A stretch of DNA of 64,000 nt from Euglena gracilis (lineage: Eukaryota): the NCBI GenBank assembly GCA_039621445.1, contig CP154954.1, positions 43,627,847 to 43,691,846 of the forward strand, in the 5' to 3' direction. The notes under the pieces are model-generated. The model had not been told where the DNA came from. It was given only the letters and a program-made list of their open reading frames with translations, and did not search any database. This document shows positions 1 through 64,000 of this stretch, in pieces. Both the position numbers and the translations under genes were made by a program. The first letter of the stretch is position 1. The number at the start of each line of letters is the position of its first letter.

Positions 1-183
1 GCTGGATGGGAGGGTCTATCCTTGGAATTATTAGAAAGACCGGTTCAGCCTGGTAATGAAGGGGACCCAGAATGGATGGAGGAGGAGGCCTCTGGCAAGA
101 TGATGCTTGGAACCTTGCTTTTTAAGATTTATTCAAATGCTTATGCCTTGCAAAATTCGAACAATTTGACTGCCTGCAGATGA
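1..183 (+). CDS. Possible 3' terminal coding exon of a gene entering from the left; product unknown
   Basis: Frame 1 is open from base 1 to TGA at 181-183 (AGWEGLSLELLERPVQPGNEGDPEWMEEEASGK...). The sequence is non-repetitive and convergent with the CCCH gene. No recognisable domain. Confidence 0.3.
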   Translation, partial: AGWEGLSLELLERPVQPGNEGDPEWMEEEASGKMMLGTLLFKIYSNAYALQNSNNLTACR

Positions 184-357
184 GTATTCCTGTGTGGGAA
201 TTCTGCCTGAACTCATTCCCCATTCAACCAAGTTTTCGACATGGGATTTCTTTGGGTTTCAGAATTAGCAAATCAGAAATCAGAACAATACTCTGGACGT
301 CATAAACAACGTTATTAACATGGTTGTGATATTTTGAAATTTTCAACTGGTAGGAGT

Positions 358-1487
358 TTAAATTGCTGGACTGAGGTCCACAAATAAAGATTCCCACCAA
401 GCCTTGATAAGAAGCCCCCAAAAAAAAACAACAGAAATTTCAGGTAAAAAAAGATACTTCCAAGAACCACATTGTGCTGCATTCTTGTGCTTGATATTGA
501 GACTGCTGTGCTGGGCATGATTCCAACACATAAGGGGCCGAAGTAGAAGAGTACGGGGAGTGAGTATATTGACCTGTTGTGGTCTCAGTTTTGGTCGTCG
601 ATTCGAGGGCTTTTTCGGGCTCCTCGGGTTGCACTGCTTCCTTCTGGTCCTCGTTGTCGAATGGGACTGGCATGAAGTTGGGGAAGTGCCCCAGTGCATA
701 AAACTGGCGCTCAGGAGACCTGCAAAGTTTGAGTGTAAAGAGGGAAGGAGCCACACAAGGAGCAAAACACACGAGCTGTTGCACGCGGTATTAATCGCAC
801 TGCTGTTAACGGAATAAGTTCGCATTTCTTTGGTGCCATGTGCAAATAAGCACCGTGGACCATAGGGACACTTCTCTTGCTGCTGCCAATTCTTGCACAA
901 CTTTGTCTTATATCGAACGGGGTCAAGGGCAGTGTTGTCCTGGTATGCGAGCGTTGAAAAAAATGTTGACAGAAAGCAGCCAACCTCTGAGCTCTTATCC
1001 TTGCTCTTCTTTCGCTTCGATCTCCTCAATTTCCCAAAGTCTGATTTTCCACCATCCACCATGTCAACTGCAACAACTTCGATCTCTGGTGTTGTTAACA
1101 CTCCATCTGGTGGGTCATTGCAAACTGGGGCCTTCGCGGAATAAAAATGAAAAATGAAGATTATTGAAAACAAAAACCTGGGCCACACTGGAAGTTGTTG
1201 ATGTGCAGGACGACACTGCGAAATCCTAAAACGTTCAAATCGGCAACGAATCCAGAAAGACAGACTAACCTCACTTTGGTTGGACTTGGGGGAATCCAGC
1301 TCAGATTCAACTTTGGCTGGCCGCCTAAGATTTTCGAATTTCTTGGTCAACGACGTGACAGCTGCGGCTTCCTTGTGTCCCTTATGGCGAACAAAAACTC
1401 CTGGAAACCTAAAAAAAATTAATTAAATATTAGGGGGAGGAAAGAGAAATACTTTGCCTTCTCGGCCTCACAACCAGATTGCTCCAT
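358..1487 (-). CDS. CCCH-type (TIS11/ZFP36-like) zinc-finger RNA-binding protein, 7 exons
   Basis: Motif RYKTKLCKNWQQQEKCPYGPRCLFAHG (C-x8-C-x5-C-x3-H with YKTxL lead-in). Frame-consistent exons: 1487-1453, 1408-1270, 1225-1178, 1131-985, 939-773, 719-458, 402-358. Six GT-AG introns of 44, 44, 46, 45, 53 and 55 nt. ATG at 1487 has an upstream in-frame stop; the stop codon is TAA at 360-358. Confidence 0.85.
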
Positions 1488-2908
1488 CCACAAACGGGTG
1501 GAGACCCTAATTCGGAATCGCGGGCGTCACCACAGGGACTACATTTTGGAGCAATGGGCTTCTTTTTCAATCTCAATTTCTGCCAATAGCAAATAAAACT
1601 AAACTAAAACTAAAGCTCAACTGAATTAGCACCACTGCTGCTGAACAAAGCAACGCATGATCAAGCTTCGGAAATTCCCTTTAACGAATGACGAGTGGGG
1701 GGGGACAATGGGAGCACAAAAGGAAAGGCGCCGCCCATGAAAGTTTTAAAAAAAATATCCTGTGCCTGCCGTGTGACGCGTGTGATGACAAGAATCTTCA
1801 TGTGAAATGTCTTTATTGCAGTCTTAGTTTAACACACCATATCTAATTTTGGCCGTAACTCCTGGGTGGACAGAAAGAAAATGGACATTTTTCTCATTAT
1901 CAACACAAAAGTGTTGCGATGAGTAAAAAGGTTGAACAGCATCCCAATGGTCAAGTGGTGATACAGTTTTTGCAGCCTGGTGAAGCTGGGTTGGACCAAA
2001 CAAATTTTTGGCGCAAAGGACCAAAATTTTTTTTGCAAAAAGGGGTCAAATGGCCAAAAATGCTCTCCCCCCCCCGATCTTGTCCATGCGTCTCAAACCA
2101 GCTGACTCACAAACGTTGGCCATGAGATTTCTCCACGCTTCACAGTACTTTTAACAACACCCAACCCAATAGTCCCCAGATGGCAAATTTCATTGTACTA
2201 CCCATGGTTGGCCTGACCTCTGGAGGTCGATAAGAATGAACCGCATTACCCCCCCCCTTTTTTTCAAAGGACTTTTGACTGTAGGTTAGGCCGACCATGT
2301 GGTCAGTAGAAACGACCTCCATGGTTTTCCATTTCAGAAGCATACAAACCCTTGGCCCAACCCTCTCGAACATACAGAGGGGCTATATTGCCTACCAAGC
2401 ACCTAAGTTTGAAGGCCGACTAAGTTTATTAAGGTGCGCGTTTTGGCCATCCTTGCCTTGCACACACAAGGGGATTTTGTTATTTTGGGCGGGTCCGGGG
2501 GGGGGGGCAGCCCTCCCCACGGAGGAGGCCGTAGGCCAACTAATTTTGTTAGGGGGCGCGTTTTGACCATCTTGCCTTGCACATATGAGGGGGATTTTGT
2601 TATTTTGGGCGGGGGGTCCGGGGGGCGTAGGAGCCGCAGGCATAGTTGGCAGCTTGTTTTTTTTGGACGCTATTTTTTTTTGTTGTTGTTTTTTTTAATT
2701 TTAACAATGTTTTTCAAAAAAACAAAAAAAACGCCAACAAGGTTTTGCTCGGAAAATATTTTTGAATGCATATTTTCAATCATTTTTGGCAAGCTTTGGG
2801 TCATTTCTGCCAAGAATTTCCTCACAAAAAAGTGAAGAAAGTCATAAAGTTGCATTTTTTTGCATTTTTTGGATGCTTTTGACCATTTTTTGGCAATTTT
2901 TGAACTTA

Positions 2909-3055
2909 CTATACCTTTCCGATTATTTTCCCCGGTCGATTATTTTCCTCCCCCCACTTTCGGCCCAAAAACAGGAAAGCCGGACCCGGGCGATTATTTC
3001 CCCCCCCCCCTGGTTTCCGGCTCCGTGGGGGGGGGAAATAATCAAAAAGGTATGG
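2909..3055. mobile_element. TA-TSD MITE (Tc1/mariner-pogo-like)
   Basis: TIR C(T/C)ATACCTTT..GATTATTT with TA on both sides. The empty site (gagctTAgtaggattcg) is present in the paralogous host copy near 32039. Confidence 0.8.
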
Positions 3056-3212
3056 TAGTAGGATTCGAAGTATGAAGTATGGTTTGGGTGTTTCATAACG
3101 AGTTTTTTCAATGAAATTTTCCTTTTGTTTTTTTTGATGTTTTTTTTGGCATTTTTTTCAAAAAAAACACATTCTTTTGTTTTTTAAAAAAAAACAAAAA
3201 AAAAGCCAACTA

Positions 3213-3581
3213 CCATGCCCCCCCCCCGAGCTGTTCCCCCCCCCCGAGCTATTCCCATAGGGGGGACGGGAATAGCTTGCTGTCATAGCACTTTTTACAA
3301 AGAACTTCCCAAAAAAGTGCTCAAAAATCGACGTTTTTGGGCAGTTTTCAAAAATCACTTTTTGGCAAATGTGCTCAAAATTGACCAATTTTTGCGAACA
3401 TCCAAAAAAGTTGCCAAAAATGACCCCTTTTGGGTTGCCCAAGGGTCGGGTATGGGAACAGCTCGGGGGGGGGACCTGGGTCCCCCCCCCCCCCCCGCCC
3501 CGTTCCCCCCCCCCCCCCGTACTGTTCCCATTGGGCCGTAAAGGCTCCCGGGGACGGGAATAGCTCGGGGGGGGGGCATGG
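3213..3581. mobile_element. TA-TSD MITE with CCATG...CATGG termini
   Basis: TIR CCATGCCCCCCCC..GAGCT(G/A)TTCCC with TA duplicated (3211-12, 3582-83). Empty site gccaacTAtggccgt at 32173-32187. Confidence 0.85.
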
Positions 3582-4544
3582 TATGGCCGTAGGAGGCCGT
3601 AGGAGGAGGGTTTTTCCTTTTTTTGAATATGGGACGTTTTTTGACAGTTTCAAGGTCATTTCAATGTGTTTCCGTGCCGAATCAATTTTCGGGGGGGGGG
3701 GCTTAAATTTCAAAAAAAAATGGGGGGAATGCAGTTGATTGGAGGTCGGGCCGACCTGGTCAGCCCGACCTCCTTTGGTCAATTAGCCATAGCCAATGGT
3801 CGGCCCAACCATGGTCAGCCCGACCTCCGGGATCGTCATAGCCAATCATCCGCACGGATCCGGGGACTGGCGTCAAAGGCGCCCGGTCCCCCTCCCTCAA
3901 GTGCCCCCCAATAACTTGGCCTTTCACCCACATCTCGGGGGTGTGATCCCCGTGTCCCCCCCCGTGTCCCCCCCCGTGTCCCCCCCCGTGTCCCGCACTT
4001 CAGGGGGGCCCCTAGAAGGCGGCCAAGGCAACATACAGCATGAATTTTCAGCTGTTTGGGGCCCCGAGCGGATTTCCGGTGGTGGTCGCTGTGGAGGTCG
4101 GGCCGACCATGGTCGGGCCGACCATGGTCGGCCCGACCATGACCCCCTGTGGAGGTCGGGCCGACCTGGTCGGCCCGACCACCATTTTTTTGCACTCCCC
4201 CCCCCCCCTTTCGGGAGATTTAAGCCCCCCCCCCCCCCGAAAAAAAAGTTTGTCCAAATCACCTCAACACCAGTCAAAACCCACCCAAATGGCTCCAGAA
4301 CCCCCCAATCGGGGGTGGATATGCAAAAACTTGGGGGGGATATGCCCATTTTGGGCCACTTTTGGCAAAAGAACACCTCTCCCCATCGGATTTTCAATAT
4401 AATGGCAAAATTTTGCACAAAAAGGACTTAGCACTCAAGTATGCTGATGGCGTTTTCCTGTGTCCAAAGAGAATTTATGAGGTTATTTGAAGGAGTAGGG
4501 TTAGGGTCACGATTCTCATCCAAACAGCAGAACATTTCCCGCTC

Positions 4545-4733
4545 AACGTTGTTAGATTGGTCTCTACAAAATACCCAGCGAACCCAAAGAGCCGCCCAAC
4601 TAGGGTTAAAAACATGGGGGGACCCGAGCGAGGCGCCGAAGGCGCCGAGCGAGGGTCCCCCCATGTGTATTAACCCTAGTTGGGCGGCTCTTTGGGGTAG
4701 CTGGTACCTTGTAGGGCCCAATTTTATCACGTT
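4545..4733. repeat. Family D ~190-bp rod-like hairpin; other copies at 8533-8708, 16396-16583, 17962-18147, 31525-31645 (degenerate), 32331-32519
   Basis: Long imperfect inverted repeat centred on GACCC-GAGCGA-GGCGCC-GAA-GGCGCC-GAGCGA-GGGTC. Six copies in both orientations. Confidence 0.9.
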
Positions 4734-5204
4734 TCTGAACAGCCGGCTGTTGTCCTCTAACTTGAGATTTTTCAAGCCGGTCAATGAAGGAGTACGAGGA
4801 GGTAGGATTTGGCATCATTTTCCACAGTTTTTCATGGATTCTCAAGGCCATTTGACTTTCCCCCACCCACAATCCCTTTTTTTTTTCACCTAGTATGGCC
4901 TGGAGCTTGGCTCGGGGTCAATGTGAAATGAATTTTTGGTCCCTCGAAAAGTCGCAAATTTCGTCCCAGAAGGTCCCGAAAAGAGGCATGTTTCCCCCGT
5001 GTCCCCCCCCGTGTCCCCCCCCGTGTCCCGCCCCACCCCCCTCGTTTTCCAGGACCAGCAGCATTTTCATTTGTTTGGGTCATCCAGAAACTGATTACAC
5101 ACTGGGGTTTCAATTCACGGGGCATGAAATTGTGAATTGGACCAAAAAAAATTGTCAAAAAATGCCTCGAAAATGCCGGACACCACGGCGTGAAGCACAT
5201 CAAT

Positions 5205-5306
5205 GAAATGAAGGGCAAGCACCGGGCCTTTCTACTCACAGATACAGAAAAATTGTGGGCTTTAGCCCATATACAGGGCGTATAACGGTGTATGCCCACA
5301 ATTTTT
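5205..5306 (+). mobile_element. Degenerate 3' end (subTIR + terminal hairpin) of family E
   Basis: agggcaagcaccgggcc...aaaaattgtgggc...gcccacaattttt resembles 21189-21283. Confidence 0.6.
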
Positions 5307-5460
5307 ACTACAAAAAAGGGGGCGGACGCTGGTTCTGTCCTGAACCCGGCGTACGGGGACGCCGGGTTCAGGACAAAACCGGCGTCCGCCCCCCCTTGTT
5401 TAAAGCGGCGTTTTAGAGACGCCGGGTTCAGGACAGAACCGGCGTTCACCCCCTTCGGGC
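5307..5460 (-). mobile_element. 3' end fragment of family A (terminal hairpin + subTIR), tail-to-tail with family E end
   Basis: actacaaaaaaggg...hairpin...cttgtttaaagcggcgttttagagacgccgggttcagg matches 9183-9330. Confidence 0.75.
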
Positions 5461-5869
5461 CAGGGAGCACTTAGAAATATGTTCACTGGCGTTCCCCTTT
5501 AGGTCGAGGGGGGAACAGCCAAAATTTCCCAAAGTTAATTCCGAAAAAAACAAACCGAGGGGGTTCAAACATAAAGTCTCCCCGCCCGAACTCTGAAAAA
5601 TCCATGGGGGTTCCAGCCCTATTCCCCAACCGTATTTCTGAAGAAAAAAAACCCAGCGGGGTCCAGCCAAAATTTCCCAACCGTGATACAATGAAAAAAC
5701 CCAGGGGGGTCCAGCCAAAATTTATCAACTGTGATTCTGAAAAAACGCACGGGGGGGGGGGGGGTCCAGCCAACATTTAACAACCGTGTTTCTAAAAAAA
5801 TCCCAGGGGGGTCCAGCCAAACTTTCCCAACCGTAATTCTAAGAAAAACCCAGGGGTGGACAACATTTT

Positions 5870-6100
5870 ACTCACAAATTGTGGCTGAGCCCAGATTTCA
5901 GCCTGAAAACGTGTTCAGGAGGGGGCCCCCCGAAGGGGGCCCCCTGAACACGTTTTCAGGCTGAAATCTGGGCTCAGCCACAATTTGTTTAAAAACGTGT
6001 TCAGAGCCGGCCAAATGCCTGCCCTGAAATTCGTGGTCATGATTCACGCAAGGGGTCAAAAACGGGAATTTGTGAAATTCGGACCCAAAAAACGGCGCCC
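5870..6100 (-). mobile_element. 3' portion of family G with intact ~115-nt terminal hairpin
   Basis: Near-perfect inverted repeat 5874-5988 (loop cGAAg on +), followed by subTIR ttaaaaacgtgttcag...gtggtcatga. It is the reverse complement of 15630-15810. Confidence 0.8.
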
Positions 6101-7064
6101 TACAGGCCCGGGCGCAAACCGCAAGTACATTAAATACGTCAGGAATTAAACCGCAAGGAATTTAATCCGGTGGGGCCCCGCCAGTCGGGGAATTAAATCC
6201 GGTCGCCCTTTTTTCCGCCGATTTTTTTTCTCTTCGGCGTCAGGGTTACGTCCCTCGCATTGTGTCAGAGATTTTTTTTTGTGTCGGTTCGCAAACACCA
6301 GCAGAAATAAACCATTTTTCAGACTAAGTTTCAACTCCGCATTTTTGTGTAAAGGGGGCCTTCAAACCGAAAAAATGTTCCATTGCTGGACCCTTTTTCC
6401 GGGGCGTTGACTGGCGTGGACCCCCCCTCTCCCCCCCGGGGGTCCACGACTAAAAAAAACCCCTGCCCCCAAACTGGCCACTGGTGGAAAATAAGTTGAG
6501 TGGAAAATTGGCAACCACATCCACATCACCAGATCAATTTCCCAGTCAAAAAAACAGTTTGTTGCAAAATGGTGTCATGCTGGCCCAGGGCCTTTTCAGG
6601 CCACTGGTGTCAAAATGGTGTCAGTGGGGGGGGGGGCTTTGCAGGCCCAGTTTGCAGGCCACTGAAAATGAAAATTGAACTTTTCAGATAGTTCCACACG
6701 GGAAAGGAAACACATTTGTAAATCACAACAATGCAGCAGAAAAAAAAGGATGCACTATGTTACAAAAAAATGCAATGCAGCCAATGCAGCAGTTACAAAA
6801 CATCTTCTTCTCCGGTTTCTCTGTTCTTCAGTTTCTCTCAATTCACCTGATGAAAAATACATGCATCCAAACACAACGGATGATGCCACAGAAAATACCC
6901 ACAGAAAGAGGCATTGCATTAAAAAGCCATTTGATGCCACAGATGCATGCCACAGACATTTGATGCAACAGCCACAAACTTTTCATCAAAATTCATTTTC
7001 CCAGGCTACAGTGGAAAAGATCAACACAGACTTTCACTAGAAATGAGCATTTCAGCAGAACAAG

Positions 7065-7383
7065 GGGGGGGTAGATTTGGCCTGGGGGGGGGGGGTTGTG
7101 GGCAGACCCTAGGGTCGCCAAAGGTCGCCATGGTCGCCAAAGGTCGTGGGCAGGTCGATGTCAAAAAATGCGCTCCACGGCAAATTAGCGCAACATACAC
7201 ACAAAAGGTGTTGCACACACAAGGGATTTTTTTTTTTAGGGCCCTGGAACAGTTGCCTACGCCGCTACAATGCAAAAAAGACTGAGTAGGAAATACCCAT
7301 AGCGACCTTTGGCGACCTTTGGCGACCGTGGGCAGACCCTAGGGTCTGCCCACAACCCCCCCCCCAGGCCAGATCCGGGAGCC
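7065..7383. mobile_element. MULE-like MITE
   Basis: Long imperfect TIR (gat(t/c)tggcctggggg...ttgtgggcagaccctagggtc) with flanking direct repeat cagaacaag (7056, 7384). Confidence 0.55.
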
Positions 7384-7567
7384 CAGAACAAGGGACAGGG
7401 GTCACACCTTCAACTGTGAAATTGTTTACCTTTAAATTTGCCCATTGCTGCATCTTCTGCCTGCACTCTTGGGAGTCCTGGGGTGTAGAGAAAAAATCGT
7501 TTGATTGGAAAGGGACATAAACCTATCTGTTGAACTTCTCAGCAGCTTAAACCAACTCTTGTACTGC

Positions 7568-8531
7568 TTAAGCCGGCGTTTGAGACGCCGGGCTCAGGAC
7601 AGAACCGGCGTCCCCCCCCCACGGGCTTCCGGACGCCGGTTCTGTCCTAAAGCCCGGCGTTAGGAATGCCGGCTTTGTCCAAAGCCCGGCGTCCGATTTT
7701 CATTCCTAAAAATGTCACCAAAAGAGTCCAAAAGTGGCCCTAAGGTGCTGGTATGAGTGTTTCAACCATCAAGGACAATGAATTTTGCCATCCGGGGACC
7801 ACTAGGGTGGATATCCAAATTTGGTGAAAATTGGCCCAGACTTGGAAATAGAGTACCGTGCAGCGTGGAAAGATCTGATGAGCACCGCTGGTCGTCTGTT
7901 GAAAAGAGCTTTCGATCGAGGGGTAACTTGGTACCCTAACGTTGCACGCAGCCCGAGATACGCTCGCGATCGTCGGATCGGCCAGAATCTGAGTCGAAAT
8001 TTGTCGCAATTTTCAGTGATTTTTGGTTTAAGATGCTTAATAAACCTTACAGAAACGTTTTTCCTCTTCGAATCAACGACCTGAGGGCCTTGGGGGGGCA
8101 CCAGAGTTGTGAAATTAGGATTCCCCACTGACAGAAAATAAGAGCTCCAGGCGACCTGGCTGAATTTGGTGGTGATCGCCAGTCGTCTGATGAAAAGTGC
8201 TTTCGATCGAGGGGTGATTTTATACCTGGACGATTGAAACAGCCAGAAATACCCTCGCGATCGCCGGAATTTGGTGAAGTGCAAAGTGGTGTGACATTGC
8301 AGATCAGTGGTCGGAGATTGGTCCTGGGAGTGTCCTTTGGCCGAAGGTTGGGGACGCCGGTTCTGTCCTGAGCCCGGCGTCTCTAAAACGCCGGCTTAAA
8401 CAAGAGGTGGCGGACGCCGGTTCTGTCCAAAGCCCGGCGTTCCAAACGCCGGTTCCGTCCTTCGGACGGAACCGGCGTTTGGAATGCCGGGCTTTGGACA
8501 GAACCGGCGTCCGACACCTCTTTTTTGTAGT
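7568..8531 (+). mobile_element. Family A element, complete (asymmetric TIR + terminal hairpin)
   Basis: 5' TTAAGCCGGCGTTT subTIR (7568-7615), inverted subTIR 8350-8399, ~120-nt hairpin 8402-8522 (loop cTTCg), end TTTTGTAGT. Confidence 0.8.
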
Positions 8532-9911
8532 AAAATTGGTGTCTACAGGGGACCCAGCGAACCCAAAGAGGCGCCCAACTAGGGTTAAAAACATTGGGGG
8601 ACCCGAGCGAGGCGCCGAAGGCGCCGAGCGAGGGTCCCCCAATGTGTATTAACCCTAGTTGGGCGCCTCTTTGGGGTAGCTGGTCCCCTGTAGGCACCAA
8701 TTTATCACGGATGAAACACCGACCCTTCAAATGGTCGATCGACTACCATGCCCCCCCCCCCCCGATAGTGTCCCCTACCTGGCCCAACCAAGGGGGGTGA
8801 GGCAGGGGTGGGGGGGGGGGGCTGTGGCCCCCCCGGTTAAAGTCCCCGGGGAACCTTCCCCGGGGGGGAGGGGGGGGGGTACTTTCGGCGGTGAAGTTCA
8901 CCGGTGAAGTTCACCGGTGAACTTCACCGTTTTGATGGTTGGGGGTTGAAATTTTCATGGGTAAAATTTTGCTCCTTTCCTCTCAAAATGGTCATTTTGA
9001 GGTTGATGCTTCATGGAATTTTTTTTTATTTTATCGAAATTTCCGAAAACTTGCCCAAAATGCCATTTTTGGCCATTTTTGGCCAAAAAAGTAGTCTCTT
9101 GGTGAACTTCACCGGTGAAATTCACCGATGGGTTAGGCAGAGGGGGGGGGGAGGGGGTCCGGGACCCCCCGGTGAACTTTCTACTACAAAAAAGGGGTGG
9201 CGGACGCCGGTTCTGTCCAAAACCCGGCGTTCCGGAACGCCGGGTTTTGGACAGAACCGGCGTCCGCCACCCCTTGTTTAAAGCGGCATTTTAGAGACGC
9301 CGGGTTCAGGACAGAACCGGCGTCCCCAACCTTCGGTCAAAGGACACTCCCAGGACCAATCTCCGACCACTGATCTGCAATGTCACGCCACTTTGCATTT
9401 CACCAAATTCCGGCGATCGCGAGGGTATTTCTGGCTGTGTCAATCGTCCAGGTACAAACTCACCCCTCAATCAAAAGCTCTTTTCATCAGACGACTGGAT
9501 ATCACCACCAAATTCAGCCACGCCGCCTGGAGCTCTTATTTTCTGTCAGTGGGGAATCCTAATTTCACAACTCTGGTGCCCCCCCAAGACCCCTCAGGTG
9601 GTTGATTCGAAGAGAAAAAACGTTTCTGTAAGGTTTATTCAGCATCTTCAACCAAAAATCTCTGAAAATCACCACAAATTTCGACTCAGATTCTGGCCGA
9701 TCCGAAGATCGCGAGCGTATCTCGGGCTGCGTGCAACGTTAGGGTACCAAGTAACCCCTCGATCGAAAGCTCTTTTCAACAGACGACCAGTGGCGCTCAC
9801 TAGATCTTTCCACACTGCACGGTACTCTATTTCCAAATCTGGGCCAATTTTCACCAATTTTGGATATCCACCCCACTGGTCCCCAGATGGCAAAATGCAT
9901 TGTCCTAGATG

Positions 9912-11560
9912 GTTGAAACCGTGTATTGGGGCTCTGGCTTCACGCCCGAACCGGCGTTCTGGACGCCGGTTCGGCGCAGAAATTTCTGCGCCGAACCGGT
10001 GTCCAGAACAGGGAATTTCTTAAGGACCCCCCGGGGGGGGGGGTCCAGCCTCCGGCTGGCAAAAAGGCTGCTGGCTGGATTTGAGCTGCTGGCTGGACCC
10101 CCCCCCCCCGGGGGGGAGGGGGGGGGTGGGGGGGGGGGGGGGGGTGCACGGGGGCTGGAGCGGGCTGGGCTGGGCTGGGTCGAGGAAAAACAAAATTTTC
10201 TAACACATTTTGGCCATTTTCGACATTTTGATGGGTGGAGCCAGATCAAGGCTGGGGGGCTGTGATGGAGGGGCTGTGATGAGGGGGAAAAATGCAGGGA
10301 TAAGTGAGCTGGGCAGCCCAGTTGGCTGGCCGGCCTGCGGCCGGCTGGGCCGGCCTTCGGCCGGCTGGCCCGGCCTCCGGCCGGGCTGGACCCGACTTTA
10401 TTTCAGTCGACCCCCCGGGGGGGGGGGGGGCTCCCAGCCCGAATTTGGGCTGCTGGCTGGATTTGAGCTGCTGGCTGGCTGGACCCCCCCCCCCGGGGGG
10501 TAGGGTACCCTCCGGCTTAAGAAATTCCCTGGTCCAGAACGCCGGTTCGGGCGGGAAAACGGCGTCCTGGGGACCGAAAATGAAAAGTGCCAAAAAGTGT
10601 CCAAAATGGTTTGTAGACATGAGGCAATCATATCTGAGCACTTTTTGGGGGGTATTTGGCCAGAAATTGGGGTATTTTGTGCAACAATTTCCATTTGGCC
10701 AAATCTGGGGATTTTCTGAAATAGAATACCATGCAGCAGGGCTGAAATCTAAGGCCATCTAAAACCCTTGAGAAGGGTTATCGATCAAGGGGCAACATGG
10801 CAGGTGAACAGTGGATTTTGGAATTTGCGAAAAGGGTCCAAAAATCGTAATTCTGAAAAAACCCAAGGGGTCCAGCTAAACTAACCATAGTTCTGAAAAA
10901 CCCAGGGGAGGGTCCAACCAATTTTGAAAACACCCAGGGGGGCCAAAATTTCCCAACTGTAATTAACATTTCCCAACAATTTTGAAAAATTCCCGGGGGG
11001 GTCCAGCCAAAATTTCCCAACCGTACTTCTGAAAAACCCTAGGGGGGGCTTTTTTCAACCGTGTTTGTGAAGAAACCCAGCCAAAATTTCTGAACCGGAA
11101 TTCTGAAAAAAGGGGGATCAAATCCCAACCATAACTCTGGAAAAAAAGCCAGCGGGGTCCAACCGAAAATTCGGCATTGCAAATCTGAAAAAATCTGGGG
11201 GGGGTCCAGCCAAAATTTCCCAATCGTGATTCTGAAAAAACCTAGGGGTGGTCCAACTGAAAATTTTTTCCAAATCGTAATTCTGAAAAAAAAACCTTTC
11301 GATTGATGGGTAACCTGGCATCAGACGGATGAAAACTTCAATCGGCCGATCGACATGGCCATGAGCCCAAAGGATCCCAAAAATGCCCAAAAATGTTCAG
11401 AAACTGGGTATTTAGGGCGAAATTGGCCTTTATTCCTTGAACGCCGGTTCGGGCGTGAAGCCAGAGCCCCTAATCCACGGTTTCAACAACTGTGTCCAGA
11501 ACGCCGGTTCGGGCGTGAAGCCGTGTTCTAGAACGCCGGTTCGGGCTGCCGCCCGAACCG
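9912..11560 (+). mobile_element. Family B copy 1 (terminal hairpin truncated)
   Basis: subTIR gttgaaaccgtgtattggggctctggcttcacgcccgaaccggcgttc at 9912, inverted copy at 11439-11488, followed by a partial hairpin. Confidence 0.75.
10009..10531. mobile_element. hAT-type MITE
   Basis: TIR CAGGGAATTTCTTAAG; perfect 8-bp TSD gtccagaa. Confidence 0.85.
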
Positions 11561-12644
11561 GCACGGTACTCTATTTCCAAATCTGGGCCAATTTTCACCA
11601 ATTTTGGATATCCACCCCACTGGTCCCCAGATGGCAAAATTCATTGTCCTAGATGGTTAAAACAGTCATACCAGGAGCTTAGGGCCACTTTTGGGCACTT
11701 TTGGTGACATTTTTAGGAATGAAAATCGGACGCCGGGTTTTGGACAAAACCGGCGTTCCTAACGCCGGGTTTCAGGACAGAACCGGCGTCCGGAAAACCC
11801 GTGGGGGGGGACGCCGGTTCTGTCCTGAACCCGGCGTCTCAAACGCCGGTTTAAACGGTGAACTTCACCATAGGGGGGGGGGGAGGGGGGGGGTCAAAAT
11901 GACCAAAGTCTACTGCCTGATCTCCAAGGGGCGGGCATGGGACACTATCGGGGGGGGGGGGACACTATCGGGGGGGTCAATAAAATTCCTTTAGGACCGG
12001 CCGGCCGGGTCCCGTTGCAGGGGTATGGGACACTATCGGGGGGGGGGGGACACTATCGGGGGGGGGGGCATGGTACCCAGAAACACCCCCCACCGACTTA
12101 AACAGGGTTTTGGACCCCACCGAAATGTCGGTCGACCAGTTGGGTAGTCGACCGACAAGTTGGTCGACTAGTCGATCAACTACCCAGAACCCCCCCCCAG
12201 GCTAGGTCATTGAGCCGGGTCAGAATTAGGGTTACAGTTTGGGTTAGGGTTAGGGATGGGGTCAGAGTTGGGGATATGGTTCAGGTTAGGGCCCCGAGCG
12301 AGAAATTGGTGATGGACTTTTTGGTGCTCGCTAGCGACCATTGGTGATAAGGCTGGTGATAAGCCCTCTAAAAAAGTTTTTAAGCTCCCCCCCCTAAAAG
12401 CCTTCAGAAACCCCCATTCGGGGGTCCATTTGTGAAAAATTTTGTATAACACACAAGGGTATTTTTGGTAATATGCGCGATTTGGCCATCCTTGCCTTGC
12501 ACACACAAGGGGATTTTGTTATTTTGGGCGGGGGGGGTCCGGGGGGGGGGGGCGGCAGCCCCTCCCGGAGGAGGCCGTAGGCCGACTAAGTTTGCATATC
12601 GGGGTTCATTGGGGAGCGCGATCTGGCCCTCCTTGCCTTGGATA

Positions 12645-12795
12645 GGGTTAGGGTTAGTTAGGGTAAGGGTTAGGGATAGGGTTAGGAATACGGTTAGGGT
12701 TAGGGTCAGGGTTAGGGTTAGAGTTAGGAGTACAGTTAGGGATAGGGTCAGGGTTACGGATAGGGTTAGGTTTAGGGTTAGGGTTAGGGTTAGGA
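12645..12795 (+). repeat. Degenerate interstitial (TTAGGG)n tract; smaller tracts at 12225-12290, 16132-16198 (CCCTAA) and 33517-33540
   Basis: Tandem ttaggg / gtcagg / gatagg hexamers. Confidence 0.85.
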
Positions 12796-14840
12796 TTATG
12801 GTTTGGGGTTGGCCATGGAACTCAACTGATTTGGCCTTTCACCCCCTTTTTTTTCAATATGGGACATTTTCCGACGTTTTTAGGGACATTTTGATGTGTT
12901 TCCTTGCATTTTACATTGAATTAAGAGAATTTAAATTTTGAGGGGGGGGGCTTAAAAATTAAAAATGGGGGGGGGGTATTGCAGTACAGTGGAGGTCGGG
13001 CCGACCTGGTCGGCCCGACCTCCAGAGGTCGATAAGCCATGGCCAGAGGTCGGCCCGACCTAGGTCGGCCCGACCTCCAGAAGTAGCATGGCCAATATTC
13101 CGCACGGAGCCCTAGCGACTGGTCGCTAGCGACCATTGGTGGTCGGAGCGACTGGTCGCTCCGACCACCAATTTTAAGTCCACTCCCCCCCTTCGAAAAA
13201 GTTTTTAAGCTCCCCCCCCTCGAAAAAAAATTTATTCAAATTTGGAGGAAAATGACTCAAAACCCACCCAAATGCCTTCCAAACCCTCCATTCGGGGGTC
13301 AATTTGCAAAAAAAATTGAGTAATACCTTCTCTTTGCACCTGTTCTGTGAAACCATAGCCATAGTGTGATTTTATCCTTACCTTGCACACATAAGATTAC
13401 ATTCATTACGGAGCGCGACTTGGCCATCCTTGCCTTGCACACACAAGGGGATTTTGTTATTTTGGGCGGGGGGGTCCGGGGGGGGGGGCGGCAACCCCCC
13501 CCCCCCGGAGGAGGCCGTAGGCCGACTAAGTTAGCACAAAGGGAGTTTGTTGGGGGGCGCGTTTTGGCCATCCTTGCCTTGCACACCCTTACCTTGCACA
13601 CATGCAAATTAACCAAAAAAATTTTGGAGGGGGGGGCTTAAAAAAATTTTTAGAGGGGGGTGGACTTAAAATTGGTGGTCGGCCCGACCACCAATGGTCA
13701 GTAGACTTGGTCGCTAGCGACCGACCGGTCGCTAGCGACCACCAAAAGTTCCACGGCCAATTTCCCGCAATGAGCCCCCATATAAGACCCCCCCCCCCTG
13801 GCTGGCCGAAGGCCGGCCCTTTGGCCGGGACCGACCCCCCCCATATAAGACCCCCCCCATATAAGACCCCCCCCTGGGATTTTGGCTCCCGAGGGGGGGT
13901 CTTACCCCCCCCCATAATTGACACCCCCGACACCCTCCAAACCTCCCAGGTAGTGTCAATTATGGGGGGGTGTCAATTATGGGGGGGGTCCGAACGGACA
14001 AGGCAAAATACAAGGGACTCCTGACAAACCCCTTGGTCCGTCTCCTTCGACACGAAGGTCGGGAAGAACAAGCCGTGGGGGGAATGATAACTGCAGCTGC
14101 TTCATTTTGGGAGCCATAACTGTCAAAGAGATAGGTAGACATTTGACAAAGCAAAAGCAAGGCGGAAAAGACGCGAGCGGCTGAAAAAATTTTCGGTCGG
14201 GGGGGGGGTGTCAATTATGGGGGGGTGTCAATTATGGGGGGGGGGGGTGGTATATGGGGGGGCATGGTAACGAGTTTCTTCAATGAAATTTTCTTTTTGT
14301 TTTTTTTTGATGTTTTTTTTAACTGTTTTTTTTTTAAAAAAAACACGTTGTTTTGTTTTTTTTAAAAAAAACAAAAAAAAATGCCCACTATGCAACCCAG
14401 GGCGGGTCTAGCCAAAACCTCCCTGCCGTATGTCTGCAAAAACCCAGGGGGGTCCACCCAAAATTTCCCAACACTACTTTTGAAAAAACCCAGCGGGTCT
14501 AGCCAAAGTTTCTGCAATGTGTTTCCTTGCCAGCAATATGTTTTGCCCTGTAATCGCTGCGGCTGTGGCAACCTGTATGCCTAGCAATCCTCCCCCCACC
14601 TCAGAAACTGCAAAACGCTTGCCGTCACATCCATGATATTTTGCACTCAGCAATTGTGCGTCTTATCCCCTTCAGCCAAGGAGATTTTCGTTTCTGGGGT
14701 CACATTTTTGCAGACTTTTTTGCACAAAATACAGTCCCAAACCGGACGCCGGGTTTTAGGACAGAACCGGCGTCCGGAAAACCCGTGGGGGGGGGGACGC
14801 CGGTTCTGTCCTGAACCCGGCGTCTCAAACGCCGGTTTAA

Positions 14841-15810
14841 TTAAAAACGTGTTCAGCCCGCCAAATGCCTGCCCTGAAACTCGTGGTCATGAACACGTTT
14901 TCCATGAGGGCATTTGTGGCAATGACACGTTTTCCATTAAGGCATCTGTGGTCAGGCACGTTTTCCATTAAGGCATCTGGCAATGACACGTTTTCCATTA
15001 GGGCATCTGTGGTCAGGCACGTTTTCCATTAGGGCATCTGTGGCAATCACGTGTCGTCCGAAATCGTCCGAAAATGCATTTTGCGAAATCGATCGACGAT
15101 CGCGAGCGGATCTCTGGTTGTGAAAGTTGTTCAGGAACAAACTCACCCCTCGATCGAAAACTCTTTTCATAAGATGACTAGTGGTGACGACCAAATTCAG
15201 CCACGCCGCTTGGCACTCTTATTTTGTGTCACTGGGAAATCCTAATTTCACAATTCTTGTACCTCCCTGGACCCCAGATGCCCTCGATTCGAAGACAAAA
15301 ATCGTTTCTGTATGGTTTGTTAAGCATTTTAAACCAAGCAGCACCCAAAACCACCACAAATTTCGACTAAGATTCTGGCCGACCGACGATTGCGAGCGTA
15401 TCTCGGGCTGCGTGCAACGTTAGGGTACCAAGTTACCCCTCGATTGAAAGCTCTTTTCAACAGACGGCCAGCGGTGGTCATCAGATTTTTCCACGCTTCA
15501 CGGGGCTCACAAAGTTTGCAGTGCGTTCAGTTTAGGAATGGGGGAGGGGTAACACGTTTTCCATTAGGGCATCTGTGGCAATGACACGTTTTCCATAGGC
15601 ATCTGTGGTCAGGCACGTTTTCTATTAGGGCGCCGTTTTTTAGGTCTGAATTTCACATTTTTGCGTTTTTGACCCCTTGCGTGAATCATGACCACGAATT
15701 TCAGGGCAGGCATTTGGCGGGCTCTGAACACGTTTTTAAACAAATTGTGGTTGAGCCCAGATTTCAGCCTGAAAACGTGTTCAGGGGGGCCCCCTTCGGG
15801 GGCCCCCCTG
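14841..15810 (+). mobile_element. Family G element (hairpin truncated just past the loop), head-to-head with a family A 5' end (14743-14840)
   Basis: subTIR TTAAAAACGTGTTCAG...GTGGTCATGA at 14841, inverted at 15686-15739, half-hairpin 15740-15810. Internal ~32-bp tandem repeats (cacgttttccattagggcatctgtgg) and an internal segment homologous to family A. Confidence 0.75.
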
Positions 15811-17090
15811 CTGGGCTCCGTGCGGAATCCTGGCCATGCTACTTCTGGAGGTCGGGCCGACCATTGGCCATGGCTTATCGACCTCTGGAGGTCGGGCCGA
15901 CCAGGTCGTCCCGACCTCCACTGTACTGCAATACCCCCCCCTTTTTGGAAATTTAAGCCCCCCCCCCTCAAAAATTTGATTCTCTTATTTCAATTCGAAA
16001 TGAACGTAAACCCATCCGAATGTCCTTAGAAACGTCAAAAAACGTCCCAAATTCAAAAAAATTGTGAAAAATGGCTAAATCAGGTGAGATCCGTGGTCAA
16101 TGACAAAAATTCCTTTTGGTGTGCAATGCCCAAACCCTAACCCTACCCCTGACCCTGACCCTGACCCTAACGCTGACCCTGACCCTAACCCTAACCCAGC
16201 TCTTTCATCCCATATGGAAAAAAAATTGAAAAACGCGAACTTAGTCGGCCTACGGCCTCCTCCGGGGGGGCCGCCCCCCCGGACCCCCCGCCTAAAATAA
16301 CAAAATCCCCTTGTGTGTGCAAGGCAAGGATGGCCAAAACAAGTATCTTCTTTGAGGCCAGAAAAAATTTTGATGTTTGTAGCCGGCTGTTCAGAAACGT
16401 GATAAATTGGCCCCTACAAGGTACCAGCTACCCCAAAGAGCCGCCCAACTAGGGTTAATACACATGGGGGGACCCTCGCTCGGCGCCTTCGGCGCCTCGC
16501 TCGGGTCCCCCCATGTTTTTAACCCTAGTTGGGCGGCTCTTTGGGTTCGCTGGGTACCTTGTAGAGACCAATCTAACAACGTTGAGCGGGAAATGTTCTG
16601 CTGTTTGGATAAGAATCGTAACAGCGTTTTCGAGATATTTCGAATTTTTCAACTTTTTGACCCCAAAAATGACCCCTTTTTGGCAGAGCCCCCCCCTGGC
16701 GAAACCACAAAACGGCCATATCTCGGCCCAGGCGGGGAGTTGGCCCAAACCGCGCATACTGGTGGATTGGGCGTCCCAAAGTTGTGGAATGAAGTACTCT
16801 TTACATTTTCTCAACTCCCCAGCGTTTTCGAGATATTTTGAATTTTTCGATTTTTGACCCCCAAAATGACCCCTTTTGCCTGTCCAACAAACTTTCTTTT
16901 GAAAAAAAAACGGTACACAACTTTTTTTGCTCGGGCCAGATCTCCGGACCGGCGGGGAGTTGGGGGCAAAGTGCGGGCTCTGGACAAACTACGGACCCTC
17001 TCCTAACCTATAGGCTATTAACTTTTCGGGTCCGGAAATCAGGTCACATCGATAATCCGCGGGTGCCCAGGCCTACTCAGGGGGTGGGGG

Positions 17091-17123
<33 letters not shown>

Positions 17124-19922
17124 AGGGGGGGGGTCTGGGGGGCTCTGTGCGGAATTCTGGAGGTGGTCGCTGTGGAGGTCGGGCCGACCATGGTCGGGCC
17201 GACCATGGTCGGTCCGACCTGTGGAGGTGGTCGACCGACCTGTGGAGGTCGGGCCGACCAGGTCGGGCCGACCACCATTTTTTTGCACTACCCCCCCCCC
17301 CCTTTTTGCATTTTTAAGCCCCCCCCCCCCTGGTCGGTGGGTGGTCGGTGGGTGGTCGGTGGGCATAAAAATGGTTTGTGGCGGCCCCAAATCAGCCGGA
17401 AATGCACTTATGGCCAGTTCTCCCCCCCCAGGACCATGTCCTGGGGGGGGGTCCTGGGGGGGTCCTGGGGGGGTCCTGGGGGGTCCTTCGGAGGGTGCTG
17501 GGGGGGTCCTGGGGGGGGGGTGCTGGGGGGGTCCTTGGTGGGTCCCGCTTTTTTTGGCAGAAATTTTGCAGCACAAGTTCAGGTTATTCTAAAGTGGGTA
17601 CCGCCCCCCGGTGGGTCCTGGGGGGGTCCTAGGGGGGAAACTGGCCATGACTCTCACGAGAGGCAGAAAACTCCCCCCTCCACCCGATCCGAAGTTTTCT
17701 TTCAGGGGGGGGTTTAAAAGTCGGCAGTTGACTCAGTAGCACAGAGTGGGTAGTTCGCCGACTAGTCGGCCAACTGGCTCCCCCCCCCTCCCTGTCCCAC
17801 CGACTAGCTGCCGACTAGGCCAACCGACCAATTGGCGTCGTCGGTCGGCCAACCAATTGGCCAGTCAGCCGACTAGTCGGCTGACTAGCCAGCCCCCCCT
17901 TCCAGCCTGCCACCAAATAGTTGAAGGGTCAATCGACCAGCTGAAGGGTCGGTGACTGATGCGTGAAAAAGTGGTGCCTGCAGGGGACCAGCTACCCCAA
18001 AGAGGCGCCCAACTAGGGTTAATACACATTGGGGGACCCTCGCTCGGCGCCTTCGGCGCCTCGCTCGGGTCCCCCAATGTTTTTAACCCTAGTTGGGCGC
18101 CTCTTTGGGTTCGCTGGGTCCCCTGCAGACACCAATTTAACGACGTTGAGGGGATGGGATGGGACAGTTAGGGATGGAAACTTGACCCTAACCCTACTCC
18201 TTTAAATAACGTCATCAACTTTTCAAGTTCTGAATTGCAGCGGCCTTCGGCCGCTGCGCGGCCTTCGGCCTTCGGCCGCTGCGCGGCCTTCGGCCAGGCG
18301 GCCTTCGGGGCGGATGGCGGTAGACTGGGGGGGGTAGTCGGTCGACTAATGGTCGGTAGCTAGTTGGCGAGACGGGGTGGGGGGGTGTTGGGTAGTTGGC
18401 CGACTGGTTGGTCAGAATTGCAGCAGCCTTCGGCTGTTGCGGTGGCCCTTGGCCGCTGCGCGGCCTTCGACCAGGAGGCCTTCGTGGCGCATGGCAGTAG
18501 ACTGGGGGGTGGGGGGGGGAGTCGGCCGACTAATGGTCGGTAGCTAGTCGGCGAGACGGGGTGGGTAGGGTGTTTGGTAGTCTGACTACCCACTCTAATG
18601 TACTAACGGGTCAGTGCCGCCGACATTTAAGTCCCCCTGAAGAAAATCCCATGCAAACAGGTCGGTGGCTGGTCGGTGGTCATAAACATCGTCTGTGGCG
18701 GGCCCAAATCACCCGGAAATGGTCCGGATGGGTCCAAATAAGTGTCTTACACCAACATAAACACCCCCAGATGGAAATCTTTGGACGGTGGGGGGTCAGT
18801 GGACCCTTGATGGGGGCCCGGAGGGGTAAAAAAACAATGATGAAACAGGGATTACATGAAAATCCTTTAGAAATGCAAGCATTCTGCATCACGAGAGGCA
18901 GGAAACTCCTCCCTCCACCCCCATCCGAACGTCAAATAACAAAATCCCTTCTGAGTTGGCAACATACTCGGGGTATAAGTTGTTTTTGTGGCTCACTTTG
19001 GCATAGGGGGGGGGGGGGGGGCTCCGCCCCCCCCGCACCCCCCCCCCCCAAATAACAAAATCTCCTCTATGTTGGCAACGTACTTGAAGGGCTAAATCCT
19101 TTTTGTGCAAAATTTTGCAATTATATTGAAAATCCGATGGGGAGAGGTGTTCTTTTGCCAAAAGTGGCCCAAAATGGGCAATCCCCCCCCCACGTTTTTG
19201 CATATTCACCCCCGATTGGGGGGTTCTGGAGCCATTTAAGTGGGTTTTGACTGGTTTTGGGGTGATTTGGACAAAAAAAATTTCAGGGGGGGGGCTTAAA
19301 TTTCCAGAAAGGGGGGGGGGGAATGCAAAAGAATGGACGTCGGGCCGAGCAGTTCGGCCCGACCTCCACAGGTCGATAAGGTCGGGCCGACCATTGGTCG
19401 GGCCGACCATGGTCGGGCCGACCTCCTGGTCGGGCCGACCAGGTCGGCCCGACCTCCACAGCGACCACCTCCAGAAATCCGCTCGGGGCCGGTCTGGGGG
19501 GGGGGGTGGTAAGCTTCGCTCTTACTCTAAAGAGATAAGAGCTCAGCGACCATGCCCCCCCATATAAGACCCCCGCCCCCGGGAGCCAAAATCCTAGGGG
19601 GGGTCTTATATGGGGGGGGTCTGTCCCGGCCACTTCGGCCGGCCAGGGGGGGGGGGTCTTATATGAGGGGGGCATGGTAGTTTGGGGGGAGGGGGCACAT
19701 TGGATGGAAATTTTGGCACAGATGGTGCTTTCGGGCAGGGCTGGATAGAGGTAGAGGGAGAGAGATAGAGGTAGAGGTGGAGGTCACCTCTACCTAATCT
19801 ATCCCTCTATGTCACCTCAATGTCAAACTTTTGAAGAAAGTGGCTTATCAAAGAAAATTAATGCCGAACAAAGGCAATTTTATGGAAAAAATCAGAAATT
19901 GGCCATTCTTGTCACAAATCTC

Positions 19923-21288
19923 TTGTAACCGTGTTTAGAGGCCCGGCGCCTGCCCTGTATTTCGTGGCTATGAACACGGAAAACAGGGCATATTTTCTTA
20001 ACCCGGCAATATGCCCTGTTTTTCGTGGTAAGGTGAGCACGAAAAACAGGGCATATTGCCGTGTTCAGGGTTTTCTCCCAAAATTTAAGACCTTTCAAAC
20101 AAAGAACAGAATTATTTTGAATCACTTTGAATTGCTTTGAACCCGAGTGGAGAGCAGACAGATGATGGAATGGCACACGAGGAGGGACGAAGTCGGTGCA
20201 CGACCAGTGCAACGACGAACAGCGCAGTGCGTGGATGATCAGATGGGGACACACTAACGGGGTTTGCACGAATGACACACCCACGATCCATCAAACGGTC
20301 TGCTCCACTGCACCGTGTCAAGGATGCCAGGAAGTTCTGCAGGTTGCAGAATTTCCTCAGGGGGGTGCGCAGCCTCACCAATGGCTTTTTTGGTTGCCTC
20401 ACGGGTCAGAGCAGCCGCCATCAATTTTTGCAGCCGTGGGAGTTTCGTTTCAGAGGATGGCTGAGATGACGCAAGGATGCGGGCAACTGCGTTCAGGTAT
20501 CCCCTGAACGTCGATGCTTTCAATTGTCAGAATTTGAATTGCTGGCCACACTGTGCCCGGCGTTGGTCCTCGCATTGTTTGATGACCGCTTGCCCATCAA
20601 ACAACAGTGCAGGATCAAGCTCCCAAGCTGCCCAAGCACAAAGGAAAGCGTCTAGTTCGTCATAGACAGTGCAAAGCGCATTGCAGACGTCCTCGAATTC
20701 AAGGAGGTGTGCCAATGCAGATTGCTCTGTCCCTTCTGAACCGGATGCTTTCTTTTTGGTAGCCTCCGCCAGAAGGTTACCATGCAAGGGGTCAACATCA
20801 GGGTTCTTTCTTTTATCCCAACCCTGCTTAATTGTGGCCAAAAATTCAGGAACTTTTGGGGGTTGTGGCAACATTCGGTCCATGGTGTTGGCAGCTTTCT
20901 TTGCCATTTTTCAAAAACAGACTGAGGAAGAACGCAATGAGTATAAATAAATGAAGCAAATGGCACAAGAACATTTTCCAGGACGCCGTGGCCATGGTTT
21001 GGGGCATTGGGACATCATTTTCATTCACTGGTTCCTTACCACAAAAAACAGGGCATATTTTCTTAACCCGGCAATATGCCCTGTTTTTCAACACGAAAAA
21101 TAGGGCATATTGCCGTGTTCAGGAATTTTCCAGGAAAATCAACAAAAAAGTGCCCGAAACCATGGTGTGAAGCATACCCACGAAATACAGGGCAGGCGCC
21201 GGGCCTCTCTAAACACGGTTACAAAAAAATCGTGGGCCATAACCCGTATTCAGGCCGTATAACGGGTTATGCCCACGATTTTTATATA
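19923..21288 (+). mobile_element. Family E element (asymmetric TIR + terminal hairpin) carrying a coding remnant
   Basis: subTIR TTGTAACCGTGTTTAGAG..GCCCGGCGCCTGCCCTGTATTTCGTGG at 19923, inverted at 21178-21224, hairpin ~21223-21283, end TATATA. Subterminal repeats aaaacagggcatat. Confidence 0.8.
20112..20920 (-). pseudogene. Degenerate ORF resembling the N-terminal half of a tyrosine recombinase (to box I)
   Basis: ORFs 20527-20907 and 20254-20523 are one frame split by a single TGA (…KF*QLKASTFRGYLNAVARIL…KKAIGEAAHPPEEILQPAELPGILD…). After a frame change comes PRTALFVVALVVHRLRPSS, resembling R-x-A-l-l-x-l-x-x-x-G-l-R-x-x-E. Judged by eye only. Confidence 0.4.
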
Positions 21289-22489
21289 ATTGGAGGAGCC
21301 CAGATAACCGCGGTGTAACCGCGGCGAGAACAAGAACAAGGGGGGTGTACCGCTCGCGACCCCCGCGACCCCCCCGCGACCCACACATGGAGGGTTTCCG
21401 CATCCCAGTGGGAGCCAAAAAATGGCACCTAATTAGGAATTAGCACCCAAATTAGGAATCAAAATTTCCAAAAATGTGTGATAAATTCCCAATCGGATCT
21501 ATTTTTGGACACAAAAGTTCAAAAAGGAGGTCACATGTGACGTTGTGTGTGAGGTCACACTGGTCACGTGTGACCCGTCAAAACTGCCACATTCCCCCTG
21601 CGACCCCCCCCCCGCGACGTTCAGCGAGAAGGGTTAAACTGTTTGCAAGAACCTTAACCCTAACTCTTCTCCTTCAAATAACCTCATAATGACCCGTTTC
21701 TGGCCTCAAGAGAACTGACTTGTCATTTTAGAGGTGGGGGTCATTTAGCGAAGGAGTAAACCCCCCCAAATAACACCCCCCCCCCCCAAGTAACACCCCC
21801 CAAATGCCACCCCCCCCTCTGGGGCCGATTTCGAGCGCCAAAATAACACCCCCCCTGTTTTCTTTTGGTTTTCCATGTGTCAAATAGCACACACCCAAAT
21901 AACACCCCCCCCCTTTAGGGTGGTGACTGAAATTTCCGGCACCTGAAATTTCACCAAATTTCACGATTTTTTTTTATTTTTATTTTTCTTTCCGACCACT
22001 TTTCACGAACCACCCTACCCCCCCTGGGGCTCCAGCTCATGTGCCCAAATAACACACCGGGGGGGGGTGTTATTTGGGAGGGCTACCGTTTTTTCGGGTG
22101 GTCTTACTTTGGGGGGATTTCCCATTTTGCCGACGCCCCCGAAACTCTGCATCCACTACCTTGCAAGGCACCTTGCCCACGTAACCGCGATGTAACCGCG
22201 GTGTAACCGCAGTGATAACCGCGGTTTGGGCTCCTCCTATGGCAATTCTTGATACCACCCATCCGGATATTTTTTCTCATTCCTAACCTAAATAAGATGC
22301 GTTGAGATGCTACTTTGCGGCTCATTGCGGGAAATTGGCCATGGAACTTTTGGTGATCGCTAGCGACCGGTCGCTAGCGACCAAGTCTACTGACCATTGG
22401 TGGTCGGGCCGACCACCAATTTTAAGTCCACCCCCCCCTCTAAAAATTTTTTTAAGCCCCCCCCCTCCAAAAATTTTTTTGGTTAATTT

Positions 22490-23140
22490 GCATGTGTGCA
22501 AGGCAAGGATGGCCAAAATGCGCCCCCCAACAAACTCCCTTTGTGCTAACTTAGTCGGCCTACGGCCTCCTCCGGGGGGGGGGCGGCAGCCCCCCCCCCC
22601 CGGACCCCCCCCGCCCAAAATAACAAAATCTCCTGGTGTGTGCAAGCCAAGGATGGCCAAGTCCCGCTCCGTAATGAATGCAATCTTATGTGTGCAAGGT
22701 AAGGGTGTGCAAGGCAAGGATGGCCAAAACGCGCCCCCAACAAACTCCCTTTGTGCTAACTTAGTCGGCCTACGACCTCCTCCGGGGGGGGGGGGGGCTG
22801 CCGCCCCCCCCCGGACCCCCCCCCGCCCAAAATAACAAAATCCCCTTGTGTGTGCAAGGCAAGGATGGCCAAGTCGCGCTCCGTAATGAATGTAATCTTA
22901 TGTGTGCAAGGTAAGGGTGTGCAAGGCAAGGATGGCCAAAACGCGCCCCCCAACAAACTCCCTTTGTGGTAACTTAGTCGGCCTACGGCCTCCTTCGGGG
23001 GGGGGGGGGTGCCCCCCCCCCCCCCCCCCCCCCCCCCGGACCCCCCCCGCCTAAAATAACAAAATCCCCTTGTGTGTGCAAGGCAAGGATGGCCGAGTCG
23101 CGCTCCGTAATGAATGCAATCTTTTGTGTGCAAGGTAAGG
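22490..23140. repeat. Tandem triplication of a ~205-215 bp unit (inverted homolog at 13380-13610)
   Basis: Repeated gtgcaaggcaaggatggccaaaacgcgccccc...aacttagtcggcctacggcctcc units. Confidence 0.8.
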
Positions 23141-24443
23141 ATAAAATCACACTATGGCTATGGTTTCAGAGAACAGGTGCAAAGAGAAGGTAGTACTCAA
23201 TTTTTTTTGCAAATTGACCCCCGAATGGAGGGTTTGGAAGGCATTTGGGTGGGTTTTGAGTCATTTTCCTCCAAATTTGAATAAATTTTTTTCGAGGGGG
23301 GGGGGCTTAAAAACTTTTTCGAAGGGGGGGGTGGACTTAAAATTGGTGGTCAGAGCGACCAGTCGCTCCGACCACCAATGGTCGCTAGCGACCAGTCGCT
23401 AGCGACCCTGGCGACCGGTCGCTAGCGACCACCAAAAGTTCCATGGCCAATTTCCCGCTCGGAGCCCTACTTTGCCAAATTTGAGGCATTTTGAGCCTTT
23501 TGTGGCCCTTATTGGTGCCAGTTTATGACATTTTATGGACATAGAGGTGACATAGAGGTAGAGGTAGAGGTAGAGGTGGGTCAGATAGAGGTAAACCCCC
23601 CCCCCAAATAGTATTGCACCCGCAGCTCTATTGGACGGCCGCCTCCAGCGGGGGGGGTGCAGCAGTATTTGGACCCGCAGCACTATTGGACTGGGTGCCT
23701 CTTAGTCCCGGCCTATCACCACAGGCACCCTTTTTGTCTACACAATGTCCTTCTCTGAGGCTAGTGAGGTCGTGTGGTTCATCTTCGGACGACTTTTGTG
23801 AGTTGCTTGGGTGGGAATTTGCCCCCTTTCCCCTCTCTGCGGATTAAAAAAGGTGCCTGCAGTAGGCTGCACCAGCTTCTACGCATTTCACATTGCTGTG
23901 ATTTGGGGGGGGGTGCAGCATTATTGGACGCTCGCTTCATCCGGCAGGGGGTGCAGCACTATTTGGACCCGCAGCTCTATTGGCCCCGCAGCACTATTAG
24001 GGGGGGTTTAGAGGACTTTGACCTCTACCTCTACCTCTATCCAGCCCTGTTTCGGGACCCGATTTTCCATATGGGTCGGTACAGACCCCCCCCCCTCAGC
24101 TCAAAAAATATTTGAAGGTTTTTACAATTGACATCTTTTCTTCATCATAGAATGAAGTAATGTCACATTTTTTGAAAAACCGCCACAAGCGAAGCTCCTT
24201 TGCTGGAAGTCCAGGAAATCCAGACCAGGCTTCTTTTGCGGTTTTGAGCTTGTGGAAGATGATTTCTAGGGTGTTGAGAAGAAGCCTTATTTCGATGATG
24301 AGACACACCATGACGAGGTGTTGCAAGAATTAGACAAGGTGCACATGTTCCCCCCCCCCTGAACAACAAGTCCTTTTATCTAGAATACCCACCTGTTTGG
24401 GTTTTATTATTGCACTCATGTGCTCATGTGTGAAGAGCAAGGT

Positions 24444-25604
24444 GGCTCCGAGCGGATTTCCGGTGGTCGCCGTCGTGGTGGTCGGGCCGACCATGGTCGG
24501 GCCGACCTGTGGTGGTGGTTGACCGACCTGTGGTGGTCGGGCCGACCAGGTCGGGCCGACCACCATTTTCCCGCAATACCCCCCCCCCCTTTTTGAACTT
24601 TTAAGCCCCCCCCCCCCCCTGGTCGGTGGCTAGTCGGTGGTCATAAAAATGGTCTGTGGCGGGCCCAAATCACCCGGAAATGCACTTTTGGCCAGTTCCC
24701 CCCCTCCAGGACCCTGTCCTGGAGGGGTCCTGGGGGGGTCCTGGGGGGGTGGCCGACCACCCACTCTAATGTACTAACGGGTCAGTACCGCCGACATTTA
24801 AGTCCCCCCCCATGAAGAAAATCCTATGCAAACGAGTCGGTGGCTAGTCGGTGGTCATAAAAATGGTCCGTGGCGGGCCCAAATCACCCGGAAATGGTCC
24901 AAATAAGTGTCTTACAACAACGTAAACACCCCCAGATGGAAATCTTTGGTCGGTGGGGGTCGGTGGGGCCTTGATGGGGGTCCGGAGGGGTAAAAAACCA
25001 ATGATGAAACAGGGATTACATGAAAATCCTTTAGAAATGCAAGCATTCTGCATCACGAGAGGCAGGAAACTCCTCCCTCCACCCCCATCCGAACCTCAAA
25101 TAACAAAATCCCTTCTAAGTTGGCAACATACTCGGGGGCTACGTTGTTTTTGTGGCTCACTTTGGCATTGGCGGGGGGGGGGGGCTCCCCCCCGCACCCC
25201 CCCCCCCTCAAATAACAAAATCCCCTCTACGTTGGTAACATACTTGAGTGCTAAGTCCTTTTTGTGCAAAATTTTGCCATTATATTGGAAATCCAATGGG
25301 GAAAGGTGTTCTTTTGCCAAAAGTGGCCCAAAATGGGCATTTTCCCCCCAAGTTTTTGCATATTCACCCCCGATTGGGGGGTTCTGGAGCCATTTAAGTG
25401 GGTTTTGACTGGGGTTGGGGTGATTTGGACAAAAGTTTTTTTCAGGGGGGGGGGGCTTAAATCTCCAGAAAGGGGGGGGGTAGTGCAAAAAAAATGGTGG
25501 TCGGGCCGACCAGGTCGGGCCGACCACCACAGGTCGACAAGGTCGGCCCGACCATGGTCGGGTCGACCACCACAAGGCCGACGACCGGAAATCCGCTCGG
25601 GGCT
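24444..25604. mobile_element. MULE (Mutator)-like non-autonomous element rich in GGTCGG(G/C)CCGACC palindromes
   Basis: TIR (G/A)GC(T/C)CCGAGCGGATTTCCGG; perfect 9-bp TSD gagcaaggt (24435-43, 25605-13). Related ends near 4060, 17140 and 19471. Confidence 0.8.
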
Positions 25605-28084
25605 GAGCAAGGTCGCGTGTATCCTGTCTGAGCTCCTGAGGGGGTTGGCAATGCCGGTGCACTGCCAGTTTTTTGGGGAGGTTCAATTCCAAATCCCTTT
25701 ATGAAAAAATAATGGAAAGAGGTATTTCAAGTGGCTTTTGGGCATATCACTTGTTTTTCTTGCTCCCCCCCAAGTTTTGCCCTCTGCTACATTTTTTGGT
25801 TATTTTATGAATGTTTTGAATTTTGTGCAGGTTGCAAATGAAACCCGTTCATCTTGCCGCCATTTGTGATCACAGGAGGCATACGTCATCATTTCCAGCC
25901 CCGGGTAGAATATTGGCCATGCTAGTTCTGGTGGTCGGGCCGACCTAGGTCGGCCCGACCATCTGTTGTCGACCTCTGGTGGTCGACAGAAATGGCCACT
26001 GTACCACAACACCCCCCAAAGGATTTTCAAAGGACTTTTGACTGTAGGTCGGTCCGACCTGGTCGGCCCGACCTGATGTTCCTGCCGACCATATGGTCGG
26101 CCCGACCAAATGTTAAATGTTGGTCAGGCCGACCATGTGGTCGGTAGAAACGACCTCTATAGTTTTCCATTTTGGAAGCATCCAAACCCTTGCCAAACCC
26201 TATGGAACATAAAGAAGGGCTGTTTTAGCATTTACCTATACCATGCCCCCCCTTGCTGTTCCCGTCCTGTGGCCCTCTTTTGGGTCTATGGGAACGAAAA
26301 TTAAGGGGGGGAACAGTGAGGGGGGGGAACGAGCTCCCCGCCCCTTACTGTTCCCATGGGCCATGGGCTGACCAACCAAGTTAGACCCAAAGGCCACCTA
26401 AAATCCCAAAAATGAAGTTTTTTGGTTCACATGCTTGAAAATTGCACCTCCACAACATCGATTGGCGTTGGTTTGGAGTTTGACGGGATTGAGAGCACCT
26501 AAAACCGACCCAAAAATTCCTTATTTCTCTCTTTATCCCAAGAATCTTTTACAAATAGTGCCATGACACTGTACTAAAACCGTGTATTGGGGCTCTGGCT
26601 TCACGCCCAAACCGGCGTTCTGGACGCCGGTTCAGCGCAGAAATTTTTGTGCCGAACCGGCGTTCTGGACGGGCGGGAAGATGGCTTCCAGGGGACCGAA
26701 AATAAAAACAAAAAACGTTCAAACTGGTTAGTAGACACGTGGCAATCACATCTGAGTAGCTTTTGGGGGGCATTTGGCCAGATATTGGGAGCAATAATCC
26801 GGCCAAATTTGGACCGAAATAGAAAAAGCAAATCTAACTGCAAAGCCCTTGAGAAGAGCTTTCGATGGGGCAACATGGCATAACGACTTTGCAAACTTGG
26901 GCGATATTTTCAGACCTGCAGTGCTGGGTTGGCACCAAATTTGGGAATTTCGATTTGGACAAACGCATGGGGCCATTTCCATTTTTTTGTCTTTTTTTGA
27001 AATTCTTTCATCACTGAAAATTTTTTTTTGCAAATTTAAAACATTTTTTCGAAATTTTTGCTTTTTTGTGTTTCTTTTTCTTTTTTTTTTTTTTTTTTTT
27101 TCGCATTTTTTTCTTTTTTTGCGCATTTTTTTATTTGGGAAGATGCGCATTTTTGCGCATTTTTTTGCGCATTTTTTCGATTTTTTTCGCGCATTTTTTT
27201 GCGTCTTGTTGTTTTGTGCTCTATTCTGCCCCTTTTTGAAAGAATTTTTTGCACATTTTTTGCGCTTTTTTCCATTTCCCCACCTTTTTTTACACTTTTT
27301 GGAGGCATTTTGTCCATATTCAAGAAAAAAACCTTTGGGTGATGAGGTGTGGGTGCTCATCCAATGATGATGAGGACACTAGGGTTTTCAGAGACCCCGC
27401 ATCGAATCCTTCTCCCCTGGTCACAAGTGCGGGGCACCATGGCTGACATTGTTGGTTATGGTGAACAGAGAGTGACGCCTTGCTCATGCATTTTTTTTGA
27501 CCAAAAATGCCTTCATTTCAGCTGTTTTTGGTGATTTTGGTTTAATTTTGGGCTCATTGTTGTAAATTTTTCTAAGTCCTTTTTCCCTTAGGAATGTACA
27601 AACTCAGCGCATTTTTTGCGCATTTTTTTTGCGCATTTTTGCGCATTTTTTCCGAGGGCCGCCCAGCGCATTCCCCCCCCTCCTGCACCTGAGGTGTGGG
27701 ATTTCGCAAATTAAGATGTCAAATTTTGGAATGCACGATCGCTGAAAATAAGCTGTGTGCATCATGGCTGAATCCTGTGGCCATCTGTCAAAAGCCCTGA
27801 GAAGAGCTTTCGATCGATGAGTAACATGGCACCAGACCTGTGAAAACTTCAATGGGCTGATCGACATGGCCATGCGCCCAAAGGAGCCCAAAAGGTGCTC
27901 CAAAATGTTCAGAAACTGGGTATTTGGGGCGAAATTGGCCGTGATTCTTTGAACGCCGGTTTTGGCGTGAAGCCAGAGAGAGCCCCTAATCCACGGTTTC
28001 AACAACTGTGTCCAGAACGCGGTTCGGGCGTGAAGCCGTGTTTCAGAACGCCAGTTCGGGTTTGGAGTTTGACGGGATTGAGAG

Positions 28085-28377
28085 CAGGCTTCTTTTTAAG
28101 TCACCTGATCCCCCCCCCCGGGGGGGGGGGGGGGGGGGTGGTTTGGGTCGGGGCGGTCCCCCCCCCCCCGGGGGGGGGGGGGGTCCCGCGCCGGAGGCGC
28201 TGGGTATACCTTTTCGGCGCGAAGCGCCGAAAATTTTTGAAAATTGCCTTTAACGGGCCCGATTTTGGGGGGTCCCCGCCCCCCCCCCCCCCCCCGGGGG
28301 GGGTCCCGCGCCACCCTGGGTGGGTGGGGGGGGACCCCCCCCCCTCCCCCCCCCCGGGGGTCTTAAAAAGAAGCCTG
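28085..28377. mobile_element. hAT-type MITE
   Basis: TIR CAGGCTTCTTTTTAAG; perfect 8-bp TSD attgagag; empty site at ~26488. Confidence 0.9.
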
Positions 28378-29226
28378 ATTGAGAGCACCTAAAACCGACC
28401 CAAAAATTCCTTATTTCTCTCTTTGTCCCAAGAATCCTTTACAAATAGTGCCATGACACTGTACTGAAACCGTGTATTGGGGCTCTGGCTTCACGCCCAA
28501 ACCGGCTTTCTGGACGCCGGTTCAGGCAAACCGGAGTCTGGGGGACCCAAAATAAAAAGTGCCAAAAAGTGTCCAAAAGGGTTTGTAGACATGTGGCAAT
28601 CATATCTGAGCAGTTTTTTGGGGGGTATTTGGCCAGAAATTGGGGTATTTTGTGGAACAGTTTCCATTTGGCCAAATTTGGGGAATTTCTGAAATAGAGT
28701 GCCATGCAGCACGGCTGAAATCAAAGGCCATCTGCTGAAAGTCTTTGAGAAGGGCTATCGATCAAGCGGCAACATGGCAGGTGGACGGTGGATTTTAGAA
28801 TTTGCGAAAAGGGTCGGAACATGCGATTGCTGATTTTCAGGGCGCTATGCAGTGTGGTCTGAGGGTACCAAGCGAAAGGTTGGGGAGAGCTTTCGATTGA
28901 TATGCTGCATGGCACCTGAGGTGTGGGATTTCACAAATTAAGATGTCAAATTTTGGAATACACGATCGCTGAAAATAAGCGCTGTGTGCATAATGGCTGA
29001 ATCCTGTGGCCATCTGTCAAAAGCCCTTGGGAAGAGCTTTCAATTGATGGGTAACATGGCATCAGACGCATGAAAACTTCAGTTGGCCAATCGACATGGC
29101 CATGAGCCCAAAGGAGCCCAAAAGGTGCTCAAAAATGTTCAGAAACTGGATATTTGGGGCGAAATTGGCCGTGATTCTTTGAACGCCGGTTCGGGCGTGA
29201 AGCCAGAGCCCCTAATCCACGGTTTC

Positions 29227-31057
29227 TATACAAAAATCGACCGACACTAACAGATTCAGCAGGGGCGCCGGGCGGCTCGCTTCGCTCGCTCGCGCCTAGC
29301 GCCCCTGTTGAATCTGTTAGTGTCGGTCGATTTTTCTAAAACCTATTTTGTCTGGGCCCGACGCCCCATGCTTTTGAAATGATAAAATGAATTGGGCTTT
29401 TGAAAGGGGATGAATGGAAAGAATTGCCGACAGTTTGGGGGAATCCGAAGGAAAGTTTGGGGGGAGTTGGCTGAATAAAGGAAATTGGATTTTTGGTTTT
29501 TGATTTTTTTTCTTTTTGTTGATGATCATTTTTGAAAGTGTTTTGAAATTTGGGTTGATTTTGAACAGAAGTTTTTGTTTGAAATTGATTTTTGAGATGA
29601 ATTTGGTGAAGACAGTTTGTGATTTTTTTGTGGATTTTGATTTTGTGATGGTTGTGGTTTTGAAAGGTTGTGATGATTGAAGGTTTGGATGAATTTTTTT
29701 GAATTTTTGAAATTGAATTGAAATTTTTTTTTGTTTTGAATGTGATGGTTTGTTGGGATGTTTGAAGGTTTTTGCGTTGAGTCGATGGGAAAGTTTTTTT
29801 TTTTTGAAGCTTGACGACGTTGAGATTTTGAAGTTGTGATTGAGTTGATTTTAAAATAAAATTGAGAAACAGATTGAGGAATGTTGTTTGCTTTTGATTG
29901 TTGTTTGTTTTTTTTTTTTTTTTTTATTTTGATTTTTGACGCCTGAAATTCATTCGACCGAACCGCCTGGACGGAAATATGGCCAAAAAAGTGGTTTTTG
30001 GCCCATTAACGGGCGCCTGAATGGAAATCGACTGACATAAACAGGCGCCTGAATGGAAATCGACCGACATAAACGGGCGCCTGAATGGAAATCGACCGAC
30101 ATAAACGGGCGCCTGAATGGAAATCGACTGACATAAACGGATTCCGATGTCATGGAAATCGACCAACCTTTTGTGTCCTTTTCTGAATGCTTTTTTGTTC
30201 CATTTTGGGACATTGTCAATTTCAGCCTGAAATCCGTTATGTCGACCAACCTTTTTTCTGATTTTTCTGAATGCTTTTTTCTTCCATTTTGACAGAATAG
30301 AATAATAACAATAGAAATTCCAATACAGGCGTCGAGCCCAGAAAACAGGTTTTAACAGTTCCACCCCTCACCAGAAAGCTTTTCTTTCAGACGACCAGCG
30401 ATGACAACTGAATCGGGCCAAAAAATTATAATCGAAAGTTCCGTCCTTCCGTCCGTTCCATCCAAAATTCAGCCAGCTGTGATCACCTGACCCCTCCCCC
30501 TCCCACCCCCTCCAAAAAAAAATCATCCAAATATGAAGGAAAATGATTCGAAACCCACCCAAATGCCTTCCAAAACCCCCAACCCGACCACCAATGGTCA
30601 GTGGCCATGGTCGCCAGTGACTAGTCGCTAGCGACCATGGTCGCTAGGGACCAGTCGCTAGCGACCACCAAAAAATCTATCACCAATTTCCCGCAATGAG
30701 CCGCAAAATTTGTTTTTTTGTCTGGTCCATAACGCCTCCAGAACCCCACAGGGCCAAAAATGTCGAAAAAAGGGAAATCCAAAATGTCCAAAAGTCACTA
30801 AAAATTCCCAATCTGACCAGCAACAGATTTCAATGGAATGGAAATCGACCGACATAAACGGGCGCCTGAATGGAAATTGACCGACATAAACGGGCGCCTG
30901 AATGGAAATTGACCGACATAAACGGGCGCCTGAATGGAGATCGACCGACATAAATGGGCGCCTGAATGGAAATCGACTGACACAAACAATTTCAGGCTGA
31001 AATCCGTTAATGTCAGTAGAATTTCAAGACAGGCGTCGGGCCCAGAAAATGGGTTTT
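29227..31057 (-). mobile_element. Family C element (terminal hairpin + asymmetric TIR + 32-bp tandem repeats), no TSD
   Basis: Hairpin 29232-29336; subTIR 29338-29365 / 31031-31057. Inserted precisely into ccacggtttc|aacaactgtgtcc (empty sites at 11475 and 27991). Confidence 0.85.
30008..30985. repeat. Two arrays (30008-30140, 30836-30985) of a 32-bp unit
   Basis: Unit aaacgggcgcctgaatggaaatcgaccgacat, about 4 copies per array, no spacers. Confidence 0.9.
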
Positions 31058-31771
31058 AACAACTGTGTCCAAAACGCCGCGCCGGTTTGGGCGTGAAACA
31101 AGAACGCCGGTTCGGCCGGTTCGTTCGGCCGCCCGAACCGGCGTTCTGGTTCTGGAACATTTCACGCCCGAACCAGCGTTCTGGACGCAGTTTTCGTATC
31201 AGTTCCCATCCCCCCTATGGGAACAGTAAGGGGGGGGGAACAGTAAAGGGGGGGGGCATGGTAAGCTGGGGCTACTTGGTGGCAATACGACGCATGGCCG
31301 TCCTTGCCTTGCTCACACAAGGGGATTTCTTTATTGGGGGGGCGGGGGCAGGGGCGGGAGCATCCCCGCCAGTCGAAGGCACCTTGCAAAAAAAATGCTT
31401 GCTGATGGCGGATGGATGCCTTGCTGATGGCTTTTTCCTGTTGCCAAAAAGATTTTCTGACGTTATTCGAAGGAGTAGGGTTAGGGTTACGATTCTTATC
31501 CAAACAGCAGAAAATTTCCCACTCAACGTTGTTAGATTGGTCTCTACAAGGCACCCAGCGAACCCAAAGAGCCGCCCAACAAGGGTTAAAAACATGGGCC
31601 CTCGCTCGGTGCTTTCTGCGCCTCGCTCGGGTTCCCCCATGTGTATTCCCCCCCGAGCGGCTCCGTGCGGATGATGACGATCCCCGAGGTGGTGCCGACC
31701 ATGGTCGGGCCGACCTCGGTCAGGCCGACCATTGGCTATGGCTTATCGACCATTGGAGGTCGTGCCGACCT

Positions 31772-32182
31772 CATAGTTGGCAGCTTGTTTTTTTTGGACG
31801 CTGTTTTTTTTTTTTTTTTTTTTCAATTTTAACAATGTTTTTTAAAAAAACCAAAAAAAAACCCAACAAGGTTTTGCTCGGAAAAAATTTTTGAATGCAT
31901 ATTTTCAATCATTTTTGGCAAGCTTTGGGTCATTTCTGCCAAGAATTTCCTTGCACAAAAAATGAAAAAAGTCATAAAGTTGCATTTTTTTGCATTTTTT
32001 TCTCATGTTTTTGACCATTTTTTGGCAATTTTTGAGCTTAGTAGGATTCGAAGTATGGTTTGGGTGTTTCATAACGAGTTTTTTCAATGAAATTTTCCTT
32101 TTGTTTTTTTTGATGTTTTTTTTGGCGTTTTTTCAAAAAAACACGTTGTTTTTTTTTTAAAGAACAAAAAAAGCCAACTATG
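31772..32182. mobile_element. Uninterrupted copy of the CATAGTTGGC hAT-like element
   Basis: Colinear with 2641-3585 minus the two TA MITEs. Confidence 0.8.
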
Positions 32183-34076
32183 GCCGTAGGAGGCTGTAGG
32201 AGGAGGGTTTATCCTTTTTTTGTCGGCCCAACCTCCAATCACGACATAATTTTCAGTGGCGGTCGCATAACGAACAAGTACCTCTTTTTGAAGCCCGAAA
32301 AATTTTGGGGGCTGCAGCCGGTGGTTCACAAACGTGATAAATTAGCCCCTACAAGGTACCAGCTGCCCCAAAGAGCCGCCCAACTAGGGTTAATACACAT
32401 GGGGGGGACCCTCGCTCGGCGCCTTCGGCGCCTCGCTCGGGTCCCCCCATGCTTTTAACCCCAGTTAGACGGCTCTTTGGATTCGCTGGGTGCTTTGTAG
32501 AGACCAATCTAACAACATTGAGCGGGAAATGTTCTGCTGTTTGCATAAGAATCGTAACCCTAACCCTACTCCTTCAAATAACGTCAGAAATTTCTTTTTG
32601 GCTATGGATTAACGCCACCAGGAACATGCTAAAATAGCCCTTTTTATGTTCCACAGGGTCTGGCAAGGGTTTGGATGCTTTTGAAAAGAAAAACCATTGA
32701 GGTCGTATCTACCGACCATATGGTCGGCCCGACCTCCAATGGGCTGTTACTGACCATGTGGTCGGTAACAAACAGGTCATGGTCGGCCCGACCTATAGTC
32801 AAAAGTCCTTTGATAATTTGAAAAAGGGGGGTAATGCGGTTCATTGGCTATGCTTATCGACCTCCAGTGGTCGGCCCGACCATGGTCGGCCCGACCTAGG
32901 TCGGCACCACCTCCGGGATCGTCATAGCCAATCATCCGCCCGGGGCCCCCCCTCACTGTCATAGCACTTTTTATAAAGAACTTCCCAAAAAATTGCTCAA
33001 AAATCGAAGTTTTTGGGACATTTTCAAAAATTACTTTTTGGCAAATGTGCTTAAAATCGACCATGGGGGTGGTTCGGGATGTGGGGGGGGGGAACCGGGG
33101 GGGACGGGGGGGGGGAACTCTGGCCCAACAACCTCCACACGTTTTCTTTGGCGTCACCTAAATTGTATGTAATTTTCCTTTGGTCGACCAAAAAATGTGC
33201 CCGGCCAAAATCCGGGACGCGGGGGGGACGGGGGGGGGACGCGGGGGGAACGCAGGGGGAACACCCCCCCATTTTTTGCGAACATCCAAAAAAGTTGCCA
33301 AAAATGACCCCTTTTGGGCGGTCCGAGGCTCGGGTATGGGAATAGCTCGGGGGGGACCAAGGTCCCCCCTCGAGCTGTTCCCCGGGGGGGCATGGTATCA
33401 CGTTTCTGAACAGCTGGCTGCAGCCCAACCCAAAAATTTCAGGGCTTCAAAAATACTTGTTACTATCTGGCCGAATCGCCACTGAAATTTTTCTAAGTCG
33501 GTTAATGAAGGAGTTGGGTTAGGGTCAGGGTTAGGGTTTGATTTGGCTGTTTTTCACCATTTTTTTTTTTTTGAATTTGGGATGTTTTTTTTGACGTTTT
33601 TCGGGATATTCGAATGTGTTTCCGTTCATTTTGAACTGAAATAAAAGAATCGAATTTTTGAGGGGGGGGGGCTGAAATTTCCAAAAAGGGGGGGTATTGC
33701 AGTACAGTGGTGGTCGGGCCGACCAGGTCGGCCCGACCACCATAGGTCGATAAGCCATGGCCAATGGGGGTGTCTCCCCTGCGTCCCCCCCGCGTTCCCC
33801 CCCCCCCCCCCCCCCCCGCGTCCCCCCCGGTTACGATTTCGGCCAGAAGTTAGGCCAAAGTGCTGCCCTAACTTTGGTCCCAAAGTTAGTCCAGAAGTTA
33901 GGCCTAAATTGTTACCCTAACCATACTCCTTCAATAACCCTAAGAATTCCGACTTAGAAAAATTTCGGTGGGGGTCGTTTAGCGAACAAGCACCGAAGAG
34001 AGAGAAGGAAAAAGAAAGGAGGAAGAACAAATGCAAGTTGTCCAAGGACCAATTGAAGCATTTGTTCTCCATCTTG

Positions 34077-37000
34077 GACACGGCTGGCCGACGGCGGGCT
34101 AACGGCGTGACGGAAGCGGGTTCATGTGAGTGCAATTTTGATTGTCAAATGCCTAATTTGGTGGGCCAATTCCTAGCTTTGAGTGAGTAATGCCTAATTT
34201 GGGATGCGGATTCCTAATTTTAAGGGAAATTCCAAATTTTGGGTGTGATATCCAATTTTTTGGTCTACCTAATTTTTAGGTGCAAACTGCGAATGCCTAA
34301 TTTTTGGGGTAAAATCATAATTTTTGGGTGGTGCCGAAATTTTGGGTGTCAACTCCAAAGTTTCGGAGGCAAATGCCTAATTTGAGGTGCAAACTCCGAA
34401 ATTTGGGAAGCAAATGCCTAATTTTGGGTGCCAATTTCTTTTGCAAACTCCTAATTTTTGGAGTAAATGCCAAATTCATGAGTGCAAACTTTTTGTGTTT
34501 GCTAATTTCTAATTCTGGGTGGCAAATGCCTGATTTCCTTATTGTTGTTTCCAAATTTTGATGAGAGAGTCCCTAGTCGAGACTTTGAGTGCTCAAATTC
34601 TTGATTTCTAGTGGCCAATGAAAGAAGATAGAAGTGCATCGGGCGCCTAGAGTCCCCAAAAAGTCCTTTTTTTGGTTATTTTTGTGGTTTTTTTTGGTCA
34701 AAATTCGATGACACCAGCCGCGCGCATGACATAGCGCGCGGCCCATTTTTGTTTTTTTTGTCAAAAAACGACCATTTGGGATCCCTTTTTGACCCTGAAA
34801 AAAAAACGCTATTTTGAGTGAATTTTTTGTTGGGACAGCCAGGCACATCGGGGCTAAGGGGGGGGCGCGCCGTTAACAATGGAAAAAATTTGGCTTCTGG
34901 AGGGGCATCTCCCCCGCACCCCCCCCCCCCACGTCCCCCCCCACCGTCCCCCCCGCGTCCCATACACCCCCAGTGGTCGGCCCGACCAAGGTCGGCCCGA
35001 CCACCAGAAGTAGCATGGCCAATGTTCCGCACGGAGCCATCATTTCCCCCTCATTTTCAGAAAGCCATAATGAATTGGAATTGCAATGAAATTCTTTTTG
35101 CAAAATCATCCATCCAAAGTTCATAGTCCAAAATCCCCCGTGACCAGGGCAGAACGGGAGTCGGCCGAACAGCCAGGGTGGTGGGTGGGGGAGGTCGACC
35201 ACCCCCCCACCCCACCCTCTGCATGGTGGGTGGGGGGGGGTCGACCACCCCCCCACCACCTCTTCCCGTATTTTCGGGAGCACCAATTTTTGGACCCGAA
35301 AAAAAATTTTCCGGCGCCTTTGGCGCCGGGTGTTTTTTTGACCCATTTTTGGGACCCATATATATAGGGGGTCTCCTCAAAAAGCCCCCAAAATCCTGTT
35401 TTTTTTTCACACCTTCCAACAATTCAACATTTTCTCAAAATTGTGATTTTGAGAGGTTTTTGAAGCAAAAAAATGCCATTGAAAGTCCAAAAAATTTCAA
35501 AGAAAAAAAATGGCAGTAAAGTTTGATTGTACCAAAATTTGGTCCACTTTTTTTGACCTTCGTTTTTTTCACCACCGTCCTAAAAACTACCAATTTTTTT
35601 AACCCTGAATTTTTTGAGATTTTTTGTGAAAAGAATGTGGTTTTCCATCAAAAAATCATGTGTTTTGGGTTCATTTTTCAAAAAAAATTTCAAGAATTTT
35701 TCTGGCCAAAATCCCCGTTTTCCCGAAATCGGTGAAAATGCTGTGGTTGGTGGGGGGTGGTCGACCACCCCCCTCACCAGGCCTTCTTGTTCTGCCCTGC
35801 CCGTGACCCCCCCCCCCCTGTGACCCAGGCCCACCCCCTGAAGCCGTGTTTGGGCCGATTTCGAGACAAGTGTTTTTGGGCCAAGGTTTGAGGGGGCCCC
35901 GATTTCCCCCCGAGACCAGAATTTTTGCAATTTTTCCCCCCCATTTTGCATTTTTTTTGGTGACAAAATGCCTTTTTTTTTACACAAAATACAAAATGAA
36001 AAAAAAATTCCCGATGGAGCCGAGACTTAATCTCAGTCCTCTCCAGTGGAAAAGTGGGGGAGCTCCTGGGGGAGCTCCTGGAGGATTTTACAAGCAATTT
36101 GCGTTGTTTTTTTTGCTTTTTTTGCATCGTGTTTTTTGAGGGTCCATGTTGCCCCCCCCCCCCGTTCCATAGCTTTTCCAAATGTTTCACCAATGCGCTA
36201 CCTTTTGCCTCTTTGGCACTTTTTGGCAGTGGATTGGTTTTGCCCTCAAAATGCGAATTTGGGCATTTTTTGACAATTGTTTTGGAGAATTGGATTCTAA
36301 AACATCAAATTTATTGATATTTTGAGCATTTGGAGGGGTTTTTTTTGGAATTTGGGGGTGAGGTCATTTTCGGGTCAAAAATGGCTCCTAGGAAGGGGGT
36401 GGTCCCGCACCTCCGCCCCCAGTCAGTTGGATCATCTGCACTGGATCGGGGGGGGGGGTTGAACCTGAGTAGACCACCCTTGCCATTTTTGGCATTGGGC
36501 ACACATGATTGGTCATGGGTGCCAATGGTCACCCATGGGGGGTGTCTCCCCTGCGTCCAAGCACCTATAGCTAAAATGGCCTAAAATGGCCTAAAATGGC
36601 CTAAAATGGCCTAAAATGGCCTAAAATGGAAAATTTTTTGTTGCACAACAATTTTTTTTGTGAACAACTGTAGCCATTCAGGTAATGACTTTGGTGTCTT
36701 TTGTCAATGTGGACGGCGAACAGTGGATTTGGTGGAGGAGCACAGCCCCACAAGGCCCTTTTTTTATATATCCCAACTAATAGGGGGAGCACGCCGTCGG
36801 CCAGCCGTCGGCCAGCCGTGTGACTCACAGGAAAATGACCCGAGCCAATTCAGAAGTTCGCCATTAATCTCCCTTCAAGGTCATGTTCATCGTTGGTGGA
36901 GGCTGCATTTTTGCCCATTTGGAGTCATTTTTCGCCAATTTTTGTCAATTTTGCCAATTTTGGACCTTTTTTGACCAATTTTGACGTTTTGGGCCTATTT

Positions 37001-37571
37001 TTGGGTCATTCTCTTGTCATTGTGTGGATTTTTGTTCACAAATTAATCGAATAACTAAAATTGCTCAACGGGTGTCCCATTTTCAATGGACTGGCAAAAC
37101 TTACCTGATAATGGACAAAAAAGGCTCAAATTTTGTGTGAAATGGAGGGTGTATCCCCCGTGACCCCCCCCCCCGCGACCCCCCCCCCCCGACCCACACA
37201 TGGAGGGTTTCCGCATCCCAGGAGGAGCCAAAAATGGCACCCAATCAGGGATTGTCACCCAAATTAGGAATCAAAATTGCCAAAAAAGTGTGTGATAAAT
37301 TCCTAATTCGATCCATGTCTAAACCAAAAGTTCTAAAAATAGGTCCCATATGACATTGTATGTGAGGTCACACTGGTCACGTGTGACCCGTCAAAACTGC
37401 CACATTCCCCCCGTGACCCCCTCCCCGAGACCCCTGGCACACTAAATTAGGAATTTGCCTCTCAAAATTCCGCACTGGCACACCAAATTAGGCATTTGCT
37501 ACCCAAAGTCAGCTAAACAAATTGACCCGGCTTCCGTCACGCCGTCGGCCAGCCATCAGCCAGCCGTGTGC
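34077..37571. mobile_element. Possible 3.5-kb TIR element with nested inserts
   Basis: cacggctggccgacggc...cggcgtgacggaagc at 34079 is inverted at 37525-37568. No clear TSD. Confidence 0.5.
36571..36629. repeat. 10-bp tandem repeat (ctaaaatggc) x6
   Basis: Direct inspection. Confidence 0.95.
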
Positions 37572-39199
37572 CCATAATAGTATCAGTCCCCAAATCCACG
37601 GCCCCCAACCTTCTTGGTAGCTGAATTTTGAAGGTTTGGACAGCAGTATTTTTCTTACTCCCATCCTTTTTTGGTGTGCAACGATGTCTGCTTCGCAAAT
37701 AATGAAACAGTGCAAATTTGGAATGAGGCGTGGGGAAAAAGACAGAAAAAAAATGAAAGATGTTGGAAAAAACTCAATTGAAAGAGGTGTATGCTTAATC
37801 GTTAGGTACTGGGGATTTCTTCAAATCACAAACCAGCACAATTTTGGGGATTTTCCAAAACCACAAATAGTCACGCTGAATGATCAAATGGCCTAAACAA
37901 CTACAAACAATTATGAATGAGATTCTCTCTTATTTATGAACGTGTTCAGAGGGTTTTCTTTTTAGTATTAAGTTTCTCCAAGGGGGAAACCAGCCACGGA
38001 GAAGAGGAATTGTTTTCAGCTTTGCCCTTTGATCTCTGCAATCGCCAAAAAAGGCCCAAATGGCTAAAAGAATGCCAAGATCAAATTGAATCTCACCGGG
38101 CAACAGCATCAAATTTGGCGTTGGACCGAAAATCTCTAAATGACGTCCAAGGTTGGGGGTGTCTCATGGCGTGGGTGGGGTCTTATATTTGGGGGGAGGT
38201 TAAGGCTTGGGAGTCAATCTTCAGGTACCAACGTATGCATAGACCCCCCCCCCCAGAGTTTGGCTCCCCTCCTCCTTCCATTCACACTTGGTTCCTTAAC
38301 TTGTCTATCTTGGCCCCAACATTTTTTCAAAAATTTTGGCTTTTTTTTGTGCAAAGGCCCCAAAAAATTTTCAATTTTTTTGGCTTTTTTTGTGCAAAAT
38401 CTGCTGAAAGTTTGACACTCGTGCAAACTTGCTCTCCCATCTTCACGTCATAGTGGCCTGTGAAATACCCGACAAAAAAAGTCGCCGCCCATTACCCTCA
38501 ATTCCCCCACCTTCTCAACTTAAACCCCTCAAAATTGCTGCACACACAACACACAACCTAAAACTTTGGGAAACATAGATTTTGGACCAGATGGGAAAAA
38601 TATAAGCCACGTGCAGACAATGAAGATGAATTATTCCCCCAGAAAAGTCAGAAACTTCTTTTTGCGAAATCCCGCAAAATGGTTTTGAAATTTGTTTTGA
38701 AGTTTGTGAAATAGATTTCACAAAATGCAAAAAATTGGGCGCTTTTTTGGTCGCACAAATAAAAACTTTTAATATTTGTCCAACCTTTTTTTTCTGAATT
38801 TTTTTCACTGCTCGGCCCCCTGTTTTTGGCCCGAAACTAGGGTTGGCCCAGTATTTTTATTGTTTATCTTTTAAAACTCATTTTTTAAGTAGGGATTAAA
38901 ACATTTTGTATTTAGATCGTTTTTTTTTTATATGAAGGAGGGGATTGCGGCTGCCGCAAAGAGTAATTTGTCGCTCCGGTATGGCAGGCCACCCTGGATG
39001 CCTTCCCTCTTCTTCTGGGAAGTCCGCGCCCAAGTTTGCCGTCGGCCAAACAACATCCCCTAAAATGTGTCGTCACCCAAAAAAAAGCACCTACCCAGTG
39101 CTCCGTTTTCCAACCCCTCCCCCAAGGGAGAAAGGACCGTTTTGGACAGGACCCCCCGGCCAAAAAAAAAATAAAACAGGACCCTTAGACAGGACCCGC

Positions 39200-39645
39200 C
39201 CCCCACCTGTGGTACAAAACTTGACCCAAGATGGGGCACAAAATTACCCCCCAAGATGGGGCACGAAACTCGCCCCAAAATGTGGGTCCAAGTTGTGCCA
39301 GAAAACTGGACCCACAAAATCCACCAAAATCCACCAAAGTGTTGCCCCCGCCTGTGGCACCAAATGTGGAGCACAAAATGTTTCCCCCATCTGTGACCAA
39401 GATGTGGCCCACAGCTGTGCCCAAGATGTGCCAGAAAGCTGGACCCAAAATGTTTCCCCCAACTGTGGCCAAGATGTGGCACCAAATGTTGCCCCCACCT
39501 GTGGCACCAGACTGCCCCCAAGATGTGGCAGCAAACTGGCCCCAAAATGTGGCCCACGGCTGTGGCCAAGATGTGGCATCAAATGGACCCAAAATTTCCC
39601 CCATCTGGGCCAAGATGTGGCCCCAAAGATGTGGAACCAAACTGG
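39200..39645. repeat. Degenerate minisatellite (cccaagatgtggc / cccaaaatgt motifs)
   Basis: Repeated short motifs; they explain the open frames on both strands. Confidence 0.75.
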
Positions 39646-41106
39646 GGGAGTGGGGTGAATGTTGCGGGTGTCTGCGTTGACAAAAATTGTTAAAAGGAGT
39701 TTTTCCAGGGAAGACAGAACAAAACAGAAAACAGAAGGACATTGGTAGGAGCTGAAGGCAGCACTTGGTTGTTAAAGCATTCGGCGTCTCCCCCGCGTCC
39801 CCCCCCCCCCCGCATCCCCCCCGCGTCCCATACCCCCCATGACTAGTCACGGGCGTCCAGGTGGGCATCCGTAATTGGAACTGATTTTTCCGTGCTTTAT
39901 TTTGTGCTTTCTGTGCTAAGATGGAACCCCCGTCTCTTTTGGGGGAACCTTCTAGATGTATGCATGAAGGCTGAACCGGCCTCCAAATACTGCTGTGTTT
40001 CTTTGGGCTTCAGGTGAAGTAAAAAAAGCTTCGCCACGTATGCTTCATCTGTGATACCCTCACAACGGGCCTCCAGTCACGAGGGGGGGGGTCCAAAATC
40101 ATTTCCATTCATGGGTGCCGCAACAACGGCTAAGTCGCAAGCCTGCCGCGCTGTTTTGGGCCGTAAATTGGCCATACTTCGGGCTAGGCGGGAAGTTTCA
40201 GGGAAATACCGTTAGATAGAGCGTTCCAAGGGCCTCATATTAGGTCTCTGGACATTTCCTTTGATTTTGCTTCATTTCTGAGATATTTTGAAAACATCGA
40301 TTTTTTCTCCCCGAAAACAGCCCAAAACGGCCCCAGAAAAGGGCCAAAATTGGCCGAACAGCCATAACTCGGGCTACGCGAAGAGTTTGGGGGGGAAAGA
40401 AAACCATGGTTGGATAGGGCATTCCAAGGGCTTCATTTTTGCTCTCCGGACATTTTCTTTGATTTTGCTTCATTGTGGAGATATTTTGGAAAAAACAATT
40501 TTTTGAGCAAAATTTTTTTGACCAAAAAAACGGCCCAAAAAACACCCCCAAATGGCCGTTTTGGGCCGTTTTGGGTGTTCCGGCGCGCTTTTGCGGCCCA
40601 AGAAAAGCGCGCCGGAACACAGGCCAGGCGTGTCGGCGGCCAAAATGGCGAACGGGGGGGGGGTGATAGAGGGCCTCCATAAGTACATTTCGTCAGACCA
40701 ACACTTCCGGAAATAATGTACATTTTCTCGAGATGGATTTTTTGACCAATTTTTTGACCCTGGCGAAATGGCAGAGTCGGAAGGGGGGGGGCAATCTTGC
40801 CCAGTTTGGACCCTTCGGGGCTGAATAACTCGGGCCTGGCGGGGAGTTGGGGGCAGGGGGGGAGAAACTTGCACCGTGCAATTTTGTGCAATTTTCGATT
40901 TTCCTGAAATGTGTTAATTGCACATGGCCCAGGATATTTTCTTTTGGAAAATGTCAGTTTTTGATGCAATTGAGAACTTATCGTTTTTTTTTTTTTGCTG
41001 GGAAACTGATGAGTGTAGTGTAAGTTTCCGTTCAAAGGCTGTTTATTGTTGGTTTACTCAGTGGGCAAACCCTATCCCCTGCCCAGTTGTCTTTGATATT
41101 TTTTGA

Positions 41107-41319
41107 TTGTGTTGCAACTTTTGGGCAAACCGACCGGGTAAATTGGCAGAATATGCAGCTTTTCTGGTTTCTTTGCCAGTGACGTCGGTCGACGTTGAGT
41201 GTTCCTTCAGTTTGTTGGGGTACATTGATACAAAGCTCCGGCATTCTTTGCCAGACGATACTCGTCGCCTGTCCACTATGATGCTATTCAATGGTGACAT
41301 TGATGGCCGCTTTGTCTGA
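41107..41319 (+). pseudogene. hAT-superfamily transposase C-terminal (dimerisation) domain remnant
   Basis: FWANRPGKLAEYAAFLVSLPVTSVDVECSFSLLGYIDTKLRHSL matches the hAT W..L...A..L..P.TS..vERsFS....I....R..L pattern, with R->C in ER. No upstream catalytic core is visible. Confidence 0.75.
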
Positions 41320-41891
41320 CCGCGGCGGACTGCTGTCCAACAGCCCTCACCTGTTTTGCTGTGCCGCGCTGTCATTTCTGAATGTTCTTGACAAAGGAAC
41401 AAGATGATTCTCCAAGTAGGTGCATGTGTGCATACTTGTCACAAGGGATCCAATGTAATCTCCAAGTATGTGCAATTTTGTGCAATTTTTTTGCATTGCG
41501 TTTTTCGACCCCCCGATGTGCGATTCCCCCCCCCCCCGGTTGGGGGTCAAACGGAGGTGATTCAGAAACTAGAACTCCAGTTGCTCGCAACTGAAAAAAA
41601 GATTCCGGGAACGGAGCTGGATCATGGTGATAATCCGCCGGTTCCCGAGGTGGCCCCGACCCGGGGGAAGGGGGGGCAGGGGCTCGACCCAGGAGTAAGT
41701 TTCGCTGTTACCCATAAAGGGATAAGAGCTCAGCGACCCCCCCCTCTATTTGTCTCCCCCCCCCCCTATTGGCAAGAAGGGGGGTCCGGGCCAAATAGGC
41801 CAAATAGGTCCAGGCCCGAAGGGCGGCCAAATAGGGGGGTGGTCACATTGTACTTTTGCTTGCTGCCTGGTGGTATTGGTGTTACTCACAG

Positions 41892-44800
41892 GTGGTGCAG
41901 CACGAGTTCAACCAATATAACGTCTTGTCATTGGACAATCGGCACAGAAAGCGTCTAAGCTACCCGCCCAGTTGCTCTCTGCCACTTTTGTGTCAACGTT
42001 GTACCATTGCACAAGGTGTGTCCGCCCCACCCCCAGGGGGAGGGGTGGCTGACTGGTTTTTTGGGGGGGGGATCTGACCTCCCCTTGCAGGGGGGGTCGG
42101 CTGCGAACAAACGATAGTGGCCCACCTGGTGCTGCAGACGCTGGAAAAAATTTTGGGGGCCAAAATCAATGCCAAGGTTTTGGCCAAAATCCATTGATTT
42201 CGAACCATTTTTGCTGGAGTGGCCAGAGGGTGCGCAGGAAGTGGGTGACCGTTTTCAAAAAAAGTGATTGACTTTGAGGCTTTGAAACCATACGGCAAGT
42301 GTGGGGTGTGTGCAGGGGGAACCAGGATTCTTTTTAAGGAAGTGCACACCCCCCTGGGGGTGGCCGGGTGCTTTGGGCAGGCAGGGGGTTGGGCGCATTC
42401 GACCCCCCTGGGGGGGGGTCAGGTTTTGGGGTGGGTGGTGCTGTGGGCACCCCGAAATCCCGGAGTCTCGTGGTTCACTGACAACAGGGCAGGTGTCAGG
42501 GATGCGGGCGCCTGTGTCCCCTCTTGAATCCACCTATCCCATGAAGAAGTCTCGGGCGGAGCCCTACCAAGTGATCGGCACTGACCCTCGGACAAGGATG
42601 GTGTGCATGTCTGCATTGAGGAAGACTCACCACACTCATGGCAAGTTGGGGGCAAAACAACTTGCATGATGGCGCATTGGCCAGAGCAACCAGATGCATT
42701 TACGCCGATATCCGCTCTCTTTCCAATTTGGTCAAAATCTTTACTTTCTTTTTTTCAGTTGGATAATTTTTTTGCGCCCATTTTGTTTAAGCAGGAAGTA
42801 TACATAAGCTTTTTTGAAAAAGCAAGAGTGATATAAGTTATGCACCATCATTCTGAGATTCAGATATGAAATCTCAAAACCCACAAAACAAAATGTCGCA
42901 ATCAACCATTCCAGTTGGTGCCCCCCCCCCCCCACCCCCCCCCCCCCCAAATAGTCCCCCCCCCCCCCCCAAACAATCCCCCCCCCCTCGGGGTCTGAGT
43001 TCGGTGACCGGGTTAATCCCCCCCCCCGGTTTCGGGTCGAAGGCCTGGATTTTGACCTGAAAATGTAGGTAAAAATCACAATCTCTGACAACAAACTACG
43101 AAAAAAATCGATTTTTCTGGATCATCTGGTCTCCAAAAAATGGTAAATTTCATAAGAAAGTACAAAAAATGACCCCAAGGGGGGTTTTGGCGCTATTTTG
43201 GCTCCTATGGGACTTCAAAAATTTCGAAAATTTTGGGGTGCCATTACCCCCCCCCCCCAAATAATACCCCACCCCGTCGGGCCGGGACTTCGGGCGAAAA
43301 AATAATACCCCGGGGGGTATTATTTGGGGGGGTTTAACCTCTCTTCTCATCGGACACTCTCATATTATCTCAGCAAGTGGAGCTCAATCGTCTTCAAACC
43401 GAAAATGACCACTTTGCGGAGATGCTCCAAGAAAAAGGCGAAGAAATTCTCCGGCTACAAAACCAGCTTGATATGTTCAACAACCAGGTGCTTCCATGCT
43501 CAAGATCTCTTTGCCAGTTGTTCTTTTGTTTTTTTCCAAAACAACCCCACAAAACAGTCATCCTTGACAAAGTAAAATGGACGCATGTATGCAGTTTCCG
43601 TCCACTGTCTATCCTCCCCTGCAGGGACACCAGGACGTCCAAACAATGATGAATACCATGGCAGAACGGCTTCAGACCAAAGAGTGTGCCGTGCAGGACC
43701 TTCAAGGGCAATTGAAGTTGGCCGAGGCCAAGGTACCCCCCTCCCCTGCTTAAACCCCCCCCGGGGTATACAGGATCGGTTTATATTTGGGGGCTTATGA
43801 TTTAAGGAATTGTTGGTGAAAATCCGACCCCTGCAAATGACCCCCAAAACCCCAAATTAGAAATTTTTTGGAAAAAATGGCACTTTTGATAATGGTCGGT
43901 CTCAAAAATTGCCAAAAAATTAGTTTTTGGGTGGTTTGCTACCGAAAAAGTCGTCCCTGGTGTCCTTCATTTTTCTTCCCTGGGGGGAGGTTTTTAGTCA
44001 AGGTTTGGTTGGTCAGCCCAAGCGGGGGGTTTACAAGTGGGGGGTTATAACTCTGGGTGTCTAAGTCCCCAAACACTCGACCCAATTCTCACCTCTTTTT
44101 GTCATGGTTGAGAAGGGTGGCTGAATTTGAAAGTCCTGAATAAGCTCATTCCCAAAAGTTCTGAATGCCCTCTCAAATAATCCGACCCTTGGATTGGGCC
44201 CAGGGGTTTTTTTAGTCTTGGGCCCCTCCCCCCGGGGGGGGGAGGGGGGGTGGGGGGCTGGTGGGTATATCTTTTTCGGCGCCGAAGGCGCCGAAAATTT
44301 TGAAAAAGGGGCTATTTTTAGCATTTTTTGGGCAAAAGTGGGTGGGTCCCCCGGGACCCCCCCCCTCCCCCGGGGAGGGCCCACTCCAGGGGGTGGGTGG
44401 GTGGGTGCGACCCCCTCCCCCCCTCCCCCCGGTCTTTAAAAAACCCCTGATTGGGCCACGGAAAGATGCAGTTAAGTTGAAAGATACCCCCAGGAGGTGG
44501 TGGTAGCTCGCAAGATTTTTGAGTGATTTTGAAGTCCTGTCCAACCAAAGGGTGGCTGTGTGGTGTCGCCAACGTTGACAATCCTCAATTTCTGGTTCTT
44601 AACCAATTTTTCGCATAATTTGCTGATTTCTCCGGGTCAAGCTCCTGTCTTTCTTCTATGCCGCTGAATATTTCAGTTTCTGACGTGGAACCCTGACATG
44701 GGTGCCCCTGTCTGAACATCGAAATCACACTTCTTTTAACTGAATTCCTGGGTTTGCTTCTCAATCTAAAAAAACACAGGCCCAATGCGTTGGGGTCCGA

Positions 44801-47800
44801 GGTCATAAAAGGCTTCCAGCTGGATGGACGCCCTGAGGGGAATTATCCGGACATGAATTTGCACATTTCAATCAATCTCAGTGTCCTGCTAAAGCTTGTA
44901 CCTCACCTATTTAAACCCCCGCAATTGCCAATTGAAGCGCAGGAGCATTCACTGTGGACCTCCACCTCACTCTGCGGGCGGTGGGGAGGTGCATTTCCAT
45001 TTAGACCCCACCCTGCCTCCATGCCCGTTTTGGTCCTCTGTTTTTTTTTTGACAAGTTTCCAAGGACGTTCCACCTTTTGAAGTGCGGGCAGAACCAGCA
45101 TTAGGCTTTCATCTTTCACTTGCAGATAGCCGAGTTGATGAAACTGGAGCCCGAGCTGGACACAGCGTTGCAGCGGTTGGAGGAAACTGAACTATTGCTG
45201 CGGGAGAGGCCACTTCAATTGGAGGATATTGACGCACAGGTCAATGGGTTTGCATGTGTCTCAGTCTTGACTCCAGTGATTTGGACCTCATCTGCTGGAC
45301 GCATTTGCTGGTGGTTTTTGATTACATAAAATTTCACAAAAAGTTGGATGGAAATGGCTCAGAATAGAAAGAATATAAACCCCTCAAATATAAATCCCCC
45401 CGGCTTTATATTTGGACGGGATTTCAAGACCCTCAGGGGGGCTTCATATTGGGGGGGGGGCTTTATATTCTTTTTTTGGGGTGTCCTCTGTGACCCTTTG
45501 TCAGCCTTCAATTGTGGCCAAATACCATTTTTATGCCAAAATTTTTTTGTGTACCTCCCATTTTTCGCAGAAATGTGCAATTCTTATCCGAAATGGAGCA
45601 TTTCTGGTTTAAAAAAAAATGTTGTATCCACCCAAAAATTTTCTACTTTTTCCTGGATGGCACCAGCTTCTGGCTCCATGTCGGGGGGGGCTTTATATTT
45701 GGGCGGCAAAACCAAACCCCCCAGGGGGCTTTATATTTGGGGGGGGGCTTTATACTTGGGAGGGGGGTATATTTGGGGGGGTTACTGTGTTTTGAGGTTT
45801 TTGGGGACCTTGAAATTTCGTTTATCGCACGATTATTGGCAGTCTGTTCCCGCTATTGGTGCATGTGTCGTGAAAGTTCATGCCATCCCAGGGAGCTGCG
45901 ACCAATTTGTGTGCTTGCGCACGTGTGTGTTGTTCAAAAGATGCTGGCTGGAAAAGAAGGCGAATTCGGAATTTCCGTCGCCAATGGAATTAACCAATGG
46001 CCCTTTTGTAGCTGCTTCCCCTCATTTAAAGTCAGGTTTCAAACTATAGTTTTTGACAGCAGCTTCTGCCTGAACCGCCCAACCAAATCAATGTTTGCAT
46101 AAAGTTCCATTTCCCACATTTCTGTGACTTTTAATGCATTTTCTTTGGCCCTAAGCGCGATGGCATGTGGGAGGGCATCGGAACGGGGAGCCCCACACAT
46201 TGTCATCCAACAGCACGCCCTGGCGGAGATGACCACGACCTCCCTGAAGGCGGAGCTGGAGGCTGCCCTCCGCCAGCTGCAGGCGAAGGAGAAGGCGCTG
46301 TGGGACCTCGAACGGCGGTTCCAGACGGCGGAGATCGAGGTTTGCGGGCGGGGGGGGGGTGATGTCTTTCCCCCCAGTCCATTCTGCTGGGGGTTTTCAT
46401 TGATGCGACAAAGAAGCATAATTCTCATCGTTATCGTGCAGTTGCGGCTTTTTTGGATGGACTTCATCCCGATACGTCTTGTGAGTGCACATGCGTGCAA
46501 ACCCTCCCCCTGAGTGAAATCCCCTCACCCCCCGGAGCGATCTGACCGAGGGGACCACCGGGCCGGGTTTCCCCAGTGGTCGTGTGTTGTGTACCGCTCC
46601 GTCCGCCACAGCACTCGCTGCAGCAGGGGGAGGCGCAGGCGGCGAAGCTGCAGGAGGCGGCCGTCTCCCCCAAGCCCCTTCAGGACCTCAAGGCGCGGCT
46701 GCAGGAGGCTGGGGCAGAGCGCAGTGAGCTGCAGGTATGGCCCACCCTGAGTTGCCTGATGCATTCGTTGCCGAGCGTGTTTTTCTTGAGCCAGCAGCCA
46801 GCCCCCCCCCCAGCGCGTTGGGGTTCGGCTCTGGGGCCCAGCTGTAGATCCCCCATCCGTGTTTTTTTTTTTAGGAACGATTCAGTGGCTGATTTTGGTC
46901 TCTCGGGCGCCCCAACCCCCTGGGGGGGGGTTGTGGCAGCCAAGGAGCCTGTGCCAACACCGGCCGAATTTTCAGCATTTTTTTCCTGGCGCCAAACACA
47001 CTGGGAATGCGATTTCCCGTTGAGCAAAAGCTGTTTCGGACTCGAAGTTTTTTCACAGTGGAAAGTTTGCCCTGGACTGGTGGGGGGAAGCCCGCAACCG
47101 GGCATGGGATTTTTTAAATCCCCATCAACTCCCGTTGTCAAGTCTCCCCCAGCCGCTGTGCTTCCACCAAACCACCGGCCGATTTGTCTTTCCCAAAAGC
47201 CGCGACTCACACGACCTCGTACCACGCAGTAATGCGACCTCACACAGGCACAACTGGTGGCGAAGGAGGCCCAGCTAGGCACGCTGCAGATCCGGTTCGA
47301 CCACGAGGTGGCGGAAAAGGAGCAACTGCACCAGGCCCTGTCCAAACTGGCCCGGGATTCCACCAAAATGAAGGTGTGCAGTCATCGGTGCAGGCACATG
47401 GAAGCTCCACAAAAGCCGAGCAGTCTCTCCCGCGGCTTGTGCTCCATAGACTTTGTGGAAGTGAGAAGGGGATGAGTCTGCAGGTGCTTTGTGTCGTTTG
47501 AATTTGTGCTCCTTGGTCCCTGTGAGTTCTTTGGCTTTATGCCTGGTGCAAATGCCTTTAATTTTGTGCCCAATATTAAACGAAGAAATAAGTCACCGGT
47601 GGCGTGGCTTGACAGGAATCTCCTGCTCCGGCCAACAGCGTGTTGGCGGCCTTCGCACCGTGCCTTTCTGTGGAGCCTCATCCACCAGGCACAATCCGCT
47701 GACAAACAGGCAGCCACACAAACAGGGTCAATCCAGCGCAGGTCAGCAGGCGCCGCCACAAAACGCCGGCCCGCAGGTCGACCTGGAGAGCCGGGGCAAG

Positions 47801-50800
47801 GAGGTGCGGCAGCTGCGGGCGGACCTGGAGGCCGCGGCGGCGGAGGGGCAGGCGTGGCAGGGGCGGGCCCAGGAGGCCGTGGCCGCGCAGCGGGCCATGC
47901 AGGTCCCCTGCGCCACTCCCCGGCTTCCCGAAAACAGGCCAGCGGTGTCCGGCCGCGAAAGCATGACGTGTTGCTCAGCTCGGCCGGGACTGCATTGTTC
48001 CTCGGGATCCCCTGGTTGCGGTGATGCCGTGGGCATCGTGGTTGCGCCGTGTGGGGGTTGGGCACAGGTCCAGCTGGAGGTGAAGGAGAACGCCTTGGTC
48101 CAGACGAAGCGGGACCTCCAGCACGAGTCGGCATCGAGGGAGAGACTGCGGACGGAGCTGCTGACCCGCGAGACAGATGTGGCGACGCTCAAGGTCTGGC
48201 ACCCCGGACACCACTCAAACCCCCCCCCCCCACTTATCACCCCCCTCGGGCTGACCAACCAAACCTGGACTTATAAGCCCCCCCCTGCGGAAGAGAAATG
48301 AAAGCCTCCGGGGACGATTTTTTCGGCCGCAAACCACCCAAAAAAAACTGATTTTTTTGCCAATTTTTTGAGACCGACCATCATCAAAAATACCATTTTT
48401 GACCAAATTTGCCGAAATTGCCAATTTTGGGGGGGTTTGGGGTCATTTTGGTGGTGTCGGATTTTCACCAACAATTCCGGGACCTACAACCCCCCCCCCC
48501 CCCCCCCCATTCGGCCCCCATTCGGCCGTCCAACCAAACCGGATCCTATAAACCCCCGGGGGTTTACAAATGGGGGGTGTAGACAAGCATTGTTCGTCTG
48601 TCTCATGTTACATTCATGTGTGTAGGAACATTGCAATGGTGTTGCATTTCCAGGTGACCGATCTCACATTTTGGACTATTTGTGCAAAGGAACACGAGTT
48701 TTATTTTGGGGGGTTGTCAGGGTCCAGGGTTTTTAACTTCTGGTTACACACCAGCCATCCATATGTGCACCTTCACCATCGAAAAGTCAGAATTTGACAG
48801 ACAAAATCGGGGGTTTCGTGTATTTTTGTGTTAATTCTCATTTCCTGGGGGTCAATCCAGGTGGTTTCCAACTTGGTGCTAGGAGGACTGGAGGTGGTGT
48901 TCTGCAGGCCGTGACAGCCCTATCCCTTTGCATGCTTTTTTTGATTGCCTGCAACACCCGGACATTTTTTTTTGAAATTTGTAGCGGAAGGAGTGTGCTT
49001 TTCAAAATGAAACGGTTAGAGATTGGAATTTCTCATCGATGAAAGGGTCTCACCTGCCAGCAACATCCCGCATTGATGAGGTTCCCAAACACATGCTAAC
49101 GTTCAAAGTCATTGCACTTCCCCCTGGGCTCCTGGGGCACCCGACTAGACCACCCCCTGACATCATTTCACACGTCTCGGTGCCACTTTTTTGGACTTTC
49201 AAGAAAGTGGTGTCTTTGCGCAAATGCGGAAAGGAACACGCCAAATGCGGAAAGGAACAAGCCAACTGCGTGCAGCTAATATGAGATTCATTTTTTTTTA
49301 CTCATATTCAAATCATATTATGCAGGGTTTGATATAAGGAGGGCGTACATGGTTTAGGTGGGGGGGGTGTCCCCCCCCCCCCCCCCCCCCCTCCGGGCCC
49401 GCAGGGGGTTCAGGCCCCCCCCCCCCCACCTGCCAGGGGGGTCCGGACCGACCCTCGGGGGGGTTCCCGGGACCCCCCCAAAAAGGGTCAATTTTTTCCT
49501 CCGGCGCTTTGCGCCGAAAATTTTTTGCATTTTTGGCACATTTTTTTTGCCCAAAAAGTGCCCAAAATGGCACTTTTGGTCGTTTTGGGGGGTCAAAAAT
49601 TTTCGGCCCGGCGCTTTGCGCCGGGCCGAAATTCGGCCACCCTGACCGCGCACCTGTTTAGGTGGGGGGGTGTCCCCACCCCACCCCCTCCTGGCCCGCA
49701 GGGGGGTCCGGACCCCCCCACCTGTCCTTATATCGAACCCTGATATTATGTGATATACCTTGGCATTTATTCACTCTGCATTCTTTTCTGTGATCCATGT
49801 ATCTTGAGAGAGGTGGTAGTCTGTCTGGGCCACCTCTCGTTGACTCAAATTGTTTCCTTTGTGTGTCTCCACCTCTGAAAAAAAGCAGCTTTCCCCTTAT
49901 CTTCAAAGTTGTTGTCTTTTTTGTTTTTTCAACCAACCAATTTTCCATTGGAGCATTGGACTCGAACACCTTGGATTCATCTGTTACCTGCAAAATGCAC
50001 AACCGGTATTGACGTTTGCCACTTCAGGGGGTTAAGAAGCGGTTGTGGTGACATCAATGGGGTTTTTGGGGGTTCGTCCCCCCCCCCTCCTTCGTCCACC
50101 ATTCACCATAGCTGGCACTTCGTTTAAAACGAAGTCAAAAAAAACACGTTTTTTTTAAAAAAAACATGTTTTTTTTAAAAAAACAAAAAAAAAAACGCCA
50201 TTGAGGGTCCAGGGAAAAAATTTTTTGTCTTTAATTTTAGCTTTTTTTGCCCATCCTCGGTCAGAGAAAGATATCAAATTTGGGATGTTTCAACTTGAAA
50301 CATCCCAAAATGGCAGAAAAATGCCCTATTTTGACCATTCTTGTTGAAGACAACCAAAAGTATTGGTTTTCAAGTCATTTGAGCTAAGATTGGTTCACCC
50401 TTGCGATCAAAGGCAAAATTTGGACCATCATTTTCCCCTTTGTTTTTTTTGCCGTTTTTTTTGCCTTTTTTTTAATAAAAAAAAAACGTTTTTTTTAAAA
50501 AAAAACAAAAAAAACGCCAGCTATGCCATTCACCCCAGGGGACATGCGAGGCGAAGGACCGAACCATTGCGGATCTGCAGCGGGAGGCGGCGGAGGTGGG
50601 GCCTCTGAAGATGCAGGTCGGCCGCCAGCGGGGTCCGGCGCCCCGTAGACCCCCCAACCAGTCCCCCTCCCTCCAATGTTCCCTGGGCTGGCTGCACAAC
50701 CAGGCATTTTTTGTAGCGGACACCACCTCGATGCACGGATGGGAGTTGGAATGGGATCACAGGGTGCTTGACTGAGGTAAGCTCTGAGGTTTGGTGTTCT

Positions 50801-53800
50801 GGGACGCCGCTGCCCTTGACTTGGAAGCCAAACTGTTGGTGGCTAAGGTGTGCTGCCCCTGTCCCCTCTGCCAGCCTTTGGGGTGTATGTCTTTCGATGG
50901 GTGCAAGCTTCTTTTTCAGGAAGGTTGCACCCCAGGCTTGGTGGGTGCTATGGGCAGGCAGGGGGGGGTAGGGCACAGTCATTCGACCCCCCCCCCCCGG
51001 GGGTTGGGTTTGGGGGTGTGTGGTGTTATGACGCCCACCCCGACACCAAAGGCGCCAGTGGCCAAAAATGGCCATTTTTCAAGTGAAGATTGGCTTGGTC
51101 GGCAGGCGCCGTGGCCGAAAACCGACCCATTCCCCCGGGAAGGGTGCACCTGCAATTAGCACAAGGCGCTCCCCTCCACCATGGGGTTGGTAAAAAGAAG
51201 CCTGGGTGGATGGTCCAACCGTGGCACGCCACACAGACTCAGCTCGTCGCGAGGCAGGAGGCTACAGCGCAGGCAGAGACGGACCTTGGGGAGGCCAAGG
51301 GCCAAGTGGTCCGGCTGACGGCGCAGCTCGAGACTCAGCTGCGAGAAGTGGCCCACCTGAAGGTGCCCCTCACCTGCATTGGTTTTTTTGGAATGTGAGT
51401 GTAAGGAGATGTGCATTTTCTCATCCCCTCCTTCTTGTTGTGCACACACCCGAACATGTGCAACGTTTTTCCAAAAAAATATAGGTTCGAACCTTGTTGT
51501 GGTCACCCAGAGCGCGAACTGAAGGCTGGTCTGAAGTCCTTCGACCAAATGAAATGCTACGGGTCCATTGTCGTCCATATTCCAAACGCTGCTTGTGGAA
51601 ACCAGAACCCGGCGAAGCCCGTTCGTCTGCTCCTGCTCCATCAGTTGTGCATTCTGGGGGTGCACCCACCAGCCCTGCTGCGACAAACTGTGACATTGCA
51701 AACACAGGACTGATCTGCGAAAGAAAAAGTCAAAATCCCTCAAGTATCCACCAGATGTCATCTGGCACGGGGAATGGCAGAAGAAGCCCAACGGTGGCTG
51801 CACCCCATTTTCATTTAAGGTCGGTGATGAGCGAATTGCTTCGTTTGCTGTTTGCAGTTTCCCCCCTGCCAAAAGTGATGTTGCAACCACCAAACGGACG
51901 CGTTCCACTCCGGAGGCAGGGACGAGGGAAGGTCTCTTCACTTTCAGTTTGTCCTTCACAATGGCGTCCGTTGTGGGAAGTGCCATCGGTGTCCCCCCGC
52001 GCCTGCCTTGCGGCCGCCCGCCCCCCGCGCAGGGGTCTATGGCGGCCCTCGGCTCGGAGCAGCAGGCGGCGGGGCAAACCCTGAGCCCGAAGCTGCAGCG
52101 GGTGGAGGCCCACAATGCAGACCTGCAGGCGTGCCAATCAAATTCGCCTTCTGACTCCTCCTGATGTTTAAAGGACCCCGATGCAGGGTCAGGAGCATGA
52201 AGATCTCTTTGCATTATCTCATGGTCAAGGGCAAGAAAATGGAAATGGAAGTGAGCATGTTTGAAGTTTGGAAGTCCGGTTTTTATGTGTTTGTGTGTTC
52301 CAAAGCCCCGTAATGCTGTTGAGATGCACCCGCCACACAAAAGCAAAATTTGCCATTTACTTCATTTTTACCAATATTTAAATCTTTCAAACACTGACTT
52401 TTTTCAGGCGAGGACAATTTCGCTTCTGCATTACACACCAGTTTCTCTTGCATGGACATTCGCCATGTGAAGGAAAGGCGGATGGGGGGAACCCCAGCTT
52501 GGTATCCCTTTGGACCCTCATTGGCAACCGCCCCTGCGCGTTTCGTGTGGAACGGCTGCGTTCGGACCTCAGGCCCGGCTGTCGGAGCTGCAGGTGCGGG
52601 CTGCCTTGCTGGAGGTGTGTTCCCTCCCGCTCCAAATGCTGCACATCATTCTTGATGAACCAGTTGCTTCCATGGACCGGGGAGGGGCCATTTGTTTTCT
52701 GAAAATGCATTTTCTGTTGGAAACAGGTTGAGGGGACACCCTTCTCCCCCGAGCAGCAAAAAAAAAATCCAATTCAAACTGCAGAGCCAGGCAGGTTCCG
52801 GGAGGGAAGCCGGAGGGGACCCAACCCCTGGGGTAGCCAGCCAGCAGCCTTTTTTCCCCCCAGCCAGCACCTCCCAGCTCTGGGCTTGTGGACCCCGGGG
52901 GGAGGTCCACTGAATAAAGTTGAGTCCAGCCCAGCAAAACCAGGCTGTAATAAAGTTTTTTCTTTGGTGCAAAGCGGCAATTTTTTTTGAAAAGCGGGTC
53001 AAAGCGGCCAAAAATGGCATTTTGGGGATGGTTTTTTGGGGTTTCACGTCAAATTTTGGCTGAATGCCAACCCAGCTGTATTTAGGCTTTTTGGGGCATT
53101 TTGGGGGGGGTGCGCACTGGGTACGGGTTCTGTTCCCAGCTGGCTGGACCGGACCCCCTCCCCCAGACCTCCCACCCCCCGGGGGGTCCACCCAGCACCT
53201 TTTCTTTCCCAGCCAACAGCTCCCAGCCGGGCTATGGAACCCCCCCCCCCCCCGGGTCCGCTGACATAAACTTCGGGCCAGCCTGTGAACCCGGGCTGGA
53301 CCGAAAATTTTTGAAAAGGCTCCAAAAAATGGCCAAAATGGCACGTTTGATGGTTTCTGGGGTTTCTCCTCAATTTCTGCCTGAAAAATACCAACCTGGA
53401 TTTATTTGGGCTTTTTTCCCTGTTTTTTGGTGCACCTGCCAGCTCCAGCTGCCAGACGGCCAGACCCCCCTGGCCCCTGGGGGAGGTCCAACCAACACCT
53501 TTTTTTGAGCACCTCTTCCAGCTGGCCCGTGGGACTCCCCCTGGGTCCCAGAGAAAACCCCTGGAGGCAGGAGCCACTTCGCGCGCACCGGGGTCCAGAA
53601 TGGGCCGATGATGTTTGGGGCCGGCGCGCCTCCCGCCGGCGGGGTTGCGACAGGAGAAGGTCGGGCACTACGAGCGGGAGGCGGGCCAGCACGCCGCGGC
53701 GATGGGCGTCGCCCAGGACGCCATCGCCCGCCACGAGGCGACGGTCCGCGCGCTGGAGGGGGAGGCGGCACAGCTCAAGGTGCGGCCTGCTGCCTGCTGG

Positions 53801-54501
53801 GGTGCCTGGCTGTCTCCGGTTTTTGGGGGAGTGCTGAAAAGGTGTTGGGGGCGGACACCGACCCAAGCCGGCAGCGGGTGAGCACATTTTCGCTGATGTC
53901 TCGATTTCCCACAGTTTTCAGGGGTTTCTCCCAGTTTCCTCAAATTTGTTTCTCTGCTCTCCCCGCTGCACTGCTGCTCCAACGGTGCACATCATGCCAA
54001 ACCACAACACCAAATAACCCTCCACTTTTTTGTTTATCGAATAGCTTTTCCTCATCCACCTTGCTTGTCTTTCCACTTTGCTCAACATCTCTGTTCCACC
54101 ACGTTTTTTGCATTTGTGAATTGACCTACCCCCCCCCCCCCTGGCTAATCAGGCACTGGTGGAGGCACAGGGCCAGGAGTTGGCTGATGTGCAGCGCGAG
54201 GCCTCCGCCGCCGCCGCGAAGGTCTCGGAGCTTCTTGGGGCCGTGGCGGCGGCGCAGGCGCGAGCGGAGTCGTTGCAGGTGCGCGGCATCCACACGCAGT
54301 GGTGCGTCTTCTTGGGCCGGGGGTTCTCCCCACCGCGGACCATACGCCAGGCAGTTGCGTACCTCTTGGGGCCTCCCTCAGGACGTTGTGGGCCGTGAGG
54401 AGGAGCGTCGGGCCGTGCTGCAGCAGGAGTTGGCGGCAGCCACCGCGCGAGTGCGAGAGCTGGAGGAGCAGCAGCAACTGGCGGCGGCCAGGCCGTTTTG
54501 A
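41892..54501 (+). CDS. Large multi-exon coiled-coil protein; 5' and 3' ends uncertain
   Basis: AG/GT-bounded, frame-consistent exons: 41892-41952, 42488-42600, 43374-43487, 43625-43732, 45126-45239, 46214-46339, 46612-46734, 47248-47373, 47777-47902, 48068-48193, 50539-50616, 51237-51362, 52033-52128 (GC donor), 52573-52593, 53654-53779, 54153-54278, 54382-~54501. Peptides are E/Q/L/A/K-rich heptads with GC3-rich codons. A possible upstream exon lies at 37983-38151. Confidence 0.8.
44201..44449. mobile_element. Intronic hAT-type MITE
   Basis: TIR CAGGGGTTTTTT; perfect 8-bp TSD attgggcc. Confidence 0.9.
49323..49742. mobile_element. Intronic hAT-type MITE
   Basis: TIR CAGGGTT(T/C)GATATAAGG; perfect 8-bp TSD atattatg. 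Confidence 0.9.
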
Positions 54502-54728
54502 AGGCCCCCCCCAACCCATTCCCCATCGGCGGCCTGTGCGTTGAGAAAGTCAACTTCAAGGGGGCAATCCAAGGCGACCAGCACTGGCACACACTTGTGT
54601 ACACCCAACAACAACCACCCTTTGGCACACTCATGCGCACACGCATGCATGCATGCATGCATATGCGGACCCACACCCACCCACCCACCAAATTAGGGGT
54701 GGGTGACCCCCACCCACCCACCCACCCG

Positions 54729-54882
54729 CACACACACACACACACACACGCACACACACGCACGCACGCACGCACGCACGCACGACACACACACACACAC
54801 ACACACACAGCACACACACACACACACAGACACACACACACACAGACACACAGCACACACACGCACACACACACACACACAG

Positions 54883-54963
<81 letters not shown>

Positions 54964-54975
54964 ACACCACACCAC
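54729..54975. repeat. (CA)n microsatellite with (CACG)n interruptions
   Basis: Direct inspection. Confidence 0.97.
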
Positions 54976-57642
54976 ACCCGCCCACCCACGCGCAAGCACT
55001 CACACTCACCCACACCCCCACAACCACACGCACTCTTGTGGTGTGCATGTGGGTTGTGTGTTGGTGTGCATGTGTGGAATTGGCACACGTCCCATGGGTG
55101 TGCCAAAAACAGCCTTCTTGCACTGACGCTGGTTGCCTCCGTGCTGAACCCGGTGTGCTTTGTGGTTGTGTGCAATGCATCGAAATCAGAGATCCCACCC
55201 TCTCCAAAACATTTGTAAATGATTGTTTGAAAGGAAAAGGGTCGACACCCTGATGACCCATCTGATTCGCACGATGGCAAAAAATGATTCCAATCAAAAA
55301 TCTTGGCAAATTTCATCCAACAATTTTCGTCTCGTCGCATTTTCCATAACTGGCGAAATCCAGTAAACCAGCTAACCCCCCAAATAATACCCCCTGGGGT
55401 ATTATTTTTTCGCCCGAAGTCCTGGCCCGGGGGGGGTATTATTTGGGGGGGGGGGGTAATAGCACCCCAAAATTTTCGAAATTTTTCGAAGTCCCATAGG
55501 AGCCAAAATAGCACCCAAAAACCCCCCTTTGGGGTCATTTTTTGTCCTTTCTCATGCAAAAAAATTTTAGCATTTTTGGAGGCCAGATGATCCAGAAAAA
55601 TCGATTTTTTTTTTCGTAATTTATTGTCAGAGATTGTGATTTTTACCCAAATTTTCAGGTTAAAATCCGGGTTGTCGGCCCGAGATTTAGGGGGGAGGGT
55701 ATTAATTTGGTGGCGGAAGTCGGACCCCGAGGGGGGGGGTATTATTTGGGGGGGGGTATTATTGGGGGGGTATTATTTGGAGGGGAGAGTTATTGTGGCT
55801 TCTCTCTGGGAGTTTATGGGATCTTTTGCTCAGAGGGCAAGACAGTAAACCCCCCCAAATAATACCCCTTCACACACATTGAATTTGTATCCACCGGAGC
55901 AGAAATGGGCATCACCTCGTTGTGGGAAAAATCAAAGAAATGGGGAGCGAATCCAAGAAGGCATAGCTTTGTAGGCCCCCAAAGTCGAAATATTCCTCAG
56001 AGTTTCCAGTCGGTGTTCGAAGAGTAATCAACTGAATGTTGGCATGTCAACTGGGCAGAACGGAAAGGCAAACATCCACACGCTGTCTGCTGTGGCCACG
56101 TGTGACAAAAGCAGCTGGCACAGTGGCACAGTTGTTTTGTCATTGTCATTGGCATTTCATTTATTATTGGCCCATGTCCCATGCACACTGTAGACAACGT
56201 TGTCCTCTGCCCTGCTAAGGGACATTGCCCACCCCAGTGTCGCCATGGTGTAACCATGGTGTAACTGCGGTGTGGGCTCCACTTTTATTTATGTTGCACA
56301 ATGGAAAAAATTCCCTGACTATAGAACACAGACTATAGAACAGCCCGATGAGATGAAGATAACTGCAAGAAAAAGTCATCGGAATCTTGCAACCCTGAAC
56401 ATGTTTGTTTGTGAGAGAGGGAAAAGCGTCCTTGTGGTTTGTGTCCAATCTCAGTCTCTCTTTCATCCTTGGCCGACGTTTCGTGATTGGATATGGTAAA
56501 TATCTGTCTGTTCAAATATGGTGAATCTCTGTTTTTCAGTTTTCCTGGACGCAATACAGCACCCTCTTGATGATTTTTTTATATGTTTTTTTTAATCAAT
56601 CACAAGTGGAAATAATGATTTTTGAATCATTTTTTGTTTTCATCGCTTTTGTAGCTTTCGGTTTCACTCTTTGCTTGGTTCCAGTTGCTTGGTTGCTGAC
56701 TTTGACCAATTCCATTGGGAGAAGGGTTCCTGACATTAACCCCCCCCCCCCAAATAGCCTGGTGGGGTGCCAGGTTATTGGAACGAACTTTTGGCCCTGC
56801 CCCCCTGCCAGGTTATTTGGGCACCTTTTTCAGCGCCATAAAGGAATTTTGTCTAAAAAAGGGGGTGCCAAGTTACTGCAACCACCTTTTTGCCCCTCCC
56901 CCCGCCAAGTTATTTGGCCCCCGCCAGGAGCAAGGGCCCTGCCAGGTTATTTGGGGGGGTTAACCCCCCCCCCCCCCCCGCCCTGAGGGCACTGGGTGCT
57001 GACTGGGCACTCCAGGGCACCCAGGGGGGTGGGGTCGGCCTCGCTGAAAAATTCAGCATGCTAGGGTCCCAAGGAGGAAGGGATTGCAGAGGGTTCATGC
57101 TGCGCACAACGCACGCAGTGGGCAAAAGGGGCAGTGAGGTTTCGGAGAAATCTCACTACAAACGGAGAAATGACGTCGTGGGTCTGCCATTCAATTCCGT
57201 TCCCATTTCTGTTCCATTTTCAATTGCTATTTTCAACATTTGTTTGATGCACTGTGAAGCGCCCCCAGCGCCTCTTTGACCACACCTGTCACGTGGGTCC
57301 TCCCTCCAACAGGATGGTCTTTTGAAAAAAATTCACTGATTCACAAGATTCACGCTGTTCTCCACCAACATTGCCACTGAGAAAATGATATGTTAAAAGA
57401 AGCGTGATGTTGTTTGTTTTGTTTGTTTTGTTTTATTCAAAAGGGCAAAAGACACACAATAACGACACAAAGAGCAAAACAAAGCACCCTAATTCCTCCA
57501 TCTGGCAAGGTTGAACCTGAAAGAAGTCGAATTCCGTAAAAAATCGCGCAACCAACGGTCCCCGACCAACGGCTGGTTGCCGCATCGCCGGGGCCTCTGC
57601 TGGGTGAGCCTCGCACCTTGCCCCGGAATGTGGACGGTTCAG

Positions 57643-60600
57643 GAATTAGAGAGGAAGGCCGCCGACGGCGGTGGCTTCCCCCAAACGTTCCCTCCTGGAG
57701 CCCCCCTCCTTTCTCACAGCCGGAGGCCCCTCAGCCGGTGGAGGCTGCCCCCCTCCCTCTCCCCCCGCCGGCCGAGGCAGCCCCCGCGCCGGCCGCCGCC
57801 GTGGTAGCGGCGGGGCGGGAGGAGGCGGAGCCCGGTGCCGGACTGCCGGTGGAGGCAACGCCGGAGGCAGCGCTGGGCCCACCGGAGGCGGGGGGCCCTT
57901 CAGGTGCCGAGCTGGCTGTGCGTGCCTGGAAGGTGGTGTTCAAAGCGTGGCGGAGGATTGCTTGAATCCCCCCCGCCTCACCAATCCCGGAATTAGTGCG
58001 GAGGACACCAAAAGGTACAGGGGAGGAGATGGAAGGGAGTTCCGATAATTGGGCGCATCAATATTTTTCAAAAGAGGTGCGGGAAAATGATCAAAGATTT
58101 TGCTGAAGGTTTGGGAAGATTGGGTCACAGGGGCACATTGGCTGTTTGTTGTATGTTTTTCAATTTTGGCAGAATTGGTTTTGCATTTTACATTCAGTTT
58201 TAAATCATTCAAGGATTATTAACAACCTTTTGAAACTTTTTTTTTCAGAATGAGTGATGGAATTTACCTCAAACACCAATATATTTTGTGGACCATCTTT
58301 ATGCATTCCCATTCAAAGGCGTGCAAAGAGGGTTATGTATTCGGTCGCCAAATTTTGTGTGTATATGTGTGTGCATATATATATATATATATGTATGTAT
58401 ATGTATATATATAGACCCAGGGGGACAGGGGGACAGGGAAGCCCAGTTATCCTCAGAAAGTATCATTGTGCGAGAAAAAAATGTCGTGCTCAAATGAGGA
58501 TGAAGGGTGCAAGATGGGGCACCCAAGAACTGTACGGGAATGGGTGGTGACCCCCACCCCGGGTGGGTGGGTTCGCCATCACCCACCAGCCTTCCTGTAT
58601 TCCAGGGGCACCAATTTTTTGGCCAAAAATTTCGTTCGGTGCGGAAGGAATTTTCCTTGCACAGGTGCTGTGGTGAGTGGGGGCGACCCCCCCCCCCCAC
58701 CAGGCCTTCCTGCACAGTTCTAATCACATCGGGGAGTTTTGTTTGTTTTGAGGTTTTCCCTAGTTAAATGGGCAAGTGGCGATGAACCGGGTATGTTTAC
58801 TCGATCGACGGAGGCGGAACACACCCGAGGCTTGTTGATGCCCCAAATGGAGGCGGCCCCGTTCTGCTATACCCTCCTATGCCGTTCCCCTGTATCATCG
58901 CACCGGCGGTTGGCGTGCCGCCGAGTTCCCCGAGGCATCACTGCCCACCCCCCACCTCTCTGGGCGGCTTGGGGCTTCCTTCCCTTCGCAGAGGACACCG
59001 CTGGGGCCGCGCCACAACCCGAAACTGCCGCGGCGGCCTGTGCTCCGGGCGACCCAGCGGAGGTGGCTGGAGGTGTCTCCCTGCCACCATGGGCCGTGGG
59101 CGCGGTCTGTTGTGGCGATGCCCCCTCATTGAGGCCTCTCGATCCCCAACAGGAGACATCGACGAGGTGGGAGACCCGGAAGAGGCTTGCAATGAGGCAG
59201 AAGCCGTGGGTGCAGAGGAGGAGGCGGCGGAAGCAGAGGATGAGGGCGAGGAGGAGGAGGTGTGTCCCCAAATGTTGAAACTGACGGGTCCAGAGCATAC
59301 CATTATTTCAGCCCCGGGGTGGTTGAATGGTTGAATGGTTCCCCCCCCCTCCCCGAGTGGTTAGGGCTGGTTTTGGCTCTACCCCCCCCCCAAACTTGGG
59401 GTTGGTCTAAGGATTTTGATTTTGATTTTGGGGTTAGTCTGGGGGGGTGTTCTCCACCCTGAGGTTGGCCAGATGGCCAAAAGTTGCTCACCCTCTGCGC
59501 CTACACGGTGATGAAGGACAAAACGCATTGTTTTCATAGACATAGGGTATGTCCACTTGGGAAGTGGTTATTAGTCTAACCCCCCAAATATCCCCCCGGC
59601 TTTTTATTTCGGCGGGATTTGTTTTTTTTGTGCGGAAAAACCAAGTTCCAAAAAGGTTAAAATTGTATGTACTTTCCGACGTGTTCCAGCGGTCATTTTG
59701 TTCAACTTCCACCAGTCTTCAGAAACATCCAGCTGGGACCATTTTTTTAATCAAAAATTATTGTCAAAGCTGCCACGGGGTGGAATTCTTTCCTTAGGGT
59801 TTTCCCCTTTCCATGCCGCCTGTGTCTAGCCTTCCCAAAATATAAACCTCCTAGGGGCATGTGGCTTAAAGGGGCTTTAATATGGAAGCCACATGAAAGC
59901 CCCCCCCCCCAGGAAAGTGTGTTCTATATTTCTTATTTTCCATTAAGACAGGGCAGCAGAAAATCACGAATCAGCATTTACATTGGATTTTCATGAAGTG
60001 CTCAACAATGGTTTTTTTGAGGGGGTTTTTGAGGGGGTTTCTACCAAATTTCAGCTCCAAAATGGTACCTGGGTTCGGGTGGTTTTGATGGGGTTTGGCT
60101 CCGGCCAGGCGAAGCCTCCCTGCCGTTCCATCCAGGCGGAGGCGGATGCAGAGGCGAAGGCAGCAGAGGAACAGTCCATTGCTGAGGACGAGGCGGAGGC
60201 CCTTTTTGGAGGGGAGGCAGAACCGCAACCAGGGGCAGAGGAGGAAGAGGAGCAGCCCGAGGAACACACTGTCCATCCATGTGGATTGCCCCTCTCCCTG
60301 ACACACAGGGTTGCATTCTGAAGCCGACAGTTTGTGTACGTGTATGTGTGTGTGGGCGTCAGGGGTTTTTTTTAGTCGTGGACCCCCGGGGGGGAAGGGG
60401 GGGTAGGGTAGGGTGGGTGGGTCCGGCTGAGCCCCCCCCCCCCCAGAGGGGGGTGGGATATACTTTTCGGCGCCTTTGGCACCGAAAAAATGCTATTTTT
60501 AGCACTTTTCGCGATTTTCGGCCATTTTTTGTGGGTCCCCCGGGACCCCCCCCCCCCGGGGGGGGCCCAGGGGGTGGGTGGGTGGGGGGGGACCCCCCTC

Positions 60601-63600
60601 CCCCCGGTCTTAAAAAAACCCCTGGTGGGTGTGGTGCCGCACTAATACATTTACCGCTTCCTGATTCTTCGTTCGTTGCACCAACTGGCCACCATGTGCG
60701 TCATCCACCCACTCCCCACAATATTGTCGGTTGGGTAAACCAGGATGGGGGGCGTGGTGGTGACGCCGGGCCCCAGCCCGAGGCCAAGATATATGTGGAG
60801 GACAACAAGGGCAGCGCAGGCGGCGACGGTGAGGGCGAGGCGGCGGAGGAGGAGGAGGCGGCCGAGATGGAGGAGGCGGAGGAGGCGGAGGAGGCGGACG
60901 GCAGCGAGTCGTCGCGGCGGCAGCCAAGCGGGACCAACGTCGCGGCAGTACACATCCTGCGGGACCTGTTTCGGCTGCCGCCGTGGGTGCCGGTCAGCCT
61001 CGACGACGGCCTCGCCCACCTCTTCTGCCACATGCCCAGGCGGGGGCGTGGACCCCCACCACCTCAGAAGGGGTCAAGTTTATGGCAATATTTTAGCACA
61101 GCCCCTGCACCGAAGCGGCATGGTTTTTGAAACTGGCCATTATTATCAAGCCTAGTCATTTCTCCCCAAGTCCGACCTGGGTGAACTTGTCTAGGTTGGA
61201 CCCCACCGGAACCGAAATTACCTCAATCAGCCCATAGGTCATCATTATCACTCCGCGACTTGTCAATAAGAAAATTCGCAATGGGGGTCATATTTTTTTT
61301 TTATGATCCCGTTGGCTTTATATCAGCCCTGCATATAGCCCTTCAGCAAAAATATTCTCCCCCAAAATGTAGGGAATTATGCCAAAAAGCATTGAGCAGC
61401 AGTTAGACTGTTTTCTTGTTCTAGCAACAATTAGGATATTTTGGATGCTGGGCACAGTTTCTGGTTGTTTTAAGGTATGAGGGAAGTCACTTTTTAAGAA
61501 TGACCAGTCAAATCACATAATTCCCACCAGTCACCCCCCCCCCCCAAGCAAGCTTTTTTCAGCAACCTCATATCATGAACTAGCCCCCCCTGCCATTTGG
61601 GTCCTGTGTCCAGTGGAAAGCGGCTGTCCGAAAGGGGCTCTCTCACCAACAGGCATCGCCTGCCCAGGATCCAGCACGTGGTGCAGCACTTCAAATCCAC
61701 TGACTCGGACCAGTGTCATCCCATGCCCCATTTTCCAGCTGGCACGATTCTCTTTCTTGGCATGGCGTGTGGGTGCCATAGGATCTTGGGGGTGGAAAAT
61801 GGTGGCGGGGGGGGGGGATGCACTTTTCATGGTTGGCGCCTTTTATCATCTGAGAATTTGTGGGGTTTTTGTGTGCTTTCTGCGTGAAATTTGCCTTCCC
61901 CGCCAATAAAAGCTTTGAGGAATGTGCATTTTGTGGAATTTTGCAAATTTTCACTGCACGATTTTCAAATTTTTTTTCGCGAGTTTTCCCCGTTGGAAGT
62001 GCTTCCTGCAGGCGACGTCTTCAGGTGATTTTCTGTCAGTTTGGCGCTGCGGGGGACTCGCCAGGGCGGGCCGCCGCCCTCGGGTCCCGCCGCAAGCCGC
62101 TCACGGTGGAGACGCTGGTGGACTGCGTGCGGGCGTTCCTTACGCTGCCCGTCGAGGATGCCGCCCTGCTGGCGGTGTTCGCCGTGCCGTCCCACATCGT
62201 GTTCCGCTGCTTCCAGACCCCCGGCTGGCTGGCCCGCGCCGTGGTGCCCGGCGGCCGGCGCGGCCCACCGCGTGGGGGGGGGGGGCACCGGGGCCGGCTT
62301 TGGTCCAGCGACGCCGGATGGCTGGGGAGGAGGGGAGACTGACGAAGTGCGGTGTGGGGGGTTTGGGCTCCAGGACCAGAAAAAGTTGCTCTGGCCTTTT
62401 CTGGCCGGTGTGCAATCAGGTGTCTTGGCTGGGCCCGGGAGGGCTGTGGCTTTCCATACAGGGGCCTGCAGGCCGTTGAAACCAGCGTCGTACAATGAGG
62501 AAGTGCTGCGCACCGTCCACGTGGAGAGCACAGGGGCCATGCCTCGCAGTGGCCATGCCTCTTTCCCCGGCAGCAGTTCCCCAAAGGGAAGGTTAGTCAG
62601 TTAGCAGAAGGTTGCGAAAGTACTTCAACAAATGGAAATTAATTTGATCACTTTTTTTTGACTTTCAAATGTAATGTTTCTAATTGCCTGCCTCCTTCCT
62701 GCCTTGGCTCCCGTGGCCCCAATCTCAGACGATGTGCGGCGGGCTCTGGAGCACCCAGAAAACCGCACCCTGCGTTCTCTGCTGAAGGACTTCCTCATCG
62801 ACACAACCAGGTCAATTCTTGGGGGTTTGGGAGAACGTGCAACAACCACGTTTTTGAACGAAGTAATGTTGAAAAACAGTGAAAGATATGCAAAATGCCT
62901 GATTGAGGAGCATGTTGCTACCCCCCCCCCCCAAATCTCCCAAGCCACCACCTTCTGGACGATGAGGATTTCGCACTTATCCCAACTCGGGGAAATTCAA
63001 GATACTTTTTTGAAATCGTTTTTTTGGGGGGGGTCGTCACAGTTGTTTTTTTTGCGAAAACAAACACAGCTGTGAAAATGGGTCCCTCCCAGTTGCAAAA
63101 GGACTGTTTCACCTTGCGCTCTTAAACATTAACCCTCCATACTTTTCTTTTTTTACCGGGACACAGGCCCACCTGGAGAGCCCAGATGGGTCTCTAGGGA
63201 TGTGAATCATTTGGTTGAAGTTTTTTTAGGCCTTTTTTTGGGGTTTCCCATGAAAGTGGGCAGTTGCATTTAGTATCAACTTCGGAAGTTGGGGGGTGGT
63301 TCTTCAAACCTGTCAGCAGGTTGGGGTTGAGGGTGGCGGTCAAAGGTTTCCAGTGACAGGCTGGCCGACGCCACGTTGCAGCAGTGGCCTAGGTGCAATC
63401 AACCAAAAGCCTGCCGACTTCTTCTTCTTTGCCAACGACTGGCTGGAGGCCACGGTCCCCTTTCCCCTTTCTTTTTGCCCTCAGGGGACACGATGGCATG
63501 ACTTTCATCATTCATGGGTCGTCTTTTTTGTGCAAAAATCCCAACAAAATGGATTATTTTTTGGCAGGTGTCAGTTGTGCGTCTCATGCAGCGTCAAATC

Positions 63601-63813
63601 GTTGTGAATATTGGGTGGGTGGGTGGTGTGTTTTCACATCTTATGTTCACTGTCGTGGTTTCACTCAGGATTGAGGAAACTGCATTTTTTTGGAGCCTCC
63701 CAATCTCTAAACAAAGTCTGGGTTGGGCACCCCTACCTGTGGTACTGGTCAGCAACCAGTCGCTTCTGGCCCACCAGGAAGCAGGAAGTTGTGTGCCAGA
63801 AGAGAATCGACCG
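57643..63813 (+). CDS. Multi-exon coding region: Pro/Ala/Glu-rich low-complexity part then a globular domain of unknown function; partial
   Basis: Exons 57643-57657 (tentative), 57720-57903, 58992-59072, 59153-59259, 60136-60261/60270, 60744-61039 (GC donor), 61653-61712, 62012-~62250, ~62462-~62550, 62729-62810, 63360-63454 (needs a 1-nt correction), 63568-63614, 63669-~63813. Phases are mostly consistent. Confidence 0.65.
60360..60624. mobile_element. Intronic hAT-type MITE (same family as 44201)
   Basis: TIR CAGGGGTTTTTTTA; TSD gtgggcgt / gtgggtgt. Confidence 0.85.
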
Positions 63814-64000
63814 ATGTGTTTCCCCACCAACCCCCACCCCCCCCACCTCCCCCGAGCGGGAAAAACACAGCTGGCCTCCTCATATGGACCGGGGGACCAA
63901 CCCAACCCATGACCTTGCGGGTTAACGTCCATGCCGGGTTTCGTTGTTGATGGCCCAATTGGGTCACTGACGCCACAGCAGGCCCCCACCCTGGGCCAGG

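What the first reader, a model, noticed from the sequence alone, without database searches (positions are those of the whole stretch)
5205..31199. Five element families share one design: asymmetric TIRs, a very long terminal hairpin and apparently no TSD
Seen: families A (7568-8531, 9182-11854), B (9912, 26576, 28466-31199), C (29227-31057), E (19923-21288) and G (14841-15810, 5870-6100) all read 5' TT-(A/G)..AAC/AGC subTIR, then body, then inverted subTIR, then a 60-140 nt near-perfect hairpin, then a T-run ending GTAGT / CGTAT / GTATA / ATATA / GTGAGT. E and G subTIRs are homologous (ccacgaa.t.cagggcaggc...aacacg). A, B and G share an internal gagctttcgatcga.g.gtaac motif. Absence of a TSD is shown against an empty site only for C. 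Known: asymmetric subTIRs, a 3' stem-loop, TT targeting and no TSD describe Helentron/Helitron2 non-autonomous elements, but their stem-loops are normally short. Inference: this is a radiated rolling-circle-like or recombinase-driven family with unusually large hairpins.
Basis: partly seen in the sequence, partly recalled or inferred. Interest (0 to 1): 0.85.

Follow-up and report, generated by a model that had tools for sequence, protein, structure and literature searches.

The report
Hairpin-tailed transposons lacking target duplications
A nest of related, mostly non-coding jumping-DNA families in what is probably a Euglena genome ends in unusually long self-pairing tails and inserts without duplicating its target; it looks like a stretched version of the Helitron2/Helentron design, but the enzyme that moves it has not been found.

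Summary
Five families (A, B, C, E, G) share one layout. A 43-52 nt inverted repeat sits at the exact 5' end. Its partner lies 66-142 nt inside the 3' end. A long hairpin follows it directly, and the element ends in a T-run plus GTAGTA, GAGTA, GTATA, ATATA or CGTAT.

Hairpins fold far better than shuffles (z -7.5 to -20.5). Three A copies keep theirs through 4 compensatory pair changes.

No target-site duplication is now shown exactly for A2 (10-14 contigs in each of 4 runs) and C. It is shown to within 1 nt for E1 plus an adjacent element, and roughly for B. The 'TT' belongs to the target, so insertion is TT|RAA.

New shared features are a conserved 5' dodecamer, a 1-2 nt bulge 11-13 nt from the end, and a fold in which 3' repeat plus first hairpin arm splint both termini.

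No Rep/helicase or transposase lies in the window. E1 carries the N-terminal half of a Cre-fold tyrosine recombinase gene.

Best reading: non-autonomous Helitron2/Helentron-like rolling-circle elements with oversized ends (0.5). Main rival: tyrosine-recombinase-driven elements (0.2 DNA, 0.1 DIRS-like). The enzyme link is untested because no genome is held.

The parts
7570..8532 (+). A1, complete family A copy: 5' repeat 7570-7615, 3' repeat 8350-8397, hairpin tail 8398-8532 ending TTTTTTGTAGTA
   Evidence: The whole-element ssDNA fold pairs nt 1-46 with the 3' repeat, and the hairpin follows at once.
9182..11852 (-). A2, complete family A copy carrying nested B1. Its boundaries are fixed exactly by empty-site contigs.
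   Evidence: joint 9181->11853, with 14/11/10/14 contigs in X1-X4 and 0 nt ambiguity. Also.
5306..5471 (-). A3, 5'-truncated A copy (3' repeat plus hairpin only). Its 3' end abuts the 3' end of E2.
14746..14838 (-). A fragment: the first ~91-93 nt of A, cut at the apex of an internal palindrome. It lies 4 nt (AATT) from the 5' end of G1, head to head.
9915..11560 (+). B1: precise 5' end at GGTT|GAAACC inside A2, 3' end cut about 12 nt past the hairpin apex. It is flanked by a direct duplication of A sequence: the aligned copies are 106 nt (9817-9922 = 11561-11666), of which about 98 nt is flank. It holds a nested high-copy TIR element at 10010-10531.
   Evidence: loose ends at 10009 and 10531
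26576..28060 (+). B2: precise 5' end, 3' end cut just before the hairpin apex, followed by a ~104-nt repeat of its own 5' flank and then B3.
28466..31199 (+). B3, complete family B copy: 5' repeat 28466-28510, 3' repeat 29181-29226, hairpin tail 31058-31199 ending TTTTCGTAT. C is inserted between the repeat and the tail.
   Evidence: A paralogous empty site at 3211-3302 (79% identity) is.
29227..31057 (-). C, complete copy: 5' repeat 31057-31021, 3' repeat 29380-29338, hairpin tail 29337-29227 ending TTTTTGTATA. Inserted at GTT|GAAACC with no TSD.
   Evidence: B1 and B2 are exact empty sites.
19925..21288 (+). E1: 5' repeat 19925-19972, 3' repeat 21173-21222, hairpin tail 21223-~21288. The 3' terminus is uncertain by a few nt.
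   Evidence: joints 19923->22238 with 5/6/7/8 contigs.
20257..20907 (-). ORF inside E1: 217 codons with one in-frame TGA at 20527-20529. It is the N-terminal (core-binding) half of a Cre-fold tyrosine recombinase family.
5193..5305 (+). E2: diverged 3' end of an E-like element. The outer 13-bp stem is kept through a compensatory C-G to T-A change.
14843..15813 (+). G1: 5' repeat from 14843, 3' repeat 15686-15737, hairpin cut about 10 nt past its apex.
5869..6102 (-). G2: 5'-truncated G copy with 3' repeat 6042-5991 and the full hairpin tail 5990-5869 ending TTTGTGAGTA.

Best explanation
These are at least five related families of non-autonomous mobile elements of the Helitron2/Helentron (HLE2, HINE-like) kind, with greatly enlarged ends.

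Shown:
- Each element starts with a conserved RWAAC(C/G)GTGTTT-like 5' end.
- A 43-52 nt 5' repeat is mirrored by a subterminal 3' repeat that carries a 1-2 nt extra bulge.
- A family-specific palindrome built from the same binding-type motifs follows that 3' repeat directly.
- The element ends in a T-run plus an unpaired GTA-type penta- or hexanucleotide.
- It sits after TT and before RAA with no duplication or loss of target.

Inferred:
- A trans-acting HUH Rep/helicase nicks the top strand at TT|RAAAC-like sites, both at the element's own 5' junction and at look-alike targets.
- It peels off or copies the strand 5' to 3'.
- It ends the reaction at the 3' hairpin. There the 3' repeat plus first hairpin arm act as an internal splint, holding the 5' and 3' termini side by side for cleavage and joining (circle formation or strand transfer).
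- Failure at a palindrome gives the 3'-truncated, 'one-ended' copies.

The tyrosine-recombinase gene piece in E1 is then captured cargo.
For: Layout: the 5' repeat is at the terminus, the 3' repeat lies immediately upstream of the hairpin, and the hairpin reaches to within 6-10 nt of the 3' end. This is the published Helitron2/Helentron layout (passages of PMC3627910, PMC4067079, PMC11417382).

No TSD:
- A2: 14/11/10/14 contigs in 4 runs join 9181 to 11853 with no ambiguity.
- C: exact against B1 and B2.
- E1 plus neighbour: 5/6/7/8 contigs, ambiguity 1 nt.
- B2/B3: a 79% identical paralogous empty site, no repeat at the flanks.

Target: T at -1 in 8 of 8 distinct 5' junctions and TT in 7 of 8. 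RAA follows 5 of 6 readable 3' ends.

The target resembles the element's own 5' junction: GAAAG, GAAAC and GAAAC after the cut for A2, C and B1. C landed on the reverse-strand mimic of B's 5' junction.

Polarity: 4 of 4 3'-truncated copies (B1, B2, G1, A fragment) have exact 5' ends and stop within about 12 nt of a palindrome apex. Three further copies are 3'-end-only (A3, G2, E2).

HINE-like internal tandem arrays occur in B1, G1 and C.

The families have interchangeable bodies: A and G share a module in opposite orientation, and the sister families E and G have different cargo.

The hairpin is kept by 4 double-sided changes among 3 A copies, with 97.8% of cells paired.
Against: - No Rep, helicase or HUH domain was found among 413 ORFs of the window: 134 of >=125 aa, then 150 and 129 of 75-124 aa. 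21 low-complexity ORFs were dropped before the count. No genome is held in which to look for an autonomous copy.
- Insertion is T|R, not the T|T reported for HLE2. Elements begin with A/G and end in TA rather than with T.
- The repeats (43-52 nt) and tails (66-142 nt) lie outside published ranges: repeats of 8-18 nt, 3' repeat 20-60 nt from the end.
- 5' hairpins are weak (z -0.9 to -3.3).
- The only enzyme trace in any copy is a tyrosine recombinase piece with its own start codon.
- The polarity evidence could also come from host breakage of long palindromes.
- Full-text search found no paper on Helitrons in Euglena: 7 papers hold both terms, and by title and abstract none is on that subject.
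Confidence: 0.5

Rival explanations
1. The families are DNA elements moved by a Crypton/DIRS-type tyrosine recombinase. E1 is an internal-deletion derivative of an autonomous element that encodes the full enzyme. The repeated family-specific motifs in the 5' repeat, 3' repeat and palindrome are recombinase-binding sites. A circular form, or a folded single strand (as with integron attC sites or CTX phage; this comparison is recalled), recombines with TT|RAAAC-like targets without a TSD.
For: E1 carries a 217-codon ORF with its own ATG and about 260 bp of upstream sequence inside the element, broken only by one TGA.

It belongs to a family of 95 representatives. The 350-490 aa members of that family fold like Cre, Xer, IntI and Tn1549 Int: Foldseek best E 1.2e-7, probability 1.00, 409 columns.

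Aligned to P1 Cre, they keep the equivalents of R173, K201, R292 and Y324. The nearest named Atlas cluster is eukaryotic ALOG/Phage_integrase (0.98).

A 49%-identical Euglena gracilis transcript product also stops after the N-terminal half. This hints at long maintenance of the short form.

Targets share 3-5 nt (RAAAC) with the element's 5' end. There is no TSD.
Against: - The catalytic half is nowhere in the window (96 family proteins by tblastn).
- No copy with these ends and a full gene was seen, and none could be sought.
- Cryptons have no TIRs.
- The sister family G has other cargo in the same position, as expected for capture.
- The hhalign probability is only 7%. Pfam and PDB sequence searches do not recognise the family.
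- The positions of Cre H289 and W315 are not conserved.
Confidence: 0.2
2. They are miniature non-autonomous DIRS-like retroelements. [quoted passage not shown] It restores and joins the ends of a single-stranded cDNA, which a DIRS-type tyrosine recombinase then integrates without a TSD.
For: The order 'complement of the 5' end, then complement of the 3' end', placed next to the 3' end, is exactly the ICR logic described for DIRS-1. There the first 33 nt pair with the 5' end of the left repeat and the remaining 55 nt with the 3' end of the right repeat, and the ICR is essential (passages of PMC7192593).

The sizes here (46-50 nt plus 22-58 nt) fit an ICR better than Helitron2 ends.

The E1 gene piece is of DIRS/Crypton type. 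DIRS-like elements are reported in Euglena gracilis (passages of 10.64898/2026.05.21.726589).
Against: - There is no reverse transcriptase, RNase H or gag trace among 413 ORFs.
- The E1 ORF runs antisense to the orientation that the ICR analogy requires.
- There are no long inverted terminal repeats beyond the extremities.
- There is no flanking trinucleotide repeat at exact junctions.
Confidence: 0.1
3. They are ordinary TIR (DDE-type) transposons or MITEs that end at the inverted repeats. The hairpins are separate foldback insertions that happen to sit beside them.
For: The window is packed with nested TIR elements that do have TSD-like overlaps: joints with 9 and 11 shared nt at 22309->23467 and 7055->7384, and an 11-bp repeat around 28087-28376.
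Against: - Empty sites lack repeat and hairpin together, and show no TSD.
- Each hairpin is built from its own family's motif. The 16-mer of family A occurs 18 times, only in A copies, against 0.01 expected.
- Three A copies in three different contexts share the same 3' terminus.
- The hairpin abuts the 3' repeat in all five families.
Confidence: 0.03

Closest known systems
Helitron2 / Helentron and their non-autonomous HINE/DINE-1 derivatives (HLE2)
   Same: - 5' inverted repeat at the terminus.
- 3' inverted repeat subterminal and directly upstream of a 3' stem-loop.
- T-rich 3' end and insertion after T-runs.
- No target modification.
- Internal tandem repeats.
- Truncated 'one-ended' copies.
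- Palindromic motifs inside the repeats.

Sources: passages of PMC3627910, PMC4067079, PMC5148889, PMC11417382; here.
   Different: - Repeats are 43-52 nt against 8-18 nt.
- The 3' repeat lies 66-142 nt from the end against 20-60 nt.
- Stems are 22-58 bp against short stems.
- The cut is T|R rather than T|T.
- Elements do not begin with T.
- No RepHel partner has been identified.
- HELIANO's TIR window (longer than 11 nt, shorter than 18 nt, by that paper's methods passage) would not accept these ends.
DIRS1-like tyrosine-recombinase retroelements (inverted terminal repeats plus internal complementary region)
   Same: - An internal block complementary first to the 5' extremity and then to the 3' extremity, placed near the 3' end.
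- No TSD.
- Preference for inserting into copies of related elements.
- A DIRS/Crypton-type recombinase gene piece in one family.

Sources: passages of PMC7192593.
   Different: - No RT, RNase H or gag.
- No long terminal repeats.
- Gene orientation is opposite to DIRS.
- Elements are 1-3 kb and mostly non-coding.
Crypton DNA transposons
   Same: A stand-alone tyrosine recombinase of eukaryotic mobile-element type, and no true TSD (passages of PMC13465315).
   Different: Cryptons have no terminal inverted repeats or hairpins and are flanked by 4-6 bp direct repeats. Here junctions are exact with 0 nt shared.
Integron attC sites and CTX-phage attP(+): folded single-strand hairpins used by tyrosine recombinases (recalled, not tested)
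   Same: Imperfect palindromes of roughly 60-140 nt with extrahelical bases, a precise exchange point, and no TSD.
   Different: These are bacterial systems. The comparison rests on memory only. Foldseek ranks Cre above the integron integrase.

Membership tests
Helitron2/Helentron (HLE2) non-autonomous element | Mobilised by, and sharing ends with, an autonomous copy that encodes RepHel (HUH Rep plus helicase) | tested here: inconclusive
   0 of 413 window ORFs match any Rep, helicase or transposase Pfam family. No genome is held. Metagenome and viral scans gave nothing usable.
Helitron2/Helentron (HLE2) non-autonomous element | Asymmetric terminal inverted repeats: the 5' one 0-2 nt from the end, the 3' one subterminal and just upstream of the hairpin | tested here: met
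   all five families meet this, but at 43-52 nt instead of 8-18 nt.
Helitron2/Helentron (HLE2) non-autonomous element | 3' stem-loop between the 3' repeat and the terminus | tested here: met
   z -7.5 to -20.5; 4 compensatory pairs. Stems are far longer than described.
Helitron2/Helentron (HLE2) non-autonomous element | No target-site duplication or modification | tested here: met
   Exact for A2 and C. To within 1 nt for E1 plus neighbour. Approximate for B. Not testable for G.
Helitron2/Helentron (HLE2) non-autonomous element | Insertion between T and T, with T at the element termini | tested here: not met
   The cut follows TT (7 of 8) but the next target base is A or G (5 of 6). Elements begin A/G and end TA.
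Helitron2/Helentron (HLE2) non-autonomous element | 5' hairpin involving the 5' repeat | tested here: inconclusive
   G z -3.3 (1 of 200 shuffles), E -2.0, A -1.6, B -1.2, C -0.9.
Tyrosine recombinase (for the protein family of the E1 ORF) | Two-domain Cre/Int fold with catalytic R, K, (H), R, (H/W), Y | tested here: met
   Foldseek to Cre at E 1.2e-7 over 409 columns. Equivalents of R173, K201, R292 and Y324 are kept, while the H289 and W315 positions are not (low hhalign probability). E1 itself holds only the N-terminal half.
DIRS1-like retroelement | Encodes RT/RNase H plus a tyrosine recombinase; inverted terminal repeats with an internal complementary region | tested here: inconclusive
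   An ICR-like block is present. No RT or RNase H in the window. The ORF is antisense. Autonomous copies could not be sought.
Crypton | No TIRs; short direct repeats (4-6 bp) at the ends that match the target | tested here: not met
   Long inverted repeats are present, and 0 nt is shared at the A2 and C junctions.
TIR (DDE) transposon / MITE | Symmetric TIRs at both termini flanked by a fixed-length TSD | tested here: not met
   no TSD, and the 3' repeat is 66-142 nt from the end.

The most novel reading that the evidence does not exclude
The shared design is not a Helitron feature. It is the working part of a new kind of tyrosine-recombinase element. The 3' repeat plus first hairpin arm is an ICR-like splint that folds a single strand or circle so that both ends meet at an unpaired GTA-type bulge. 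A Cre-fold, ALOG-type recombinase (full-length relatives of the E1 ORF) exchanges one strand there with TT|RAAAC targets. This would be a eukaryotic counterpart of attC/CTX-type hairpin recombination and a bridge between Cryptons and DIRS elements.
Probability: 0.25. Interest if true: 0.85.

Novelty: new variant of a known kind. Interest (0 to 1): 0.62.

Why it matters
If these are HLE2 elements, they extend that group to a euglenid. A full-text search found no paper reporting Helitrons in Euglena.

They would also show that the end design tolerates repeats and hairpins three to ten times the described size. Detection tools that fix TIR length at more than 11 and less than 18 nt (HELIANO methods passage, PMC11417382) would miss them. 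By the very high summed contig depth (not a copy number) they are abundant, so a sizeable share of a large genome may be misclassified.

The self-splint geometry, the conserved bulge and the unpaired 3' pentanucleotide give concrete, testable recognition and cleavage sites.

The truncation-at-apex copies with ~100-bp flank duplications are natural records of failed transposition. They bear on how such elements terminate.

If instead the recombinase in E is the driver, this would be a new class of eukaryotic mobile element.

Tried and rejected
- Earlier findings: four look-ups, nothing.
- Rfam on the whole window: 0 matches.
- Metagenome scan with the family A 16-mer: 120 stretches, of which the 80 listed have one match each (an A end has several). 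These are therefore chance hits in unrelated contigs and were not used.
- Viral contigs with a full-length recombinase: no relative. The alignment query was not accepted.
Ordinary ORF sets were scanned instead.
- Pfam and PDB sequence searches do not recognise the recombinase family. They give only sub-threshold HTH hits.
- A search for longer homologues of the E1 product found none.
- Link to Euglena non-conventional introns: the published signature 5'-N3CDG...CH'GN5-6|R (abstract and passages of PMC12501133) does not fit any of the five 5' ends. This was checked by eye only.
- Read laying shows only the best-supported rows (15 joints shown, 4400 hidden; 36695 loose ends hidden). Genome-wide termini for G and B, and circle or tandem junctions, could therefore not be read, and their absence from the table means nothing.
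- Supplementary files of the papers were not seen. Tables of Helentron ends (Additional file 7 of PMC4067079) could contain longer stem-loops than the main text states.

Full report
**Setting.** The window is eukaryotic and extremely repeat-rich, with GC near 0.5 and many G/C homopolymers. No genome is held and the sequencing runs are coded. Proteins related to the one ORF of interest carry the source names 'EG_transcript' and 'EP00667_Euglena_gracilis'. The organism is therefore probably a Euglena. This is an inference from names, not a test.

**Anatomy.** Reading the sequence and aligning ends confirms five families with one layout.
- The first 43-52 nt of each element recur as a reverse complement near the 3' end. 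Identities are A1 46/48, A2 44/48, E1 47/50, C 35/43, G 48/52, B3 42/46 and B1 44/46.
- The 3' copy is not terminal. A tail of 66-142 nt follows it directly.
- The tails fold as single-stranded DNA into one long hairpin. Stems are about 22 bp in E, 38 in C, 43-58 in A, about 55 in G and about 50 (imperfect) in B.
- Z-scores run from -7.5 to -20.5, and 0 of 200 shuffles do as well.
- The elements end in a T-run plus GTAGTA (A), GAGTA (G), GTATA (C), ATATA (E) or CGTAT (B).
- No comparable hairpin lies in the rest of the window.

**Boundaries and target.** Contigs of four DNA runs were laid at 80% likeness.
- A2: 14, 11, 10 and 14 contigs join 9181 directly to 11853 with no positional ambiguity. 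A2, with everything nested in it, is therefore an insertion of exactly 9182-11852. In element orientation the site reads CCGTTT | element | GAAAGTT.
- The flanks of A2 share a 10-mer. The empty contigs contain both copies, so this is host repeat structure and not a TSD.
- C is absent from two other B copies at exactly CACGGTTTC|AACAACTG.
- E1: 5, 6, 7 and 8 contigs join 19923 to 22238 (ambiguity 1 nt). What is missing there is E1 plus an abutting TIR element at 21292-22237. E1's outer 5' junction is therefore exact, but its 3' terminus is blurred by a few nt.
- B2/B3: a 79%-identical paralogous empty site lies at 3211-3302. Similarity resumes within about 8 nt of the proposed ends, and no flank repeat is seen.
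- G has no empty site.
- Across 8 distinct 5' junctions, the base before the element is T in 8 and TT in 7. After 5 of 6 readable 3' ends the target continues RAA.

- The 5' ends are homologous over about 12 nt: AAGCCGGCGTTT, GAAACCGTGTATT, GTAACCGTGTTT, AAAAACGTGTTC and AAAACCCATTT.
- In every family the 3' repeat carries 2 extra nt (1 in B) 11-13 nt from the terminus.
- On the opposite strand, the border between hairpin and 3' repeat reads T-run|5'-end-like sequence, a mimic of a 5' junction. C has inserted exactly at that mimic in B.
- Folding the whole 963-nt A1 strand pairs nt 1-46 with the 3' repeat. The hairpin starts at the next base, and the last 6-10 nt stay unpaired.
- The block '3' repeat plus first hairpin arm' is therefore the complement of the joined 3' and 5' ends. 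It is an internal splint that sets the two termini side by side, with the GTA-type tail bulged out.

**The hairpin is part of the element.**
- It is lost together with the element at empty sites.
- It is built from the family's own motif. The 16-mer of A occurs 18 times with up to 2 mismatches, only in A ends, against 0.01 expected.
- Three A copies in different contexts share the terminus.
- Among those three copies, 4 of 58 pairs changed on both sides while 97.8% of cells stay paired. Only 4 of 500 shuffles reach that, and slid controls give 0-1.
- A1 has a symmetric 37-nt extension at the apex.
- E1 and E2 keep the outer stem through a C-G to T-A change.

**Coding capacity.** No Rep, helicase, transposase or RT domain is found among 413 ORFs. 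These are 134 of at least 125 aa, plus 150 and 129 of 75-124 aa. 21 low-complexity ORFs were dropped before the count.

The exception is E1. On its minus strand lies a 217-codon ORF with one TGA.
- It is 99% identical over the matched part to a JGI protein in which the frame is open.
- It belongs to a family of 95 representatives.
- Pfam and PDB sequence searches do not recognise the family.
- A model of a 439-aa member (pLDDT 81.5) matches Cre over 409 columns (E 1.2e-7). It also matches Xer, integron and Tn1549 integrases.
- An alignment to P1 Cre places the family's invariant R, K, R and a conserved Y on Cre R173, K201, R292 and Y324. The hhalign probability is low, at 7%.
- The nearest named Atlas cluster is eukaryotic ALOG/Phage_integrase.
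- E1 keeps only the N-terminal DNA-binding half. The catalytic half is nowhere in the window.

**Aberrant copies.**
- B1, B2, G1 and a 93-nt A fragment all have exact 5' ends. All stop within about 12 nt of the apex of a palindrome.
- B1 and B2 are each followed by a direct repeat of the ~98 and ~104 nt that precede their 5' junction.
- B2's target was the 5' junction of the resident B3.
- Contigs in 3 of 4 runs (0, 1, 1 and 4 contigs) join B's first 61 nt, again at a palindrome apex, to the 3' part of E.
- These records suggest a 5'-to-3' copying or transfer process that fails at hairpins. Host breakage of palindromes is an alternative.

**Mechanism.** The layout, the TT-anchored TSD-less insertion, the likeness of targets to the element's own 5' junction, the polarity of failures, the internal tandem arrays and the swappable cargo fit non-autonomous Helitron2/Helentron-type rolling-circle elements best (0.5). 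On this reading the recombinase piece is captured cargo.

The rivals are a tyrosine-recombinase DNA element (0.2) and a miniature DIRS-like retroelement (0.1). The ICR of DIRS has the same logic as the splint (passages of PMC7192593). A TIR transposon with independent hairpins is contradicted by the empty sites (0.03). The remainder is an unknown enzyme.

**Comparison and novelty.** Published HLE2 ends have 8-18 nt repeats and short stem-loops 20-60 nt from the end. They are said to insert between T and T (passages of PMC3627910, PMC4067079, PMC5148889, PMC11417382, 10.1101/2025.11.06.686955). Here the repeats and hairpins are several-fold larger and the cut is T|R. One defining feature (the T|T target) is therefore not met, and one (RepHel) is untested.

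I file this as a new variant of a known kind. What it works like is clearer than what it is a member of. The decisive step is a genome-wide search for long copies with these ends.

Noticed in passing
window 9817-9922 / 11561-11666 and 26472-26575 / 28059-28086+28377-28465: Two independent 3'-truncated B copies are each followed by a direct duplication of the sequence just upstream of their 5' junction. The aligned copies at B1 are 106 nt, of which about 98 nt is flank; at B2 about 104 nt. The joints have 2-nt microhomology. The similar length is unexplained.
   Followed up: partly
window 9975 -> 20892 (joints): Contigs in 3 of 4 runs join the first 61 nt of family B (at the apex of its 5' palindrome) to the 3' part of family E, with CC between. 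This suggests chimeric elements with ends from two families.
   Followed up: no
window 4548-4731, 8527-8709, 16398-16589, 17962-18153, 31525-31647, 32333-32517: A ~190-bp palindromic MITE family with TTAACCCTAG-type inner ends (piggyBac-like by recall). A1 sits at the edge of one copy. Contigs skip 16619-18184 between two copies.
   Followed up: no
window 10010-10531: A high-copy element with CAGGGAATTTCTTAAGG-type inverted ends and CnGn runs, nested in B1. There are 190-350 loose-ended reads per run at both borders.
   Followed up: no
window 21292-22237: A TIR element (GGAGGAGCCC...GGGCTCCTCC) with internal GTAACCGCGG repeats. It abuts the 3' end of E1, and the two are absent together in paralogous contigs.
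   Followed up: partly
window 22310-23466, 7056-7383 and 28087-28376: Three further insertions with TSD-like overlaps: 9 and 11 nt shared at joints, and an 11-bp GATTGAGAGCA repeat. This shows that TSD-making transposons coexist here.
   Followed up: no
window 16129-16197, 12643-12807, 31470-31485: Interstitial telomere-like arrays: CCCTAA/CCCTGA, and TAGGGT x27.8.
   Followed up: no
proteins P0004-P0096; P0009: The Cre-fold recombinase family is invisible to Pfam. Many members stop after the N-terminal half. One full-length member is filed under the plant Genlisea aurea on a 1.9-kb contig, possibly a contaminant from a protist.
   Followed up: partly
window 361-1422 (-): A 354-aa open frame with a CCCH zinc finger (E 1.8e-8). 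It is the only conventional Pfam match in the window.
   Followed up: no
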